From a virus: a stretch of DNA of 64,000 nt. The stretch lies in the IMG/VR virus record IMGVR_UViG_3300009161_000033, positions 28,037-92,036 of that record; one strand, given 5' to 3'. Both the position numbers and the translations under genes were made by a program. Below, in pieces: positions 1 through 64,000 of this stretch (position 1 is its first letter; each line of letters begins with the position of its first letter). The notes beneath the pieces are model-generated. The model had not been told where the DNA came from. It saw nothing but the letters and a program-made list of their open reading frames with translations, and searched no databases.

Positions 1-2
1 AC

Positions 3-2252
3 CTATCACAAAGAAGGATTGATTCAGTTAAGAAATTTTTTAAAACGTTCAAAACTAAAGACGGTATTAGTATTGGTGACTTCATTGATAAAAAATTCTT
101 TATTAAGTCGGAACCTGGTAATGGTGAAAATATTGTAATACCAAAAGGTGAATTGGGTATTGGTTTTGAAGTTGATTGTACAATAGATATTTCAGGGGGA
201 ACTGCAAATATTACGGATAATAAATCTGCGGACGTTTACTCAGTAAATGCTATGGCTTGTAGACGTGTTAAATTTTCAGAAATTAAAGTTACAATTCCAC
301 CTATAGTTGAACCTGTTACTCCTGAAGTACCAAAAGAAATACAAACAATAAATGTTGATGTACCAAAACCAGCACCAACTGTTGAATATGTCCAAAAGTT
401 AAAAGAAGGTATTAGTAAAAAAATATTAAGAAATTTATTATCTGAGTGTGATTATTTTGAAGTTGTTAAGGAAGAAAATCCAATGGTTTATGACTCGTTT
501 AAAGAGAAAATCAGATACTTTAATCCTGCGTTCCACTCAACAACACCTGAAGGTTTAAATGCTCGTTTAACTTTCTTAAATCAATGTGTTAGACCTGGTG
601 AAACAATACCAGTAATTGGTACTGATGGTAAACCAAAATACAACGATGCGGTTAATACCTCATTCGGGGCACCACCTGTATTAATATTAAGATTAGGGGA
701 TTTTATTAATACTAAAATTATTCCTACGGCATTGTCATTCACTTACGACCCGTTAATGTTAGACCTAAACCCTGAAGGTATTGGTATTCAGCCAATGATT
801 GCGAGTGTTAGTATGTCCTTTAACATTATTGGTGGTATGGGATTAAAAGAACCTGTAGAACAATTACAAAACGCATTATCGTTTAACTATTACGCGAATA
901 CTGAGATATACGATGAAAGAGCGGTTTGGACTGAAGATACGTCAGCGTTAGATAAACAAGTTGTTGATGCGATTTTAGCGTCTCAAACACCTGCAACCAC
1001 TAAAGATGTTACTAATCCACCAACAAATAATGGAGGGACTACCATTGGTGAAATTATTACTAATATACCAATTGTTAGTGGACAAACGGGTGAAATCGGA
1101 TATCAAAAAATAATGGATAGCTTATTAACAGAGACTAAAAATTATTTTGAATTAGTCACAAATAAATTAGAGAGTATTAACTCAAGTTATAATTATGGTG
1201 TAGTTCAGATGTTAAATATCCAACGACAATTTACAGGCGGTACTATTAGCGGTCAAACATCACCACTTAATCTTGAATCTCCTGTGGATATATATGGTAA
1301 ACCTGTTTATACCGAGAATGGTACGGATTTAATCAAACTTCAATTTACAAATGCAATCAGTGACATTAACTCAAATACAAATCCTATTTTAGTTAAATTA
1401 TTACCACATCAATTTCCTGATAGTGTTCTTAGAGATGTTAGAACTAACATGATTCAATACCTTAACAGTATGGAGAGTACGTTCTCAAATGGTATTACAA
1501 CAACAATGCAAGAAGTTGTTACTTTTGAACAAACTTATGTACAAATTATTAGAAAATTAGATTTAATTGCGGATTTAACAGACGGTAAAATTTTGGATAC
1601 TAATTTACCAAGAGTTTATAATTTAAGTGCGACAACACAAGTTAGTTCATCAAGTAAAACCTCAACACCAGTACCCTCAACAACATATGAGGAATTTGGA
1701 TATGATTACTTAACTTTAAATAAAGCAACAACTAAATTCAATGACTTATTGGGAAGTGCTGATTACCAAGTGGCCTTTGGGACTAGCCCGTGGAATGGTG
1801 GTAATTTTAGAGTTTTAAATACTAACGTATTAAAAGACGAATACGATAAAACATTCTTTTTTATTATGGCTAGAATCCTTTCGGATAAAAATAAAAAAGA
1901 TGAATTTATTAATTACGTTATTAAAGGTACTTTAGTTAACGTGACAACACCTGTTAAATTAAAAAATAAATTTGAAAAAATTGTGGATGATTTATCTGAT
2001 GATTATAAAAAAGAATTAAAAGATGAAGAAAAAATGTTTGACAAATTAAAGAAAGAGAAAGTTTATAAAGATTTAACTAATGGTATTGAGGATACTATGT
2101 ACCCTAAAGGTAAGACAAGAAAATTTGAATATGATACAGTACCAAATCCTGCTACGGAGGCGGCTCAAAAAGAAAAAATCTTGAATTTATATAAATCAAT
2201 AAATGTTAATGATGTTGTAACAACCTATAAAGGTAAAATTAAATTTACATAA
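3..2252 (+). CDS. Baseplate/tail-tube initiator-like protein with N-terminal OmpA-like domain (5'-truncated by window)
   Basis: Frame is open from base 3 (LSQRRIDSVKKF..., OmpA-like LSxxR motif; later AMACRRVK), so the start lies upstream of the track's 153. Central FHSTTPEGLNARLTFL...GAPPVLILRLGDF..TKII..LSFTYD resembles tube/tube-initiator (gp48/gp54/CIS-tube-like) domains. Lies upstream of LysM and hub genes. Confidence 0.6.
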   Translation, partial: LSQRRIDSVKKFFKTFKTKDGISIGDFIDKKFFIKSEPGNGENIVIPKGELGIGFEVDCTIDISGGTANITDNKSADVYSVNAMACRRVKFSEIKVTIPPIVEPVTPEVPKEIQTINVDVPKPAPTVEYVQKLKEGISKKILRNLLSECDYFEVVKEENPMVYDSFKEKIRYFNPAFHSTTPEGLNARLTFLNQCVRPGETIPVIGTDGKPKYNDAVNTSFGAPPVLILRLGDFINTKIIPTALSFTYDPLMLDLNPEGIGIQPMIASVSMSFNIIGGMGLKEPVEQLQNALSFNYYANTEIYDERAVWTEDTSALDKQVVDAILASQTPATTKDVTNPPTNNGGTTIGEIITNIPIVSGQTGEIGYQKIMDSLLTETKNYFELVTNKLESINSSYNYGVVQMLNIQRQFTGGTISGQTSPLNLESPVDIYGKPVYTENGTDLIKLQFTNAISDINSNTNPILVKLLPHQFPDSVLRDVRTNMIQYLNSMESTFSNGITTTMQEVVTFEQTYVQIIRKLDLIADLTDGKILDTNLPRVYNLSATTQVSSSSKTSTPVPSTTYEEFGYDYLTLNKATTKFNDLLGSADYQVAFGTSPWNGGNFRVLNTNVLKDEYDKTFFFIMARILSDKNKKDEFINYVIKGTLVNVTTPVKLKNKFEKIVDDLSDDYKKELKDEEKMFDKLKKEKVYKDLTNGIEDTMYPKGKTRKFEYDTVPNPATEAAQKEKILNLYKSINVNDVVTTYKGKIKFT

Positions 2253-2254
2253 CA

Positions 2255-2578
2255 ATGGCAAAACAAAATTATAATAGATATAGTGACTTTATTCTTGATG
2301 GACAACAAACCATTGTTCCATATATTACTTTACCTACTAAATCTACAGATAAACGATATATTTATAAAGTTGGTCAATCTAGGATGGATAAGGTTTCTCA
2401 ACAATATTTCAGTTCCCCAACATTTGGGTGGTTGATTATGATGGCAAACCCAATATATGGTGGACAAGAATGGAATATTCCTGACGGTGCTATCTTGACA
2501 ATTCCATTTCCTTTAGTAGCTTCTTTACAGGACTATAAAAATCAATTAGATAACCATTTCTTCTATTATGGTAGGTAA
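2255..2578 (+). CDS. LysM-like baseplate protein (T4 gp53/P2 gpX-like)
   Basis: YIYKVGQSRMDKVSQQYFSSPTFGWLIMMANP...IPDGAILTIP matches the LysM/gp53 pattern; located between tube initiator and hub. Confidence 0.75.
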   Translation: MAKQNYNRYSDFILDGQQTIVPYITLPTKSTDKRYIYKVGQSRMDKVSQQYFSSPTFGWLIMMANPIYGGQEWNIPDGAILTIPFPLVASLQDYKNQLDNHFFYYGR

Positions 2579-5500
2579 TCAACCAGAAAATATATTAGTA
2601 GAGTTTGACTATAACAACATTACAGTAATTGACCCCAACAAAGTTGTGGACGAATTTGGTGTTGCTAAAGAAAGACACGTTAACCAAGAGGACTTGGTTA
2701 TGTACGCCAATTTGGAATGTAAAGTTATTCCAAGAACTAAACTCTCAGTTGGTACTGCGAACAATGATGCGATTCAGACAATCTCTGTTGCGTCTATGAA
2801 CTTCCTAAAACCTGGAGGTAAAACTTTTTTAGATAACAGTTATACAGATGAGATAACGGGTAAAGATTCTATTAAAGGTGAAGGAGTTAATCAACCAAAA
2901 CAAACATCAGTATCTAACCCTAAGAAAGATAATGATTTCTTTATTAGACAAACAATAAATTCAGGTGGTAAGCCAGGAGCAACCGATAACGGGTTATTGG
3001 GTATTACAAGTATCACTATTAAACAAAACACATCGTTCATGTCAACAATTACTGTTGAAATGGAAGACGTTAAAGGTCGTGCATTGTTTGAATCGGGTGA
3101 TAATTCACCATACGCAGCATTTTTTAATTTACCCTATCCTTTATTTTATTTAACGGTTAAGGGTTATTATGGTAAAGCGGTTAGGTTACCAATAATGTTA
3201 CAGACGTTCACTTCACGATATAACACAGGGTCAGGTAACTTCCATATTACTTTAACATTTTTAACTTACAAATATACAATCCTAAGTGAAGTTCCTATGG
3301 GATATTTGGTTGCTGCCCCGCACATGTATAAATCAAGAGTGAAGATTCAAACAACAAGTGGTAACGCAAGTCAATTCTCTAATGTTGATGATACAATCTA
3401 TGAAAGAGGATATCAGAAGATTAAAGAGATGTATAGTGAGTATAAAACTAAAGGATTAATCCCTGATGACTTCCCTGAGATTACCCTTGTCCAAATGCAG
3501 AACAGAATTGAAAATTTCGTAAAGAATATTTTAGATTCATTTACTAAACAAAACTTAGACCCCTTAAGTCATGTTGACGAATACCAAAAAGTTTTAATTG
3601 ATTATGGTAAGGATGTTTATTACGCCGCGGGTACATCATGGTTTGACAAATACATGGATAAAACTAATTATTTTGTTTTAAAAAATTCCACAGGTAATAA
3701 TAATGACCAACTTAAAATATATAGTTTTAAACCTGAGATTAAAACTTCAAAACAAAGAGAAGATGCTAAATCGGAATTAAAAAGTATTATTGAAAAAAAC
3801 AACAAACTTTTAAATGAGAATGAGACTGTTGGTAAAAATGGTAAATATAAAATCGATGGAAAAGAAACACCTTGTCAAATTGTGTGTGACATTAACTATG
3901 AAATTTTCCCTATTGAAATACAATCTACTGACGTTGATTTAAAAGAAACATTTAAACAAAAAAATAAAGATAAGGAACCTACTGATGTTGAGTTATTGGA
4001 ATTACAAGCTAATTTAGAAAAAAACAATATTTTTAACAGTGGCGAGATAGTAGAAAAAGATGGTTCAAAACAACCAATATATACATATTATATTTTTGAA
4101 GGTACTAAAAAGTTTACGGACAAATTAGACAAACTTTCAAAAGATTTAAAAACAAAACGAGAAGAGATTGAAGTTAAATTAACTGACGCACTATCAAAAC
4201 TACTACAAAGTAAAGATAGTGGTATAGGGTTTGTCCCAAACATTAGAAACGTATTGGCGGTTGTCTTTGCAAATGGAGAGGCGTTCTTACGAATGATGGA
4301 TGACGTTCACACATCGGCGTGGGAACAAAGAGATAACAAATATAGAAAAGAAGTTATATTTGATAAACAAATTGCGGGAGCGTCTGCCGACAATATAACT
4401 TCAGGGGATAATAGTAAACAACCTGTATATCCATGGCCACAATTAATTGTTGAGACTGCGGGTGAGGATGGACATGAGAAATATGAAATAACTTATCCTG
4501 GTGACCCAAAGATTATTAATAGAAGTAAGGGTTATTTATTTAATGTGTGGCCTGAAATTGAGTTTGTTGAAGAATTTATTAAAGGACTTACGGAAAGAAC
4601 ATTACCTCCTGCGGACCCTACCGCAACATCAAATGAATTAGTTCAAAGTGAAAGAATCTCTATTGATGCAATTGAATTCCCAATAGGAAATTGGGTATAC
4701 GGTAATAAAGAAGAAGTTAAATATTTCTTTGAAATATACGAAAGAGTTATTTTAAATTCTTATTATTCAAGATTCTCAAGAAGTAATGGGTTTGTTAGTG
4801 ATTCAGATAAAATCAGTAATTTAATTGCCGAAGCGGAAAAAAGTAATATTGTTAAAAGTCTATCTAACGATAATCCATTCATCATCCAAAAGTTAAAACA
4901 ATATGGGTTTAATGCAAGTAATTTTGCAACTATTCTAAGACAGTTTTCAAACGGAGGGTTAGGTGAAAGTTGGCAGAATTATATTAGAGGTATTTTTAAT
5001 ACTCCATATATTAAAAATTTAGTTAATAATAGTAGTTTTGAATTTATAAATTACAATGTTATTAATAGTGCTTCAGCACAACCATTGGTTTCATTACCAA
5101 ATGAATCTGGTATGACGGAATATATTTCAGGGTCAACAACATCTAATAAATTTGATTTAGCGGATACCTTCCCGTTTACTAATAAAAATTGGGATAGTAA
5201 GTATTTGGCTAACGGGACAACAATCTTAGATGCTAATGGTTCTCTTGACACTAGAAAAACTTTAAAGTATGACCAAAACATTAAATCTATAACGAGTAAT
5301 GTTGGAAGTAATACTAATGAAGTTAGACCGATAACTAACTTTGTTTATTTGTCAAGTCAAGTTCCAAATGTAAGTAGTTCAACAAGTCTAAAAGAATTCT
5401 ATAGTAGTAGGACTTTTGAATCTCAGTTAATTACTGAAGGTAACGTTAGATATTATGATTATAGTGGTTTGGTAAGTAACGACCAAACAACATCTATATT

Positions 5501-8500
5501 GAACACCCCTTATTTTGTGAATTCAATCCAAGAAGGAGTTAAGAATTTTAGAAATAATGATGAGTATCCATTTGCATCATCTGCCTACTTGTTCATTAAC
5601 AGTTTACCATTAGGGACTTTAAGAGAAAAGTATAAAACTTATAGTAATGGTGCAACAACCGATTTGGATTATATTTTTGCAACCCTTAAAAAATTTGGTG
5701 CTATTCATAAAATACCATACGCTTGGATTTTAAAAATTGGTTCTGTTTGGTATCGTTATAAAAAATATATTGAAGAGGGTGTTGATATCTTGGATAAATC
5801 ATGGTCGGGATTTAGTTATACTACTAACTTTGACCCTGTTACAAGTGCGAACACTCGTAACTATGGTTTAATCATAAATGGAGCCCCGATTGATATTGTA
5901 TTACAAAAAGATACTGCAATAGGGTCTGAATTATCTACTCTAATCAATGTTGGTTTTTACCCAAAGTTAATAAACGACTTTAATGTATTCTACCAAGGGT
6001 ATGAAGTATTTTCAGGATATACTGATACATTAATACAATCAGGGATAACCTCAGGAGTATCTATCAATTATGTTGATGAAGCGATTATTAATTTATCCGA
6101 AGGATTTGACCCTGCGGTTCCTCTTAGAGATTTGAGAGTTATTCCTTGGTCAGTAACCGTTGATACTGTTGATGGTAATTATACGTATATTATGCCATCA
6201 GAGGGTTCTGTTTTAAATCAAACGTTAAATGAATGTTTTGAAAACGGGAAACTTAAATTTGAAGTTAATTCTAATCAAGCAATGTACGATGGTTCTGTCA
6301 GATTATTTTGGGGATTACCTAACTATGGTTATTTTGATAACTCAAAACTTAGTAAACCGTCACCATTTGTGTACATGAAACAAATTTTCTCAGGTCAAAG
6401 CAAACAGGAAAACTTCTCAATTAACGGGACCAATAGTGAATATTCACAAATTAGTGAAATGTTGTCTGTTTTTGAAAAATCTGTATTAGATGAATTTGAA
6501 ACCGTCTTTTTAAATTTCTCAAAATCGGTTTACGATTATTCACCTGATACTATAACAAATAGTTCATCACAAAATGAGGCGATTGCAAGTGCGTTAGGGG
6601 TTAGCCCAACTGATATTAATACTAGTGGAGATACTAATGGTGTTGTTACAGATACTGAAAAGACTTTTAAAAACTTCCAAATGTTATTTAGAAGTTTAAT
6701 GAAGACTCCAAAAGTAACAGGTGAAACAGGGACCGATATTGTAAATAAAATACAAAACGCTCAAGTAACAAATGTTACAAATGTTCTAAAACAATTCTTA
6801 AATTACGATGTTGTATTTAAATACGGTAACCCTTCATTTTACGATAAGAAATTGTTTTATACTTTCTCATCATTACCATTAACAGAACCATATACGTGGG
6901 GAAGTTATAATTCATTCACACCTGGTTCAGTCCCTACAAATGGTGGAGGTGTTACATTAACAACATCTAAAAGTAATTATCCTAATGAATGGATTGCTTT
7001 ACAAACATATGTTGGTTTTTCAGAAATACCTGAATTAGTTTACGATAATAATGGGTCTTATATTACTGACTTCTTCGTTGATTTAGATGTTGCATTTACA
7101 GTTGATAATATTAAATTATTTGCACCAATCGTTAAGATTTATGCAACTCAAAAATTAAATCAGTTCCAAGCAAACCCAATACCTGCTCCTGAACCACCAA
7201 TTTCATCACCAAGTCAAGTTGTCTCAGTTACTAAATTATTAAGTGGGGATACGGTTACGGTTAGAAAAGAAGCATTAAAAAATGTTGCGTATGTTTCGGA
7301 TAGTTCAGGTCTTATTTTATTTGAAAGTTTACCTGCAAGTTTTCCACCAACTACAGGTTATACTCAATCATTAATTGATGAAGCGATTATCATTGTATAT
7401 GGCTCATTAGCAGTAAACCCAACGGACAAACAATTTATTGTAAGTACAGTTTTCACACCACAACCACAATACCCACAAATACCTGCACCAAATACAAAAC
7501 AAGGACAAAGTGCTTTTTATCAAGCGATGACTAACTACCTATTAGATATTAATAATTTCCAAGCTAAAATAATTAATAATTTAATACCTAAATTACAATT
7601 GGCGTTACCTGACACAAATACAGTTGCGGACTCTCAAGTTCAGTCTGAATTACAAGGTGAACAATCTAAAGTTGAGTTGTGGGAAACATTCAAAGCGTTA
7701 AATGATAAATGGATATCAGGTAATGACTTTAAAACAAAAACATTATTTGAAGACATTTTATTATTGGATAGGGCAAGTAGAAATGTTGGGGATAAAATTT
7801 TAGTTGATATCTACAAATTAAAAGATAGATTACTTAATATACCTGTTAAGGCATCAATGTTATCTTTTGTTCAAAGTATTTTAATTGAGAACCATTTTGT
7901 GGTAATGAATATCCCATCGTATGTTAATTTCTATAATGTACAAGAGGCGGTTAAAAACCCAAAACCAAGAATTGAAGGAACTACCGAATTTGCAAACACT
8001 ATGTTTGGAACACACTTAAATGTGGATTATAGAGATTCTTCTTCTAAAATGGTTTGTTTCTACGGTGGTAAACCAAGTGAACAATTAGATTTGAAAAACA
8101 ATGTTGATTATAGATATAGAAATGATGCTTTTGATTTACGTAGAGCAAGTGACAACCCATTAATTGAAAACCAAGTTGGTAAAACAGATTGGGACAAATC
8201 AAATAAAGTTGTTGGGTTTAATGTTGATATTGGAGTTCAAAACCAACAAATATTTAAAAGTTTTTCTGTTGACCAAAATGCGGGTAAAGCGACTGCGGAA
8301 TCTTTAGAAGTGATAAATCAAATGGCCAACCAAGCGGGAGGTAGAGGAGGTACAACTCAAAATACTTCATTATATAACCTTTATAAAAATAGAAGTTATG
8401 GTTGTCAGATAACCATGTTAGGTAACGCAATGATACAACCAACCATGTACTTTAACCTAAGACACGTTCCGATGTTTAGTGGACCATACATGATTCTTTC

Positions 8501-9302
8501 TGTTGACCATAGTATAACACCTGGTAATTTTGAAACATATATTTCAGGTATTAGACAACCTATTGCTTCATTACCTAAGATTGATAACTATATCCAATCA
8601 CTTAGAACTAATTTACTAAAATCAATTGTTGAAAAAAATAAAGAAGTTAAAGCACAAACAACTAAAGACTCAAAAGGAAATGTTGTTTCACAACAAAATA
8701 AAGTAACATCAAATGCTAACGGAGGAAAAGAAGTAACTCAAGTCCAATCATGTGTTCCGTCAAATTCATACAATAGATTTGTTAATATTACACCAACAAG
8801 TACTAAAGCAACGTTTAAAGAGGCTTTAAGTACGATAAAAAATCAAATAATTGCATCAGGAGTTTCTGATGACGGTAAATTGAAATATTGTGTATTTGCC
8901 GCGTTGTACTTAGAGTCTAGTACTACAACAGGTTTAGAATCTTACGAAAATAATTTCGCGGGTATTGATTTATCACAATCATGGGGAACCTCATCAAGAT
9001 ACTTTAGTGGTAATGAACAATTCTTCTGTTTAAAATCAGATACAACTACACTACCTTATGCAGTATTTGACGATTTATCAAATAATGTTAGATTGTTAAT
9101 TGAAAGATGGAAAGACAGGATGGGTAATGTTCCTAATAATAGTGCAAAAGAAATTACTAAGTTTTGGATACTTAATTTTGGAGCGAATCAAAATCAATCA
9201 AACGTCTATACATCAATGGACCCAACAAAACTTTCTAACATTGAGGCTAAAGTACAAAAATCAATTGACAACGTAAATTCGTTAGAATTAATAACCCCTT
9301 AA
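2568..9302 (+). CDS. Giant baseplate hub protein (gp27/GPD-like) with C-terminal glucosaminidase/muramidase-like domain
   Basis: N-term LGITSITIKQ..TITVEMEDVKG and late RSYGCQITMLGNAMIQP..F..PMFSGPYMILSVDHSITPGNFET are typical hub motifs; C-term AALYLES...NNFAGI...YAVFDDL resembles GH73/FlgJ. Confidence 0.65.
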   Translation: MVGNQPENILVEFDYNNITVIDPNKVVDEFGVAKERHVNQEDLVMYANLECKVIPRTKLSVGTANNDAIQTISVASMNFLKPGGKTFLDNSYTDEITGKDSIKGEGVNQPKQTSVSNPKKDNDFFIRQTINSGGKPGATDNGLLGITSITIKQNTSFMSTITVEMEDVKGRALFESGDNSPYAAFFNLPYPLFYLTVKGYYGKAVRLPIMLQTFTSRYNTGSGNFHITLTFLTYKYTILSEVPMGYLVAAPHMYKSRVKIQTTSGNASQFSNVDDTIYERGYQKIKEMYSEYKTKGLIPDDFPEITLVQMQNRIENFVKNILDSFTKQNLDPLSHVDEYQKVLIDYGKDVYYAAGTSWFDKYMDKTNYFVLKNSTGNNNDQLKIYSFKPEIKTSKQREDAKSELKSIIEKNNKLLNENETVGKNGKYKIDGKETPCQIVCDINYEIFPIEIQSTDVDLKETFKQKNKDKEPTDVELLELQANLEKNNIFNSGEIVEKDGSKQPIYTYYIFEGTKKFTDKLDKLSKDLKTKREEIEVKLTDALSKLLQSKDSGIGFVPNIRNVLAVVFANGEAFLRMMDDVHTSAWEQRDNKYRKEVIFDKQIAGASADNITSGDNSKQPVYPWPQLIVETAGEDGHEKYEITYPGDPKIINRSKGYLFNVWPEIEFVEEFIKGLTERTLPPADPTATSNELVQSERISIDAIEFPIGNWVYGNKEEVKYFFEIYERVILNSYYSRFSRSNGFVSDSDKISNLIAEAEKSNIVKSLSNDNPFIIQKLKQYGFNASNFATILRQFSNGGLGESWQNYIRGIFNTPYIKNLVNNSSFEFINYNVINSASAQPLVSLPNESGMTEYISGSTTSNKFDLADTFPFTNKNWDSKYLANGTTILDANGSLDTRKTLKYDQNIKSITSNVGSNTNEVRPITNFVYLSSQVPNVSSSTSLKEFYSSRTFESQLITEGNVRYYDYSGLVSNDQTTSILNTPYFVNSIQEGVKNFRNNDEYPFASSAYLFINSLPLGTLREKYKTYSNGATTDLDYIFATLKKFGAIHKIPYAWILKIGSVWYRYKKYIEEGVDILDKSWSGFSYTTNFDPVTSANTRNYGLIINGAPIDIVLQKDTAIGSELSTLINVGFYPKLINDFNVFYQGYEVFSGYTDTLIQSGITSGVSINYVDEAIINLSEGFDPAVPLRDLRVIPWSVTVDTVDGNYTYIMPSEGSVLNQTLNECFENGKLKFEVNSNQAMYDGSVRLFWGLPNYGYFDNSKLSKPSPFVYMKQIFSGQSKQENFSINGTNSEYSQISEMLSVFEKSVLDEFETVFLNFSKSVYDYSPDTITNSSSQNEAIASALGVSPTDINTSGDTNGVVTDTEKTFKNFQMLFRSLMKTPKVTGETGTDIVNKIQNAQVTNVTNVLKQFLNYDVVFKYGNPSFYDKKLFYTFSSLPLTEPYTWGSYNSFTPGSVPTNGGGVTLTTSKSNYPNEWIALQTYVGFSEIPELVYDNNGSYITDFFVDLDVAFTVDNIKLFAPIVKIYATQKLNQFQANPIPAPEPPISSPSQVVSVTKLLSGDTVTVRKEALKNVAYVSDSSGLILFESLPASFPPTTGYTQSLIDEAIIIVYGSLAVNPTDKQFIVSTVFTPQPQYPQIPAPNTKQGQSAFYQAMTNYLLDINNFQAKIINNLIPKLQLALPDTNTVADSQVQSELQGEQSKVELWETFKALNDKWISGNDFKTKTLFEDILLLDRASRNVGDKILVDIYKLKDRLLNIPVKASMLSFVQSILIENHFVVMNIPSYVNFYNVQEAVKNPKPRIEGTTEFANTMFGTHLNVDYRDSSSKMVCFYGGKPSEQLDLKNNVDYRYRNDAFDLRRASDNPLIENQVGKTDWDKSNKVVGFNVDIGVQNQQIFKSFSVDQNAGKATAESLEVINQMANQAGGRGGTTQNTSLYNLYKNRSYGCQITMLGNAMIQPTMYFNLRHVPMFSGPYMILSVDHSITPGNFETYISGIRQPIASLPKIDNYIQSLRTNLLKSIVEKNKEVKAQTTKDSKGNVVSQQNKVTSNANGGKEVTQVQSCVPSNSYNRFVNITPTSTKATFKEALSTIKNQIIASGVSDDGKLKYCVFAALYLESSTTTGLESYENNFAGIDLSQSWGTSSRYFSGNEQFFCLKSDTTTLPYAVFDDLSNNVRLLIERWKDRMGNVPNNSAKEITKFWILNFGANQNQSNVYTSMDPTKLSNIEAKVQKSIDNVNSLELITP

Positions 9303-9340
9303 TAGTTATTTGGGTTAAGAAATTTTTAATAGAACAATGA

Positions 9341-9347
9341 TATTTAT
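9341..9347 (+). promoter_or_regulatory. Putative late promoter motif TATTTAT
   Basis: Same motif recurs in intergenic gaps before structural genes; 15 nt before ATG 9363. Confidence 0.6.
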
Positions 9348-9362
9348 ATAAAAAGAGAAATT

Positions 9363-9587
9363 ATGAACACAAAATTAATTTTAGATAATTACTTAGGTAA
9401 GAGTACTAGAACCACTGAGAAAGACATGGGTAATGGTAATAAACAAGTATGTGACTTAGATACAGGTGATTGTTATACAATCAGAATGAAAGACGGTCTT
9501 ATTGAAAGAGTGGATAATACGATGTCCCAAAATAAAAAAATCCAAGTTGAAACAACTACTGGAGTAAAACAATTATTAAATGGATAA
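9363..9587 (+). CDS. Hypothetical protein (74 aa)
   Basis: Clean ORF with A-rich leader, overlapping the next gene; VCDLDTGDCYTI motif. Confidence 0.65.
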   Translation: MNTKLILDNYLGKSTRTTEKDMGNGNKQVCDLDTGDCYTIRMKDGLIERVDNTMSQNKKIQVETTTGVKQLLNG

Positions 9588-10275
9588 GAAAATGAAAGTA
9601 GATGTAAGAATCTTAAACGAAGTTATGAGATACAAAAGTATTAATAATTATATCTCAGAACAAGATGCCACTTTACCTCCACCACCTGATGCGGGAGCGT
9701 TACCACCACCTGATGCGGGAGCTTTACCACCACCACCTGATGCGGGAGCGGTTCCACCTCCAGCACCTGATGCTACGGGAGCTGAAACACCACCTGAAAC
9801 AATTGATGTTGCGAATGACCCTGATGTAGAAAAAGTTGGTGAAGAAGACAAAGGAAAAGGAGGAACTCAAGAAATTGAAATCACTGATTTGGTTAAATCT
9901 CAAAAAAATGTTGAGAAGAAACAAGAAGAATATTTTGATAACTTGTTCAAACATTTGGACGACTTAGAAAATAAATTATCTACTATGGATACTATAGTTA
10001 ACCAACTTAACAGTTTGGAAGCTAAAGTTGAAAAAATGAGACCAAAAACACCTGAAGAAAAATTAGAATTAAGAAGTTTAGATTCAGGACCTTATAATCA
10101 AAAATTGAGTGATTTTTTTGAAGATAAGCAAGAAGACATGGAAAAGTCAGGAAAAAATGAATATATTTTAACTCAAGACGATGTTGAAAGTTATTCTCCT
10201 GGAGATATCAAAAAAAGTTTCAGAAATTTTGGGACTGATGACTCAGAACTTGACTCATTCCAAACAATTAGGTAA
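9580..10275 (+). CDS. Acidic coiled-coil protein with PPPDAGAL repeats (possible head/scaffold-associated)
   Basis: N-term ILNE..ISEQ, Pro-rich repeats, coiled-coil C-half. Confidence 0.6.
   Translation: MDKKMKVDVRILNEVMRYKSINNYISEQDATLPPPPDAGALPPPDAGALPPPPDAGAVPPPAPDATGAETPPETIDVANDPDVEKVGEEDKGKGGTQEIEITDLVKSQKNVEKKQEEYFDNLFKHLDDLENKLSTMDTIVNQLNSLEAKVEKMRPKTPEEKLELRSLDSGPYNQKLSDFFEDKQEDMEKSGKNEYILTQDDVESYSPGDIKKSFRNFGTDDSELDSFQTIR
9676..9783 (+). repeat. Coding tandem repeat CCACCTGATGCGGGAGC (PPPDAGA x3 plus one degenerate copy)
   Basis: Direct repeats visible in DNA and protein. Confidence 0.85.
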
Positions 10276-10278
10276 AAG

Positions 10279-10302
10279 AACGGTCCTAATGGACCGTTTT
10301 TT
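10279..10302 (+). terminator. Rho-independent terminator
   Basis: AACGGTCC-TAAT-GGACCGTT followed by a T-run, right after stop 10275. Confidence 0.85.
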
Positions 10303-10315
10303 AACTTAAAAATAT

Positions 10316-10344
10316 TTGACAAAACAAAGGCTGACACTTATACT
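10316..10344 (+). promoter_or_regulatory. Sigma70-type promoter TTGACA-N17-TATACT for the ssb/recA operon
   Basis: TTGACA 10316-10321, 17-nt spacer, TATACT 10339-10344. Confidence 0.8.
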
Positions 10345-10369
10345 TAGTAAACAATTAAAACATAAATAA

Positions 10370-11230
10370 ATGGCGACAAACAATTCCTTAGATTCGGTAC
10401 TAGCACAGTACGAACAATCAAAACAAGGTGGTTATACTTCCACCTCAAAAATATCTCAAGAAGATAGAATGAAAAAGTATTTCGCGGCAATCCTTAAGGA
10501 TAACGAAAAACAAGGACAAAAAAGATTACGTATCTTACCAACACCTGATGGTTCTTCACCTTTCAAAGAAGTATGGTTCCACGAAGTTCAAGTAGATGGA
10601 AAATGGGTAAAGTTATTTGACCCAGGAAAAAATGACAATGAGCGTTCACCTTTGAGTGAAGTTCATGAAGAGTTAATGTCAACAGGTAAAGATTCCGATA
10701 AGGAACTTGCTAAGTCCTACAAACCACGTAAATTCTACATTGTTAAGGTTATTGACCGTGACAACGAGCAAGATGGTGTTAAATTCTGGCGTTTTAAACA
10801 CAATTACAAAAACGAAGGAATTCTTGACAAAATTATTCCTATTTGGAGAGCTAAAGGTGACATCACAGACGAAACAACAGGTCGTGACATTATCCTTGAA
10901 TTAACCAAAGCAAAAACCCCAAAAGGTGCGGTTTATACAGTTATCCAAACTGTTATGTACGAAGACGCGGGACCTGTTCACGAAGATGATGAGACTGCAA
11001 AATCTTGGATTACTGATGAACTTACTTGGTCTGACGTTTATTCTAAGAAACCTGTAGAATATCTTGAAGCGATTGCACGAGGAGAAACTCCACGTTGGGA
11101 TAGTGACAAAGGCGGATACTCATATGGAAACTCTGATGAATCAGAAATTTCTATGGGTGGTACATCTGAAAAACAACCAACTATTGACCCACAAGCGGGT
11201 GACCAACCTGACGAAGATTTACCATTCTAA
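10370..11230 (+). CDS. Single-stranded DNA-binding protein (T4 gp32-like)
   Basis: RLRILP..PFKEVWFH, FYIVKVIDRD..GVKFWRF, GRDIIL; acidic tail ending DEDLPF; heads the recA/exonuclease/helicase cluster. Confidence 0.8.
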   Translation: MATNNSLDSVLAQYEQSKQGGYTSTSKISQEDRMKKYFAAILKDNEKQGQKRLRILPTPDGSSPFKEVWFHEVQVDGKWVKLFDPGKNDNERSPLSEVHEELMSTGKDSDKELAKSYKPRKFYIVKVIDRDNEQDGVKFWRFKHNYKNEGILDKIIPIWRAKGDITDETTGRDIILELTKAKTPKGAVYTVIQTVMYEDAGPVHEDDETAKSWITDELTWSDVYSKKPVEYLEAIARGETPRWDSDKGGYSYGNSDESEISMGGTSEKQPTIDPQAGDQPDEDLPF

Positions 11231-11236
11231 GTTATT

Positions 11237-11295
11237 GAACTTGGACATATACTTAGACGCGATGTCTTAGTAAGTGTCCAAGTTCTTATTTTTTT
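11237..11295 (+). terminator. Long stem-loop (terminator/processing site) between ssb and recA
   Basis: GAACTTGGACA / TGTCCAAGTTC 11-bp outer stem plus inner TACTTAGAC/GTCTTAGTA stem, then a T-rich tail. Confidence 0.7.
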
Positions 11296-11324
11296 ACAAA
11301 ACATTTAACAAACACATAGACAAT

Positions 11325-12329
11325 ATGGCAATTAAGAAAAACGACTTTAAATCAATTAAAGATAAATTTTCTACGTCTGCGAAATACAAACCCCAAAGGT
11401 TTTTTGATTTGGGTAATGATTTCTTGGATGCGGTAGGTTTACCAGGACCAGCGATAGGACATTTGAACATGTTCTTAGGTCACTCAGATACAGGAAAGAC
11501 AACGGCATTGGTAAAGACTGCGGTTGATGCACAAAAGAAAGGTATACTTCCTGTGTTTATTATTACAGAACAAAAATGGTCATTTGAACATGCAAAATTA
11601 ATGGGATTTGACTGTGAAGAAGTTGTTGACGAAGAAACAGGAGAATTAGATTGGGATGGGTTTTACATCTTCAATAATAATTTTGATTATATTGAACAAA
11701 TTACTGATTACATTAATTCATTATTAGACGCACAAGAAAAAGGTGAATTAGATTATAGTTTATGTTTCATGTGGGATTCAGTTGGCTCCGTTCCTTGTAA
11801 GATGACTTACGAAGGTAAAGGTGGTAAACAACATAACGCATCAACATTGGCGGATAAGATTGGAATGGGTATTAACCAACGTATTTCAGGAAGTCGTAAG
11901 GCTGACTCAAAATTTGAGAATACATTAATCATTGTTAATCAACCTTGGGTTGAGTTACCTGACAATCCATTTGGACAACCAAAAATTAAAGCGAAAGGTG
12001 GTGAGGCAATTTGGTTAAACTCATCTTTAGTATTCTTGTTTGGTAATCAAAAAGGTGCGGGAACAACTAAAATTACAGCAACTAAAGATAAAAGAACTAT
12101 TAAGTTTGCATCAAGAACTAAAGTATCTGTAATGAAAAACCATATTAATGGTTTAGGTTATGAAGATGGAAAAATCATTGTAACACCTCATGGATTTATT
12201 GCAGGAAAAGAAGCGTCGGAAGAAAAGGCCTCTATTGAAAAATACAAGAAAGAGTACGCCGACTATTGGAAAGAAATCATTGGAACAGATGGTGATTTTG
12301 ATTTAAAAGAAGAGAGAGAACAGTCATAA
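11325..12329 (+). CDS. recA: RecA/UvsX-like recombinase
   Basis: Walker A GHSDTGKT, Walker B FMWDSVG, IIVNQ, KGGEAIW, VMKNH. Start moved to ATG 11325 because GTG 11274 lies inside the hairpin. Confidence 0.88.
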   Translation: MAIKKNDFKSIKDKFSTSAKYKPQRFFDLGNDFLDAVGLPGPAIGHLNMFLGHSDTGKTTALVKTAVDAQKKGILPVFIITEQKWSFEHAKLMGFDCEEVVDEETGELDWDGFYIFNNNFDYIEQITDYINSLLDAQEKGELDYSLCFMWDSVGSVPCKMTYEGKGGKQHNASTLADKIGMGINQRISGSRKADSKFENTLIIVNQPWVELPDNPFGQPKIKAKGGEAIWLNSSLVFLFGNQKGAGTTKITATKDKRTIKFASRTKVSVMKNHINGLGYEDGKIIVTPHGFIAGKEASEEKASIEKYKKEYADYWKEIIGTDGDFDLKEEREQS

Positions 12330-12345
12330 CTATAAACCAATACAA

Positions 12346-13350
12346 GTGATAAAAACATTATTAGTCGATGGGAATAACCTCCTTAAGATTGGATTTCATG
12401 GGGTAAAAGATTTTTATCATGATGGTAAACATATTGGTGGAATATGGCATTTTTTAAATACTATCAGAAGATTTATTGAAGAACAAAATTTTGATAAAGT
12501 AGTCGTATTTTGGGATGGAGAAGAAAATTCTTTAAGTAGAAAACTTCTCTATCCGAGATACAAAGAAAATCGTACAAAAGAAATTAATGAGTACAAGGAG
12601 AGTTCTTTCCAATCCCAAAAAGAACGAGTAAAACAATATTTAGAGGAGATGTTTATTAGACAGATAAACATTACTAATAATGAGGCGGATGATTTAATCG
12701 CCTACTATTGTCAGATTTCTCATAACGAACTTAAAACCATTTTTTCGTCAGATAAAGACCTTACACAACTTATTTCCGATAAAGTGAGTGTCTATTCACC
12801 TTCTGCTAAACTAACGTATAAGAACGGAGATAAAATCAAACTACAAGATTATTCTATCCCACATGAGAATGTAAAAACTTATAAAATATTGGCAGGTGAT
12901 AAATCTGATAATATTGATGGAATTTATTATTTAGGTGAGAAAACTTTAATCAAATTATTCCCTGAGCTACTTGACGAAACGGTTAAACTCACCGATATTT
13001 TAACAAAGGCAGAAAGATTATTGTCTGAAGATAAAGACAATACCGTCTTAAAAAATCTTCTGTCAGGAAAAACAAAAACAGGTATTTACGGAAACGAATT
13101 TTTTGAGATAAATGAAAAAATTGTAGACTTATCAAACCCATTAATTACCGATGAAGGTAAACAATTAGTTGAACTGTATTATACAGAATCATTAGACCCC
13201 GATGGGAGGGGACACCGAAACATTATTAAAATGATGATGGAAGATGGATTTTTCAAATTCCTACCTAAAGGGGACGACAATTGGGTGAAATTCCTAACCC
13301 CATTTTTAAAATTAACAAGAAAAGAAAAGAAAAAATTTAAACAAAAATAA
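12346..13350 (+). CDS. 5'-3' exonuclease / flap endonuclease (T4 RNase H, PolI N-domain-like)
   Basis: LLVDGNNL, VVFWDG, YKENR, EADDLIA, SSDKDLTQL, GDKSDNIDG, GEKT. Confidence 0.92.
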   Translation: MIKTLLVDGNNLLKIGFHGVKDFYHDGKHIGGIWHFLNTIRRFIEEQNFDKVVVFWDGEENSLSRKLLYPRYKENRTKEINEYKESSFQSQKERVKQYLEEMFIRQINITNNEADDLIAYYCQISHNELKTIFSSDKDLTQLISDKVSVYSPSAKLTYKNGDKIKLQDYSIPHENVKTYKILAGDKSDNIDGIYYLGEKTLIKLFPELLDETVKLTDILTKAERLLSEDKDNTVLKNLLSGKTKTGIYGNEFFEINEKIVDLSNPLITDEGKQLVELYYTESLDPDGRGHRNIIKMMMEDGFFKFLPKGDDNWVKFLTPFLKLTRKEKKKFKQK

Positions 13351-13351
13351 C

Positions 13352-13804
13352 ATGAGAGACCAAGACACAACCAAATTAGAATTCTTAATGATGGTTAACG
13401 ACAACATCATCGTTCAACGATTTTTCAACGTTAAAGAGTACAATCCTAACGCTAAAAGTTCTACTGAATTGTATGAATACCTTTATGACTTTAAAGGTCA
13501 ATTGGAGAGAGAATTGAAAATGAAATCTGTTACATATATGTTGGACAATACATATGAGATTTCACAGAATCCTGCTATGTTAGAGACATCAAATACCGAT
13601 GGTCCAGAACATTTTAACATTTTTATTAAGGTAGGAGACATGACAATTTGTCATAGAAGAATGGATGCAAAAGTCTTCCCACCTAAAATAAGATACACCG
13701 TAGACATACGTCCGCACATAAAAAGTATACTTTCGGATTTGACTGACATTTTTTCGTCTAAAAATTTAACATACGAGTACGCTGGAGTTCCGACAAAGGG
13801 GTAA
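13352..13804 (+). CDS. Hypothetical protein in replication operon
   Basis: Tightly coupled ORF between exonuclease and helicase. Confidence 0.7.
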   Translation: MRDQDTTKLEFLMMVNDNIIVQRFFNVKEYNPNAKSSTELYEYLYDFKGQLERELKMKSVTYMLDNTYEISQNPAMLETSNTDGPEHFNIFIKVGDMTICHRRMDAKVFPPKIRYTVDIRPHIKSILSDLTDIFSSKNLTYEYAGVPTKG

Positions 13805-13832
13805 TATTTATTTTATACAAAACTTAAAAAAT

Positions 13833-15212
13833 ATGGCGTCAAACAAAAACTTTGATTATCTCGGAAGTAATTTTCAAATACAATTATTAAATCAAGTCGT
13901 GGTGGATAAAGACTTTTCAAGGTCTATCATTGATGTGATTGAAACTAATTATTTTGAAAACAAATACTTCAAGATAATCATACAAATGATTAAAGAGTAC
14001 TACTCTAAATACGAACACACACCAACGTTTGACACTTTAGAACAAATCACAAAATCAGAATTACAACAAGAATTAGCGTCTAAAATTGTTTTAGATACTT
14101 TAACAAAAATCAAAGACGCACCGACTGAGGGACAAGAATTTGTTCAAGAGAAAGCGTTGAAATTTTGTAAACAACAAGAGTTACAAAAGGCGATTACTAA
14201 AGCTCAAAAAGTTATTGATGGTGGAGAGTTTGAAAACTACGACACGTTAGAGACTTTGGTAAGAGAAGCATTACAGATTGGTGAAAGAGAAGACGGAATG
14301 ACTGACATTTTTGCCAATTTGGATGAGGTGTTAAATGAGGATTACCGACACCCAATACCTATGGGAATTCCTGGTATTGATAGACTACTTAAGGGTGGTC
14401 TCGCTAAAGGGGAGATAGGTGTGATATTAGCACCAACAGGAGTCGGTAAGTCAACCTTACTAACTAAGATTGCTAACCATTCATTTAACTTGGGGTACAA
14501 TGTCCTACAAATCTTCTTTGAAGATAACCCTAAAATTATTCAAAGAAAACACATTACTTTATGGACCAAAGTTCATCCTGATGAGTTAACCTTAAAGAAA
14601 GATGAGGTAATGGCTAAAGTTAATCAAATTAAAAATTCTATGGAGAATAAGTTGATTATGAAAAAACTTCCATCTGATACTGTAACCATGTTACAAATCA
14701 AAAACCAAATCAGAAAACTAATTGCTGACGGTACTAAGATTGATATGGTATTACTTGATTATATTGATTGTGTAGTACCTGATAAAAACTTAGGAGATGA
14801 ATGGAAGTCTGAAGGGTCTGTAATGAGAGGGTTTGAATCAATGTGCCACGAATTAAATCTGGCAGGTTGGACTGCAACTCAAGGTAATAGGAGTTCAATC
14901 TCTTCTGAGGTTGTAACAACAGACCAAATGGGTGGGTCAATTAAGAAAGCTCAAGTTGGTCACGTAATCATTTCCGTGGCAAAAACATTACAACAAAAAG
15001 AAATGAAATTAGCAACTATTGCGATTACCAAATCACGAATCGGTGATGATGGTGTTGTCTTTGAAAACTGTAAATTTGATAACGGTATGTTAGAAATTGA
15101 TACGGAATCATCTGTAACATTCTTAGGTCTTGAAGAACAAAACGAAGAGAAAAACAGACAAAGGATTAAAGATTTATTAGACAAACGAAAACAAAGAGAA
15201 GAAAAAAATTAA
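13833..15212 (+). CDS. dnaB: Replicative DNA helicase (DnaB/T4 gp41-like)
   Basis: [10 protein letters not shown], Walker [28 protein letters not shown]. Confidence 0.9.
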
Positions 15213-15216
15213 AAAA

Positions 15217-16167
15217 ATGAACGAAAAAATATTAAAAGAAAATCCCGATAGATTTGTGATTTTTCCAATCCAACATAATGATATATGGGAATATTATAAA
15301 ATGCACCAAGCCGCATTTTGGACCGCAGAGGAAATTGATTTAACAGGGGATATTAGAGATTGGGAAAACCTTTCGGATAATGAGAAGTATTTCGTTAAGA
15401 ACGTATTGTCGTTCTTTGCGGCATCTGATGGAATTGTAAATGAAAACTTAGCTGAGAATTTTTACCGAGAGGTTCAGTACCCTGAGGCTAAATTCTTTTA
15501 CGGTATACAGTTGGCAATGGAGAATATCCACTCACTAATGTATTCTTTATTGATAGACACCTATGTCTCAAATGAACAAGAAAAAGATGAATGTTTTCAT
15601 GCAATTGATAGATTACCTGCAGTTCAAAAGAAAGCAAAATGGGCACTTGAGTGGATTGAAAACGGTTCATTCCAAGAAAGATTAGTAGCCTTTGCTGCCG
15701 TTGAAGGTATATTCTTCTCAGGTTCGTTTTGTTCTATTTTTTGGTTAAAATCAAGAGGTATTATGCAAGGACTATGTAATGCAAACTCACTGATATTTAA
15801 AGATGAAAATCTACATTGTGATTTTGCAATTCACTTATTAAATAATCACTGTGAAAACAAACCATCCGAGAAAAGAATTAAAGAAATTTTATTTTCTGCA
15901 TTGGAGATTGAAAAGGAGTTTATCACAGAGTCACTACCAGTATCTTTGATTGGTATGAACTCAAATTTAATGAAACAATATCTTGAATTTGTGGTGGACG
16001 GGTTACTTATTAAATTTGGTTATAAGAAACACTTTAACGTGGAACAACCATTCAAATTTATGGAACAAATTGCCGTGGAAACTAAAGGTAATTTCTTTGA
16101 GTCTAGAACGGTTGAGTATCAAAAAGCAAAGCTTAATGAGACAATTTCCTTTACAGACGATTTTTAA
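15217..16167 (+). CDS. nrdB: Ribonucleotide reductase class Ia beta subunit
   Basis: [29 protein letters not shown] (radical Tyr), [19 protein letters not shown]. Confidence 0.96.
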
Positions 16168-16186
16168 TCAACTATTTTATTAAACT

Positions 16187-18619
16187 ATGATGTCACTAAG
16201 AATTAAAAAAAGAGGTGGGGACGACGCGTCCTTTAACCCACAAAAAATTTATAATAGAATTAAACGAGCTTCAAAAGGGTTGAGTGTTAATTCAGATGAA
16301 ATCTTTATCAAGGTAATTACTTCAGTACCAACTGAGGGTTTAATTACCACTAAAGAATTAGATAAACTTATCTATGAAATTGCCGCGGCTTTTACAGGTA
16401 GTCATCACGATTACTCAAGATTGGCTTCGTCAGTTGCTATTTCATCTTACCATAAAGAAACTGAACCAAGTTTCTCAAATACTATGCACATGTTACATGA
16501 TGATGGTATTGTTAATGATGAATTCATGAGTATGATTGAATCATATGGACCTGATAAAATTGATGAAGTTATTAATCATGATAATGATTATAATTTTGAC
16601 TACTTTGCTTGGAGGTCCCTTCAAGAAATGTACCTATTAAAACTATCAGGTGGTAAAGTGGTTGAACGACCACAACATATGTATATGAGAGTTGCTATTT
16701 GGGTAACAAAATCATTTGAACAGGCGGTTGAGTATTACAAGTCATTGTCTAATCAATTAATTTCACCTGCAACACCAATCATGATTAACGCGGGAACTAA
16801 AGTTCCTCAATTAGCGTCATGTGTGTTACATTACAATAATTCAGATTCTCGTAACGGGTTATTAAACACTTTAAATGACATCTCAACATACTCATCTGAT
16901 GCTGCAGGTATTGGGTTATCTATGTCTAACATCCGAAGTAAAGAAAGTAGAATTTCTTCTTCAGGAGGATTTGCAGGAGGATTGTTAAAGTACTTGAAAA
17001 TTGTTAATGAATCACTTAGATTCTTCAATCAGCAAGGACGTAGACCTGGTTCTGCAGCAATCTATCTTGAACCTTGGCATAAAGATATTTTTGATTTATT
17101 AGATATTAAAAAGAATACGGGAGCTGAGGAATTAAGAGCGAGAGATTTATTTACGGCACTTTGGATTCCTGACAACTTCATGAGAGCGGTTAAGAATAAC
17201 GGTGATTGGTATCTGTTCTGTCCTAATGATATTTTAAAAAGTGGTATTAAACCATTACAAGAGTGTTACGGTGATGAGTACGAAGAGAATTACAAAAAGG
17301 CGGTTTCTATGGGTCTTGGTAAGAAAGTTAAAGCTCAAGAAGTTTGGAATAAAATTATTGAATCCCAAGTTGAAACAGGGGTTCCTTATCTTTGTTCTAA
17401 AGACAGTGCTAACAGAAAGACTAATCATCAGAATATTGGTGTTATTAAACAATCAAACTTGTGTAATGAAATTTATCAATTTACTGATGAGAACACAACC
17501 GCAATTTGTACATTATCATCCATGGTGTTGAAGAACTTCATTATTGATGGAAAATTTGACTTCCAACTATTATATAGTGAGGTTAGAAAAGTTGTTAAAG
17601 CATTAAATAAAGTAGTTGATATCAATAGTTACTCAACTGAGAAAGGACGTAAAGGAGGTCTTGACCAAAGAGCTATCGCAATTGGAACTCAAGGATTGGC
17701 TGACGTTTTTTATTTAATGGATTATATTTTCACTTCTGAGGAGGCTCGTAAACTAAACAAAAATATTTTTGAAACGATTTACTTTGCAGCAATTACAGAA
17801 AGTATGGAGTTGTGTAAATCAGGTCAATATAAACCTTACTCTCACTTTGAAGGGTCGCCGATGTCAAAAGGAAATTTCCAATTTGATATGTGGGGATTAG
17901 ACTATGAAGGATTAGGAGGAATGTGGGATTGGGATTCACTTAAATTAGAAGTGTCTAACCATGGTGTTTGTAACTCATTATTTACGGCTCAAATGCCTGT
18001 AGCATCTTCAGCAAAGATTACAGGTTCTTTTGAAATGACTGAACCCGCTCACTCGGCATTGTTTAACAGACGAGTTGTTGGTGGAGAAATTATGATTGTT
18101 AACAAATACTTAATTAGTGATTTTGAAAAGATTGGACTTTGGAGTGAAGATTTAAAAAATGAAATCATTATTAATGAAGGGTCAATTCAGAATGTTAACT
18201 TTAACAATCATATTGATTTGGAAGATAAGAGATATAACTTCAAAGTTAAAAGAGTGGAACATTTAATTCAAAAATACAAAACCATTTGGGAAATTTCTCA
18301 AAGAGAGTTAATTGATATGGCGGCAGAACGAGCACCATTCATTGACCAATCACAATCAATGAATATCTACATGGCTAACCCAACATTGTCTAAAATTACC
18401 TCATCACATTTCCACTCATGGGAAAAAGGTTTAAAAACTTTGTGTTACTATGTAAGAACTAAAGCGATATCCACAGGGGCAAAACACTTGGCGGTTGATA
18501 TCTCTAAAATGGAGAAATCAAAACCAATAGTTGAAAAACCTAATGTTGATTTTAGTAATATGAATTTACCTGAAAAACCAATAGATAGTCAATTTGATTG
18601 TTTTGGTTGTTCATCTTAA
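16187..18619 (+). CDS. nrdA: Ribonucleotide reductase class Ia alpha subunit with ATP cone
   Basis: IKKRGG ATP cone, ERPQH, SPATP, QLASC, SNLCNEI, CTLSS, MPVASS, DQSQS, KTLCYY, C-terminal CFGCSS. Confidence 0.97.
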   Translation: MMSLRIKKRGGDDASFNPQKIYNRIKRASKGLSVNSDEIFIKVITSVPTEGLITTKELDKLIYEIAAAFTGSHHDYSRLASSVAISSYHKETEPSFSNTMHMLHDDGIVNDEFMSMIESYGPDKIDEVINHDNDYNFDYFAWRSLQEMYLLKLSGGKVVERPQHMYMRVAIWVTKSFEQAVEYYKSLSNQLISPATPIMINAGTKVPQLASCVLHYNNSDSRNGLLNTLNDISTYSSDAAGIGLSMSNIRSKESRISSSGGFAGGLLKYLKIVNESLRFFNQQGRRPGSAAIYLEPWHKDIFDLLDIKKNTGAEELRARDLFTALWIPDNFMRAVKNNGDWYLFCPNDILKSGIKPLQECYGDEYEENYKKAVSMGLGKKVKAQEVWNKIIESQVETGVPYLCSKDSANRKTNHQNIGVIKQSNLCNEIYQFTDENTTAICTLSSMVLKNFIIDGKFDFQLLYSEVRKVVKALNKVVDINSYSTEKGRKGGLDQRAIAIGTQGLADVFYLMDYIFTSEEARKLNKNIFETIYFAAITESMELCKSGQYKPYSHFEGSPMSKGNFQFDMWGLDYEGLGGMWDWDSLKLEVSNHGVCNSLFTAQMPVASSAKITGSFEMTEPAHSALFNRRVVGGEIMIVNKYLISDFEKIGLWSEDLKNEIIINEGSIQNVNFNNHIDLEDKRYNFKVKRVEHLIQKYKTIWEISQRELIDMAAERAPFIDQSQSMNIYMANPTLSKITSSHFHSWEKGLKTLCYYVRTKAISTGAKHLAVDISKMEKSKPIVEKPNVDFSNMNLPEKPIDSQFDCFGCSS

Positions 18620-18629
18620 TTACGACATT

Positions 18630-18660
18630 AATCCCGACACTTAGTCGGGATTTTGTTTTT
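18630..18660 (+). terminator. Rho-independent terminator after nrdA
   Basis: AATCCCGAC-ACTTA-GTCGGGATT followed by T-rich tail. Confidence 0.85.
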
Positions 18661-18686
18661 AAGTTATATTTATTAATTAAAACACG

Positions 18687-19742
18687 ATGAACATTAAAAA
18701 CATTTTAATTACCGAAATAGAAAAGAAAATTATTAGAGAAATGTATGGGATGATTACTGAGGAAGATTCAAAACCAATCAGAATTAGACATAAAGATACA
18801 TCAAGATACGATGTTAATTCAACAGACCCTAAAAATTTTATAGATAAATTTGTAAATGATTTGGTTACCAAAATAGATGCGACTCCTGGAGGTAAACAAA
18901 TGAGAGATAGTGGTAAGATGACTATAGTAAGTTTACTAACTCAAACAGGTGCTAGTAATCATTGGGGAGGTAAACCGACAGGTTATGATTTTGAAAATAA
19001 TTTAACAACACCCGCATCGTCTAAAATTGAAACGGAACTTTACGATAAAAATAAAGATTTGTCTAAAAGAAGAGGTGATGATTTTAATAAATTGTTACAA
19101 ACTAAATTAGATAAATTTGGTATTAAATTTTCACCTCAAACAAAAATGGCAACTTCTGCAGATGTTATTAATACAGGAGGTAAAAATGACGAACAAAAAG
19201 ACTCATCCAAATACCCGAATAACGGTCAATATGTTGGACTTACTTTATCATTACAATACGCGGATAAAATAACTACACAAACAACCTCACCAACTAAAGT
19301 GAACATTGCCTCATTTCAAAGTTGGAAAGATATTAAATCAGACCACATATTAACAGGGTCTTATTTTTGTGATGGTACTAATAGTGAAAAACGTGGAGCT
19401 TCTAGTGATACTTATGAAAGTGTTTGTTCTAAATTACCTGAAAATTTAAGAAATCATGACCACATATCCGCATTTGAAATAAAATGGGGACCTAATGTTA
19501 TTGGAGCGACTTATACTGTACCCGTCGCAAGATGGATGTTTATATGGGGACCTGACAATAAAATAACCTCAATCTACAGAAAACAATACAATAAGAAATA
19601 TCCTGTGGACCAAAGTTTACCTGAACAACAAGTAACTCTTGATGACCCGACTTTAAAATTCTTTATGGGAATATCAGAAGGTCAAACCGCAACTGGCGGG
19701 GAAAGATACAAAAAATATGTGTTACCTTTCATTAAAAAATAA
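18687..19742 (+). CDS. Hypothetical late protein with possible OmpA-like domain
   Basis: TATTTAT at 18667; N-term ILITEIEKKIIREMY..ITEE leader; GAS..., NKDLSKRRG (NxxLSxxR-like), QYV. Confidence 0.5.
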   Translation: MNIKNILITEIEKKIIREMYGMITEEDSKPIRIRHKDTSRYDVNSTDPKNFIDKFVNDLVTKIDATPGGKQMRDSGKMTIVSLLTQTGASNHWGGKPTGYDFENNLTTPASSKIETELYDKNKDLSKRRGDDFNKLLQTKLDKFGIKFSPQTKMATSADVINTGGKNDEQKDSSKYPNNGQYVGLTLSLQYADKITTQTTSPTKVNIASFQSWKDIKSDHILTGSYFCDGTNSEKRGASSDTYESVCSKLPENLRNHDHISAFEIKWGPNVIGATYTVPVARWMFIWGPDNKITSIYRKQYNKKYPVDQSLPEQQVTLDDPTLKFFMGISEGQTATGGERYKKYVLPFIKK

Positions 19743-19849
19743 TAAAACTATTTAATTTACCTTTAATAATAGGGAATTGACACACAGTAGTTGGTATTTT
19801 GTTTTTATAACTATTTATTGAAAATACCACGACACTATATTTATATTAT

Positions 19850-20305
19850 ATGGCAGAAGGAAAAACATATGGAGTTAATTTCCCTTTTAGAGATTCTTTA
19901 AAAGGTAACTATCTTTCTTTATCACAAACCGCTGATGAGGAGGTAAGAAGTAGTTTAATTCATTTATTATTAACAAGAAAAGGTACAAGATATTATTTAC
20001 CTGATTTTGGAACAAGATTATATGAATATATTTTTGAACCTATGGACGCTCCTACATTTTCTGATATTGAGTCTGAAGTTAGAGATTCGGTGGCGGAATA
20101 CATTCCTGGTATTACTATTACTAAAATTAGTGTCACCGCGGCATCGGATGGTGAAGAGGACAAAGGAACTTACGTTCAAGGGGACACAAGAGTTTACCGA
20201 GTACCTGGTATTAGTGAAAAGGAACACACTGCCAAAATTAAAATAGATTATATCATTACGGATTCCGCTTTTAATCAGAGTGATTTCGTAATCATTAATA
20301 TTTAA
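19850..20305 (+). CDS. Baseplate wedge/sheath initiator gp25-like
   Basis: SSLIHLLLTRKGTRYYLPDFGTRLYEYIFEP is the GPW/gp25 signature. Confidence 0.9.
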   Translation: MAEGKTYGVNFPFRDSLKGNYLSLSQTADEEVRSSLIHLLLTRKGTRYYLPDFGTRLYEYIFEPMDAPTFSDIESEVRDSVAEYIPGITITKISVTAASDGEEDKGTYVQGDTRVYRVPGISEKEHTAKIKIDYIITDSAFNQSDFVIINI

Positions 20306-20311
20306 TGATAT

Positions 20312-22150
20312 ATGGCAAATAAAAAAATATCGTATACTACGAGGGACTTTCAGTCAATAAGAACTGAATTAATTAATTTTACCCGAACATATTATCCTGA
20401 ACTAATTGATAATTTTAACGACGCGTCAGTATTTTCTGCGTTATTAGATTTAAATGCCGCGGTAAGTGATAACCTACAATTTAACATTGATAGAAGTATA
20501 CAGGAAACTGTATTACAGTATGCCCAACAAAGGTCTTCTATTTTCAACATTGCAAGAACCTATGGATTAAAAGTACCAGGTCAAAGACCTTCAGTTGCGT
20601 TAGTTGATTTTGCGATAACTGTTCCTGCGTTTGGAGATAAAGAAGATTTAAGATATTGTGGTATCCTTAGAAGAGGTTCACAAGTTAACGGTGCAGGACA
20701 AGTATTTGAAACGGTTTATGATATTGATTTTGCATCTGCCATTAATGCTGAAGGATACCCAAACAGATTAAAAATACCAAACTTTGATTCCAATAATAAA
20801 TTACTCAATTATACTATTGTTAAAAGAGAAACGGTTGTTAACGGGATTACCAAAGTTTTCAAGAGAGTAGTAACTGCAAATGATGTTAAACCATTCTTTG
20901 AAATGTTTTTACCTGAAAAAAATGTTTTAGGTGTGACAAGTGTATTATTAAAAGACGGTACTCAATACGCTAATATGCCCTCATCACAAGAATTCTTAGG
21001 TCTTGACAATAGATGGTACGAAGTTAAAGCTTTAGCTGAGGATAGAGTTTTCATTGAGGACCCTACTAAAGTATCTGACCAACCTGGAATTAAGGTAGGT
21101 AAGTATGTTGTTACAAGTGACAAATTTATTACCGAATACACACCTGAAGGTTTTATGAAATTAACTTTTGGTGGTGGTAGTCAGTCCGCTGATGAACAAT
21201 TACGAGAATTTGCTAGAAATGGTTATAAATTAGATTTGTATAAATACTCAAACAACTTGGCATTGGGTAGTACATTAAAAGCGAACACGACCATGTTTAT
21301 TCAATATAGAATTGGTGGAGGTACAGGAAGTAATTTAGGTGTTAGTGTTATTACACAAATTGGTACAGTTTCTTTCTTTGTTAACGGTCCTTCAGATTCA
21401 GTCAATACAAGTGTGGTTAATTCATTAAGTTGTAACAATGTAACCGCGGCAATTGGGGGAGCGGCATCACCAACAACTGAAGAGGTTAGAAACTTGGTGG
21501 CGTTTAACTTCTCAGCACAGAACAGAGCGGTTACTGTAAATGACTATGATTCGTTAATTAGAACAATGCCATCACAATTTGGGGCACCTGCAAAGGTTGC
21601 AATAACTGAGGAGAATAACAAGATTAAAATTAAAATGTTATCTTTTGACGACTCAGGTAAATTAACCGAAATAGTATCAGACACATTAAAGAATAATGTT
21701 GCAAACTACCTATCCAACTATAGAATGATTAATGATTACATCTCAGTTGAAACCGCAAGTGTTATTGATTTGGCGATGAATATTGATGTTGTTTTAGATA
21801 ATAGCCAAACTCAAGGAGCGATAATTTCTCAGATTGTAAACATTGTTACAAATTACTTTGACCCAGCAAATAGACAAATGGGTGAGAATGTTTATGTTTC
21901 AGAAATTAGAAGGTTAATTCAAGCAGAAAATGGAGTTATCTCGGTATCAGGAATCCAAGTATTCAACAAGGTTGGAGGACAGTACTCATCATCTCAAACG
22001 TCACAAGCTTATTTAGACAGTACAACAAGAGAAATCCAATTAATTGATGAGACAATCTATGCTGAACCTAGTCAAACTTATCAAGTTAGGTTCCCAAACA
22101 AGGATATTAACGTAAGAGTTAAGAATCTATCTACAGTTAATTTCTCCTGA
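20312..22150 (+). CDS. Baseplate wedge subunit (T4 gp6/baseplate J-like)
   Basis: RDFQSIRTELINF, AQQRSSIFNIA..G, GGAASPTTEEVR, AQNRAVTVNDY; follows gp25. Confidence 0.88.
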   Translation: MANKKISYTTRDFQSIRTELINFTRTYYPELIDNFNDASVFSALLDLNAAVSDNLQFNIDRSIQETVLQYAQQRSSIFNIARTYGLKVPGQRPSVALVDFAITVPAFGDKEDLRYCGILRRGSQVNGAGQVFETVYDIDFASAINAEGYPNRLKIPNFDSNNKLLNYTIVKRETVVNGITKVFKRVVTANDVKPFFEMFLPEKNVLGVTSVLLKDGTQYANMPSSQEFLGLDNRWYEVKALAEDRVFIEDPTKVSDQPGIKVGKYVVTSDKFITEYTPEGFMKLTFGGGSQSADEQLREFARNGYKLDLYKYSNNLALGSTLKANTTMFIQYRIGGGTGSNLGVSVITQIGTVSFFVNGPSDSVNTSVVNSLSCNNVTAAIGGAASPTTEEVRNLVAFNFSAQNRAVTVNDYDSLIRTMPSQFGAPAKVAITEENNKIKIKMLSFDDSGKLTEIVSDTLKNNVANYLSNYRMINDYISVETASVIDLAMNIDVVLDNSQTQGAIISQIVNIVTNYFDPANRQMGENVYVSEIRRLIQAENGVISVSGIQVFNKVGGQYSSSQTSQAYLDSTTREIQLIDETIYAEPSQTYQVRFPNKDINVRVKNLSTVNFS

Positions 22151-22222
22151 TAATTTATTTTAATAATTTATGGTTTATCTTTTTGAAAATGGTATATAAA
22201 CTATTTATCAAAAAAGATTTAA

Positions 22223-25200
22223 ATGTCAAATTCATATAGAATAAGAACTCAAGTAGGTGTAGATAAATCAATTAAAGTATTAATTGACCAAGAATTTGAA
22301 TATCTTGAAATTTTATCACTTAAAGTACTACAGAGTCAAATTTACACAAGACAATGTTCAGACTATGGTGTTGTTATAGGTAGAGTCACCGCAAACGATG
22401 GTTTCGGTATTCCTAATGCCAAAGTTTCAGTTTTCATCCCATTAACTGATGAAGACTCAAACAACCCAATAATTTCTGACTTATATCCATACAAAACTTT
22501 ATCAGAATTAAATGAAGATGGGTATAGATATAATTTATTACCTTATATTCAATCATATAGTGAACATACCCCAACAGGAACTTTCTTCACTAAGAATGAT
22601 GTTTTAGTTGACCCTACATTAATTGAGGTTTACGACAAATATTTTAAGTATACTGCAAAAACTAATGATAGTGGTGACTACATGATATTTGGTGTTCCTG
22701 CAGGACCCCAAACAATTCATATTGATGTTGATTTATCAGACATTGGTGAATTTTCATTATCACCTCAAGATTTGGTTAGAATGGGGGTTGCCTCACCTAA
22801 TCAAGTTGCTGGAACCAAGTTTAAATCGTCAACTAATTTAAATGAACTACCTCAGATTATATCAATAAATAGAGTTATTGAAGTTGAGCCATTATGGGGA
22901 CAACCCGAAGTTTGTAATTTAGGTATTACAAGAACAGACTTTGATTTAACGGGTGAAGTGAACATTACAATTACTCCGACATCTATTTTTATGGGGTCTA
23001 TCTTTTCATCTAATGACGACCAATTCCAAAAAAGAAACTGTAAACCAAAATTAAAACAAGGTAAGTTATGTAATTTAGTTACAGGTCCTGGTGAAATATT
23101 GGCAATTAGACAAACAATACAACAAGATTCTGCGGGACAACCTATATTAGAAACTGTAGATTTAGAAAGTGGTGGACAAGTTATAGATGAAAATGGAACA
23201 TGGTTAATTGACGTCCCAATGAATTTAGATTACGTCATTACTAATGAATTTGGTGAAAGAGTTCTTTCTAATGACCCTAATAAAGGAATTCCAACAAAGG
23301 GAAAATATCGTTTTAAGGTTAAGTGGAATCAATCACCTTCACTAAGTGAATCAGTTAAACGAGGGTATTTCTTAGTACCTAATGTTAGAGAATACGGGTG
23401 GTCATCAAGTAATGTTGACCCACTTAGACAATCCCCATCAAGTATAGTTTACCAAGAAGCAATCAAATCGTATTCATTCAGTTTAGATTGGAATGATTAT
23501 GCCGATGTGCAATCAGCAATTAATTGTGAGGATACTTTTTATGAAATGAAGTATAATAAAGTTTATACGGTGTCTCAAATGATTGACCAGTATAGACGAG
23601 GATATTTACCAAACCGTATGATTACGGTAAAAGACATTTTGGATGAATCGTGTGAGAGTGAAAATGTAAAATTCCCAACAAATGATTCAATCCTTAGATT
23701 TGATATTATTTATCTGTTGTTTGTTATGATGATGTTCATTTTCAAACCTACACTATACCTTTTATTAATTACCGTCCACATATTGGCGTTTTTCTTAATG
23801 TTAATTGGACCAATATTAGCGGTGATTGTTGGAGTTGTAATGGAGATTGTTTTTGTAATATGTAATTTTATTAACGGAATTATTTGGGCTATAAATTTAA
23901 TCCCTGGAGTAGATATTGATGGGTTAGATTGTCCATCACAACAAGACATTAAAGACGCGGTTAATAGTTGTTTAACATTATATAAAAAATTTACTCATTT
24001 AAATTTACCTAATTTATCTTACCCTGATTGTGAATTATGTTCATGTAAAGAAGGTGAATTGGTTGAAGATACAACATCAAGTGACCCGAGTACTTCAGGT
24101 CTTTATACAGGATTAACGGATTCAGGAATTAATAGTGTATTATCCCGATATCAAGTATTAAACAATTATAATATTATTGGGGCGAGTTATCCAGGAAACT
24201 TCCAAGGGATTATTGCAGGAGGTAATATTAATACCTCATCACCAACCGCAACAAGTAGAGCACCTCAAATGACTACATATGGAGATGATGGTGGAGGTAA
24301 TAGACATTTATTTACATCAAGTTTAACATTAGCAGAAAGAATAAACCTATTCAATAATAAAGCAAAGTACTTTGATGATTTAGGAGGGACTAATCCTGGT
24401 GGGGGACAAAATAGAATTAAAGTTACATTTGACACCGATTTAAATGTACCTGCAACAACCTACCATTACGATAATATTGTAATGATTTCATGTCAACCGA
24501 GTCAATTAGGTAATTTTCAATTAGGTCAAATAGTTTCATTTCAAGATGTAACATTAAGCGGTGATAAAAATTTAACAGGATATACTTTAACTAATCAGTT
24601 TGGGACCAATGGTATAACAGGAACCTCAATCAATGATTCAGGTAATATTACCGTTAGTTACGCTAATCCTGCAACACCAACAGGATTACCTGTTCAAACA
24701 ACGGTATATAATATTACCCAAAACCCTGACGATGCAAGTTATGCAAAATTTGCAATGGACGTTGAATACTTCCAAGTAATTACCGCGATGACTTATAATA
24801 CTTTTTCAGGATTAACAAATGCTACGGGGAGTGATTTGAGTTTAAATAAACGTTATTTGAATAATAACATGACATTCGCGTATGTTAGTTCAGATAACTG
24901 TGTTGCTCAGTTATCACCTATGGTTATCCCTATGAACCCATTACAGTTATATACCGATGGGGCATCACAAGTTTTAGTGTTCTTAGTTAGAGGTGTTGAC
25001 CCATACTCAACAAGAAAAAATAATTCATATGATTTTAGTAGAATTTTTGGTTATTCATCATGGAATCAACCAGGGTTAACTGTTACAGGTAGTTTTAAAT
25101 TAAATCACCCTATAAAAGGAGGTTTAGGTTCGGTAAAACATAATATGACGAGTAATGTCACGTCAATTGACTTGACAACTTCAGAATATCTTTATTATGA

Positions 25201-27277
25201 ATCTTTTCACTTTCAACCTGAAACAAACCCATCAAACGCGGGATTCTCAGCATTTACATCTAACTTACCGTCTTATTATTCATCATTAGATTCTACAACA
25301 TTTGGATTTACACCTACGGGTGGAGTTGGGATGTCAATCGCTTGTGACAATGGAATTTATAACGTTGCATCAGTTAAAACACAATCATCAAATCCTTTAT
25401 CAAGTGTTTCTCAAAACGGATTCACTATTGAATGGGATGGTTCATCTTCTTTACTTGGATGTGGTCCTAATGATTTATACTTTACATGGTCAACTAATTC
25501 ATATCCTACTGATAATAGAGGATATTTTGAAAGAGAGATTGTTGAAGGTGGTTCGGTAATGTTACAAAGAGTACAATTAACACCTGAAGGAACAATATAT
25601 AATAAATCATTTTATTATGCACCAAGATACTCAAATTCTACGGTATATAATTATAATGGTTTAGGAACTAATAACCGTCAGATTATTATGAGGTCAGATA
25701 GGTTACCGTTATCAACAAGTGTACAAGAGACGGCAAATAACAGTTTCGCATTACAAAATAACTCAACGTTTGCAGCATATTTAATTAGTGATGACGGAAC
25801 ATCTTTAAATGTTGGTGGTACGGCTTCTAACTCACCATCAGTTGCTGAAGGAGGTGAAACGCAGGAAGAAGGATTACCATCATTTACTCCAAATGTATTA
25901 GCGAGTTTTAGTTGTGGACAAATGGTTCCATTAAATTGTTATTATGATAATTCAGGAGAAATTGCAATTGAGAATGTTGGAAATAACTGTTATGAGAATG
26001 GAGTTACGGGTAGTAAAATTATGGAAAATGGTTGTTATGTTACGGTAACTGCAATATTTCTTTCATTACCAAAAGATATTCAGTTGTTAACTGAATGGAC
26101 ATCAAGACTACAAATTACCTTTGGTGCTTGTAGAGACGTATGGTCACATATTTTCACAAATAATTGGATTAACGGAACGTTATACGCATTTTCATTTAAA
26201 AATGATAGATTCTTTAATAGTCAAAATGTTCCGTCAAGTTATTACTGTAAAGACACTATTATATTACATCCAACAACTAATAATTTTTACTACAGAAGTA
26301 GTCCTTGGAACGGTTCAGGGTTTATTGGTGCAAACGCTCCAAACGGGATTTTTGGACCTGATGGGGGTAACGACAAAAACCTTAAATTCCCAACGACTAT
26401 AATGGACTTAGGACCAAGAAGTCAGTACCTACAAGAGATTGTCATGTCAGATGATTATGATGGGTATGTTGTTAATAAATTAAATTCAACAACTTTTACA
26501 GATGTGTCAGAAATTTTAAATTTATTAATTATTAGTAGATTAACAAATACAAGTTTCTTGGGTCAATTAATTGGTGTTGGTGGTGGTAATATATTATCAT
26601 ATTTTAATCAAAGAGGTAAACGATTTGTTGACGCGGATTACGCTCAAATGTTATCCATTAGTTCTGAATTAGGTGTTGCGGACTTTGAGCCTGATAATTA
26701 CCCACCAATAGTTGGAGCTCAAGACCCAGTCTATTTTAACGGTGCTGGTAGTTCAGATGGTATTATTGGTATATTCTTTTCTTCGGATACTCAAGTTAGA
26801 GATTACATAACACCTAAAAGGACCATAATTGACAATACTGCAACGGTCACTAACCCATGCGGATTTAATTACTTTAGTGTATTCACACAAGAAGTTCCTT
26901 TTTACCAATGGGAGGTTAAAACAGGAAACCCTGACAGTATTTTTGGTTCCCAAAGTAATGATTGGTATACAACACCAATAAGTGGAGGTAATTTCTTTAC
27001 TCACAAATATCAAACAATGGACAGGATAGATATTAATTCAAGATATTTTAGAACTAATGGAAGTACTGAGACTAAAGACTTTAAAGGTTATATTTATTCA
27101 GTTGATGGTTCAGGTAATTATGACCCTAATACGGCGTCTCAAAATCCTAATAATCCATTACCAAGAACAATAACCGTGGGAGCACCATTCCATTTTTATT
27201 TTGGTTTAAAGAAAGGTAAAACTGCGTTTGATAGATTTGCTGCTAAATGGATATCATTTGAAACAATAACAGATTAA
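22223..27277 (+). CDS. Large virion/baseplate-associated protein with prealbumin/carboxypeptidase-regulatory-like N-domain and an internal hydrophobic segment
   Basis: GVVIGRV..GIPNAKVSVF, TNDSGDYMIFGVP; ~65-aa hydrophobic run; TATTTAT at 22202; lies in the baseplate operon. Confidence 0.6.
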   Translation: MSNSYRIRTQVGVDKSIKVLIDQEFEYLEILSLKVLQSQIYTRQCSDYGVVIGRVTANDGFGIPNAKVSVFIPLTDEDSNNPIISDLYPYKTLSELNEDGYRYNLLPYIQSYSEHTPTGTFFTKNDVLVDPTLIEVYDKYFKYTAKTNDSGDYMIFGVPAGPQTIHIDVDLSDIGEFSLSPQDLVRMGVASPNQVAGTKFKSSTNLNELPQIISINRVIEVEPLWGQPEVCNLGITRTDFDLTGEVNITITPTSIFMGSIFSSNDDQFQKRNCKPKLKQGKLCNLVTGPGEILAIRQTIQQDSAGQPILETVDLESGGQVIDENGTWLIDVPMNLDYVITNEFGERVLSNDPNKGIPTKGKYRFKVKWNQSPSLSESVKRGYFLVPNVREYGWSSSNVDPLRQSPSSIVYQEAIKSYSFSLDWNDYADVQSAINCEDTFYEMKYNKVYTVSQMIDQYRRGYLPNRMITVKDILDESCESENVKFPTNDSILRFDIIYLLFVMMMFIFKPTLYLLLITVHILAFFLMLIGPILAVIVGVVMEIVFVICNFINGIIWAINLIPGVDIDGLDCPSQQDIKDAVNSCLTLYKKFTHLNLPNLSYPDCELCSCKEGELVEDTTSSDPSTSGLYTGLTDSGINSVLSRYQVLNNYNIIGASYPGNFQGIIAGGNINTSSPTATSRAPQMTTYGDDGGGNRHLFTSSLTLAERINLFNNKAKYFDDLGGTNPGGGQNRIKVTFDTDLNVPATTYHYDNIVMISCQPSQLGNFQLGQIVSFQDVTLSGDKNLTGYTLTNQFGTNGITGTSINDSGNITVSYANPATPTGLPVQTTVYNITQNPDDASYAKFAMDVEYFQVITAMTYNTFSGLTNATGSDLSLNKRYLNNNMTFAYVSSDNCVAQLSPMVIPMNPLQLYTDGASQVLVFLVRGVDPYSTRKNNSYDFSRIFGYSSWNQPGLTVTGSFKLNHPIKGGLGSVKHNMTSNVTSIDLTTSEYLYYESFHFQPETNPSNAGFSAFTSNLPSYYSSLDSTTFGFTPTGGVGMSIACDNGIYNVASVKTQSSNPLSSVSQNGFTIEWDGSSSLLGCGPNDLYFTWSTNSYPTDNRGYFEREIVEGGSVMLQRVQLTPEGTIYNKSFYYAPRYSNSTVYNYNGLGTNNRQIIMRSDRLPLSTSVQETANNSFALQNNSTFAAYLISDDGTSLNVGGTASNSPSVAEGGETQEEGLPSFTPNVLASFSCGQMVPLNCYYDNSGEIAIENVGNNCYENGVTGSKIMENGCYVTVTAIFLSLPKDIQLLTEWTSRLQITFGACRDVWSHIFTNNWINGTLYAFSFKNDRFFNSQNVPSSYYCKDTIILHPTTNNFYYRSSPWNGSGFIGANAPNGIFGPDGGNDKNLKFPTTIMDLGPRSQYLQEIVMSDDYDGYVVNKLNSTTFTDVSEILNLLIISRLTNTSFLGQLIGVGGGNILSYFNQRGKRFVDADYAQMLSISSELGVADFEPDNYPPIVGAQDPVYFNGAGSSDGIIGIFFSSDTQVRDYITPKRTIIDNTATVTNPCGFNYFSVFTQEVPFYQWEVKTGNPDSIFGSQSNDWYTTPISGGNFFTHKYQTMDRIDINSRYFRTNGSTETKDFKGYIYSVDGSGNYDPNTASQNPNNPLPRTITVGAPFHFYFGLKKGKTAFDRFAAKWISFETITD

Positions 27278-27278
27278 T

Positions 27279-29069
27279 ATGGGGAATAGACAAGATACAA
27301 GAGTTATATTAGGTTCGTTAAGGTATAAATCGGCCCCTGACACAACATTGTTGTTTGAGGTTCCATTAATACAAACAACAAAAGAAAATGTTGAGTTTGA
27401 TAGAAGTATTGATGTTGACTTAGAACAAGTTTTTAACGATGAAAGACAAAACTCAGACATTATTAGACCAACTTGTAAGTTCTCCTTACTTTTTGAAAAT
27501 GCTTATTCAGGGTTCACTAATTATCCACCATTTGAAAATAATTTATATTATTTAAATGCTGAGACCGCAGCAATTGCATCATGTGGGTTACCTAATCCGT
27601 TGTCAGTTTCTTGGACAGGATTACCACAATATAATGAATTTGATTTTATTAGAACAGATTATAATGTACCTGGTTATACCCAACCACCGAATCAACATTT
27701 AAATTTTATACCTAAAAGTGCATCAAGTTATAATTGGAATTTTTATATGAGTTATGCGTATGAAAACGATTATACAAAACCTATGACCGCAACGGATAAA
27801 AAAACAAACACTGTTTTAAATTGGATAGTTGGTGACGGGATACCGTTTATTATTGAAAACACGGTATATAAAGGAATAAATACCGTTTCATTTAGATGTC
27901 CTGTTAAACATGGGATGTCAGTCGGGGATTCGGTTAAACTAAGTATTAATTATAATGGGGAAGACATTTTTCAAATAGATTCATTAGGTAATAGTACTTT
28001 TGATAGTGACCTTTATGTTTTTAATCTTATCAATGTTGGGTATTTAGGAACCACATTTAATAACGGAACTACGGGAACTGCTAAACGAATAATTATTAGG
28101 GATAGTGTTGATGACACTATTTCTACATACTATGTTAGACGAAACAAGATATTAACTAATTCTGATAATGCGGTTTTAGTCAAAGCGGGGTTTGAACAAA
28201 ACATCTTTGGAGAAAAGAAAAAATACGAAAGTAGTGGATATACCCCAACTCAAACCGCAAGAGTTTCAATTAAAGAAGGTTCACAATCATATACTTTATC
28301 TTTTAATAAAGACATTTTAGTTAATCCTATTAGAGATAATCAAAAAAGACCAATCACTGAATTATATTTTACGGTTGTTTATAAAGGTTATTTTGGGTGG
28401 ATGTTTGGAATTCCTAATAGTACAGGTGGATATTATGGTTTAAAACAAGGTTACGATTTTAATTTACCATTAAATTCATTAGGTCAACCTAGTAGTTGGT
28501 GGAGTAATTCAAATTCAAACTCGGATGCTAATTTATCTGTCGGTACTTATAGTACTTCGGAAAGTGTTGGATATGGACCAGGTGGAGGACCAATTACCTT
28601 TACTTATATTAAATCACTAAATGAAGGTGAAATAATTGATGGGGATTATTGTGAATGGAACGACTACGAACAAAGTGAAAGAGTTATCTCAAATCTATTT
28701 CATAAATTAAGGTACAATCCCTTTTCATTTAGAATTGGTACAACACCATCAAATCAACTTGGATATTATTATCAACCTCACCACGTCTTAACTACAAAAG
28801 TATTTTCGGATTATATTGAAAATGGAAACCCTGTTAATGTGGTCGGAATACCCGATTACGCTCATTTCTCAACAACACAGAATTTATTTATATGGAGAGA
28901 TTTATATCCATATGGTTTTATTGATAGTACAGGAATAGGTGTTAATTATCCATTTTTAAATGGTACTCATTACCCGTTTAAAAACATTATTTTCAGAATA
29001 ATCCCTGAAGGAACTAATTATAAAGAACAAACCATAATCGCAGAACCAATATCAGATAATTGTGAGTAA
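27279..29069 (+). CDS. Putative baseplate/tail structural protein
   Basis: Translationally coupled in the tail operon; aromatic/Asn/Thr-rich beta composition. Confidence 0.55.
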   Translation: MGNRQDTRVILGSLRYKSAPDTTLLFEVPLIQTTKENVEFDRSIDVDLEQVFNDERQNSDIIRPTCKFSLLFENAYSGFTNYPPFENNLYYLNAETAAIASCGLPNPLSVSWTGLPQYNEFDFIRTDYNVPGYTQPPNQHLNFIPKSASSYNWNFYMSYAYENDYTKPMTATDKKTNTVLNWIVGDGIPFIIENTVYKGINTVSFRCPVKHGMSVGDSVKLSINYNGEDIFQIDSLGNSTFDSDLYVFNLINVGYLGTTFNNGTTGTAKRIIIRDSVDDTISTYYVRRNKILTNSDNAVLVKAGFEQNIFGEKKKYESSGYTPTQTARVSIKEGSQSYTLSFNKDILVNPIRDNQKRPITELYFTVVYKGYFGWMFGIPNSTGGYYGLKQGYDFNLPLNSLGQPSSWWSNSNSNSDANLSVGTYSTSESVGYGPGGGPITFTYIKSLNEGEIIDGDYCEWNDYEQSERVISNLFHKLRYNPFSFRIGTTPSNQLGYYYQPHHVLTTKVFSDYIENGNPVNVVGIPDYAHFSTTQNLFIWRDLYPYGFIDSTGIGVNYPFLNGTHYPFKNIIFRIIPEGTNYKEQTIIAEPISDNCE

Positions 29070-29859
29070 TAAATTTTTATTTACCATTCCAAAAGGAAAC
29101 AAAACAATTGATTTACCAATAGAAATTAAATGGGATTTTTATGGTAGAGATGATAGTATTGAACTGTATGAGGAAGAAGTTTTAGTTGATATTATTGGAG
29201 TCCCTAAAGATTTTGAAATTTTAAGATTTAGTCATAATTCTTATATTCCTTATGAAGAAACCGCAATAAAATATGATTTTTATTTTTATAGTGGGGTGTC
29301 AAGTAATGTTAGTGCGTCAACATCAACTGATTGGGTTAATAGTTATTTAGCTGAAGGATTTCAAGCTGATGAAGTGTATTACTACACCAAACCATTTACT
29401 AAGTCATTTTTTAAACTTGATTTTTACGATACTAAAGAAGCCCAAAGTCAAACAAATTATTTTACAATTATAATACCTGTACAACAAGGTGCGACTGAAA
29501 ATGTAAGTATTTCACCACTAACCCCTAATGTTAATATTAGAATACCATCATATAAATTAGATTTTGTTGGAGATAAGGAAGGGTTTTTTATTTATTGGTT
29601 AAAAAATGAATTATTCCTTAACATTGATACTTTTTATATGACCGCAAAATTCTTTGACGGTAGATTAGGTGTCTTTGTTAAGATGATGAACGAACCACAA
29701 TCATCGTTACCTGATAAATTCAACTTTGACGCTAGCCGTTATTTTTATAACAAAGTGGTTTTAGATTACACAACAAAAACTTATGAAGTGTTTAATTATT
29801 TAGATAACCGAATAGGTACGGGAACACCGATAAAATGGTATGAATATGTTAACCCATAA
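29062..29859 (+). CDS. Putative baseplate/tail structural protein
   Basis: Overlapping GTG start; SFFKLDFYD motif; tail operon context. Confidence 0.55.
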   Translation: MSNKFLFTIPKGNKTIDLPIEIKWDFYGRDDSIELYEEEVLVDIIGVPKDFEILRFSHNSYIPYEETAIKYDFYFYSGVSSNVSASTSTDWVNSYLAEGFQADEVYYYTKPFTKSFFKLDFYDTKEAQSQTNYFTIIIPVQQGATENVSISPLTPNVNIRIPSYKLDFVGDKEGFFIYWLKNELFLNIDTFYMTAKFFDGRLGVFVKMMNEPQSSLPDKFNFDASRYFYNKVVLDYTTKTYEVFNYLDNRIGTGTPIKWYEYVNP

Positions 29860-31046
29860 TGGACGATAGATATTACAGTATACGAATTTCACCTGAAGTT
29901 ATTCGTGGGGATTTATTCACGACACCGTATAATGCGGGGTATTCTCAATTTAATTTAAGTGGAGACCCATGTTGTGATACAACCACAACAACAACGACAA
30001 GTCAATACACTGGATTTACCTATGTTTATTCATCAATGACTCAAGTCTTGACAGGTGGTACAGATGGGACATCTTTATTAACAGGTTTAACTCTACCAAT
30101 TTTTCTTACTGAGAATACGGTTGATATTGGATATTATTCGGTATTTGACGGAATGGTTACTCAAAAAGATACCATGACAAACTTTTTGTTTTCTGCAACA
30201 ACATACGACCCGTTTACATATTATTTTTATAATACATCAGATACAGAATTTAAAAAATATCTTGCCTTTGCCACCTATCAGATTGATTGGGGGGATAGTT
30301 CACCAAGTGAAATAGTTAGTACTACTTCTCCGAGTTATTACAGTCATACTTACGCGTCTGCGGGTGTTTATACGATAACAATGTCGGGGATGAGTCCTTG
30401 GGGTTATAATGTAATTAAAAAAGATGTCACAGTTCCGTTCACAAATGTTGTTGCAACCAACCCTAATGGGACTGCCTATTTTTACCCATCAGGAGGTAAT
30501 TGGACAGGAACACCATTAATGTATGATTACATATTCACAGGAGATTCTAATTGTGATATATATGACCAATCAAGTTACAATTATACAACAGTACCATTCT
30601 TAGTTACAGGGTATACAAATTCAACCATGAGTGATTTAGTTCAATATGGAAGTAAGTACGACCCAACAAGATTTTCAGGTAAGTACAAACTTGGAGTACA
30701 GGTAACAGGAACGTCAGGGAGTATTGGAACATTTTGGGGTCCATCTGTGGATAACTTATATACTGCCTATACAATTAATGACATTAACTACTATGATTAT
30801 AATGACGGAACAACAATTTTTACGGTTTATTCATCAGGGATGACACCTGACATGATGGTTTGTTCGGCAATAACAAAAAATGAGGTATTATTAAACGTAA
30901 TTGATGAAGCAGAAATACAATCCAATGTATTTATAGAACGAGGGAAGAACTCTGTTTTAGAAAGGTTGGAGAGATTAGGTGAAGTTGATAATGTTGGAGA
31001 CCTTGAAAAATACGGATACAAATTCTTTAATGTAATTAATATATAA
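29859..31046 (+). CDS. Virion protein with PKD-like domain and poly-Thr tract
   Basis: YQIDWGDSS...SHTYASAGVYTITM (PKD pattern); CCDTTTTTTTS. Confidence 0.6.
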   Translation: MDDRYYSIRISPEVIRGDLFTTPYNAGYSQFNLSGDPCCDTTTTTTTSQYTGFTYVYSSMTQVLTGGTDGTSLLTGLTLPIFLTENTVDIGYYSVFDGMVTQKDTMTNFLFSATTYDPFTYYFYNTSDTEFKKYLAFATYQIDWGDSSPSEIVSTTSPSYYSHTYASAGVYTITMSGMSPWGYNVIKKDVTVPFTNVVATNPNGTAYFYPSGGNWTGTPLMYDYIFTGDSNCDIYDQSSYNYTTVPFLVTGYTNSTMSDLVQYGSKYDPTRFSGKYKLGVQVTGTSGSIGTFWGPSVDNLYTAYTINDINYYDYNDGTTIFTVYSSGMTPDMMVCSAITKNEVLLNVIDEAEIQSNVFIERGKNSVLERLERLGEVDNVGDLEKYGYKFFNVINI

Positions 31047-31047
31047 T

Positions 31048-31956
31048 ATGGCAACAGGAACATACGGAACAATAAGACCAGCTGATGTATCACCCGAAGA
31101 TGTGGACATCATCTTAAACTACACCCCATCAAGAGATGAGACTGATAATTTTGTGTTAACTAAATTAGACGCTCCGTCTATTTTAAAACCATATTTTAAT
31201 AATGCTGATACGGGAGGTAATGCAGGTATTGAAATTTTAGGTGGGTTATACAACTTAAAATTACCTGCGGACCAATTTAATAAGATTGGTATCTACACAT
31301 TATTGATTAGACCTGCTCAAATTAGAACTACGATTTTAGATTGTGGGGTTTTATCGGCATTACCTAATGTTAGAGGGGTTGTAATTGACTTAAACTCAGT
31401 CCCAACACAATATAGAAATAAATTTATTAACCAAGGTTTAGTTGGATTTAGAATTGAATACTTAAATTCTGACGGGACTAAAATCCCTAACTTTTTTAGA
31501 TTGATTACCTCATCTTTCTTTTGTGAACCTGTTGTTCAAAATTTAACTAACACATCACAGAAAGCTATTAGATATAGATATACTGATAATAATACTAATT
31601 TAATATTTTGTACCTTATCACCATCTTCGGCACCAACAAATAAACCGAATTCTATTCCGTATATTGGTCAACCCGACCAAAGTATTATTATTACAAATAC
31701 ATTCTTCAATCCAATAACATTAGATGTTGAGATTGCAGAACATGACTTCTCAACGTTAGCAATTGCATTATTTGGTAATCAAACTAAATCAATTGATGAT
31801 GGTATCTACACATTATACGATAGTCAAAATAACATCTACAAACAATACAACTTGTATGAAATTAGAGACCAATTTAATGAGTTGTTGTATGAGGTTAGAC
31901 AAGATAGAGGGGATAATATTGATTTTAGTAAAAACTTTACAAACATTACACAATAA
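31048..31956 (+). CDS. Conserved structural protein (tail/baseplate)
   Basis: Coupled ORF in the tail operon; no family recognised. Confidence 0.55.
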   Translation: MATGTYGTIRPADVSPEDVDIILNYTPSRDETDNFVLTKLDAPSILKPYFNNADTGGNAGIEILGGLYNLKLPADQFNKIGIYTLLIRPAQIRTTILDCGVLSALPNVRGVVIDLNSVPTQYRNKFINQGLVGFRIEYLNSDGTKIPNFFRLITSSFFCEPVVQNLTNTSQKAIRYRYTDNNTNLIFCTLSPSSAPTNKPNSIPYIGQPDQSIIITNTFFNPITLDVEIAEHDFSTLAIALFGNQTKSIDDGIYTLYDSQNNIYKQYNLYEIRDQFNELLYEVRQDRGDNIDFSKNFTNITQ

Positions 31957-34900
31957 TGGCGGTTAAAAAATATACTTGTCCACCACAATCAGCAACAGGT
32001 GCTGGTACATTCTCTGACAACTTAGTTGGACTACAACTTGTTGCGGGAGGAGGTCTTACGCAAGGAAATTTTAATTTTATAACGTCAACTAATGAAAAAA
32101 CTAATAGAACTTTTAGTACAGGTACTTTTTCGGACCCTATTAATTTAGATTCATTAGGGATTAATAGTATTAATCAATCAAAATCAATTGTTGAGAATAA
32201 TTTTAAAGTTTACCCTAACTTTGACTTAAGTCAGGTTACTAACTTCACAATGTATGGGTCAATGAGTAAAAGGATGTCAGCATCTATTACAACAATCATT
32301 AGTTATTTCCCTGCAGGTATTGAATCTACATACATGGGGTCTAATTATGTTTCAGGTCCTACTGCGGTTAATATTGTTTATAATATCACTGATGATGAAA
32401 CTAGTTTTGATTTAGACGTAACAAGATTACGTAATCCATTTGATGTTGATTTTACAACTAACTCAACAAGAAATTTACAATTAAAGGAAGTACAAGTTTC
32501 ACCATTAAGAGACATGACACTTCAATATACAAAATACTCATTATATTTTAAAGGTGACGGGTATAACGTCACAGGTATTGTCCCAACTACGGGATTAACT
32601 AACGGAACATTAAAAGTATATGTTACTGGAAACCCATTCTCAGGTGAACCCATCACTAATGAAAACTTGGTCATTAGACCAAATGACATGGAGGTTAATA
32701 AAGTATTTAACGAAGAACTTGATGAGGTTGAAAATTTCTTATTAAACCGAAACGTTACTCCTAAATACACATCGGTATTTAAAGTTCCGAGAGAAAATGA
32801 GGACGGTACTTATTATATACAAAATTTGAATACCACATGGCCATTATATGGTAGTTGGAATATTGACATTGTTACTAAAGCGTTCTCAAGTTATTTGACA
32901 ATTATTAACGATGTAAGTGATTCTTTTGATTTATATAAAACAAATTTAGTTTCTAGATTTTTAACAACGGGGGCTTTTAAAGAGTTTGATACTTCGGAAC
33001 ATAAAGTTGAAAAGGTATTACAAGTTTACGGTAAAAGTTTTGATGATATTAAAAAATATATCACCGCATTATCATTCATGACCTCGGTTAATTATAATGT
33101 TGGTAATGACATACCATCACAATTACTTAAAAATTTGGCACAAACTCTTGGATGGGCCACAAACATTTCACCAATATCTGAAACTGAATTATTAAATTCT
33201 GTGTTTGGGGAGAAAAATAGTAACACATCGGTTTACCCTGGAGTATCTCAAGAACAAACACCCGACTCATTAAATTACCAATACTATAGAAATTTAATAT
33301 TAAACTCTGCTTATCTATTTAAATCTAAAGGAACAAGAAAATCTATTGAAATTTTATTAAGATTGATTGGTGCTCCCGAAGCATTAATTGAATTTAATGA
33401 ACATGTTTATTTGGCAGACCAAAAAATTAATTTAAATCAATTTAATACTCAATTTGCTCAAATCTCAGGTGGTACATATGTCCAACAGATACCTATTTTG
33501 GATTCTACAGACATATACTCTATCTTTGGTTTACCATATACTGGATTCACAACAACTAGTGATATACAAGATGTTAACATCACCATAGATGAATACCCAA
33601 TGGATAGTTATGGGTTTCCCATGACACCGACTAATTCAGAAAGTTACTTTTTCCAAATGGGTAGTGGATGGTTTGAACAAACACCACAACACAGAGCTCC
33701 TGAACAAGTTGATTTAACAAATAGTATTTTTGTAGGTAATAACCCTAATTATCAAACAGTTTTAATGCCATATTCTTATGGTCAAGAATATCTAAATAGA
33801 TACCGAAAATTCCCATTTATGAATTTAGGTTACCAATTAACAAAAGCGATTGATAATAATAAAAGTTGGGTTGATAATGAAGTAGGTATTAGAAGTAATC
33901 TTGATGGTAATTTTAATGCCAGATATTATACCTCAGATGAACGTTTAGTCTTGAACGTTAAAAATGTGGATTTGTTTATGAATCCTGCTCAAGGTATCGC
34001 TTATGACATATGGTATATGTCACAACAATATAATTACCCAATACCTAATGAAGGATTAAATTACGTTACCCCAACATATTGTGACCCAAAACCGTATTCA
34101 CCATATCCAAGTATAGGAGGTGTGGATTGGACTGAAATTAACCCACAACCAAAAAGAAAAACTTTCTTTGAGTTTGCTCAAACGTTTTGGTTGAATACTA
34201 TCAATGTTAGAAACAGACAATTCTCATCTAACGGAAAGACAGGGGGATACCCAACATTGGAGTCTATTTTTTGGAGATACTTACAATCAGACGAAACAAT
34301 CGGGATACCAAATGACAATTTCACATATAAAACTATGATGGAATATGTTAACGGTTTAGGTGATTATTGGATTAGATTAATTGAACAAATGGTTCCAGCA
34401 ACCACTATTTGGAATACAGGTGTTAAACTTGAAAACTCAATTTTTCATAGACAAAAATTTGTTTGGAGAAGACAAGAGGGTTGTCAATTAATTAAAGTTC
34501 CATGTAAACCATGTTCAATAATATCAAATCTATTTGATTATGATTGTCCGTTAGAGTCGGTTGAATGTCCTATTTATCCATGGACCAATAACCCAACGAT
34601 TCAGGATTTTGGAGGTGTGTTAGGTCAATTATTAACTAATTATTTAACCGCTAATAGTTATAGTTTAAATGATTGTGATTTTAACGGAATGACAACCGAA
34701 TGGTTTGTTGACTTACAGTTAAATGATTATAGTGTGGTGAGGTATTCATTCTTTAATGGGATTGGATATAGTAGTCCTATTTATAGTACACCAACAACTT
34801 CACAATGGAATTCGGGTCTTTTAATTGCTTTGAACAGTTTAGAAGATAATGGTTATGGTTATTATTTAACAAATACCAACACAGTTATTGTATACAACCA

Positions 34901-34976
34901 ATCATGTTCACAATTAACTAATGGTATTAATTTTAAACTGAATGTTGGAATAAACTTTAAAATCTTATGTAGTTAA
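31956..34976 (+). CDS. Baseplate wedge protein (T4 gp7/P2 gpI-like)
   Basis: LLKNLAQTLGW ... AYLFKSKGTRKSIEILLRLIG is the gpI/gp7-type KGT motif. Confidence 0.7.
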   Translation: MAVKKYTCPPQSATGAGTFSDNLVGLQLVAGGGLTQGNFNFITSTNEKTNRTFSTGTFSDPINLDSLGINSINQSKSIVENNFKVYPNFDLSQVTNFTMYGSMSKRMSASITTIISYFPAGIESTYMGSNYVSGPTAVNIVYNITDDETSFDLDVTRLRNPFDVDFTTNSTRNLQLKEVQVSPLRDMTLQYTKYSLYFKGDGYNVTGIVPTTGLTNGTLKVYVTGNPFSGEPITNENLVIRPNDMEVNKVFNEELDEVENFLLNRNVTPKYTSVFKVPRENEDGTYYIQNLNTTWPLYGSWNIDIVTKAFSSYLTIINDVSDSFDLYKTNLVSRFLTTGAFKEFDTSEHKVEKVLQVYGKSFDDIKKYITALSFMTSVNYNVGNDIPSQLLKNLAQTLGWATNISPISETELLNSVFGEKNSNTSVYPGVSQEQTPDSLNYQYYRNLILNSAYLFKSKGTRKSIEILLRLIGAPEALIEFNEHVYLADQKINLNQFNTQFAQISGGTYVQQIPILDSTDIYSIFGLPYTGFTTTSDIQDVNITIDEYPMDSYGFPMTPTNSESYFFQMGSGWFEQTPQHRAPEQVDLTNSIFVGNNPNYQTVLMPYSYGQEYLNRYRKFPFMNLGYQLTKAIDNNKSWVDNEVGIRSNLDGNFNARYYTSDERLVLNVKNVDLFMNPAQGIAYDIWYMSQQYNYPIPNEGLNYVTPTYCDPKPYSPYPSIGGVDWTEINPQPKRKTFFEFAQTFWLNTINVRNRQFSSNGKTGGYPTLESIFWRYLQSDETIGIPNDNFTYKTMMEYVNGLGDYWIRLIEQMVPATTIWNTGVKLENSIFHRQKFVWRRQEGCQLIKVPCKPCSIISNLFDYDCPLESVECPIYPWTNNPTIQDFGGVLGQLLTNYLTANSYSLNDCDFNGMTTEWFVDLQLNDYSVVRYSFFNGIGYSSPIYSTPTTSQWNSGLLIALNSLEDNGYGYYLTNTNTVIVYNQSCSQLTNGINFKLNVGINFKILCS

Positions 34977-37600
34977 TGTCTTGTTTATTGACTTATACAA
35001 ATAGTATAACAGGTGACTGTTTAAATGATTTATCGGGTGCGTTTAGCATTGATATTGCAGGTAGTGCTCCTGATTACAGTATTGAATGGATTAGTCCTTT
35101 TATAGGAACCATCTTTTTGGGACCTGGAGTTAGTAATTATACTCAAACAGGGTTATCAGGTGGGACATACTCGTTCAACATCATTGATAGTTGTTCCCCG
35201 ACAAATACGACATTAGCGGTGAACGTAAATATTTCCACAGGGACTTGTGTGAGTATTACAAGTGAGACAAATACTGTATGTGGTTTAAATAACGGAGCCT
35301 TAACTGCTACTACAACCAACATGTATTCCGAAGCTAAATTTTATTTATATGAATATAGTTCAGGTTATATAACTTCAGGAACAAGTTTTACAGAATCTTA
35401 TAGTTTTGGTTCTTTATCAGGAGGAACATATTATGTGATTGCGGATGACGGAGGAGGATGTACGGGTAAATCTGAGACATGTATTATTAAAGAATCAAGT
35501 CCTCTTGAAATTGGTTTATATGTTATTAATGATGCGGGATGTGCCGTTAATTCAGGTGCTATTTATATCACAGGATTAACAGGTGTACCACCTTACACTT
35601 ATTTATGGAGTAACGGTGGAACATTACAATCAATAACGGGTTTAACTGCTGGACCTTATAGTGTTACTGTTACAGATAGTTCGGGGTGTGCTCAAAGTAG
35701 TGGTGTTACAGTTAATACAGTACCCCCCATTGGATTAGGTGCGTTTACTGTTGTAACTCCAAGTTGTTTCGCTTCTGACGGTGAAGTAACCGTGACAATA
35801 ACAGGTGGGACTGCTCCGTTTTATTATTCAGGTTCAAATGGAACAGTTGCGGTTAGTTTTGCAACTTCTTATACTTTTGTTGGTGTTCCTGCAGGAATGT
35901 TTTCAGTACATGTAACTGACTCGGGATTATGTAGTTTTACTTCGTCAACAACTTTATTAACACCTGGTGGGTTAACCGTAACGTCTGTTAATATTACAAA
36001 TTCAGTATGTAATGATAGTTCGGGTAAAATTAAAGTTATTATATATGGAGGTTCACCACCATACACTTATACATTAACGGATTCATTAGGTAATCCAACT
36101 GTTATTACAGGAAGTTTTACTAGTTGGACATTTAATGGATTACCATCGGACACTTACACTTTAACAATTTCTGATAGTGGCCCTTGTACGTTTACTCAAG
36201 AGTATGTTGTAGATAATACTGTTTTATTTGAATTGACAGTTGATACAACAGGGACAACTTGTAATTTAAATGATGGTCAAGTTACTCTAAATATTACTAC
36301 GGGAGGAGTTGGACCATTCCAATATGAGATTGATGGACAAACAACGTATTCTAACGATTATACATATACCTTTATTGATTTAATTTCAGGTAGTTATACG
36401 GCAACCGTAACGGATACTAACGGATGTGCACAAATTGTACCATTCAATATAGGGAGCTCAAGTAATGTTGATTTTGTTCTTATTGGAACAGATTCTACAG
36501 ATGGAACCAATGGTTCTATAACCGCGTTTATAACTAGCGGAGAACCTACATTTACATGGGAATGGAGTACCAATGTTAATGGTCAAACAGGTTTAACAGT
36601 TAGTAATTTATCTGCGGGAACATATAGTTTATCAGTAACCGATTTTAATGGATGTACACTAATCAGAGAGATTATTATTAATGGGTTCAATGAGTTATCC
36701 TCGTATCAAATTTTTAATATTTGTGATGACGACTTTATAAATACAGGTCAGACGATTAGGAAGGGACCTCAACAAATGTTAAATGAAGGTTTTTATGATT
36801 TAACATTATTGGATACTAATTGCATATTAAATCAAGCAATATTCACGGCTCAGGTAACTGTTAGTGGGGTAACCCAAGAAAATTCATTTTATACAGGTAA
36901 TACCTTGAGTGATTATCCGTCAGATAGTTTATTCTATAATACGGTCAACGATTTATTGATTTCTTATGAAGGTATTGGTGACGTGGTAATTGATTATGTA
37001 AATAATATAATAACCGTAAGTACAGATTGTGATTCTTCAGTTTCTTTAAATGACGCTGATGTTAAAATTGATTTAAAAATATCTTATGATATTAACTGCC
37101 AAATATGTGGAATTAATTTAACGCCCACACCAACAGTAACGCCAACAAATACGATAACACCAACAGTAACACCAACAAATACAATAACTCCAACAATTAC
37201 TCCAACACCAAACCTTAGTCCTACCCCTACCCCTACTATAACACCAACAAATACTATAACACCTACTATAACACCAACTATTACTAAAACTCCTACGGTA
37301 ACTCCTACTATTACTAAAACACCTACGGTAACTCCTACTATTACTAAAACACCTACACAAACTAAAACACCAACACCAACAGTTACTCCGACACCGACAA
37401 CTAGTTGTATCCGATACTTAGTTAAAGGTAATAATATTGGTGCAACCTATGATTTTAAACCTTGTTGTGGTGAAACATTAATACCACCATTTATTGACAA
37501 TAGTCCTGGAACAAATTATTATATTTGTTCATCAAATGGTATTACGGTGACTAATGGAACCGCTACGGTAGTTAATGTTGGAGTATGTCCGAGTTGTTAA
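34976..37600 (+). CDS. Tail fibre/adhesin with SprB repeats, long Thr-Pro tract and Cys-rich C-terminal module
   Basis: Repeats such as GVPPYTYLWSNG..SITGLTAGPYSVTVTDSSGC, ITGGTAPF, GGSPPYTY; ~95-aa TPTITPT tract. Confidence 0.75.
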   Translation: MSCLLTYTNSITGDCLNDLSGAFSIDIAGSAPDYSIEWISPFIGTIFLGPGVSNYTQTGLSGGTYSFNIIDSCSPTNTTLAVNVNISTGTCVSITSETNTVCGLNNGALTATTTNMYSEAKFYLYEYSSGYITSGTSFTESYSFGSLSGGTYYVIADDGGGCTGKSETCIIKESSPLEIGLYVINDAGCAVNSGAIYITGLTGVPPYTYLWSNGGTLQSITGLTAGPYSVTVTDSSGCAQSSGVTVNTVPPIGLGAFTVVTPSCFASDGEVTVTITGGTAPFYYSGSNGTVAVSFATSYTFVGVPAGMFSVHVTDSGLCSFTSSTTLLTPGGLTVTSVNITNSVCNDSSGKIKVIIYGGSPPYTYTLTDSLGNPTVITGSFTSWTFNGLPSDTYTLTISDSGPCTFTQEYVVDNTVLFELTVDTTGTTCNLNDGQVTLNITTGGVGPFQYEIDGQTTYSNDYTYTFIDLISGSYTATVTDTNGCAQIVPFNIGSSSNVDFVLIGTDSTDGTNGSITAFITSGEPTFTWEWSTNVNGQTGLTVSNLSAGTYSLSVTDFNGCTLIREIIINGFNELSSYQIFNICDDDFINTGQTIRKGPQQMLNEGFYDLTLLDTNCILNQAIFTAQVTVSGVTQENSFYTGNTLSDYPSDSLFYNTVNDLLISYEGIGDVVIDYVNNIITVSTDCDSSVSLNDADVKIDLKISYDINCQICGINLTPTPTVTPTNTITPTVTPTNTITPTITPTPNLSPTPTPTITPTNTITPTITPTITKTPTVTPTITKTPTVTPTITKTPTQTKTPTPTVTPTPTTSCIRYLVKGNNIGATYDFKPCCGETLIPPFIDNSPGTNYYICSSNGITVTNGTATVVNVGVCPSC
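37121..37403 (+). repeat. Coding Thr-Pro repeat (TPTVTPTNTI / TPTITKTPTV)
   Basis: Tandem 12-30 nt repeats, e.g. CCTACGGTAACTCCTACTATTACTAAAAC x2. Confidence 0.9.
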
Positions 37601-37773
37601 TCTTTAGGAATAGTTTTACCAATATTACTATAAAGTTTCATTAGTTTAAGAGATTCATTATAGTTTTTTTCTAACCTATCAAGTTCTTTTTCACTAACCC
37701 CCCTTTCAGCCGCCTCATCAAGAGCTCGTTGAGATTCTACGACTAATTTTGATATTGTTTTGAGTAATTTCAT
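37597..37773 (-). CDS. Small 58-aa protein missing from the ORF track (MKLLKTISKLVVESQRALDEAAERGVSEKELDRLEKNYNESLKLMKLYSNIGKTIPKD)
   Basis: Translated by hand; fills the gap exactly; minus-strand TATTTAT (37779-37785) lies 5 nt before the ATG. Confidence 0.7.
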   Translation of the reverse strand: MKLLKTISKLVVESQRALDEAAERGVSEKELDRLEKNYNESLKLMKLYSNIGKTIPKD

Positions 37774-37844
37774 ATATTATAAATATCTCCCAGCACACCA
37801 TTTATTAAAAATAAATGTTTTCTATTTTTAAAATAAACACTTTT

Positions 37845-38825
37845 ATGAAATATGATTTAGTATTTGTTACCGCACAACCTGATGTCCCGTATTTTCATTG
37901 GCAGGCAAAAGTTTACTCTTATAATTTTATTGAATTAGGAATTAAACCTGAACAAATACACATTGTATTTGGTATTGTAAATGGTAACACAGAACCAACT
38001 AAAGAGTCTTTAGAATTAAAAGAAATGGGGGTAAATGTACATCATTATTTAGATGAAAGAGAACACAGACATTATATCCCAAATATTAAACCATTTTTAG
38101 TTTCTAAATGGATTAAAGATTATCCTGAACTTGGTAAATGTTTCTTTTTACATGATGCCGATATTATTTTTAGAGTCTTACCTGATTTTGAAAAATTATT
38201 ATCTGATGATATATCATATCTGTCAGATACTAAAGGTTATATAGGGTATGATTATATTAATAGTTGTTGTGAACGATATGAAAAACAACACCCATCATCA
38301 AATAAAGGTCAATTAATTCAAGAAATGGCTGACGTTATTGGAGTTACTGTTGATTGTATTAAATGTAATCAAGAAAATTCAGGTGGTGGTCAATACATTA
38401 TTAAAAACACCAATTATGAAGTTTGGGATAAAATTTATAAAGATTGTACTCCTTTGTATGACCAAATGAAAGATTATCATATTAGATTCCCAATAGCACC
38501 TGGTGAAATACAGTTTTGGACTGCAGAAATGTGGTCATTATTGTGGAATCTTTGGTTGTTTGATATTGAAACACAAATAACTAATGACCTTAGTTTTTCT
38601 TGGGCGACAGATAATATAATGTTATATGAAAAACATCCAATCTTACATATGGCGGGGGTTACACATGATTTAAAATCAACAAAATTTTATAAAGGTGAAT
38701 TTATCAATATTAACCCATTGAATAAATTAAAAGAGAATATTGATTACTTCAACTATGTTGACAAGAATAGTGCAACAATAAAATATATTGAGATAATGAA
38801 AAGGATTGTAAAAAATCAATTCTAA
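37845..38825 (+). CDS. GT-A glycosyltransferase resembling peptide O-glycosyltransferases (SGT1/HPAT, GT96/GT95-like)
   Basis: YFHWQ, YIPNIKP...W, DxD motif LHDADIIF, GGGQYII, WTAEMWS, ILHMAG. Start probably ATG 37845 rather than 37815. Confidence 0.7.
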   Translation: MKYDLVFVTAQPDVPYFHWQAKVYSYNFIELGIKPEQIHIVFGIVNGNTEPTKESLELKEMGVNVHHYLDEREHRHYIPNIKPFLVSKWIKDYPELGKCFFLHDADIIFRVLPDFEKLLSDDISYLSDTKGYIGYDYINSCCERYEKQHPSSNKGQLIQEMADVIGVTVDCIKCNQENSGGGQYIIKNTNYEVWDKIYKDCTPLYDQMKDYHIRFPIAPGEIQFWTAEMWSLLWNLWLFDIETQITNDLSFSWATDNIMLYEKHPILHMAGVTHDLKSTKFYKGEFININPLNKLKENIDYFNYVDKNSATIKYIEIMKRIVKNQF

Positions 38826-38840
38826 ATGTATTTATCGTAG

Positions 38841-40268
38841 ATGAGTAATAAAACCCCATATCAAATCACTGAAGAAACATCTTGTATACCAACAGGTGTT
38901 AATGAATGTAATGTTATCACCTTATTTAAAATGGGTGTTGAATGTAATGTTGTTCATCCGTCATATCCTGAAGCAACTGACGGAACCGCGTCTTTAGTTA
39001 TTACAGGAGGTACACCACCTTATTTTATATTATGGGAAAATGGAAATGTTGGACCCTCAATCAGTAACTTAAGTGCTGGTTCATATCAAGCAACAGTGAT
39101 TGATTATTATGGTGATTTCAGTGCAAATACAACTTGTGTTTTAACGGGAGTAACACCAACAACAACAACGACCTCAACTAGTACCACATCACCATACCCT
39201 AATGAATATGAATTATGTATGGTTACCAATATGTTGGCACGAGGAGGTTATGTTGAAACTCAAACGCATTTTAACCCAAATGGAATTTATGATGGAAAAC
39301 CAATGTGGATATCGGATGATAGTCAGCAATCAATTATATGGGATAATACTAATTCTCAATGGTTGGTATCAGCGGCAACACCAACACTTTATGTTATATC
39401 AAATCTTAACCCAACTTACCCTCCAATATATGGTAGTTGGTTTTTAATTGGTGCGACAGGTAGTGTTATAGTTTATGAAGGACTTTGTCAAACATTTCCT
39501 GTTGGATTAAGACAACTTAGAGGTACTGAAATGTCTACACCTTTAACAATGAATGTTACAAAAAATCAAACAATATGCGGATGTGATGGAGGATTAACAA
39601 TAACCGCGAATGGGGGAACACCACCTTACAGTTATTCTATAGATTCAGGATTAACATATAAAAGAATTCCAATCTTTACTAATTTATGTTCGGGGTCTTA
39701 TAACGTTGTTGTTACAGATAATAATGGTATTATAACAAGTTCAAATGTTATATTAAATCAACCATCAAAACCAACAACATACGTTGTTTCATTAAATACA
39801 ACATCTGAGATTACTGAAAATTCAAGTAACAGAGTTGGTAAAACATATACGACAACTTTATCAGTAATACCAAGTCTACCTGATGGTGTTGTAATAAGTT
39901 TTGATTTAACACATTTAAATCTGACAAAAATTTCACCAAACAAAGAATCTGCGGAAGTCATAACGAAATCATTACTTTATTTAAATGGGGATGATTATTA
40001 TCCTAATACTGACGTTATTAGTGATAAAACAAATAGCACTAAGGTTGGATGTCAAAATGAACCCGTTTATATCACATCAACAGTGGATTCTTGGAGTACT
40101 AAAGGTAGTTTATCTGTAGATAATCAAACTAAATTTATACTAACAACTAATACTATCATCAGTAAAAATGAAGACAATAACTGTTATTTAGTTTCAAGTG
40201 ATGAAACATATTCGATTAGTAATCTTAGAGTAAGAGGGTGTAGTTGTTGTTCAGTAATAACAGAATAA
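38841..40268 (+). CDS. Virion adhesin with SprB repeats and poly-Thr linker
   Basis: ITGGTPPYFILWENG..ISNLSAGSYQATV; ANGGTPPYSYSIDSG..FTNLCSGSYNVVVTD; TPTTTTTSTSTTSP. Confidence 0.7.
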   Translation: MSNKTPYQITEETSCIPTGVNECNVITLFKMGVECNVVHPSYPEATDGTASLVITGGTPPYFILWENGNVGPSISNLSAGSYQATVIDYYGDFSANTTCVLTGVTPTTTTTSTSTTSPYPNEYELCMVTNMLARGGYVETQTHFNPNGIYDGKPMWISDDSQQSIIWDNTNSQWLVSAATPTLYVISNLNPTYPPIYGSWFLIGATGSVIVYEGLCQTFPVGLRQLRGTEMSTPLTMNVTKNQTICGCDGGLTITANGGTPPYSYSIDSGLTYKRIPIFTNLCSGSYNVVVTDNNGIITSSNVILNQPSKPTTYVVSLNTTSEITENSSNRVGKTYTTTLSVIPSLPDGVVISFDLTHLNLTKISPNKESAEVITKSLLYLNGDDYYPNTDVISDKTNSTKVGCQNEPVYITSTVDSWSTKGSLSVDNQTKFILTTNTIISKNEDNNCYLVSSDETYSISNLRVRGCSCCSVITE

Positions 40269-40295
40269 AAAAAGAAATATACATATTTATAATCA

Positions 40296-42998
40296 ATGGG
40301 ATTTATAATAAAAAATACGTCAGGGTTAATTAATACAAGATTGACTGACACAGGTAGACAAAAGTTATCACAAGGTAATTTTAATATATCTTACTTCCAA
40401 ATTGGGGATAGTGAGGTATCGTATAATACACTACCAACAAGTTATAATCAATTTGACACTGTTGTATTAGAGCCCGCATTTAACGCCCAAAATTCAAGTG
40501 GGGTTCCTGAATCAAATAAGGAGAACGTTAAGTATCCTTACTATGTTGATGGTTTTACAGGTAATACTTATGGAATTCCGTTCATGGATTCAGTAGTTTC
40601 ACCCGTTTATAATAGAGCGGTTATGAGAGGATTTTTTACAGGTGATACTACCGCGACAACTATTAATTGGAGTGCGTTAACTAATAATTTTTATGCTATT
40701 AACGCTAACTATGTGGTTCAGATGAATACCTTATCAGGTACAAATGAAATTACATTAATTAGTAATATTAGTAATCCTGATTTTGTTAGAGAACCTGCAA
40801 TTGGTGATATCATCACAATTTATTATGATGGTAAAGGATTGGAAAACTGTTACTGTATTAATTTACCAACACCAACACCAACACCAACAACTTCAATGAC
40901 ACCTTCAGTGACTCCAAGTATTGACACAACATCAACCCCAACACCAACTCCATCATCAACAAATTCGTATCCTTGTGATTCACCTACACCCACACCAACA
41001 CCATCTAAGACACCTTGTTTCACACCAACACCAAGTAGACAATGTCCACTTCCATCACCACCCGATTGCTTAGTTGATATGGATAGTTGTTATTCAATGT
41101 TAACTTATAAGATTGTTGATATTTGTTTAGATGTAATAACATTAGATAGACCGACGCCTGACTTCTCAACAGTAACTAATGAATGTTATGGTAGAGTAAT
41201 TGTTTACCCACCTAATATGACAACAATTTACGATAGTATTACACCTAATCGTCATTGGAATGATAACGTTATTAATTTTGAATCAGTTTGTTATACTGAT
41301 GAATTTGACGTTAAAGTTTGGAACATGAACATTCCATGGTCAGAGAATCCTGCAGGATTAATCTCATCTATTAATAAAGATTATACTAACTTTGGTTCCG
41401 TTGCTTATTTAGGGACTAAAGAATATTTTGGGTACGCGTCAAGTAGTGGTCAAACTGATAGTAGTTCTGTTTACTATGTTAATTCATTTGGGGACATTGT
41501 TACGGTTAAACCTGAACAACAAAAAGCCATTGCAATTATTCATTATACAAATCAAACAGTTGATTTCTTCTATGGTGAAAAATTTGCTTTAGAACCATAC
41601 GACCCTTCTAACCCTACTGATACAACAGGACAAGCAAGAAACTTTAAATTACACATTCCTTGGTTAATGTGGCATAAAAATCCTGAATGTTGTAATGGAC
41701 AAACATTTTGGGTTGACCCTCCAGGGTTTGATGAATTAGACCTATTCCAAGTTCAGAATTTACAATCAACTAAAAATGTTGATATGAATTCACCTGGTAT
41801 TAGATACTATCATCTATGGGATACAAATCCTAATATTGATGGTTATCCTAATAGAATTGGTAAAGTATTTCCTGATGATAAATTAGTAATTATTGATGAT
41901 GAGGAAATCATTGCGGCAATGTCTTACAAATCAAACCGAAATTGGACTTTACCATCACCAAAAATTTCATTAATAACACCAAATACTTGTGGTAATGATA
42001 GTACAAGTGTTACGGGTATTTTAACAGGTAATACAGAATATTTGTATGTTACTTATAGATTAAGTAATGATAGTGGGTTTACAAACTCACTACATTGTAA
42101 CTATTACTCATTAATCCAAGGACCGAACATCGATTGTTCCCCAACTACGTCACAAAATGTGGCAGTTAGATTCGGAGGAGAATTCGGTTGTTTAAGTACG
42201 GATTTCCCAATAACCACAACAACAACTACTTTACCACCTTGTGATTGTTATGAAGTAACGGGTGAGGTTGGTTGTCCCATTGAATATACTGATTGTTATG
42301 GAGTACCGACTAGTTATAATTTAACTGCAATTACGGAAAACATTTGTTCAGTAACTACCCCAACATCTTCGTGTGAAACATGGTCAGTTATTGATTTAGG
42401 TTTATGTAGTGAATCAGTTGATTGTGGTAATTTTACAACAACCACGACAACTTGTCCCCCAATCTGTAATGTTAATCAAGGGTTTTCAGCAACCAAGTTT
42501 GAAATTATATGTCAAAAAGTTGATGGTACAGGAAGACCAAATTCATCTGAATGGAAAATTATTGATTTTACAGACCAATTATCGGCAACTACAGTTACGG
42601 TCAATTCGTATATCACTCAAAGTGGTTTAACAGGTAATACATTTGTTATTACTCAACAAGAATATGATGATGCACCAACTTATAACCTAAATGACTATAT
42701 TTCATTAACACCTGTTGGTTATACAGGAACTTCACTTAATTTTGGTGATGAATATTACTTCTATGGTTCGTTGGAAACTGATATTGAAGCGACCATCTAT
42801 GAGATGAGATATAAGATTAACTTAGGACAGGCTGAGTTCCAAAGTACATCAAATCCTACATGGACAAATGGTAATCCTTCTTACGTTACTGAAATTGGTC
42901 TTTACGATTCTAACAAAAATCTTATGATTATATCAAAAATGCAATCACCTATCTTAAGACAAGGTATTCAGCAGTTTTTGATTAAATTTGATATTTAA
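40296..42998 (+). CDS. Tail-collar/fibre-attachment protein with Thr-Pro and Cys-rich inserts
   Basis: N-term LTDTGRQKL...YFQIGDSE and C-term YVTEIGLYD...ISK..PI resemble the phage tail-collar fibre domain; internal PTPTPT and TTTTT tracts. Confidence 0.65.
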   Translation: MGFIIKNTSGLINTRLTDTGRQKLSQGNFNISYFQIGDSEVSYNTLPTSYNQFDTVVLEPAFNAQNSSGVPESNKENVKYPYYVDGFTGNTYGIPFMDSVVSPVYNRAVMRGFFTGDTTATTINWSALTNNFYAINANYVVQMNTLSGTNEITLISNISNPDFVREPAIGDIITIYYDGKGLENCYCINLPTPTPTPTTSMTPSVTPSIDTTSTPTPTPSSTNSYPCDSPTPTPTPSKTPCFTPTPSRQCPLPSPPDCLVDMDSCYSMLTYKIVDICLDVITLDRPTPDFSTVTNECYGRVIVYPPNMTTIYDSITPNRHWNDNVINFESVCYTDEFDVKVWNMNIPWSENPAGLISSINKDYTNFGSVAYLGTKEYFGYASSSGQTDSSSVYYVNSFGDIVTVKPEQQKAIAIIHYTNQTVDFFYGEKFALEPYDPSNPTDTTGQARNFKLHIPWLMWHKNPECCNGQTFWVDPPGFDELDLFQVQNLQSTKNVDMNSPGIRYYHLWDTNPNIDGYPNRIGKVFPDDKLVIIDDEEIIAAMSYKSNRNWTLPSPKISLITPNTCGNDSTSVTGILTGNTEYLYVTYRLSNDSGFTNSLHCNYYSLIQGPNIDCSPTTSQNVAVRFGGEFGCLSTDFPITTTTTTLPPCDCYEVTGEVGCPIEYTDCYGVPTSYNLTAITENICSVTTPTSSCETWSVIDLGLCSESVDCGNFTTTTTTCPPICNVNQGFSATKFEIICQKVDGTGRPNSSEWKIIDFTDQLSATTVTVNSYITQSGLTGNTFVITQQEYDDAPTYNLNDYISLTPVGYTGTSLNFGDEYYFYGSLETDIEATIYEMRYKINLGQAEFQSTSNPTWTNGNPSYVTEIGLYDSNKNLMIISKMQSPILRQGIQQFLIKFDI

Positions 42999-43001
42999 TA
43001 T

Positions 43002-43604
43002 ATGAAAAAAGCAACAAAAGAAAGTCCTAAAGTTCTTGGGCTTGACGTTTCGTCCAAAACAATTGGATGGGCGTTATTTGACATCCAAACAAGAGAATTA
43101 TTGGAATTAACTCATGTATCACCCGTCCCTAAACCAAAGGAAGAAAATAAAATTAAAGAACTTATTTTAAAGAGTGAAATTTTTAAAACTAAATTAGTTC
43201 AATATAAAGATTTAGGTATTACTAAGGTTATCATTGAGGAACCTTTAATGAATAGTAATAACGTCTACACCATTCAAACCTTACTAAGATTTAATACGTT
43301 AATTACGAAACAAATCTTTGATGTATTAGGAATAGTACCTGATTACGTATCAACATATAATTCAAGAAAATTTGCATTCCCTGAGTTAGTTCGAGAAAAT
43401 GATAAAGGTAAATATGTATTGTTTGGAGGGTTACCAAAAGACTGTGATAAGAAACAAATCATTTGGGATTTGGTAGCGAAAAGAGAACCTCAGATTACTT
43501 GGGCTTACACAAGAAACAATACTCTTAAGAAAGAAAACTTTGACCAAACAGATGCTTATTGTTGTGTATTAGGTTACATGTCCCAAGAAGGAATTTGGAA
43601 ATAA
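43002..43604 (+). CDS. ruvC: RuvC-like Holliday junction resolvase
   Basis: VLGLDVSSKTIGWA, IIEEP, DQTDAY (RuvC acidic tetrad pattern). Confidence 0.8.
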   Translation: MKKATKESPKVLGLDVSSKTIGWALFDIQTRELLELTHVSPVPKPKEENKIKELILKSEIFKTKLVQYKDLGITKVIIEEPLMNSNNVYTIQTLLRFNTLITKQIFDVLGIVPDYVSTYNSRKFAFPELVRENDKGKYVLFGGLPKDCDKKQIIWDLVAKREPQITWAYTRNNTLKKENFDQTDAYCCVLGYMSQEGIWK

Positions 43605-43629
43605 TATCTGTTAAATAACCGATAATCTG

Positions 43630-43662
43630 AAATATCGTCTCTTTGGACGATATTTTTGTTTT
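43630..43662. terminator. Terminator between convergent genes (probably bidirectional)
   Basis: AAATATCGTC-TCTTTG-GACGATATTT, T-run on + strand. Confidence 0.8.
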
Positions 43663-44675
43663 TAACAAGGTACAATATTTAATATTAAACCTGTTGGGTC
43701 AACCTGTAATGAATATTTATTTGTTGGGATAGTATAGTCCTGTAATACACCACCCCATACAGAAATCCAATTATTTCCACCATTAATAGGACTTCCTACT
43801 GGAGTTGTATTATCTCGTAGGATTTGACCAACGGCAAATGACGATGTTGTGGTGTAAGACCTTTCGGCGATAATGCTTGAACATGAAGTACCACTACTTG
43901 AATAAATAGTATCACTTCCTGGTAAACATGAACCACCTGATGTAGGGATTGCACCTATATAAAAGACTGCTTTTATTAGAGAAGGTACAGGTGAAATTGG
44001 ATAACCACCTGATGAAGAAATTATTGTAAATCTCATAGCTTTTTGACCGTAAACAATTGGACCGACTCTACTAGTTGTTCCTGTAATTTCACCAACACCT
44101 AAAGAATCTAAAGTAACCGTAAATGTTGATGTTACACTTTCCGTTAAAGTTATTGAGTTCATAACCGTTGTCCCTGTCATTGAGTTTAATCCATCCCAAT
44201 CTACTTGTATTGTTAGAGTATCAAAAGGGACTCCTAATAATGACGCTTGTCCTGAAAAAAGTGAAAGAGAACTAAAAGCATTTATATAATATGATGAACC
44301 ATACGATGTAAATCTCGTATCAGCGATTCCTGATGGACTTGGAGTTATTGTTGGAGTTATTGTTGGAGTTATTGTTGGTGTTGGAGTTATTGTTGGTGTT
44401 GGGGTCAATGTTGGAGTTACTGATGGGGTTGGACTTGAAGGAAGTTCAATACAACTAAACGTTTCAAATCTCTCACATCCATCCATAGTTATTATTTTAA
44501 TACCTACCGCAGGTGCCGTATTAAACTGATATGGTAAAATTATTGTATTTGAAGGAGGAACTGTTGTACCTATAGAAGCAACAATAATACAATTATTACC
44601 ATACACATCACAAGCATAAACTGTGTATGGTGTTGTAATACTACCTGTTATTGATGTTATTTCTATAGATGTCAT
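43662..44675 (-). CDS. Virion-type protein: small Ig-like N-domain, Thr-Pro linker, C-terminal domain
   Basis: PSSPTPSVTPTLTPTPTITPT tract; N-domain paralogous to 46630-46848; start probably ATG 44675, just after the upstream stop. Confidence 0.6.
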   Translation of the reverse strand: MTSIEITSITGSITTPYTVYACDVYGNNCIIVASIGTTVPPSNTIILPYQFNTAPAVGIKIITMDGCERFETFSCIELPSSPTPSVTPTLTPTPTITPTPTITPTITPTITPSPSGIADTRFTSYGSSYYINAFSSLSLFSGQASLLGVPFDTLTIQVDWDGLNSMTGTTVMNSITLTESVTSTFTVTLDSLGVGEITGTTSRVGPIVYGQKAMRFTIISSSGGYPISPVPSLIKAVFYIGAIPTSGGSCLPGSDTIYSSSGTSCSSIIAERSYTTTSSFAVGQILRDNTTPVGSPINGGNNWISVWGGVLQDYTIPTNKYSLQVDPTGLILNIVPC

Positions 44676-44677
44676 AA

Positions 44678-46633
44678 TTATACTATTGGACAATTACCCC
44701 CAATACAATCACCGTAAGGAGTTATTGAAGTTATATTTCCTGACGATATAATAAACGGTGTTGTTAATGAACAGAATTTAGGACTTGATGAATAATTATT
44801 TACATGTATTGTCTGTAGAACATTATCACAGTCATAATAAACTACGCTAATACCCGTTGATGTACCTTTAATAGGTCCACTGTTTGATACCGAGTAACAT
44901 TTACAAACTAAAGGAGGGCAAACTCCGTCAGAACAGATACCAAGATTGGTAATCGTAAAAGGATTCAGTGAAGTTCCGATAGGTGTTGTTAATGAACAAA
45001 CATATTGTGGTATAACATCTGAAGTTGTGACATTTTGAGAAATTCCATTACAATCCACGTAAGTGTAATTACAGATTAAGTCACTTATCAATTCATAACA
45101 ATAACAAGGAATACCACTTGGTGTTGGTGTTAAAGTAGGTGTAGGAGTCGGAGTTGAACTTGGAATAACAATACAAGAGAAACAACCTCCTAAATTAGAA
45201 TATCCTAATGGACCATCAATTAAATCAATAGTATTAACCCCAATTATACTGTTATTAACCCCAACGTATGATACACATTTAAGTACGCCATCAATGTATG
45301 CCTTAAATACCATAAATTCTTCTAAAGTATCCCCTGAAGGAGTTGGAACTGAATTTGTTGTATAATACATCATACCGTTAGTACAATCTTGAAATTGTTT
45401 ACTTGTTGGACAATCAAACTGACCATCAACAGTTGTAAATGATACGTCACCTAATACATTACAAGGTCTTGTAACAATAGGGGTTGAACTTGGGGTTACT
45501 GTAGGTGTTGGTGTAGGTGTTGGACTATAACTATTAATTGTTGCGTCAATTGAAACATCAACACAAAGGTCAATTACTGGTGTAGGAGTTGGTGTTGGAG
45601 TATGAGTAGGTGTGACACTTGGTGTAGGAGTTGGCTCAACTAAACAATCAAATATTGCGTCAAAATCAAAAGTAGTACATGCAAGTGTTGTTGTGGTAGT
45701 TGTTGGACAAATACCCTCAAAAAAGTATTCTTCACATAAGTCAGGACATTTTGAAAAACAAGGTGACTTACCTGACAGTAAACAAAAACCACCTAAACTT
45801 GTTGATAAACACCATTGTAAGTCAGTTGTATTGTAATAAATAAAATAGTATCCAGTAGTACTCCTCCAAAAATTGTAACCATCATAAGTACCGTCTAAAG
45901 TATATGTATCATCATAATCATTACCCGTATTAGTAATACAATATTCGTCTGAACATGGGCCACAATTAGGATTTTCTGAACAAAGTCCTAAATTAGTGAC
46001 GACTACAGTACAACTAATGTCAAATGTAGGTTCTGCCAATGAACATAAAGAATTGTTATAACCTTCTAAATTTATAACTATTATACTACCTGTACCACAC
46101 TCTACATATGTTATATCACATCCACCAATGTCATCAACATCTATTTGATAACAGTTACAACAAGGATAATCTATAATACAGGTTGTACAATCGGGATATT
46201 TATAAACAACTTCTCCGTATACTTGATTACCAAGAGGGATAATACTACCATAAACATCAATAGACATTAATGTATAACAACCTAAAATTAGTGATGGTGT
46301 TATACAATCGGCTGCGTTCGTAAATTCGGAAAAACTATAACTCACCCCAATACTTGAAGGTTGGAAAGGAAATGAGACATCATTACTCCCTAATAAATAA
46401 AAAACATCACTACTACAACAACTACTAAAAGAAAATATGTATCTTGTATCCCAAACATCAACAGTCAAATTAGGGTTTGGTACAAAAGTAAGTAAGTCTG
46501 CGGTAATGAAATATTCTTGACTGTCTTGAACAGTTATACTACAAGAGTTACCATTACAATCGGTAAAACTTTGTCCCTGAGGGCCTCCACTACTATTATT
46601 TAGCTGATATGATGAACAAATTATACTACTCAT
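44678..46633 (-). CDS. Cys-rich, Thr-Pro-rich repeat protein (putative fibre/decoration)
   Basis: Multiple CxCY...YxDC.G...CS...LGxC modules and four PT/T tracts. Confidence 0.65.
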   Translation of the reverse strand: MSSIICSSYQLNNSSGGPQGQSFTDCNGNSCSITVQDSQEYFITADLLTFVPNPNLTVDVWDTRYIFSFSSCCSSDVFYLLGSNDVSFPFQPSSIGVSYSFSEFTNAADCITPSLILGCYTLMSIDVYGSIIPLGNQVYGEVVYKYPDCTTCIIDYPCCNCYQIDVDDIGGCDITYVECGTGSIIVINLEGYNNSLCSLAEPTFDISCTVVVTNLGLCSENPNCGPCSDEYCITNTGNDYDDTYTLDGTYDGYNFWRSTTGYYFIYYNTTDLQWCLSTSLGGFCLLSGKSPCFSKCPDLCEEYFFEGICPTTTTTTLACTTFDFDAIFDCLVEPTPTPSVTPTHTPTPTPTPVIDLCVDVSIDATINSYSPTPTPTPTVTPSSTPIVTRPCNVLGDVSFTTVDGQFDCPTSKQFQDCTNGMMYYTTNSVPTPSGDTLEEFMVFKAYIDGVLKCVSYVGVNNSIIGVNTIDLIDGPLGYSNLGGCFSCIVIPSSTPTPTPTLTPTPSGIPCYCYELISDLICNYTYVDCNGISQNVTTSDVIPQYVCSLTTPIGTSLNPFTITNLGICSDGVCPPLVCKCYSVSNSGPIKGTSTGISVVYYDCDNVLQTIHVNNYSSSPKFCSLTTPFIISSGNITSITPYGDCIGGNCPIV

Positions 46634-46848
46634 GATATTATTAATGTTTGAGTGATTATACAGTCATTATTATCTATAACTTTTAAATTAAATTCAGTTT
46701 GGCTTGATAAAATTGAAGGAACCTCAAATGTATATGGTAAACTTGAAATGGTATCCACATAAAAACAAGTTGTTATGGGATTATCGCATAAATAAACATC
46801 AAAAGGGGTTGACCCTGTAATATCGTTAATCGTAATGTCTGTTGGCAT
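46630..46848 (-). CDS. Small 72-aa beta protein (stand-alone copy of the N-domain of 43662-44675)
   Basis: ITINDITGSTPFDVYLCD...C...KVIDNNDC; minus-strand TATTTAT at 46863-46869. Confidence 0.65.
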   Translation of the reverse strand: MPTDITINDITGSTPFDVYLCDNPITTCFYVDTISSLPYTFEVPSILSSQTEFNLKVIDNNDCIITQTLIIS

Positions 46849-46895
46849 TTTATTCTTTTATAATAAATATAATAGGGTAGCAAAACTTGTGAAGA

Positions 46896-46924
46896 TTGAC
46901 TACTATTATTATTTTTCTTATTTT
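46896..46924 (+). promoter_or_regulatory. Sigma70-type promoter TTGACT-N17-TATTTT for primase
   Basis: Matches the class at 10316 and 48679; ATG lies 6 nt after the -10 box. Confidence 0.55.
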
Positions 46925-46930
46925 TAGTTC

Positions 46931-47830
46931 ATGTCTGACGATGCCGAAATCTTAATTGAGTTATTAACTGATGTTCTTGGTGACCCAAAACAACATTATG
47001 AAAACAAAGGTCAAATCGCCTTTGACTGTCCTGCCTGTGATGAAGATAGACACAAGGGAAACCTTGAGATAAACTATTTCTCACATGTGTACAAATGTTG
47101 GTCCTGTAGTGACGTTAACAACATGCACGGACCTTTAGGTAAATTATTTGACAAGTTCGGAAATAAAAAACAAAAGAAAGTTTACAACGTTCTACAACCC
47201 GAGGAATTTAAACCTAAGGAAAAAAAAGTTGTCAAACTAAGGTTACCCGAAAATTTCACAACCTTTAAGGACTCAAGTCCCGTTTATCCTATTAGACGAC
47301 AAGCCTATAACTATCTGAAGAACAGAGGGATTACAGATGAGATTATTGAAAAATATGGTATTGGGTTTTGTGATACGGGTAGTCATGGTGGACGTATCAT
47401 CGTTCCATCATATGATAAGAAAGGTGAGTTGACCTATTATATTGCTAGAAGTTGGGACCCTAACAGTAGAGCAAAATACAAGAACCCCGAAGCGGAGAAG
47501 GATAAAATAATCTTCAATGAGAGTCTGATTGATTGGAAAAAAGACATATATTTAGTTGAAGGAGTTTTTGATGGATTCTTTCTACCCAACAGTATTCCAA
47601 TGTTAGGAAAACATTTATCCTCACTATTATTTGAAAGTTTATATAATAAGGCCAAGAAAAATATTATAGTTGCGTTAGATGGTGACGCATACGAAAATGG
47701 ATTAAAAACATACCACGAATTAAATGGTGGTGATTTATATGGTAGGATTAAAATCGTTAAACTACCAAAAGATAAAGATGTCTGTGACTTAAAAGGACAG
47801 ATTGATGAATATTATATAACAATTAGATGA
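46931..47830 (+). CDS. dnaG: DNA primase (Zn-finger + TOPRIM)
   Basis: CPAC...CWSC, YLKNRGI, RIIVP, KYKNP, LVEGVFD, VALDGDA. Confidence 0.9.
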   Translation: MSDDAEILIELLTDVLGDPKQHYENKGQIAFDCPACDEDRHKGNLEINYFSHVYKCWSCSDVNNMHGPLGKLFDKFGNKKQKKVYNVLQPEEFKPKEKKVVKLRLPENFTTFKDSSPVYPIRRQAYNYLKNRGITDEIIEKYGIGFCDTGSHGGRIIVPSYDKKGELTYYIARSWDPNSRAKYKNPEAEKDKIIFNESLIDWKKDIYLVEGVFDGFFLPNSIPMLGKHLSSLLFESLYNKAKKNIIVALDGDAYENGLKTYHELNGGDLYGRIKIVKLPKDKDVCDLKGQIDEYYITIR

Positions 47831-48690
47831 CAGAAGATTTAAATGAAATAGCGAAAGAGATTCGTGAGATTTTACAAAAAAGGAGAGATGAATTAGAATT
47901 AACTTTCGTTGAAGATACCCATACTTACTACATGAAGGATTTAAAGGGTGAGATTAAAGATGATTATCCCTCAGTGAGTAAAGTAATGAAACTTTTTTAT
48001 GAGGAGTTTGACAGTGAAGGTATTTCATATAAGAAAGCTAAAGGGGACCCTGAGGTTCAACAACAATTACTTGATGAATGGAAAGCCGCGGGTGATTACT
48101 CAACAAATATGGGGAGTAGAGTTCACTATATATTGGAGAAAAAACTTATTGAAATGTTTGGGGATTATAAAGAAGTGAGACAACCAATCTTTGACTGTGA
48201 CTTTACCCAAATATTAAAAGGAGATTCCATGGTAGTTGCAGGAAGTAATTACTTAGACCTAATGATAGAGAGAGGGGCTATCCTTCTTGATACGGAGATT
48301 GTGTTAGGGGACCCTGAGTTAGGATATACAGGACAACCCGATAAGGTATGGTTAATTTTCAATAAAGAGATGACCGAGTTTGGTATTGTTATTACCGATT
48401 GGAAATCAAATAAACCAAAAAACTTTGAGGAAAACCATTTCACTAAAAAAATGAAATATCCATTCCAAAAACACCCAAACAATGCTTTGGGTCACTACTT
48501 CACCCAATTACCATTTTATGGTAAGTTATTACTTAAAATGTTGAAAGGTACGAAATACGAACACCTTAAATTATACGGGTGTATTGTTGTGTTAGTTAAA
48601 GAAAATGGTGAATATGAAGAATTCAGAGTCCCTAAAGATGTTATCAATACTATATTGGATATGGACATGTCAAAATATTTGACAAAATAA
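47827..48690 (+). CDS. PD-(D/E)XK exonuclease
   Basis: PSVS, GSRVH, GQPDK, ITDWKSN, QLPFY. Confidence 0.8.
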   Translation: MTEDLNEIAKEIREILQKRRDELELTFVEDTHTYYMKDLKGEIKDDYPSVSKVMKLFYEEFDSEGISYKKAKGDPEVQQQLLDEWKAAGDYSTNMGSRVHYILEKKLIEMFGDYKEVRQPIFDCDFTQILKGDSMVVAGSNYLDLMIERGAILLDTEIVLGDPELGYTGQPDKVWLIFNKEMTEFGIVITDWKSNKPKNFEENHFTKKMKYPFQKHPNNALGHYFTQLPFYGKLLLKMLKGTKYEHLKLYGCIVVLVKENGEYEEFRVPKDVINTILDMDMSKYLTK

Positions 48691-48707
48691 ACTAAAAGAA
48701 CTATACT
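48679..48707 (+). promoter_or_regulatory. Sigma70-type promoter TTGACA-N17-TATACT
   Basis: Identical hexamers and spacing to the 10316 promoter. Confidence 0.8.
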
Positions 48708-48712
48708 TTATC

Positions 48713-48805
48713 ATGGAAAGTAGAATAACACTTGCGTGGACTTACACCACAACTTGGGATGATTTTGTCCCAAACGGATTAACAATAAATTATATAATTA
48801 AATAA
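48713..48805 (+). CDS. Possible 30-aa peptide MESRITLAWTYTTTWDDFVPNGLTINYIIK
   Basis: ATG 5 nt after the -10 box; stop abuts the next ATG at 48807. Confidence 0.45.
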   Translation: MESRITLAWTYTTTWDDFVPNGLTINYIIK

Positions 48806-48806
48806 A

Positions 48807-49043
48807 ATGGACGATATTTTAAAACCAAAAATTAACCTTAAAAAACAACCAACTGTTGAATGTGAAAAATGCTCCTCAAAATATTTTAGAGAAGTAGTTT
48901 TAATTAAGAAAGTTTCTAAACTAATGACGGGTAGTTCTGATGATACATTAGTTCCATTCCCTACATACCGATGTGATGACTGTGGACATGTGAATCCAGA
49001 TTTCGCATTATTTGACGAAGATAATAAAACAAACTTAGTTTAA
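48807..49043 (+). CDS. Zinc-ribbon protein
   Basis: CEKC...CDDCG. Confidence 0.7.
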   Translation: MDDILKPKINLKKQPTVECEKCSSKYFREVVLIKKVSKLMTGSSDDTLVPFPTYRCDDCGHVNPDFALFDEDNKTNLV

Positions 49044-49045
49044 AC

Positions 49046-49255
49046 ATGACCCACAAAGAGTTTTTTATTTGGTTGGATGGGTTCATGACCAATAGATGTT
49101 GGACAGTCATCCAACAATCCGACATTGAAGGAATTCAGAATAAAATGAAAGAGGTTAAAGATGAATTTAACTTTGATGATTTTATAAAAAAAGGTAAACA
49201 TAGAACATTTGGTGAACCAATAATCGTTGACTCAAAAGAACAATTAAATGACTAA
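49046..49255 (+). CDS. Hypothetical protein
   Basis: MTHKEFFIWLDGF start; coupled ORF. Confidence 0.6.
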   Translation: MTHKEFFIWLDGFMTNRCWTVIQQSDIEGIQNKMKEVKDEFNFDDFIKKGKHRTFGEPIIVDSKEQLND

Positions 49256-49496
49256 CATAAGTAAAATATTAATGATATTTGGAATTTTTATTTTAGGTAT
49301 CGCTATGGGGCTCTTAATTGAAAAGTCTAAACCTATTAAAGTTATTACAATAACTAACACCGATACAACATTGGTTAATCAAGTTCAAGAACTTGAAGAA
49401 CAGAATGAATTACTTTTAGACGAATTACAACTGAAAGAGAGTGAAATTAGTTATTGGGGTAGGAAGTATGAAGAAGAGAAAAAGAATTTAAAATGA
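49248..49496 (+). CDS. Small membrane-anchored coiled-coil protein
   Basis: N-terminal TM ILMIFGIFILGIAMGLLI plus coiled coil. Confidence 0.6.
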   Translation: MTNISKILMIFGIFILGIAMGLLIEKSKPIKVITITNTDTTLVNQVQELEEQNELLLDELQLKESEISYWGRKYEEEKKNLK

Positions 49497-49666
49497 AAGA
49501 AGAACAGAAAAAAGAAGTAGATGAAAAAATAAAAAGTATTGCTGATGATATTGCAAAATCAACATCAAAAGTTGGTGATACAAATGAAACTTATGACAAG
49601 CGTAAAAAACAATCGGAAGTAATGCTTTTTAGTCTGTGTGAAATGTATAAAATAGCGTACTCTTAA
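49493..49666 (+). CDS. Hypothetical 57-aa protein missing from the track (MKEEQKKEVDEKIKSIADD...)
   Basis: ATGA overlap with the upstream stop; fills the gap. Confidence 0.55.
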   Translation: MKEEQKKEVDEKIKSIADDIAKSTSKVGDTNETYDKRKKQSEVMLFSLCEMYKIAYS

Positions 49667-49683
49667 AATTTAAAAATAAAATA

Positions 49684-49893
49684 ATGGATAGTTTACAAAT
49701 CAAGGCTCACATAGAGGATAAAACAGAGACCAAGAACAATATGCACAGATTATGGGAGTATGTCAATGACCTAAACTTAAATGTGGGGTTATCTAAAAGT
49801 ACCATGGATGAATTACAAGCAAAGATTAGTAGTAAGATTGCCCAATGTGAAAAAAGTATTCAAGACCATGAAGAAGAGAAAAACAAAAAGTAA
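49684..49893 (+). CDS. Hypothetical protein
   Basis: Coupled ORF (TAATG with next gene). Confidence 0.55.
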   Translation: MDSLQIKAHIEDKTETKNNMHRLWEYVNDLNLNVGLSKSTMDELQAKISSKIAQCEKSIQDHEEEKNKK

Positions 49894-50672
49894 TGATTAA
49901 AAAACTAGTACACTTCTCTGATTTACATGTCAGATTATTTAAAGACCATGAACTTTATCGTGGTATTCTGATTGATATGTTTAATCAGTTTAAAGAGATT
50001 GCTCCTGATAGAATTGTCTTCACGGGTGATTTAGTACACTCTAAAAATCAAATGACTCCTGAACTTATTGAGTTCGTTGCGTGGACATTGACAGAATGTT
50101 CTAAGATTGCTAAAACAGTTTTGATTATTGGTAATCATGATTTCTTGGAGAACAACATGTCAAGATTAGACGCGTTAACGCCAATCATTGATTCATTACA
50201 AGATGAGAACATTGTTTATTTGAAAAACAGAGGTGTTTATGAAGACCAAAACATTGATTGGGTTGTTTACTCATTAATGGACCACAACATTCCACCTGAT
50301 ATTGAAAAAACAGATAGATTGAAGATTGGATTGTTCCATGGACCCGTTCAAGGTTTAACGACTGACATCGGATACAAATTTGAAACAGGATTTGAATCTG
50401 ATAAATTTGATGGTTGTGATTTGGTTTTATGTGGAGATATTCACAAACGACAAGTGTTTAATATCCCTGGTGGTAAGAAAGCTTATATGGTCGGGTCAAC
50501 CATCCAACAGAACTTTGGGGAAACGATTAACAAACATGGGTATGGAATTTATGATGTTGAAAATGACAAGTATGAATTTGTTGATTTGAAAAACTCAAAA
50601 CCTTTCCTATCTTTTAAACTAAAATCATTTGATGATATTATAGATGGGACAGAAAGACTCGCAAATGTATAA
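49893..50672 (+). CDS. sbcD: SbcD/Mre11-like metallophosphoesterase nuclease (T4 gp47-like)
   Basis: SDLH, GDLVH, GNHD, LFHG, GDIHK, GSTIQQNFGE. Confidence 0.88.
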   Translation: MIKKLVHFSDLHVRLFKDHELYRGILIDMFNQFKEIAPDRIVFTGDLVHSKNQMTPELIEFVAWTLTECSKIAKTVLIIGNHDFLENNMSRLDALTPIIDSLQDENIVYLKNRGVYEDQNIDWVVYSLMDHNIPPDIEKTDRLKIGLFHGPVQGLTTDIGYKFETGFESDKFDGCDLVLCGDIHKRQVFNIPGGKKAYMVGSTIQQNFGETINKHGYGIYDVENDKYEFVDLKNSKPFLSFKLKSFDDIIDGTERLANV

Positions 50673-51354
50673 CATTGATATTAAGAATACCAAAGAAATT
50701 TACGATTATTGTTTATTAAACAAAATATTAGATATTGATGGATTCATTAACAAATGTTTTAAGAATGGATTCCATACTGAGAAATACGGACTATTGGGAA
50801 AACCACTTAATGATGGTGAAAAAGACTTAAAAACAGACGGGATTGGTGAAAAACAGTTGGAAATTGAGGTAATACGAGAAATACGGGTGGAAGTACCTGT
50901 TGAGGTTATCAAAGAGGTAGAGAAAATAGTTGAAGTGATTAAGGAGATACCCGTTGATAGAGTGGTTATTCAAGAAGTGATTAAGGAAGTCCCTGTTGAA
51001 AAAATTATCCAAGTCTCTGATGATACTCAAATAAATGAACTGTTGTTAAAAATACAACAGTTGGAAAACGAAACGTCTAAAAAAGATGAAAAGTTAGACG
51101 AACTTAGACGTAATTTAGACATTGCTTTAGACAAACCACCTGTTGAGAAAATTGTTGAGGTTGTTAAGGAAGTTGAGAAAACTAATGACAGAACCTTGAT
51201 GTTACAGGAAACATTAAATAAATTACGTAAGGAACTTACCGATAAAAATAGTAAGATTACGGAACTTGAGGGGACTATCAAAAATTTAGAACAAATAAAT
51301 AAAAATCAAGGTGCGGTCTATATGAAAGGGTCAAACCTATCACAAAATTTATAA
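50665..51354 (+). CDS. Coiled-coil protein with EVIKEVPV (articulin/alveolin-like) repeats
   Basis: EIRVEVPVEVIKEVEKIVEVIKEIPVDRVVIQEVIKEVPVEKII; start probably ATG 50665. Confidence 0.6.
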   Translation: MYNIDIKNTKEIYDYCLLNKILDIDGFINKCFKNGFHTEKYGLLGKPLNDGEKDLKTDGIGEKQLEIEVIREIRVEVPVEVIKEVEKIVEVIKEIPVDRVVIQEVIKEVPVEKIIQVSDDTQINELLLKIQQLENETSKKDEKLDELRRNLDIALDKPPVEKIVEVVKEVEKTNDRTLMLQETLNKLRKELTDKNSKITELEGTIKNLEQINKNQGAVYMKGSNLSQNL

Positions 51355-51358
51355 AATT

Positions 51359-51706
51359 ATGATAATATTAGTATGGTTATTAATTGCTTATGGAATGACT
51401 AACATTCTTGTTTACGGTTCCATATTCCAAGGGATGAGAAATTGGTTTAATAAAATGGGTAATAGAGAGTATCTACCATTTAATGGGGTATTCAAATTTA
51501 TCTCAGACCTGTTATCTTGTATGATGTGTACAAGTACATGGGTAGGTTTTTTCTTATCTTTGGTATTTTATTCACCATCACAAACTTTCTTTGGACATAA
51601 TGATTTTATTTCACTATTCTTTGATGGGATGTTAGCGTCAGGATTTGTTTGGGCGTTTAACGGGATGGTAGAATGGTTTGAAGAAAATAGACCAACAAAA
51701 AATTAA
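51359..51706 (+). CDS. DUF1360-like membrane protein
   Basis: TM segments with LLSCMMCTSTWVG motif. Confidence 0.65.
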   Translation: MIILVWLLIAYGMTNILVYGSIFQGMRNWFNKMGNREYLPFNGVFKFISDLLSCMMCTSTWVGFFLSLVFYSPSQTFFGHNDFISLFFDGMLASGFVWAFNGMVEWFEENRPTKN

Positions 51707-51735
51707 AACTAAATAACAAATAAAAAATAACAATT

Positions 51736-52008
51736 ATGCCAAAGTCAAAATTACGTGGTGGTGCGAAAGCACACAAAGCAAGAGTTACAAAAAGAAACGA
51801 AAAATTAACAATTGAAAGAAAACAAGCTGAAAAACAGTACATGCAACTGATGGAACAACGTTTACAAGAATTCCAAAACAAATTTTCAGGCATGACAGAA
51901 ACAGATGAGTTAAATGCTGAGAACGTTGTTGACGTTTTAACTAACGAGGAACCAATTCAAGAAGATGTTAAACCAATTGAAGACGAGGTTTCTGAATTAG
52001 AAAAATAA
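51736..52008 (+). CDS. Hypothetical protein (basic N-term, acidic C-term)
   Basis: MPKSKLRGGAKAHKARV...; A-rich leader. Confidence 0.6.
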   Translation: MPKSKLRGGAKAHKARVTKRNEKLTIERKQAEKQYMQLMEQRLQEFQNKFSGMTETDELNAENVVDVLTNEEPIQEDVKPIEDEVSELEK

Positions 52009-52009
52009 A

Positions 52010-54382
52010 ATGGATTTATTCAATCCTCCTATAGAATATAATTACAAAAGAATGAGTAAAGAATTAGAGTTTGCAACGTTAGACAACCCATACTTACAAG
52101 TGGTATGGGAAGACTATGCGGAAAACTTCACACAAGAAAAGATTAAGAGTGTTAGACATTATTTCCAAAAGAAATACAATACTACGAATGTGAATGTTAT
52201 CACCAAAACCAAATCAAGTGATGAGGTAACACACACAGTAGATATTTCATTCAATATCTTAGATAAGAATTACCAATCTGAATTAGTTAAAACCTATTTG
52301 GTGTCTAAATCACAAGATAAGTTATTTGATGAAATAATTCATCTTGATGGGATAGTGGATAATAAATTACTTTTAAATGATAGTGAAGTAAGTCCATTCA
52401 AACGATGGTTTATTAAGAACATTGAATTTTCAAATTTCCTTTCCTATGGTGAGAATCAAAAGATTGATTTTGAAAAAAGTGATGGTATCTCAGTTATTGA
52501 ATCAAACCCACCAAACTTCGGAGGTAAAACTGTTTTAAGTGTTGACCTTTTGTTGTTCTTATTCTTTAATGAGACGACTAAAACATCTAAAGCGGAAGAA
52601 GTATTCAACCGATTCACAGATAAGAATAAAGTTCATGTTAAAGGTGAGGTTACAATTGATGGTGAGGATTATATCATTGTTAGACAGATTGAAAGAAAAA
52701 AAGCTAAGAGTGGGGATTGGAATGTTAAAACCGAACTAGACTTCTTTAAAAAACTGTCAGATGGTAGTTTACAAAACTTTACAGGGGAACAAAGAAGAGA
52801 GACTGAATCGTTCATTAAAATGTCCATTGGGTCCAAGGAGGATTTCTTAATGACTATCCTAACAACTGCAACTAACTTAGAGGACTTAATTGATTCTAAA
52901 CCAACTGCACGAGGACAAGTTTTGTCAAGATTCATGGGATTAGATTTCCTGAAAAAGAAAGAGGATGCTGGTAAAGAAATTTATAGTGAGTTCTCAAAAT
53001 CAATGATGTCTAACATCTATAGTAGTGAGAAACTAAAAACAGATAATGAAACTTACAGTGAAAAAATAGTTGAACTAAAAGACCAAAACAGTCAATCACA
53101 AAAAGATTTAATTGATGCTCAAGACAGAATAATTAAAGGTCAAGAGTATCGTGACGGTCTTTTAAAGAGTAAACATAACGACATTGATAAAGAGATTAGT
53201 ATGTTATCTCCTGACAAAGTTAATTCGGAAATAACTTCATTAACTGTTCAGAAGAAAAGTGTTGAACAACAACTATCTGAAATCAAAGTAATTGAACCTT
53301 CATCATACTATCATGAAGATGAACACGACAAGGTTAAGGAAAGTTACAATCAAGAATTTAAAAAGAAAATTGAGGTTGAACACAAGATAAAAACCATTGA
53401 GGATTTGAAAAGTTCTGTGGATGGTGGGATAAAATGCGAACATTGTGGTATTGACCTGATGATGGCATCAATTACACAATCCAAGATTGCAGAACTTGAT
53501 GGTTATATCATGCAAAAAAGTCAAATTTTAACCTTAATGACGGATTTATCAGGCAAAGAGCTGGCATTTGTCCAACTTAAAAAAGAGTTTGATGAATATG
53601 AAAAAAACAAATTAATTAAGGAGAAATACGAATTAAGTATTGAAAGTTTTGATTTGAAAATTAAAAATTATCAGGAGAAACTCACCAAGTATAATGAGTT
53701 ACAAGATAAAATCACTTCCAACGAAAAGATTGAAACTCAATTAATCAAGGCGGGATTAAGATTGGATGAACTTGAAGCTGAGAAAAATAATATTGTTAGA
53801 AAGATTGACGGTAACGAATATCAGATTAAGTCGTATGAAGAAAAAATAGAACAAAATCTAAAGATTATTGTTAAGATTGGTGAAGAATCAGAAAGAGAGA
53901 AAATTTATAAAATCTATTTGGAAATCTACGGTAAAAACGGAATCTCTAAAATGATTATGAAAACTATGATGCCACTGATTAACTCGGAACTACAAAGATT
54001 ATTGGAAGATAGTTGTCACTTCAGATTAGAAGTTAGAATTAACGATAAGAACGAGGTTGAATTCTTAATGATTGATAATAATACTCAGATTGAAAAGTTG
54101 ATGGCTTCGGGGTCAGGATATGAAAGAACTATCGCATCGCTAGCATTAAGAGCGGTACTAAGTAAAATATGTTCTTTACCAAAACCAAATATCATCGTCT
54201 TTGATGAGGTGTTTGGTAAAATATCTAACGACAACTTAGATATGGTTTCAGAATTCTTCATTAAGATTAAAGAATATTTTGAGAAGATATTTGTTATCAC
54301 TCACAATCCTTTGGTAACAAATTGGGCGGACAATGTTATTAAGATTAGGAAAGACGATAATATTAGTTTTGTGACACAATAA
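52010..54382 (+). CDS. sbcC: SbcC/Rad50-like ATPase (T4 gp46-like)
   Basis: IEFSNFLSYG, Walker A NFGGKT, Zn-hook CEHCG, signature SGSGYE, Walker B IVFDE, ITH. Confidence 0.9.
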   Translation: MDLFNPPIEYNYKRMSKELEFATLDNPYLQVVWEDYAENFTQEKIKSVRHYFQKKYNTTNVNVITKTKSSDEVTHTVDISFNILDKNYQSELVKTYLVSKSQDKLFDEIIHLDGIVDNKLLLNDSEVSPFKRWFIKNIEFSNFLSYGENQKIDFEKSDGISVIESNPPNFGGKTVLSVDLLLFLFFNETTKTSKAEEVFNRFTDKNKVHVKGEVTIDGEDYIIVRQIERKKAKSGDWNVKTELDFFKKLSDGSLQNFTGEQRRETESFIKMSIGSKEDFLMTILTTATNLEDLIDSKPTARGQVLSRFMGLDFLKKKEDAGKEIYSEFSKSMMSNIYSSEKLKTDNETYSEKIVELKDQNSQSQKDLIDAQDRIIKGQEYRDGLLKSKHNDIDKEISMLSPDKVNSEITSLTVQKKSVEQQLSEIKVIEPSSYYHEDEHDKVKESYNQEFKKKIEVEHKIKTIEDLKSSVDGGIKCEHCGIDLMMASITQSKIAELDGYIMQKSQILTLMTDLSGKELAFVQLKKEFDEYEKNKLIKEKYELSIESFDLKIKNYQEKLTKYNELQDKITSNEKIETQLIKAGLRLDELEAEKNNIVRKIDGNEYQIKSYEEKIEQNLKIIVKIGEESEREKIYKIYLEIYGKNGISKMIMKTMMPLINSELQRLLEDSCHFRLEVRINDKNEVEFLMIDNNTQIEKLMASGSGYERTIASLALRAVLSKICSLPKPNIIVFDEVFGKISNDNLDMVSEFFIKIKEYFEKIFVITHNPLVTNWADNVIKIRKDDNISFVTQ

Positions 54383-54414
54383 TTTGGTAGGTCCAAGAAA
54401 GTTTTATATATTTG
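54383..54414 (+). promoter_or_regulatory. Bacteroidota housekeeping-type promoter TTTG-N20-TATATTTG
   Basis: -33 TTTG 54383-54386 and -7 TAnnTTTG 54407-54414, upstream of the sigma operon. Confidence 0.7.
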
Positions 54415-54433
54415 TAGAATAGAAAATAACCAT

Positions 54434-54979
54434 ATGAAGTATTTGTTATTCGTATTTGCGAAACATAAAAACCAAGAATCTTTTGTTAAGATATTGGCGG
54501 AGGAGATTGTTGGAGTTATAGACACATCAGATATTAAATTTTATTACGGAGATGAATCGGCAGTATTAACATTCAATACCAAAGAAACTATAGGAAATGT
54601 TAAAGATTTTTTTTTAGATACATTGGGGGCGTCAGGGATTGTTTATTTCCTTTCTCCTTATGAACCTGACAAAATGTCATATTGGTTAGATAGAAATATT
54701 GAAAAATATCTATTTGATAGTGACAAAAGGTCTGATATTGTTGAAAATACCCTTGAGGAACAGGTTGAGGTCCAAAAATTGATATTCGGTGACCTTGAAA
54801 AAGAACTTGATTCTTTAGTTCAAGATATTGAAGATGAAGACGTTGATGAGATTAAACAACTGAAATCAAAACCTAAAGTTAAAACTGTTGACGAACTTTT
54901 GGATAAAATACTTGATTGTGGTTATGAATCACTAACTAAAAAAGAACTAACTTTACTTAACGAATATTCTAAAAAATAA
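54434..54979 (+). CDS. Hypothetical protein with C-terminal DUF6576-like domain
   Basis: VDELLDKILDCGYESLTKKELTLL. Confidence 0.6.
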   Translation: MKYLLFVFAKHKNQESFVKILAEEIVGVIDTSDIKFYYGDESAVLTFNTKETIGNVKDFFLDTLGASGIVYFLSPYEPDKMSYWLDRNIEKYLFDSDKRSDIVENTLEEQVEVQKLIFGDLEKELDSLVQDIEDEDVDEIKQLKSKPKVKTVDELLDKILDCGYESLTKKELTLLNEYSKK

Positions 54980-54981
54980 TT

Positions 54982-55782
54982 ATGAGAGAAAAAAATACGG
55001 GAATCCCGATTAACCAAGAAGAAATTCAACACTATCTAAAAGATATCCGTAGGATAAAAGTAATGACACCTGAACGTGAGAAAGAACTCGCTCAGTTAAT
55101 GAAGTCAGGTACTATTACTGATTCAGAAAGAGAAAAAGTCCATAAAGAATTACTTGAGGGTAATTTACGATTTGTCATCACTGTTGCAAAACAGTATCAG
55201 AATCAAGGATTAGATTTCCCTGACCTTATTGCCGAAGGTAATTTTGGTTTGATGAAAGCAATTAAAAACTTTGATTGGAATAAAGACCTACGTTTTATTT
55301 CTTATGCGGTGTGGTGGGTTAAACAATCAATCCTACAATCTCTTAATGATAACGCAAGAACCATCCGACTACCTGTAAACGTTGTTCAAGATTTACATAG
55401 AGCAAAACGTGAGATAGAATCTAACGGTGGAACATTAAGTGATAAATTCCAAAACCTACCGTCAATGATTGACCTTGATATGAATATTAATGAAGAGGGA
55501 GATACCTTGTTTGATATTATCAAGAACGAAGATGCGGATATGCCTGATGAAGTATTCAATAGTAAAGACCTATTAAAAGTTAAACTAATGGGGTTACTAA
55601 CATCCTTAGATGAAAGAGAAAAAGTAATTATTGAAGATTACTTTGGTATCTCAGGGTCACCAAGAACCTTAGAAGATATTGGTGGTGACTTTAGTCTGAC
55701 CAAGGAAAGGGTTAGACAAATTAAGGAGAAAGCCCTTAGGAAATTACGAAACGATAGCTCAATATTATTTGACTATATGTAA
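54982..55782 (+). CDS. RNA polymerase sigma-70 factor, Bacteroidota RpoD-like
   Basis: GNLRFVITVAKQYQNQGL..DLIAEGN.GL, RFISYAVWW, RTIRLP, region 4 TLEDIG..LTKERVRQIKEKALRKL. Confidence 0.92.
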   Translation: MREKNTGIPINQEEIQHYLKDIRRIKVMTPEREKELAQLMKSGTITDSEREKVHKELLEGNLRFVITVAKQYQNQGLDFPDLIAEGNFGLMKAIKNFDWNKDLRFISYAVWWVKQSILQSLNDNARTIRLPVNVVQDLHRAKREIESNGGTLSDKFQNLPSMIDLDMNINEEGDTLFDIIKNEDADMPDEVFNSKDLLKVKLMGLLTSLDEREKVIIEDYFGISGSPRTLEDIGGDFSLTKERVRQIKEKALRKLRNDSSILFDYM

Positions 55783-55789
55783 AAAAGAG

Positions 55790-55823
55790 AAAACCTTCTA
55801 TTTATTATGATAGAAGGTTTTTT
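55790..55823 (+). terminator. Terminator hairpin containing a TATTTAT motif
   Basis: AAAACCTTCTA-TTTATTATGA-TAGAAGGTTTT plus T-run; TATTTAT at 55799-55805. Confidence 0.75.
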
Positions 55824-55842
55824 ACTTTTATAGAAAAATATT

Positions 55843-56169
55843 ATGAAAAAAATTATTGAATTTGTTAAAAAGTACAAGTTACACATCTTGACTACCTTAT
55901 TGGTTATTTTCTTTTTTCGCTCATGTTCTAAATCAGGTGATGTTAGAAAATTAGAAAAATCAAATATCAAACAAACTGAGGTTATTGATAGTTTAACATC
56001 TGTTGTAAACGGTCAAAAAGATACTATTAATAACATATCGGAAGTAATTAGACTTGAAAAAATTAAAGTCCATACAGAATATGATAATTACATTTCTTCT
56101 AAAAATAGAGGAGAACAATTAATGGAATTACATAAGATTGTTAAACAAAAACTTAAAGAATTAGAATAA
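55843..56169 (+). CDS. Membrane-anchored/lipoprotein-like coiled-coil protein (lysis-module candidate)
   Basis: Basic N-term, hydrophobic stretch, FFRSC, coiled coil. Confidence 0.45.
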   Translation: MKKIIEFVKKYKLHILTTLLVIFFFRSCSKSGDVRKLEKSNIKQTEVIDSLTSVVNGQKDTINNISEVIRLEKIKVHTEYDNYISSKNRGEQLMELHKIVKQKLKELE

Positions 56170-56855
56170 TGAAAAGAATTTGGGAATGGGTTAAATTAAA
56201 CCCAAACAGAACCATGTTTTTAGTACCTATACTTTTAGTTGCTGGAATCTCTATTTCACACGTTGTGAGTTGGTACGACATTGCAAACCCATTTAGTTGG
56301 GCGGTATACCTGTCAATTGCTATTGAAGTTGGTGCGATGACCGCATTGGTCGCGGCGACAAACAAAATTAAAGGTGGGGTTTGGTTTATGTTTGGACTTG
56401 TAACTTTAATCCAAATGATTGGTAATATTTTCTTTTCCTTTAAAGAAATTGATGCTAACGGTGACCTATTCAAATCATGGGTTGAGTTAACATCCCCATT
56501 ATGGGAAATGATGGGAACTGATACCACTGACGTGATTTCACTTAAACGATGGTTGGCTTTCTTAGAAGGTGGTTTACTTCCTATTATCTCATTAACCTCA
56601 TTACACTTCTTTATCAAGTATGAGGACCGTAAACCCGATACCACTAAAGAACTGTTGGAGGACATTGTTGAAGAATTAACTACCGACCAAACGACTGACC
56701 AAGTTGAAGAAATATCTAAATCTGAAGAAAATTTAGATGAAGAATATACCAATGATGAGGTGAAGTACCTTGACATCCAAGACGATTGGGTATCAACAAC
56801 TACCACAACTACTACTGATGGTATTAGAAGGTTAACATATTCAAAACCAATTTAA
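56169..56855 (+). CDS. Multi-pass membrane protein (holin candidate) with acidic/poly-Thr tail
   Basis: About 4 TM segments; directly upstream of the amidase. Confidence 0.5.
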   Translation: MKRIWEWVKLNPNRTMFLVPILLVAGISISHVVSWYDIANPFSWAVYLSIAIEVGAMTALVAATNKIKGGVWFMFGLVTLIQMIGNIFFSFKEIDANGDLFKSWVELTSPLWEMMGTDTTDVISLKRWLAFLEGGLLPIISLTSLHFFIKYEDRKPDTTKELLEDIVEELTTDQTTDQVEEISKSEENLDEEYTNDEVKYLDIQDDWVSTTTTTTTDGIRRLTYSKPI

Positions 56856-56881
56856 CCTAATAAAACTTTAAGTCATGTTAA

Positions 56882-57487
56882 ATGGTAGATATAATACAAT
56901 ACGGAGACTTCAAACCATTAGGTAAACAAAAGAAAAAATCTCAAATCATATTATCACATTCATCAAGGAATGTTGAGAATTATTTACAATCATTAAAATA
57001 TAGGTATAACGGGAAATTTTTAAGAATTCCCAATTATGTTATTACTAAAGAAGGTAAAATATTACAATTACTTTCCAATACTGAACACAGTAATTTCTTT
57101 AAAGACCTCAATATAAATAGGAATTCAATTAACATTGTATTAGAAAATTTAGGGTGGGTTCAAAAAGAACCACTAAAAGATTATTACGTTAACTGGATTG
57201 GTGATATTTATAAAGGTAAAGTGTTTGAAAGAAAATGGAGAGATTATTTTTTTTGGGACCCGTACACTGAAAAACAAATAGATTCTACAGTTTTATTATG
57301 TAAGATGTTGTTTAAAGAAATGGGAATAAAAAACAATATTATTGGACACAATACACGAATAAATGGTATAGAAAAATTTGAAGGAGTAGTAACCAAAAGT
57401 AATTTTGATTCCAACTTTACCGAGGTAAACCCATCTTTCAACTTTGAAAATTTTATAAAAAAAATAGACGATGAACAACTCACATGA
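56882..57487 (+). CDS. N-acetylmuramoyl-L-alanine amidase (Amidase_2/PGRP-like) endolysin
   Basis: IILSHS, NYVITKEGKILQL, NRNSINIVLE, YTEKQIDS..L, IIGHN. Confidence 0.72.
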   Translation: MVDIIQYGDFKPLGKQKKKSQIILSHSSRNVENYLQSLKYRYNGKFLRIPNYVITKEGKILQLLSNTEHSNFFKDLNINRNSINIVLENLGWVQKEPLKDYYVNWIGDIYKGKVFERKWRDYFFWDPYTEKQIDSTVLLCKMLFKEMGIKNNIIGHNTRINGIEKFEGVVTKSNFDSNFTEVNPSFNFENFIKKIDDEQLT

Positions 57488-58082
57488 TGAAATAAAAAAT
57501 CTTTTGAAAGCTTCAAGAACGATGCTTTCAAAACCTAATTCATTACAGGAATCATTAAGTATTAAAAAACAATATGGTATCTTAACCGAACAAAATGTTA
57601 ATATGACATCTGGTGATATTACTACAAAGATGAATGTCGGTAAAGAAATTGAGACTGCGATTAGTGATGATGAAGAAGAACAATCAGGTAAAGATTTAAC
57701 TCAAGCCTATAGAATTTCAGGAGGAATTTTAGTTCTTCATGGTAAAGACCAAACTGAATTAGAATTAACTACTGATGAGAAAATTGCATTCCAAGAAACG
57801 ATGGACGAATTTGTCGCGGAGGTTTCTGACTTGGTAGACTTTAATAAATTGAATGTTTATCCAAACAATGTTGAATGGTCGGGTAAAATTATTGATTTTG
57901 ATGTTGAATTTATTTACTCAATCGGAGAAGAAAATGGTATTTATGTTAACGGAGATATGATGAAGATGGATGATAAATTTATTGAATTTGTTACTAAATT
58001 AAAATCATATTACGAAAAATTTAAATCAAAATGGGCTAAAATATTAGCATCAAGAAAGAAAACAAAAAAAACTGACGAATGA
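57471..58082 (+). CDS. Hypothetical (possible head-associated) protein
   Basis: LQES / ILTEQ leader pattern. Confidence 0.55.
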   Translation: MNNSHDEIKNLLKASRTMLSKPNSLQESLSIKKQYGILTEQNVNMTSGDITTKMNVGKEIETAISDDEEEQSGKDLTQAYRISGGILVLHGKDQTELELTTDEKIAFQETMDEFVAEVSDLVDFNKLNVYPNNVEWSGKIIDFDVEFIYSIGEENGIYVNGDMMKMDDKFIEFVTKLKSYYEKFKSKWAKILASRKKTKKTDE

Positions 58083-58711
58083 TTAACATTTTAAAAAAAT
58101 TAGACTTAAAAACTTTATTAATACTAGGATTAATTATTGTAATCCTTTTAATGAGAGCTTGTTCATCTGATGGTGGTGGAAATAAAGGTAAAGAAATTAA
58201 AATTGATGGTAAAAAATACACCATTATCAAACATACAATTGATACAATAATTAAACCTGTGACTCAAACTGTATATAAGAAAGGGGAAACAATTTTTGTT
58301 GATGTACCTGTTTATGTTAATATTCCTGCAAATGTTGATACCGCATCAATCTTAAAAGACTATTACACTAAGTATCCATATAAAGATACACTTATACTTG
58401 ATGATGGATTAGGGTATATTGCGGTAAATGACACAATATTTAAGAATAGAATCTTGAATAGAAAGTTTAAGTCATTCATCAATCAAACAACAATTACGGA
58501 AACTATTTATCTTGAACCAGCACCAAAAATTCAAATGTACATTGGTGGTGTTGCAGGATTTGATAAGGTTAACATAGTTAACTTTGTTGGACCATCCCTA
58601 TTATTAAAAGATAAAAAAGATAAAGTGTATTCTTTAGGAGTTGGTTATAGCAATGCTAAATCATTATCAATCCAAGGGGGTATTTATTGGAAAATTAAAT
58701 TAAAAAAATAA
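58079..58711 (+). CDS. Membrane-anchored protein (spanin-like candidate)
   Basis: N-terminal TM then RACS; beta-rich C-term ending GIYWKIKLKK. Confidence 0.45.
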   Translation: MINILKKLDLKTLLILGLIIVILLMRACSSDGGGNKGKEIKIDGKKYTIIKHTIDTIIKPVTQTVYKKGETIFVDVPVYVNIPANVDTASILKDYYTKYPYKDTLILDDGLGYIAVNDTIFKNRILNRKFKSFINQTTITETIYLEPAPKIQMYIGGVAGFDKVNIVNFVGPSLLLKDKKDKVYSLGVGYSNAKSLSIQGGIYWKIKLKK

Positions 58712-58712
58712 C

Positions 58713-58958
58713 ATGGCCTTAACCGACACTGATAAGAAACAGATTGAGACAATGATTCGTAAAGAAATTAAAGATTTCATTGGGTCAACAACTATGAGAC
58801 AATATGAGGATAAATTAATTGATACACTATCAAGAGAAATCAGAAGAGGTAAACTTGAAAGTGACGTTAAAGATATTGTCGTTAGGTCTTTTAGTGAGTT
58901 TTATCAATTCATGTGGACTCAAAGAAGTTATTGGATGCCAAGAATAAAGAACGCTTAA
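58713..58958 (+). CDS. Hypothetical protein
   Basis: Coupled ORF. Confidence 0.6.
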   Translation: MALTDTDKKQIETMIRKEIKDFIGSTTMRQYEDKLIDTLSREIRRGKLESDVKDIVVRSFSEFYQFMWTQRSYWMPRIKNA

Positions 58959-58959
58959 T

Positions 58960-59772
58960 ATGAGAATCAACGAAAATTTAACCGCAGATTTAAAATCTAA
59001 AATGTCTACTGAGTTTGGTAAAACAGGTGGTGGAGGTATTGAACAAATGATGGGTCAAAACGGGTTTTTAAATAGTTTGGGTGAAAACAAAAAAAAGAAA
59101 GTGAAAAAAACGGAAACTAAAGAAGTTACAGGGTCAGGTAGTGCGGGAGCAGTTGAAGGACTTTTTTCAGTAACTAAAAAAGAAATGGGGGAAATGAAAC
59201 AAACATCTTTCAAGGCACCAAAGTTAACAATGTTTTCAGATGAATCACCGAAACCAATAAAGACTATGAATGAATCATGTTGGAAAGGTTATAAACAAGA
59301 AGGGATGAAAGATAAGAATGGTAAACAAGTTCCTAATTGCGTTCCTATCAAAGAAAGTGAAGAGGTTAAAGAAAAATGGTCTGAAAAATATAAAAAAAGT
59401 ATTGACTGTAATAATCCTAAAGGATTTTCTCAAAAAGCACATTGTCAAGGTAAAGTTAAAAAAGTTGAAACTAAAGAAGCAACAGGAGCGTCTTCTGCAG
59501 GTTCTTATCTTACAACCGCAGCTTGGGCTAAATCAACCAATAAAAAAGATTGGAGAGGAAAATCAAAGACTCAAATCCCTGGAGGTAGTTTTGTACAAGT
59601 CAAAAAGAAATGTAAAAAATTCCCATACTGTAATCAAGGAGATATCAAAGCATTAAATATTTTTGAAGATGATACCTTTAAAAAGGTTAGTAAAAAAATT
59701 AGTGAGAAACACGGTATTAGTGAAAATGTTATTAAGTCTATCCTTTCTTACGAATATTATAAAACCAAATAA
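58960..59772 (+). CDS. Modular basic protein with CWKGY...VPNCVP and KWSEKYKKSIDC...AHC motifs
   Basis: Short Cys-pair modules of the kind seen in T4-like/large phage hypothetical proteins. Confidence 0.65.
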   Translation: MRINENLTADLKSKMSTEFGKTGGGGIEQMMGQNGFLNSLGENKKKKVKKTETKEVTGSGSAGAVEGLFSVTKKEMGEMKQTSFKAPKLTMFSDESPKPIKTMNESCWKGYKQEGMKDKNGKQVPNCVPIKESEEVKEKWSEKYKKSIDCNNPKGFSQKAHCQGKVKKVETKEATGASSAGSYLTTAAWAKSTNKKDWRGKSKTQIPGGSFVQVKKKCKKFPYCNQGDIKALNIFEDDTFKKVSKKISEKHGISENVIKSILSYEYYKTK

Positions 59773-59805
59773 AAACTTTAAGATATTTATTAAATAAAAA
59801 CAAAG

Positions 59806-61497
59806 ATGAAAAAAATTAATAGTACATATATTGATAATCTTGTTCAGAGAGTAATCAACGAAACATTAGAAAAAAGAGCCGATAGTTTAGTTTCTAAAAT
59901 CAAAACTAACGTCAATGAATTAGGAGGAATGGATGATGGACATCCTAGATTTGGTAAACTTAATTTATCAACAATGACCGATGATGAAATCGCCGATTTA
60001 ATGAGTCAACCTATGAATGGTCACGATGATGAAGAAACTATTGATTTGACAAATATGACAGACGATGATACTTTAGAAGTTTACAAAAATATGAGTGATG
60101 ACGATTTTGAAGAAATTGACGAAGACGATTGTATGGAATGTGGAAAATCTGACATGTATGAAAGTTCAGAAGTTTGTGAATGTGGTGGAGGAATCTACGA
60201 AGGTGAATGTATGGAATGTGGAGCATCTTATATGGAAGAAGGAATTCATGATGAAGAAGATATTAATGGTGATTTTGATTATGTTGATGAAGAAGATGAT
60301 ACTTTAGAATTTGAAGATGATGAAACTGAGGAAGAAGAAGAGAATAAAGAATTCTGTAAATATCAGAAAAAAATGTTTGGGCCTGACGATGAAAGATATA
60401 CTGAAAAATGTTTAGGTAAATCGGCAGTTAAAGACTTATCTCGTAGACCAATCTCAATGAATGAAAGATTAAGAGGTAATCAATCTAAAATTGATAGAAA
60501 TAAAAATGGTAAGATTGATGCTGAAGATTTTAAAATGTTAAGAGGGAAAAATAATAGAGAAATGGGTGAAAGTAGATATGTAACCTCCAAAGGAGGAAGA
60601 TTTGATAAAGAAAATATGCCGATGTCTAGACAAGACATGGAAATGGGTATGAATAATATGCCAGAATTTGATTTAGAAGAATTTTGTTCTCATCATCATA
60701 ATATGGACACACCTGAATGTCAATCATACTACAATCATAATAGCGAAGTTGACGAGGGTAACGCATTTACAGGAGCACTTGCAAATGCTAAAAAACGTCA
60801 TAAAGACAAATTTAATGTTGATGGTAAAAAATTCCATGTTAAAGAATCTGTTAAACTTACTGAATCTGAAATTATTGATTTAATTGAAAAAATTGTTTTA
60901 GAACAAAAAGAAGAAAATAAAGTTAAATCAAATATCAAAACAACTGAAAGACCTAAAGGATTGGCGGCTTACGAAAAAGCGGTTAAAGGTTCTAAAAAAG
61001 AAAACGATGACTATATTAAGTCAGTTGCTAAAAAGATGAAAGATTATTTAAAAGATGGTTCTAAAGGTGAGTATGAAACAAACCCTAAACATTTTCCAAA
61101 AGGTAATGGTCAATTGGCTAAAATGGCTAAAAAAGCTTACGAAATTGACGAAGAAGGTACGGACTTCAACAGGGAAGTTGGAGGATTAAATATCCCTGAC
61201 TATGATAATGGTGGTCACCCAAAGAAAGAGACTATTGAAAAACAAATAAAAGGTAGTTCCGATAATGGTAATAATCCAAAATGGGCAAACGCTGAAGATA
61301 CAGGTGTTAATGATAAATTCTCAGAATATTTTGAAAACGACCAATTAGCAAAATGGAAAGATGAATCATACGGAAGAGTACCTTCTCCTGTATATGGTGA
61401 AACACCTAAAAAAAGTAAAAAGGTTAGTAAAAGTAAATTGAAAGAGGAGTTTGAAATAATGAAATCATTAATTTCATACGATAGAAAGACTCAGTAA
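59806..61497 (+). CDS. Acidic modular protein with CxECG repeats and an EF-hand-like loop (probable head-internal protein)
   Basis: CMECG x2, CECGG; DRNKNGKIDAED; VKLTESEIIDLIEKIVLEQ; TATTTAT at 59784. Confidence 0.6.
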   Translation: MKKINSTYIDNLVQRVINETLEKRADSLVSKIKTNVNELGGMDDGHPRFGKLNLSTMTDDEIADLMSQPMNGHDDEETIDLTNMTDDDTLEVYKNMSDDDFEEIDEDDCMECGKSDMYESSEVCECGGGIYEGECMECGASYMEEGIHDEEDINGDFDYVDEEDDTLEFEDDETEEEEENKEFCKYQKKMFGPDDERYTEKCLGKSAVKDLSRRPISMNERLRGNQSKIDRNKNGKIDAEDFKMLRGKNNREMGESRYVTSKGGRFDKENMPMSRQDMEMGMNNMPEFDLEEFCSHHHNMDTPECQSYYNHNSEVDEGNAFTGALANAKKRHKDKFNVDGKKFHVKESVKLTESEIIDLIEKIVLEQKEENKVKSNIKTTERPKGLAAYEKAVKGSKKENDDYIKSVAKKMKDYLKDGSKGEYETNPKHFPKGNGQLAKMAKKAYEIDEEGTDFNREVGGLNIPDYDNGGHPKKETIEKQIKGSSDNGNNPKWANAEDTGVNDKFSEYFENDQLAKWKDESYGRVPSPVYGETPKKSKKVSKSKLKEEFEIMKSLISYDRKTQ

Positions 61498-61545
61498 TAT
61501 ACATTTAAATAATAGTTATTATATTTTCTCCATAAGACCTTTCTT

Positions 61546-62013
61546 ATGGAGAATTTTTTTAATTATATAACAAAACCATTAACCCCTGAAGACGTAGACG
61601 TTTGGTTCAGGAGTAATAATATAATTCCTGAAAAAATGGAGTTATATTCTGATTTTAGTCACTCACTAAACATTCTGATAGTTGATACCTATCTTGGTGA
61701 ACAACCTCAATCTAATGAGACTAAAATTACATTATCTGAAGAGGATAATGAGAAACACTTTGAATGGTGTTGGAATAAAATCGTAGATAACTTTAAGAAA
61801 GAAGGGTTGACTTTTAACAACAAAGGTGAACACTACGACTACTTTAAATCATTCTTTGATGAGATATTTTACAATCAAAAAGATGAGAAGGTTAGAAAGT
61901 CTATTTCGGGTTTTTTTAACGACCTGTTTGATGTTAAAAAACCATTTACAAAATCGGATTTAGATATGATTTCAACAATATATAAAATATTGGACAAACA
62001 TATGAACATATAA
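61546..62013 (+). CDS. Hypothetical protein
   Basis: Clean ORF, no family recognised. Confidence 0.6.
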   Translation: MENFFNYITKPLTPEDVDVWFRSNNIIPEKMELYSDFSHSLNILIVDTYLGEQPQSNETKITLSEEDNEKHFEWCWNKIVDNFKKEGLTFNNKGEHYDYFKSFFDEIFYNQKDEKVRKSISGFFNDLFDVKKPFTKSDLDMISTIYKILDKHMNI

Positions 62014-62087
62014 AAAATCCCTGTAGTGTTTACTATAGGGTAAATAAAATTAACTTTTAAGTAATAAAAAAAATAAACTAAACAACA

Positions 62088-62270
62088 ATGGAAACTTTAG
62101 AACAAATCAAAACATTGACCGAGGAATTATCAGTTGATGCGACAAAATTTTTCAAAGGGAATAAAAGTGCTGGGACTAGAGCAAGAAAATCTGCACAAGT
62201 TTTAAAAGACTTACTACAAACTTTGAGAAAAGAAATTTTGGAAGAAAAAAAAGGTGCTGAGAATGAATAA
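62088..62270 (+). CDS. Histone H1-like (Hc1-family) nucleoid protein
   Basis: DATKFFKGNKSAGTRARKSAQ.LK..LRKEI matches the Hc1/Bacteroidota 'histone H1' motif. Confidence 0.75.
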   Translation: METLEQIKTLTEELSVDATKFFKGNKSAGTRARKSAQVLKDLLQTLRKEILEEKKGAENE

Positions 62271-62451
62271 TTTAGATACTATATTTTTATTTGTATTTAT
62301 ATTTTCGGTATTGACCGTGATAAGAATGGTCTTTCGCTTTATAAGAGCCCTATCACTAACACCCCCAACTAAGTTGGTGTTAAGTGGTAGGGAACTTATC
62401 TTCTTAGGTCTATCAGTCACCTATTGTTTAACTTATTTAATACGACATTAA
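62263..62451 (+). CDS. Small two-TM membrane protein
   Basis: Two hydrophobic segments; start ATG 62263. Confidence 0.55.
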   Translation: MNNLDTIFLFVFIFSVLTVIRMVFRFIRALSLTPPTKLVLSGRELIFLGLSVTYCLTYLIRH

Positions 62452-62453
62452 TC

Positions 62454-62894
62454 ATGAGCTTATATAAAGAATTTTCAACATTATTCCCTTATCTACAATC
62501 AGTTAGGAAGATTAAAACTTACCTTAGTTTTGATATTAGTTTCCCTACTTCATGGAAACTACCTAAGAAGTTTGTAAACGAAGAAAAGGTTATGGAACAA
62601 ACCTCATCAGTTCAAAATGAAAGATTATTTTCATTTGTTTGTGAAATAACAGAAAATGATATTGAGACAATATCATCAAACATCCAAAGTATTATCAAGT
62701 ATAATCTTGATAGGGAGGAGAAAGAACGACTTTTTGAAACAAAAGTTAACGAGTTAAAGATGATTTTTGAAAAACAAAATTTGTCTAATTTAAAAAATTT
62801 AGAATTTGACATTAAAACAGGTAAAATAGAATTAATTGACAATGAAGAAGAAATCAGAACAACAACTGGAGTGGTTGGAGACGGAGAGATTTAA
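62454..62894 (+). CDS. Hypothetical protein
   Basis: FDISFPTSWKLP motif, C-terminal coiled coil; start ATG 62454. Confidence 0.6.
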   Translation: MSLYKEFSTLFPYLQSVRKIKTYLSFDISFPTSWKLPKKFVNEEKVMEQTSSVQNERLFSFVCEITENDIETISSNIQSIIKYNLDREEKERLFETKVNELKMIFEKQNLSNLKNLEFDIKTGKIELIDNEEEIRTTTGVVGDGEI

Positions 62895-63027
62895 AGATAA
62901 AATAGAACTTGAAAAAAGTAAGTTATCTTTAATCAACGAACTCAAAAAATATAAAAAAGAGGATATTATTCCTAAAAAAGAAAAATTAAATTTATGGACA
63001 AGACTAAAGAAGGTGTTAATGGGGTAA
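62842..63027 (+). CDS. Hypothetical basic protein
   Basis: Overlapping ORF, ATG 62842. Confidence 0.5.
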   Translation: MKKKSEQQLEWLETERFKDKIELEKSKLSLINELKKYKKEDIIPKKEKLNLWTRLKKVLMG

Positions 63028-63260
63028 TACAAAAATTCGCAATGTTGTCCGAAGGACTTGCAGAAATACTACCAAACGCAAAATCAGTTGTTGTTTTTTC
63101 CTTAAATAAAGAAGATTTTAATTTTATTAAAATGCAAGTTAATGATTTTAGTCAAAACACAACACAATTTAAAATTGATATCTCAGGGGTTGAATTTATT
63201 TTTTTACAGGATGAGTTGTTGAATGTCTCTGAAGATAAGATTTCGGAAACCCCTTTTTAA
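62994..63260 (+). CDS. Hypothetical protein
   Basis: ORF track; overlaps the convergent gene end. Confidence 0.5.
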   Translation: MDKTKEGVNGVIQKFAMLSEGLAEILPNAKSVVVFSLNKEDFNFIKMQVNDFSQNTTQFKIDISGVEFIFLQDELLNVSEDKISETPF

Positions 63261-63843
63261 CTAATAAATCATAAAGATATTTTCGTTGGGCGGTTGAGTT
63301 GTCCTTAACCATTAAACAGTCTTTTCGTTTTTCATTGTTAAATTTTTCGGTTAAGGTATTAATGAACCTTTCAGATTCATCAATTGTTTTAAATGTGAAT
63401 AAATTAAATGTGTCATCATTTTGAACCACAATTTTATTATTTAACTTTGAGATTAGTTTAAGTCCTACAGACCCAAGGTATTTTTTGATAAAGACTTTAG
63501 TATCAATCTTTTCATTCATTGAATAGTCTACAAATAACTCCTCAATGTTGTATTTGTTAATATGAGTCATTGTGAAATCAGTATCATCTAATTTTACTTT
63601 AATTTGTCTACCGTAATAATCCTTCATAAATAACGGTAATAATGTCCCTGAAGTCCTCTCAACTAGACCAATCTCAAACTCACATTCCGAACCATTTTCC
63701 ATTTCTTTATTGAATATAACCTCATCACTTTCATTCATAAGGTTTTTGTAATATTCAAACGCACGTTTATGAGTCTTAAACTTATTGATTATTTTCTTTT
63801 TTACTTTATTCTTAAATAGGATAATTTGGTAAGTATCGTTCAT
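63196..63843 (-). CDS. Hypothetical protein
   Basis: 215-aa ORF; candidate TTTACT-N17-TATTTT promoter on the minus strand (63863-63891). Confidence 0.6.
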   Translation of the reverse strand: MNDTYQIILFKNKVKKKIINKFKTHKRAFEYYKNLMNESDEVIFNKEMENGSECEFEIGLVERTSGTLLPLFMKDYYGRQIKVKLDDTDFTMTHINKYNIEELFVDYSMNEKIDTKVFIKKYLGSVGLKLISKLNNKIVVQNDDTFNLFTFKTIDESERFINTLTEKFNNEKRKDCLMVKDNSTAQRKYLYDLLVKKGFPKSYLQRHSTTHPVKK

Positions 63844-63890
63844 TACGATTAATTATCATAACAAAATAAAAATAGTATATAGATAAGTAA

Positions 63891-64000
63891 ATGAGTCAAG
63901 AAAATTTTTATCAAATTTTGGGGGTGGATGAGAAAGCCTCTCAAGATGAAATTAAGAAAGTTTATAGAAAATTAGTAAAAGAAACACACCCTGATAAAGG
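63891..64000 (+). CDS. dnaJ: DnaJ/J-domain protein (3'-truncated)
   Basis: [37 protein letters not shown]-domain with HPD motif; not in the track. Confidence 0.88.

Follow-up and report, generated by a model that had tools for sequence, protein, structure and literature searches.

What is the acceptor of a glycosyltransferase that is encoded amid Thr- and Pro-rich virion genes? The question is raised by a window of 64,000 nucleotides, the whole stretch of viral DNA analysed here (positions 28,037 to 92,036 of IMG/VR record IMGVR_UViG_3300009161_000033), in which a baseplate wedge gene opens a baseplate/fibre module, indicating that the region encodes virion parts. We consider it probable that the glycosyltransferase, P0001, and its family O-glycosylate Thr-rich tracts on virion proteins. 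The genes concerned are, in window coordinates:

20312..22150, plus strand: baseplate wedge (gp6-like; phrog_219, E 4e-24)
29859..31046, plus strand: P0003, 395-aa structural-module protein, candidate acceptor; poly-Thr at residues 37-51 with a T7 run
34976..37600, plus strand: P0002, 874-aa SprB-repeat/Ig-like structural protein (SprB repeat E 3e-17), candidate acceptor
37815..38825, plus strand: P0001, 336-aa candidate protein O-glycosyltransferase (phrog_4417 match, GT-A fold, DxD)
38841..40268, plus strand: P0004, 475-aa SprB-repeat/Hoc-like Ig-domain protein, candidate acceptor; TPTTTTTSTSTT tract at residues 101-118
40296..42998, plus strand: P0005, 900-aa structural protein, candidate acceptor; Thr-Pro tract at residues 188-241, poly-Thr at 635-650 and 712-724
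43662..44693, minus strand: P0006, 343-aa protein, candidate acceptor; 33-residue TPT linker (88-120) between two domains
44678..46633, minus strand: P0007, 651-aa Cys-rich modular protein, candidate acceptor; poly-Thr/Thr-Pro linkers at residues 307-385 and 490-507
56169..56855, plus strand: 228-aa ORF, possible further acceptor outside the span of the finding; T7 run within residues 207-219, near the C-terminus

The sequence-only reading of this DNA had placed six tract-bearing structural ORFs around the glycosyltransferase, and all six are present at coordinates that agree to within a few codons. The enzyme gene does lie directly after the gene with the longest tract, P0001 following P0002 after a gap of 214 nt that holds a small antisense ORF. 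The tract of P0002 consists of 98 residues of TPT repeats (residues 714-811, nt ~37115-37408) and stands before a Cys-rich C-terminal module, and P0004 matches the Hoc-like head decoration family phrog_2973 (E 9e-7). A 40-aa poly-Thr insertion is also present in the tail sheath, whose gene lies upstream on the contig. Imperfect tandem repeats of 6-30 nt account for part of the tract coding sequence. Counting non-nested ORFs and defining a tract as at least 7 of 10 residues, the region of the finding has Thr/Pro tracts in 6 of 10 ORFs and the rest of the 92-kb contig in 3 of 61 (Fisher p=1e-4), although structural genes cluster and such co-location within one genome is therefore weak evidence on its own.

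P0001 contains an in-frame ATG at 37845, the start given earlier, which is probably the true one; alignments with homologs begin near residue 14. The motifs previously read in this ORF are all found in the quoted order: YFHWQ (residues 26-30), YIPNIKP..W (87-99), LHDADIIF (112-119), GGGQY (190-194) and WTAEMW (235-240). They are conserved across a 53-sequence alignment and thus define the family rather than being chance matches: Y87, D116, G191, Q233, W240, H278 and G281 (the latter two forming an H-x-x-G motif) are invariant, and conservation reaches at least 90% at Y26, W29, Q30, D114, G190, Q193, W235 and M239. The DxD motif, D114/D116 within HDADIIF (residues 113-119), follows the fourth β-strand, as expected of the metal- and nucleotide-binding motif of GT-A enzymes, and both aspartates are also conserved in 83 fused relatives. 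P0001 is a soluble protein that lacks a membrane anchor, with no transmembrane segment found (maximum Kyte-Doolittle hydropathy over 19 residues 0.94).

The predicted structure (pLDDT 95.9) forms a single Rossmann-like α/β/α GT-A domain, and alignment, predicted fold and structure search all bear out the earlier call of a GT-A glycosyltransferase with a conserved DxD; fold and catalytic-type motifs are thus directly supported. The closest folds are retaining GT8/GT24-type enzymes (glycogenin, the UGGT catalytic domain, XXYLT1, LARGE1, LgtC and GlyE, an enzyme of serine-rich-repeat adhesin glycosylation). The nearest solved folds include the glycan-extending Skp1 AgtA, XXYLT1, LARGE1 and LgtC, and WbbM is matched as well. 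This likeness is at the level of the fold, with sequence identities of only 7-13% and TM-scores of ~0.4. P0001 has no match to Pfam GT8 (PF01501), and its relation to CAZy GT8 is one of structural likeness, not of sequence membership. Nor does it reach the curated cut-off of any model in Pfam or NCBIfam. By sequence it belongs to phrog_4417 (E 2.2e-67, residues 17-331 against profile positions 3-291 of 293), a large phage family without assigned function, and the enzyme family comprises more than 800 clusters at 50% identity.

The sequence-only reading had likened P0001 to HPAT and SGT1, and this stands as a distant relationship by profile, structure and language-model comparison, whereas the Pfam HPAT model itself gives no score. 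PF23452 has no match in P0001 at E<=1, on the contig of the window or on five carrier phage records, and 2 of 53 family members match it weakly (E 0.09). The family profile nevertheless aligns full-length and motif-for-motif to bacterial HPAT-positive proteins. In hhalign it reaches Prob 88% (E 3e-6, 270 columns) and Prob 76% (E 2e-5, 252 columns) against two PF23452-positive proteins and Prob 70% (E 4e-5, 274 columns) against a 27-sequence HPAT alignment, a homology of moderate strength that was measured against bacterial proteins above the HPAT cut-off. The motifs PYxxWQ, YxxxxKP, DxD, WxxD/EM, HxxG/Q and FxKxxYxPW are collinear in both groups. Furthermore, the best viral structural match of a folded HPAT-family protein is a member of the P0001 family (E 6e-10), and HPAT is the nearest named family in language-model features. 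Profile alignments and reciprocal structure search support P0001 as a distant, GT95/GT96-like relative of HPAT.

HPAT and SGT1 are initiating peptidyl O-glycosyltransferases of the related families GT95 and GT96 (PMC8012813). The plant and algal hydroxyproline O-arabinosyltransferases HPAT1-3 (GT95, PF23452), which transfer Araf to Hyp, and the peptidyl-serine α-galactosyltransferase SGT1 (GT96), which transfers Gal to Ser, have as substrates extensins and peptides with extended low-complexity tracts rich in Pro. Unlike the soluble P0001, the plant enzymes are type II membrane proteins of the Golgi (PMC8012813), and the presumed acceptor in the phage is Thr instead of the Hyp or Ser of the plant and algal enzymes; no prolyl hydroxylase is evident in the phage. 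The HPAT family is termed plant-specific in PMC4738400. A peptide-substrate context recurs among the relatives of P0001: distant ones from the HPAT family include fusions to PqqD peptide-binding domains, and cellular ones adjoin LanC-like and radical-SAM genes.

The phylogenomic linkage to tract genes, whose absence had been named as grounds against the earlier proposal, recurs in independent lineages, with ortholog controls, and so favours it. P0001 homologs of 32-36% identity adjoin poly-Thr-tract proteins in seven other phage lineages: phiFL1A, Lactococcus 1706, Clostridium phiCTP1, Lacticaseibacillus iLp84, Staphylococcus SA2, Lactobacillus LpeD and Chryseobacterium MA9V-3. In most of these the tracts are C-terminal tails of capsid and tail-tube proteins, decoration proteins also being tagged, and in several, including phiFL1A, 1706, phiCTP1 and SA2, the glycosyltransferase gene lies directly 3' of the tail-tube gene. 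Tags are lost in orthologous modules that lack the enzyme: six phages with tail tubes 36-60% identical to phiFL1A gp50 have neither the glycosyltransferase nor poly-Thr tails on tail tube or capsid, and their capsid and tail-tube orthologs stop exactly where the phiFL1A poly-Thr extension starts. The linkage is also polar. At 80 bacterial-genome loci, Thr-tract ORFs make up 36 of 140 (25.7%) within 1 kb upstream of the glycosyltransferase versus 5 of 166 (~3%) at 3-6 kb upstream (p=4e-9, an optimistic value since many of these loci are related prophages), and 1 of 111 within 1 kb downstream. Within one clade, 76 of 80 IMG/VR loci keep tract genes (10-451 aa) around the glycosyltransferase. The picture of Thr-Pro fibre linkers drawn earlier holds in the window, but most other carriers have poly-Thr C-terminal tails on capsid and tail tube. 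The family also has a cellular branch that lacks Thr-tract neighbours: none is present at 42 of the 80 loci from bacterial genomes, most of which are fused forms on chromosomes of Bacteroidota, so an exclusive tie of the family to Thr-tagged virion proteins does not exist. The tracts of the window are mostly internal Thr-Pro linkers and the best-controlled cases are poly-Thr tails, and what holds for the latter would have to carry over to the former.

Such a pairing could also arise by hitch-hiking, with Thr tracts being a compositional or linker trait of some structural-gene lineages and the glycosyltransferase an unrelated accessory gene of the same module. Low-complexity linkers are common in fibre proteins, many prophage loci in the enrichment test are interrelated, and the 80 IMG/VR loci represent one clade. 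The pairing, however, is seen again and again in phages of unrelated morphotype and from different host phyla, and the tagged proteins belong to different families (capsid, portal-position protein, tail tube, sheath, decoration and fibres). Hitch-hiking would also leave the exact end of the GT-less orthologs at the start of the phiFL1A extension unaccounted for, and the AT-rich genome (32% GC) would not by itself favour Thr/Pro runs. We regard this explanation as very improbable.

P0001 might instead act on a target other than virion proteins, such as phage DNA, to give hypermodified bases, or a polymer of the host envelope (teichoic acid, LPS or capsule), to mask receptors, the tracts being unmodified flexible linkers. 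The most familiar roles of phage glycosyltransferases are DNA glucosylation and serotype conversion (PMC12619734). The phage is T4-like, and T4-like phages modify DNA; some cellular relatives lack a Thr-tract neighbour; and the matched LgtC and WbbM build LOS and O-antigen. Both act on glycans, and likeness in fold to GT8-like enzymes does not fix the acceptor of P0001. The α- and β-glucosyltransferases of T4 have the two-domain GT-B fold, though, as opposed to the single GT-A domain of P0001. Moreover, in lytic and temperate phages of Gram-positive and Gram-negative hosts alike, the enzyme gene is part of a late structural module and immediately follows Thr-tagged genes, orthologous modules gain or lose tags and glycosyltransferase jointly, and the upstream polarity of Thr-tract ORFs is strong. 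P0001 is soluble and unanchored, and fusion partners of its relatives include the protein O-glycosyltransferase families O-FucT and GT60. A DNA or envelope target consequently appears improbable.

Co-occurrence and fusion with glycan-building enzymes are observed directly. Relatives of P0001 are fused to PF11397 (GT60), O-FucT, GT2, GT6, GT25, Glyco_transf_7C and methyltransferase domains, the P0001-type domain usually being the N-terminal module. The contig of the window itself encodes a PF11397 (GT60-type) glycosyltransferase (E 3e-72), FkbM and a second methyltransferase, an HtrL/YibB-like protein and a weak GT2 match that adjoins another Thr-Pro-tract ORF. PF11397/GT60 is the polypeptide Thr/Hyp α-GlcNAc transferase family, and the tracts might be glycosylated with this or another enzyme adding the first sugar to Thr and P0001 extending the glycan. 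The contig-borne PF11397 enzyme, its fusion to P0001-type domains in relatives and the glycan-extending enzymes among the nearest solved folds are in line with such a role. It is nonetheless unlikely, given that the homologs of phiFL1A, 1706, phiCTP1 and SA2 directly follow a Thr-tagged tail-tube gene in structural modules where no other glycosyltransferase is annotated, that the P0001-type domain is usually N-terminal in fusions, and that the nearest named relatives, HPAT and SGT1, are initiating peptide transferases (PMC8012813).

Experimental proof of virion glycosylation is known only for some actinobacteriophages, in which it changes recognition by antibodies. According to PMC12619734 and PMC12363180, which summarise Freeman et al. 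(2023, Cell Host Microbe), glycosyltransferases and methyltransferases of Che8, Corndog and Myrna decorate the C-termini of capsid and tail-tube subunits of the phages that encode them. In Firmicutes carriers of the P0001 family, too, the tags are C-terminal extensions of capsid and tail tube, and the P0001 contig also encodes several glycosyltransferases and methyltransferases. The enzymes themselves are unrelated: hhalign of the P0001 family against Che8 gp108, gp109 and gp110 gives probabilities of 0.1-0.3%, and the 77 records with a P0001 homolog include no Mycobacterium phage. Nor do the capsid and tail-tube proteins of Che8 end in poly-Thr. Unlike in the mycobacteriophage system, for which glycosylation was demonstrated experimentally and not, as here, read from genes, P0001-type enzymes are encoded inside the structural module beside their presumed acceptors, and the tracts of the window are internal linkers of fibre-like proteins. 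Capsid glycosylation in the chlorovirus PBCV-1 (A64R and other virus-encoded glycosyltransferases) resembles P0001 at fold level only; this is a eukaryotic virus whose capsid glycosylation involves no Thr-tract tags. Its glycans are atypical and N-linked.

In the mechanism that we propose, P0001 would act during late infection as a cytoplasmic, metal-dependent (DxD) enzyme that transfers a sugar from a nucleotide-sugar donor to Thr hydroxyls of structural proteins encoded by the phage itself, within their extended poly-Thr and Thr-Pro tracts, here putatively the fibre-like and Ig-like proteins and the upstream-encoded tail sheath. Likeness to GT8/GT24 folds suggests a retaining mechanism, and P0001 would start the glycan, not merely extend it. 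As with the acceptor residue, we infer the donor sugar and the biological role of the glycan, which might be stiffening, protease resistance, shielding or adhesion. The GT60-type glycosyltransferase, the weak GT2-like match, the HtrL/YibB-like protein and the two methyltransferases would probably extend and methylate the glycan, so that the virion surface would bear linkers and tags with mucin-like glycosylation.

Judged from genome content, phages that carry this family probably sugar-coat their particles. A broader reading, on which we are evenly divided, is that a widespread, undescribed code is at work in phages of Bacillota, Bacteroidota and Actinomycetota and in aquatic jumbo phages, in which a portable poly-Thr/Thr-Pro tag on capsid, tail-tube, sheath, decoration or fibre proteins would be read by a dedicated peptidyl O-glycosyltransferase, the soluble HPAT/SGT1-like phrog_4417 enzyme. 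The latter would form a superfamily with RiPP-type peptide glycosyltransferases (HPAT-PqqD and LanC-associated fusions), and the supposedly plant-specific extensin glycosyltransferases of GT95/GT96 would gain prokaryotic and viral kin. No publication describing virion glycosylation by a P0001-type enzyme and Thr tracts was found.

If the glycosylation reading holds, glycan coats that current annotation misses would be borne by many phages, among them those infecting Enterococcus, Staphylococcus, lactic acid bacteria and Clostridium as well as abundant aquatic jumbo phages; the enzyme family behind them would differ from that of the actinobacteriophages, be far more widespread and act on a simple Thr-rich tag. 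The question is concrete and testable with phages already isolated. It would bear on phage therapy through immunogenicity, clearance and mucus adherence, on dairy phage biology, and on the reading of cryo-EM density and anomalous gel mobility, and the tag and its enzyme may offer a compact cytoplasmic pair for glycoengineering.

The glycosyltransferase (GT) family of P0001, the candidate enzyme of the window, is predicted to glycosylate the Thr-rich tracts of virion proteins, which we regard as probable. The sequence-only reading had proposed that the phage O-glycosylates its own fibre linkers, and this proposal is supported overall, the core evidence being the linkage of the GT to Thr-rich virion proteins. 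By tblastn, 77 records of isolated phages contain P0001 homologs (32-36% identity); most belong to phages infecting Lactobacillus, Enterococcus, Staphylococcus, Lactococcus or Clostridium, and one each to a Chryseobacterium and an Arcanobacterium phage. In phiFL1A, 1706 and phiCTP1 the GT gene comes immediately after that of the major tail protein or its positional equivalent; in SA2 the two are separated by a short ORF with poly-Thr, and in iLp84 the GT is preceded by the capsid gene and by a small protein with poly-Thr. Poly-Thr tracts are present on neighbouring virion proteins in 7/7 lineages examined:

phiFL1A, 1706, iLp84: capsid and tail-tube C-termini
SA2: tail-tube C-terminus and a protein of the protease/capsid region
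phiCTP1: portal-position, head and tail-tube-position proteins
iLp84, SA2, LpeD: small decoration-like proteins with 60-80 Thr-rich residues
Chryseobacterium phage: two upstream ORFs

In LpeD, the product of orf68 (L088:14452-14856), directly upstream of the GT homolog, was deposited as 'glycoprotein (EHV-1 gp2-like)', an annotation evidently prompted by Thr/Ser repeats of mucin type; orf81, located ~8 kb downstream, is a GT2 gene.

The control consisted of six phages whose tail-tube proteins are orthologous to phiFL1A gp50 (36-60% identity): two Streptococcus prophages, Pediococcus cIP1, SPP1, Lactobacillus phiJL-1 and Lactobacillus Bassarid. The gene order in these phages is tail tube, chaperones, tape measure; the GT was found by tblastn in 0/6, and poly-Thr tails on tail-tube or capsid proteins are absent in 6/6. 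The control capsids end a few residues past the conserved stretch EIPEGVVEATI, whereas the phiFL1A capsid gains ~25 Thr-rich residues at this point.

Furthermore, 80 loci from bacterial genomes of several phyla, probably mostly prophages and not all independent, were compared. Of the ORFs lying up to 1 kb upstream of the GT, 25.7% carry Thr tracts, against ~3% of those at a distance of 3-6 kb and 0.9% of those up to 1 kb downstream, an upstream concentration with p about 4e-9 over these partly non-independent loci. The expected co-occurrence of the GT with Thr-tract genes across phages is thus borne out in the seven lineages, the GT-less ortholog control and the bacterial-genome loci.

A Thr-tract neighbour is absent at 42/80 of the latter. 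In six of eight such loci examined the GT ORF was flagged (316-711 aa), and 5/6 of these are longer fusion proteins on Bacteroidota chromosomes. Both tract-less loci scanned with Pfam have LanC-like genes beside the GT. Three loci represent this cellular branch:

L124:2562-10107, Chitinophaga niastensis: LanC-like gene, radical-SAM enzyme and GT1
L143:6001-8123, Elizabethkingia ursingii: LanC-like gene
L164:2707-8136, Sphingobacterium: neighbouring ORF with a Walker-A-type GSGKST motif

The P0001-type domain is N-terminal in fusions of 451-711 aa at all three loci, the C-terminal half of the L124 fusion matching Glyco_transf_7C, and none has Thr-tract genes near the GT. LanC-like neighbourhoods lacking Thr tracts indicate that the P0001 family is not restricted to virions. 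Judged from gene content, the cellular relatives are suggested to act on peptide (RiPP-like) substrates, and these loci may be glycosylated RiPP clusters of a type not yet described. A separate locus, L103 (CAYGYN010000024.1, 5.3 kb), binned as a Candidatus Woesearchaeota archaeon MAG, encodes a GT 63% identical to P0001 adjoining a poly-Thr ORF, and is most likely a mis-binned contig of the window's phage clade.

The window covers bases 28037-92036 of an IMG/VR viral contig that is 92 kb long (GC ~32%) and is rated 31% complete by CheckV, so the source is probably a jumbo phage. It carries T4-type replication genes (SSB, a UvsX-like recombinase, a DnaB-like helicase and ribonucleotide reductase), and no isolated phage was matched by megablast with 10 kb of the window as query. 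Also encoded are a sigma-70-type factor, an SNF2-type helicase and an Fe/Mn superoxide dismutase (Sod_Fe_C, E 3e-39), the last being an unusual auxiliary gene in a phage. The contig encodes its tail sheath, its tail tube and further baseplate proteins elsewhere. The region around the GT comprises, in window coordinates:

20312-22150: baseplate wedge gene, after which large structural ORFs continue to ~46.6 kb
34976-37600: structural protein P0002, SprB repeats (Flavobacterium gliding-adhesin type) in five stretches, E 3e-17
37410-37600: Cys-rich module, P0002 C-terminus
37604-37774 (-): antisense ORF, ~56 aa
37815-38825 (+): P0001, likely start ATG 37845
38841-40268: structural protein P0004, SprB repeats, E 2e-11, also matching Hoc-like head-decoration PHROGs
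42200-42500: Cys-rich module, structural protein P0005 (residues ~650-710)
44678-46200: several Cys-rich modules, structural protein P0007

The SprB repeats of P0002 and P0004 suggest that these are Ig-like adhesive surface proteins. A Bacteroidota host is suggested by the repeats, together with the Chryseobacterium phage providing the best isolated-phage match to the GT. The antisense ORF, a candidate gene in the 214 nt that separate P0002 from the GT, appears by eye to be helical and rich in charged residues.

Every Thr/Pro tract listed from the sequence was found again. Such tracts occur in 6/10 ORFs of the region and in 3/61 elsewhere on the contig (p=1e-4), and their coding sequence consists partly of imperfect short tandem repeats. 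A compositional artefact was rejected as their origin, as an AT-rich genome has no bias to Thr/Pro runs. Across 80 related IMG/VR contigs, tract length in orthologs ranges from 10 to 451 residues while synteny around the GT is retained at 76/80 loci, which is the behaviour of fast-evolving linkers. Directly after many of the linkers follows the Cys-rich module of ~60 residues (CxC/CC ... C ... CxxxxC), which had no match in Pfam and may form a disulfide- or metal-stabilised terminal knob; a further copy lies upstream on the contig (L095:380-936).

P0001 matches phrog_4417, annotated 'unknown function', with E 2e-67, and its family is large, with 1318 relatives after clustering at 90% and 807 clusters at 50%. 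Neither Pfam (E<=1) nor NCBIfam gave a match, and against PDB sequences phmmer found none and a profile search only noise. All motifs quoted in the sequence-only reading are present and fall on conserved columns in an alignment of 53 diverse homologs, in which Y26, W29, Q30, Y87, D114, D116, G190, G191, Q193, Q233, W235, M239, W240, H278 and G281 are invariant or near-invariant. The AlphaFold model (pLDDT 95.9, pTM 0.92) has a GT-A fold, with Foldseek matches to the UGGT catalytic domain, glycogenin, XXYLT1, LARGE1, WbbM and LgtC (E 5e-7 to 4e-5). In a viral structure library, two uncharacterized phage proteins, the best being A0A6J5SW30 (E 9e-33, TM 0.85-0.90), are followed by mostly GT8- and GT6-like enzymes. 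P0001 contains no hydrophobic segment and is therefore expected in the cytoplasm, the site of tailed-phage assembly. A DNA glucosyltransferase was rejected, both fold and context being wrong, as was Gtr-type serotype conversion, since P0001 lacks a membrane anchor and sits in a late structural operon.

A likeness to the plant enzymes SGT1 and HPAT had also been proposed; a distant relationship stands, while membership of the Pfam HPAT family (PF23452) does not. The Pfam HPAT model matched neither P0001 nor its contig nor the carrier phage records, and the Atlas's suggestion of DUF7164 membership was not confirmed, that Pfam model having no match on the contig and carrier records. Single-model HMM searches are therefore too insensitive for such distant kinship. 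HPAT is the nearest named family in the Atlas language-model search (19/30 named neighbour clusters, one with 58% HPAT-positive members). With two bacterial proteins above the curated PF23452 cut-off as true references, hhalign of the P0001 family profile gave probabilities of 88% (E 3e-6) and 76% (E 2e-5) over 252-270 columns, all conserved motifs being collinear; a 27-sequence alignment of PF23452-labelled proteins gave 70% (E 4e-5, 274 columns), and HMM-to-sequence scores reached 25 bits. In addition, one bacterial PF23452 protein was folded (pLDDT 92.4) and has A0A6J5SW30 as its best viral-library match (E 6e-10, the next ~200-fold worse), the same top viral structural match as P0001. These comparisons, made with bacterial HPAT-family proteins, support a distant relationship of P0001 to a family outside which it falls by Pfam's criteria. 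Plant HPAT/SGT1-type enzymes are membrane-anchored in the Golgi (PMC8012813), in contrast to the anchorless P0001.

Nearly all bacterial PF23452 proteins found (P0279-P0398, alignment A4) carry a fused C-terminal PqqD-type domain (PF05402), as at L183:1006-2139 (-), with weak matches to NCBIfam PqqD peptide-chaperone models. The PqqD fold is a leader-peptide recognition element in RiPP pathways. This architecture points to peptide glycosyltransferases of Pseudomonadota, Myxococcota and Nitrospirota that are related to the HPATs of plants. Such proteins are rare: 201 sampled Myxococcota genomes yielded none beyond the one already known (1/201).

In its relatives, the P0001-type domain often stands at the N-terminus of a longer protein, fused to a GT60-type GlcNAc transferase (PF11397), protein O-fucosyltransferase, GT2, GT6, GT25, Glyco_transf_7C, methyltransferase or radical-SAM/SPASM domains. 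A second glycosylation-type cluster (locus L095, contig 1-6484), its genes in a row, lies ~22-28 kb upstream of the window. In contig coordinates:

1-936: TP-tract ORF
994-2241: PF11397 GT60-type GT, E 3e-72
2605-3426: GT2-like protein, weak match
3430-4119: FkbM methyltransferase
4121-4807: second methyltransferase, Methyltransf_24
4811-6484: HtrL/YibB-like protein with C-terminal extension
17407-20742 (L096:408-3743): tail sheath, 1111 aa, separate from the cluster and outside the window

The sheath contains a 40-residue poly-Thr/Thr-Pro insertion (residues 284-323), so that a core virion protein is tagged and not fibres only. Together, the upstream cluster and the tagged sheath provide the phage with what a methylated glycan built in several steps requires. 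Which enzyme initiates (P0001 or the GT60-type transferase) is inferred, as are the sugar donated, the stereochemistry and the biological function.

Virion glycosylation has been demonstrated in the mycobacteriophages Che8, Corndog and Myrna, on capsid and tail-tube C-termini (Freeman et al. 2023, as related in PMC12619734 and PMC12363180). Che8 gp108-110 show no relationship to the P0001 family, and the Che8 C-termini are not poly-Thr; both enzyme family and acceptor tag are therefore different. No paper describing poly-threonine or threonine-rich phage glycosylation, or the P0001 system, was found in the literature searched. The host range of the P0001 family is much wider than that of the mycobacteriophage system, and the P0001 system would, as predicted, be a variant of phage virion glycosylation with a different enzyme family and tag, new to that literature.
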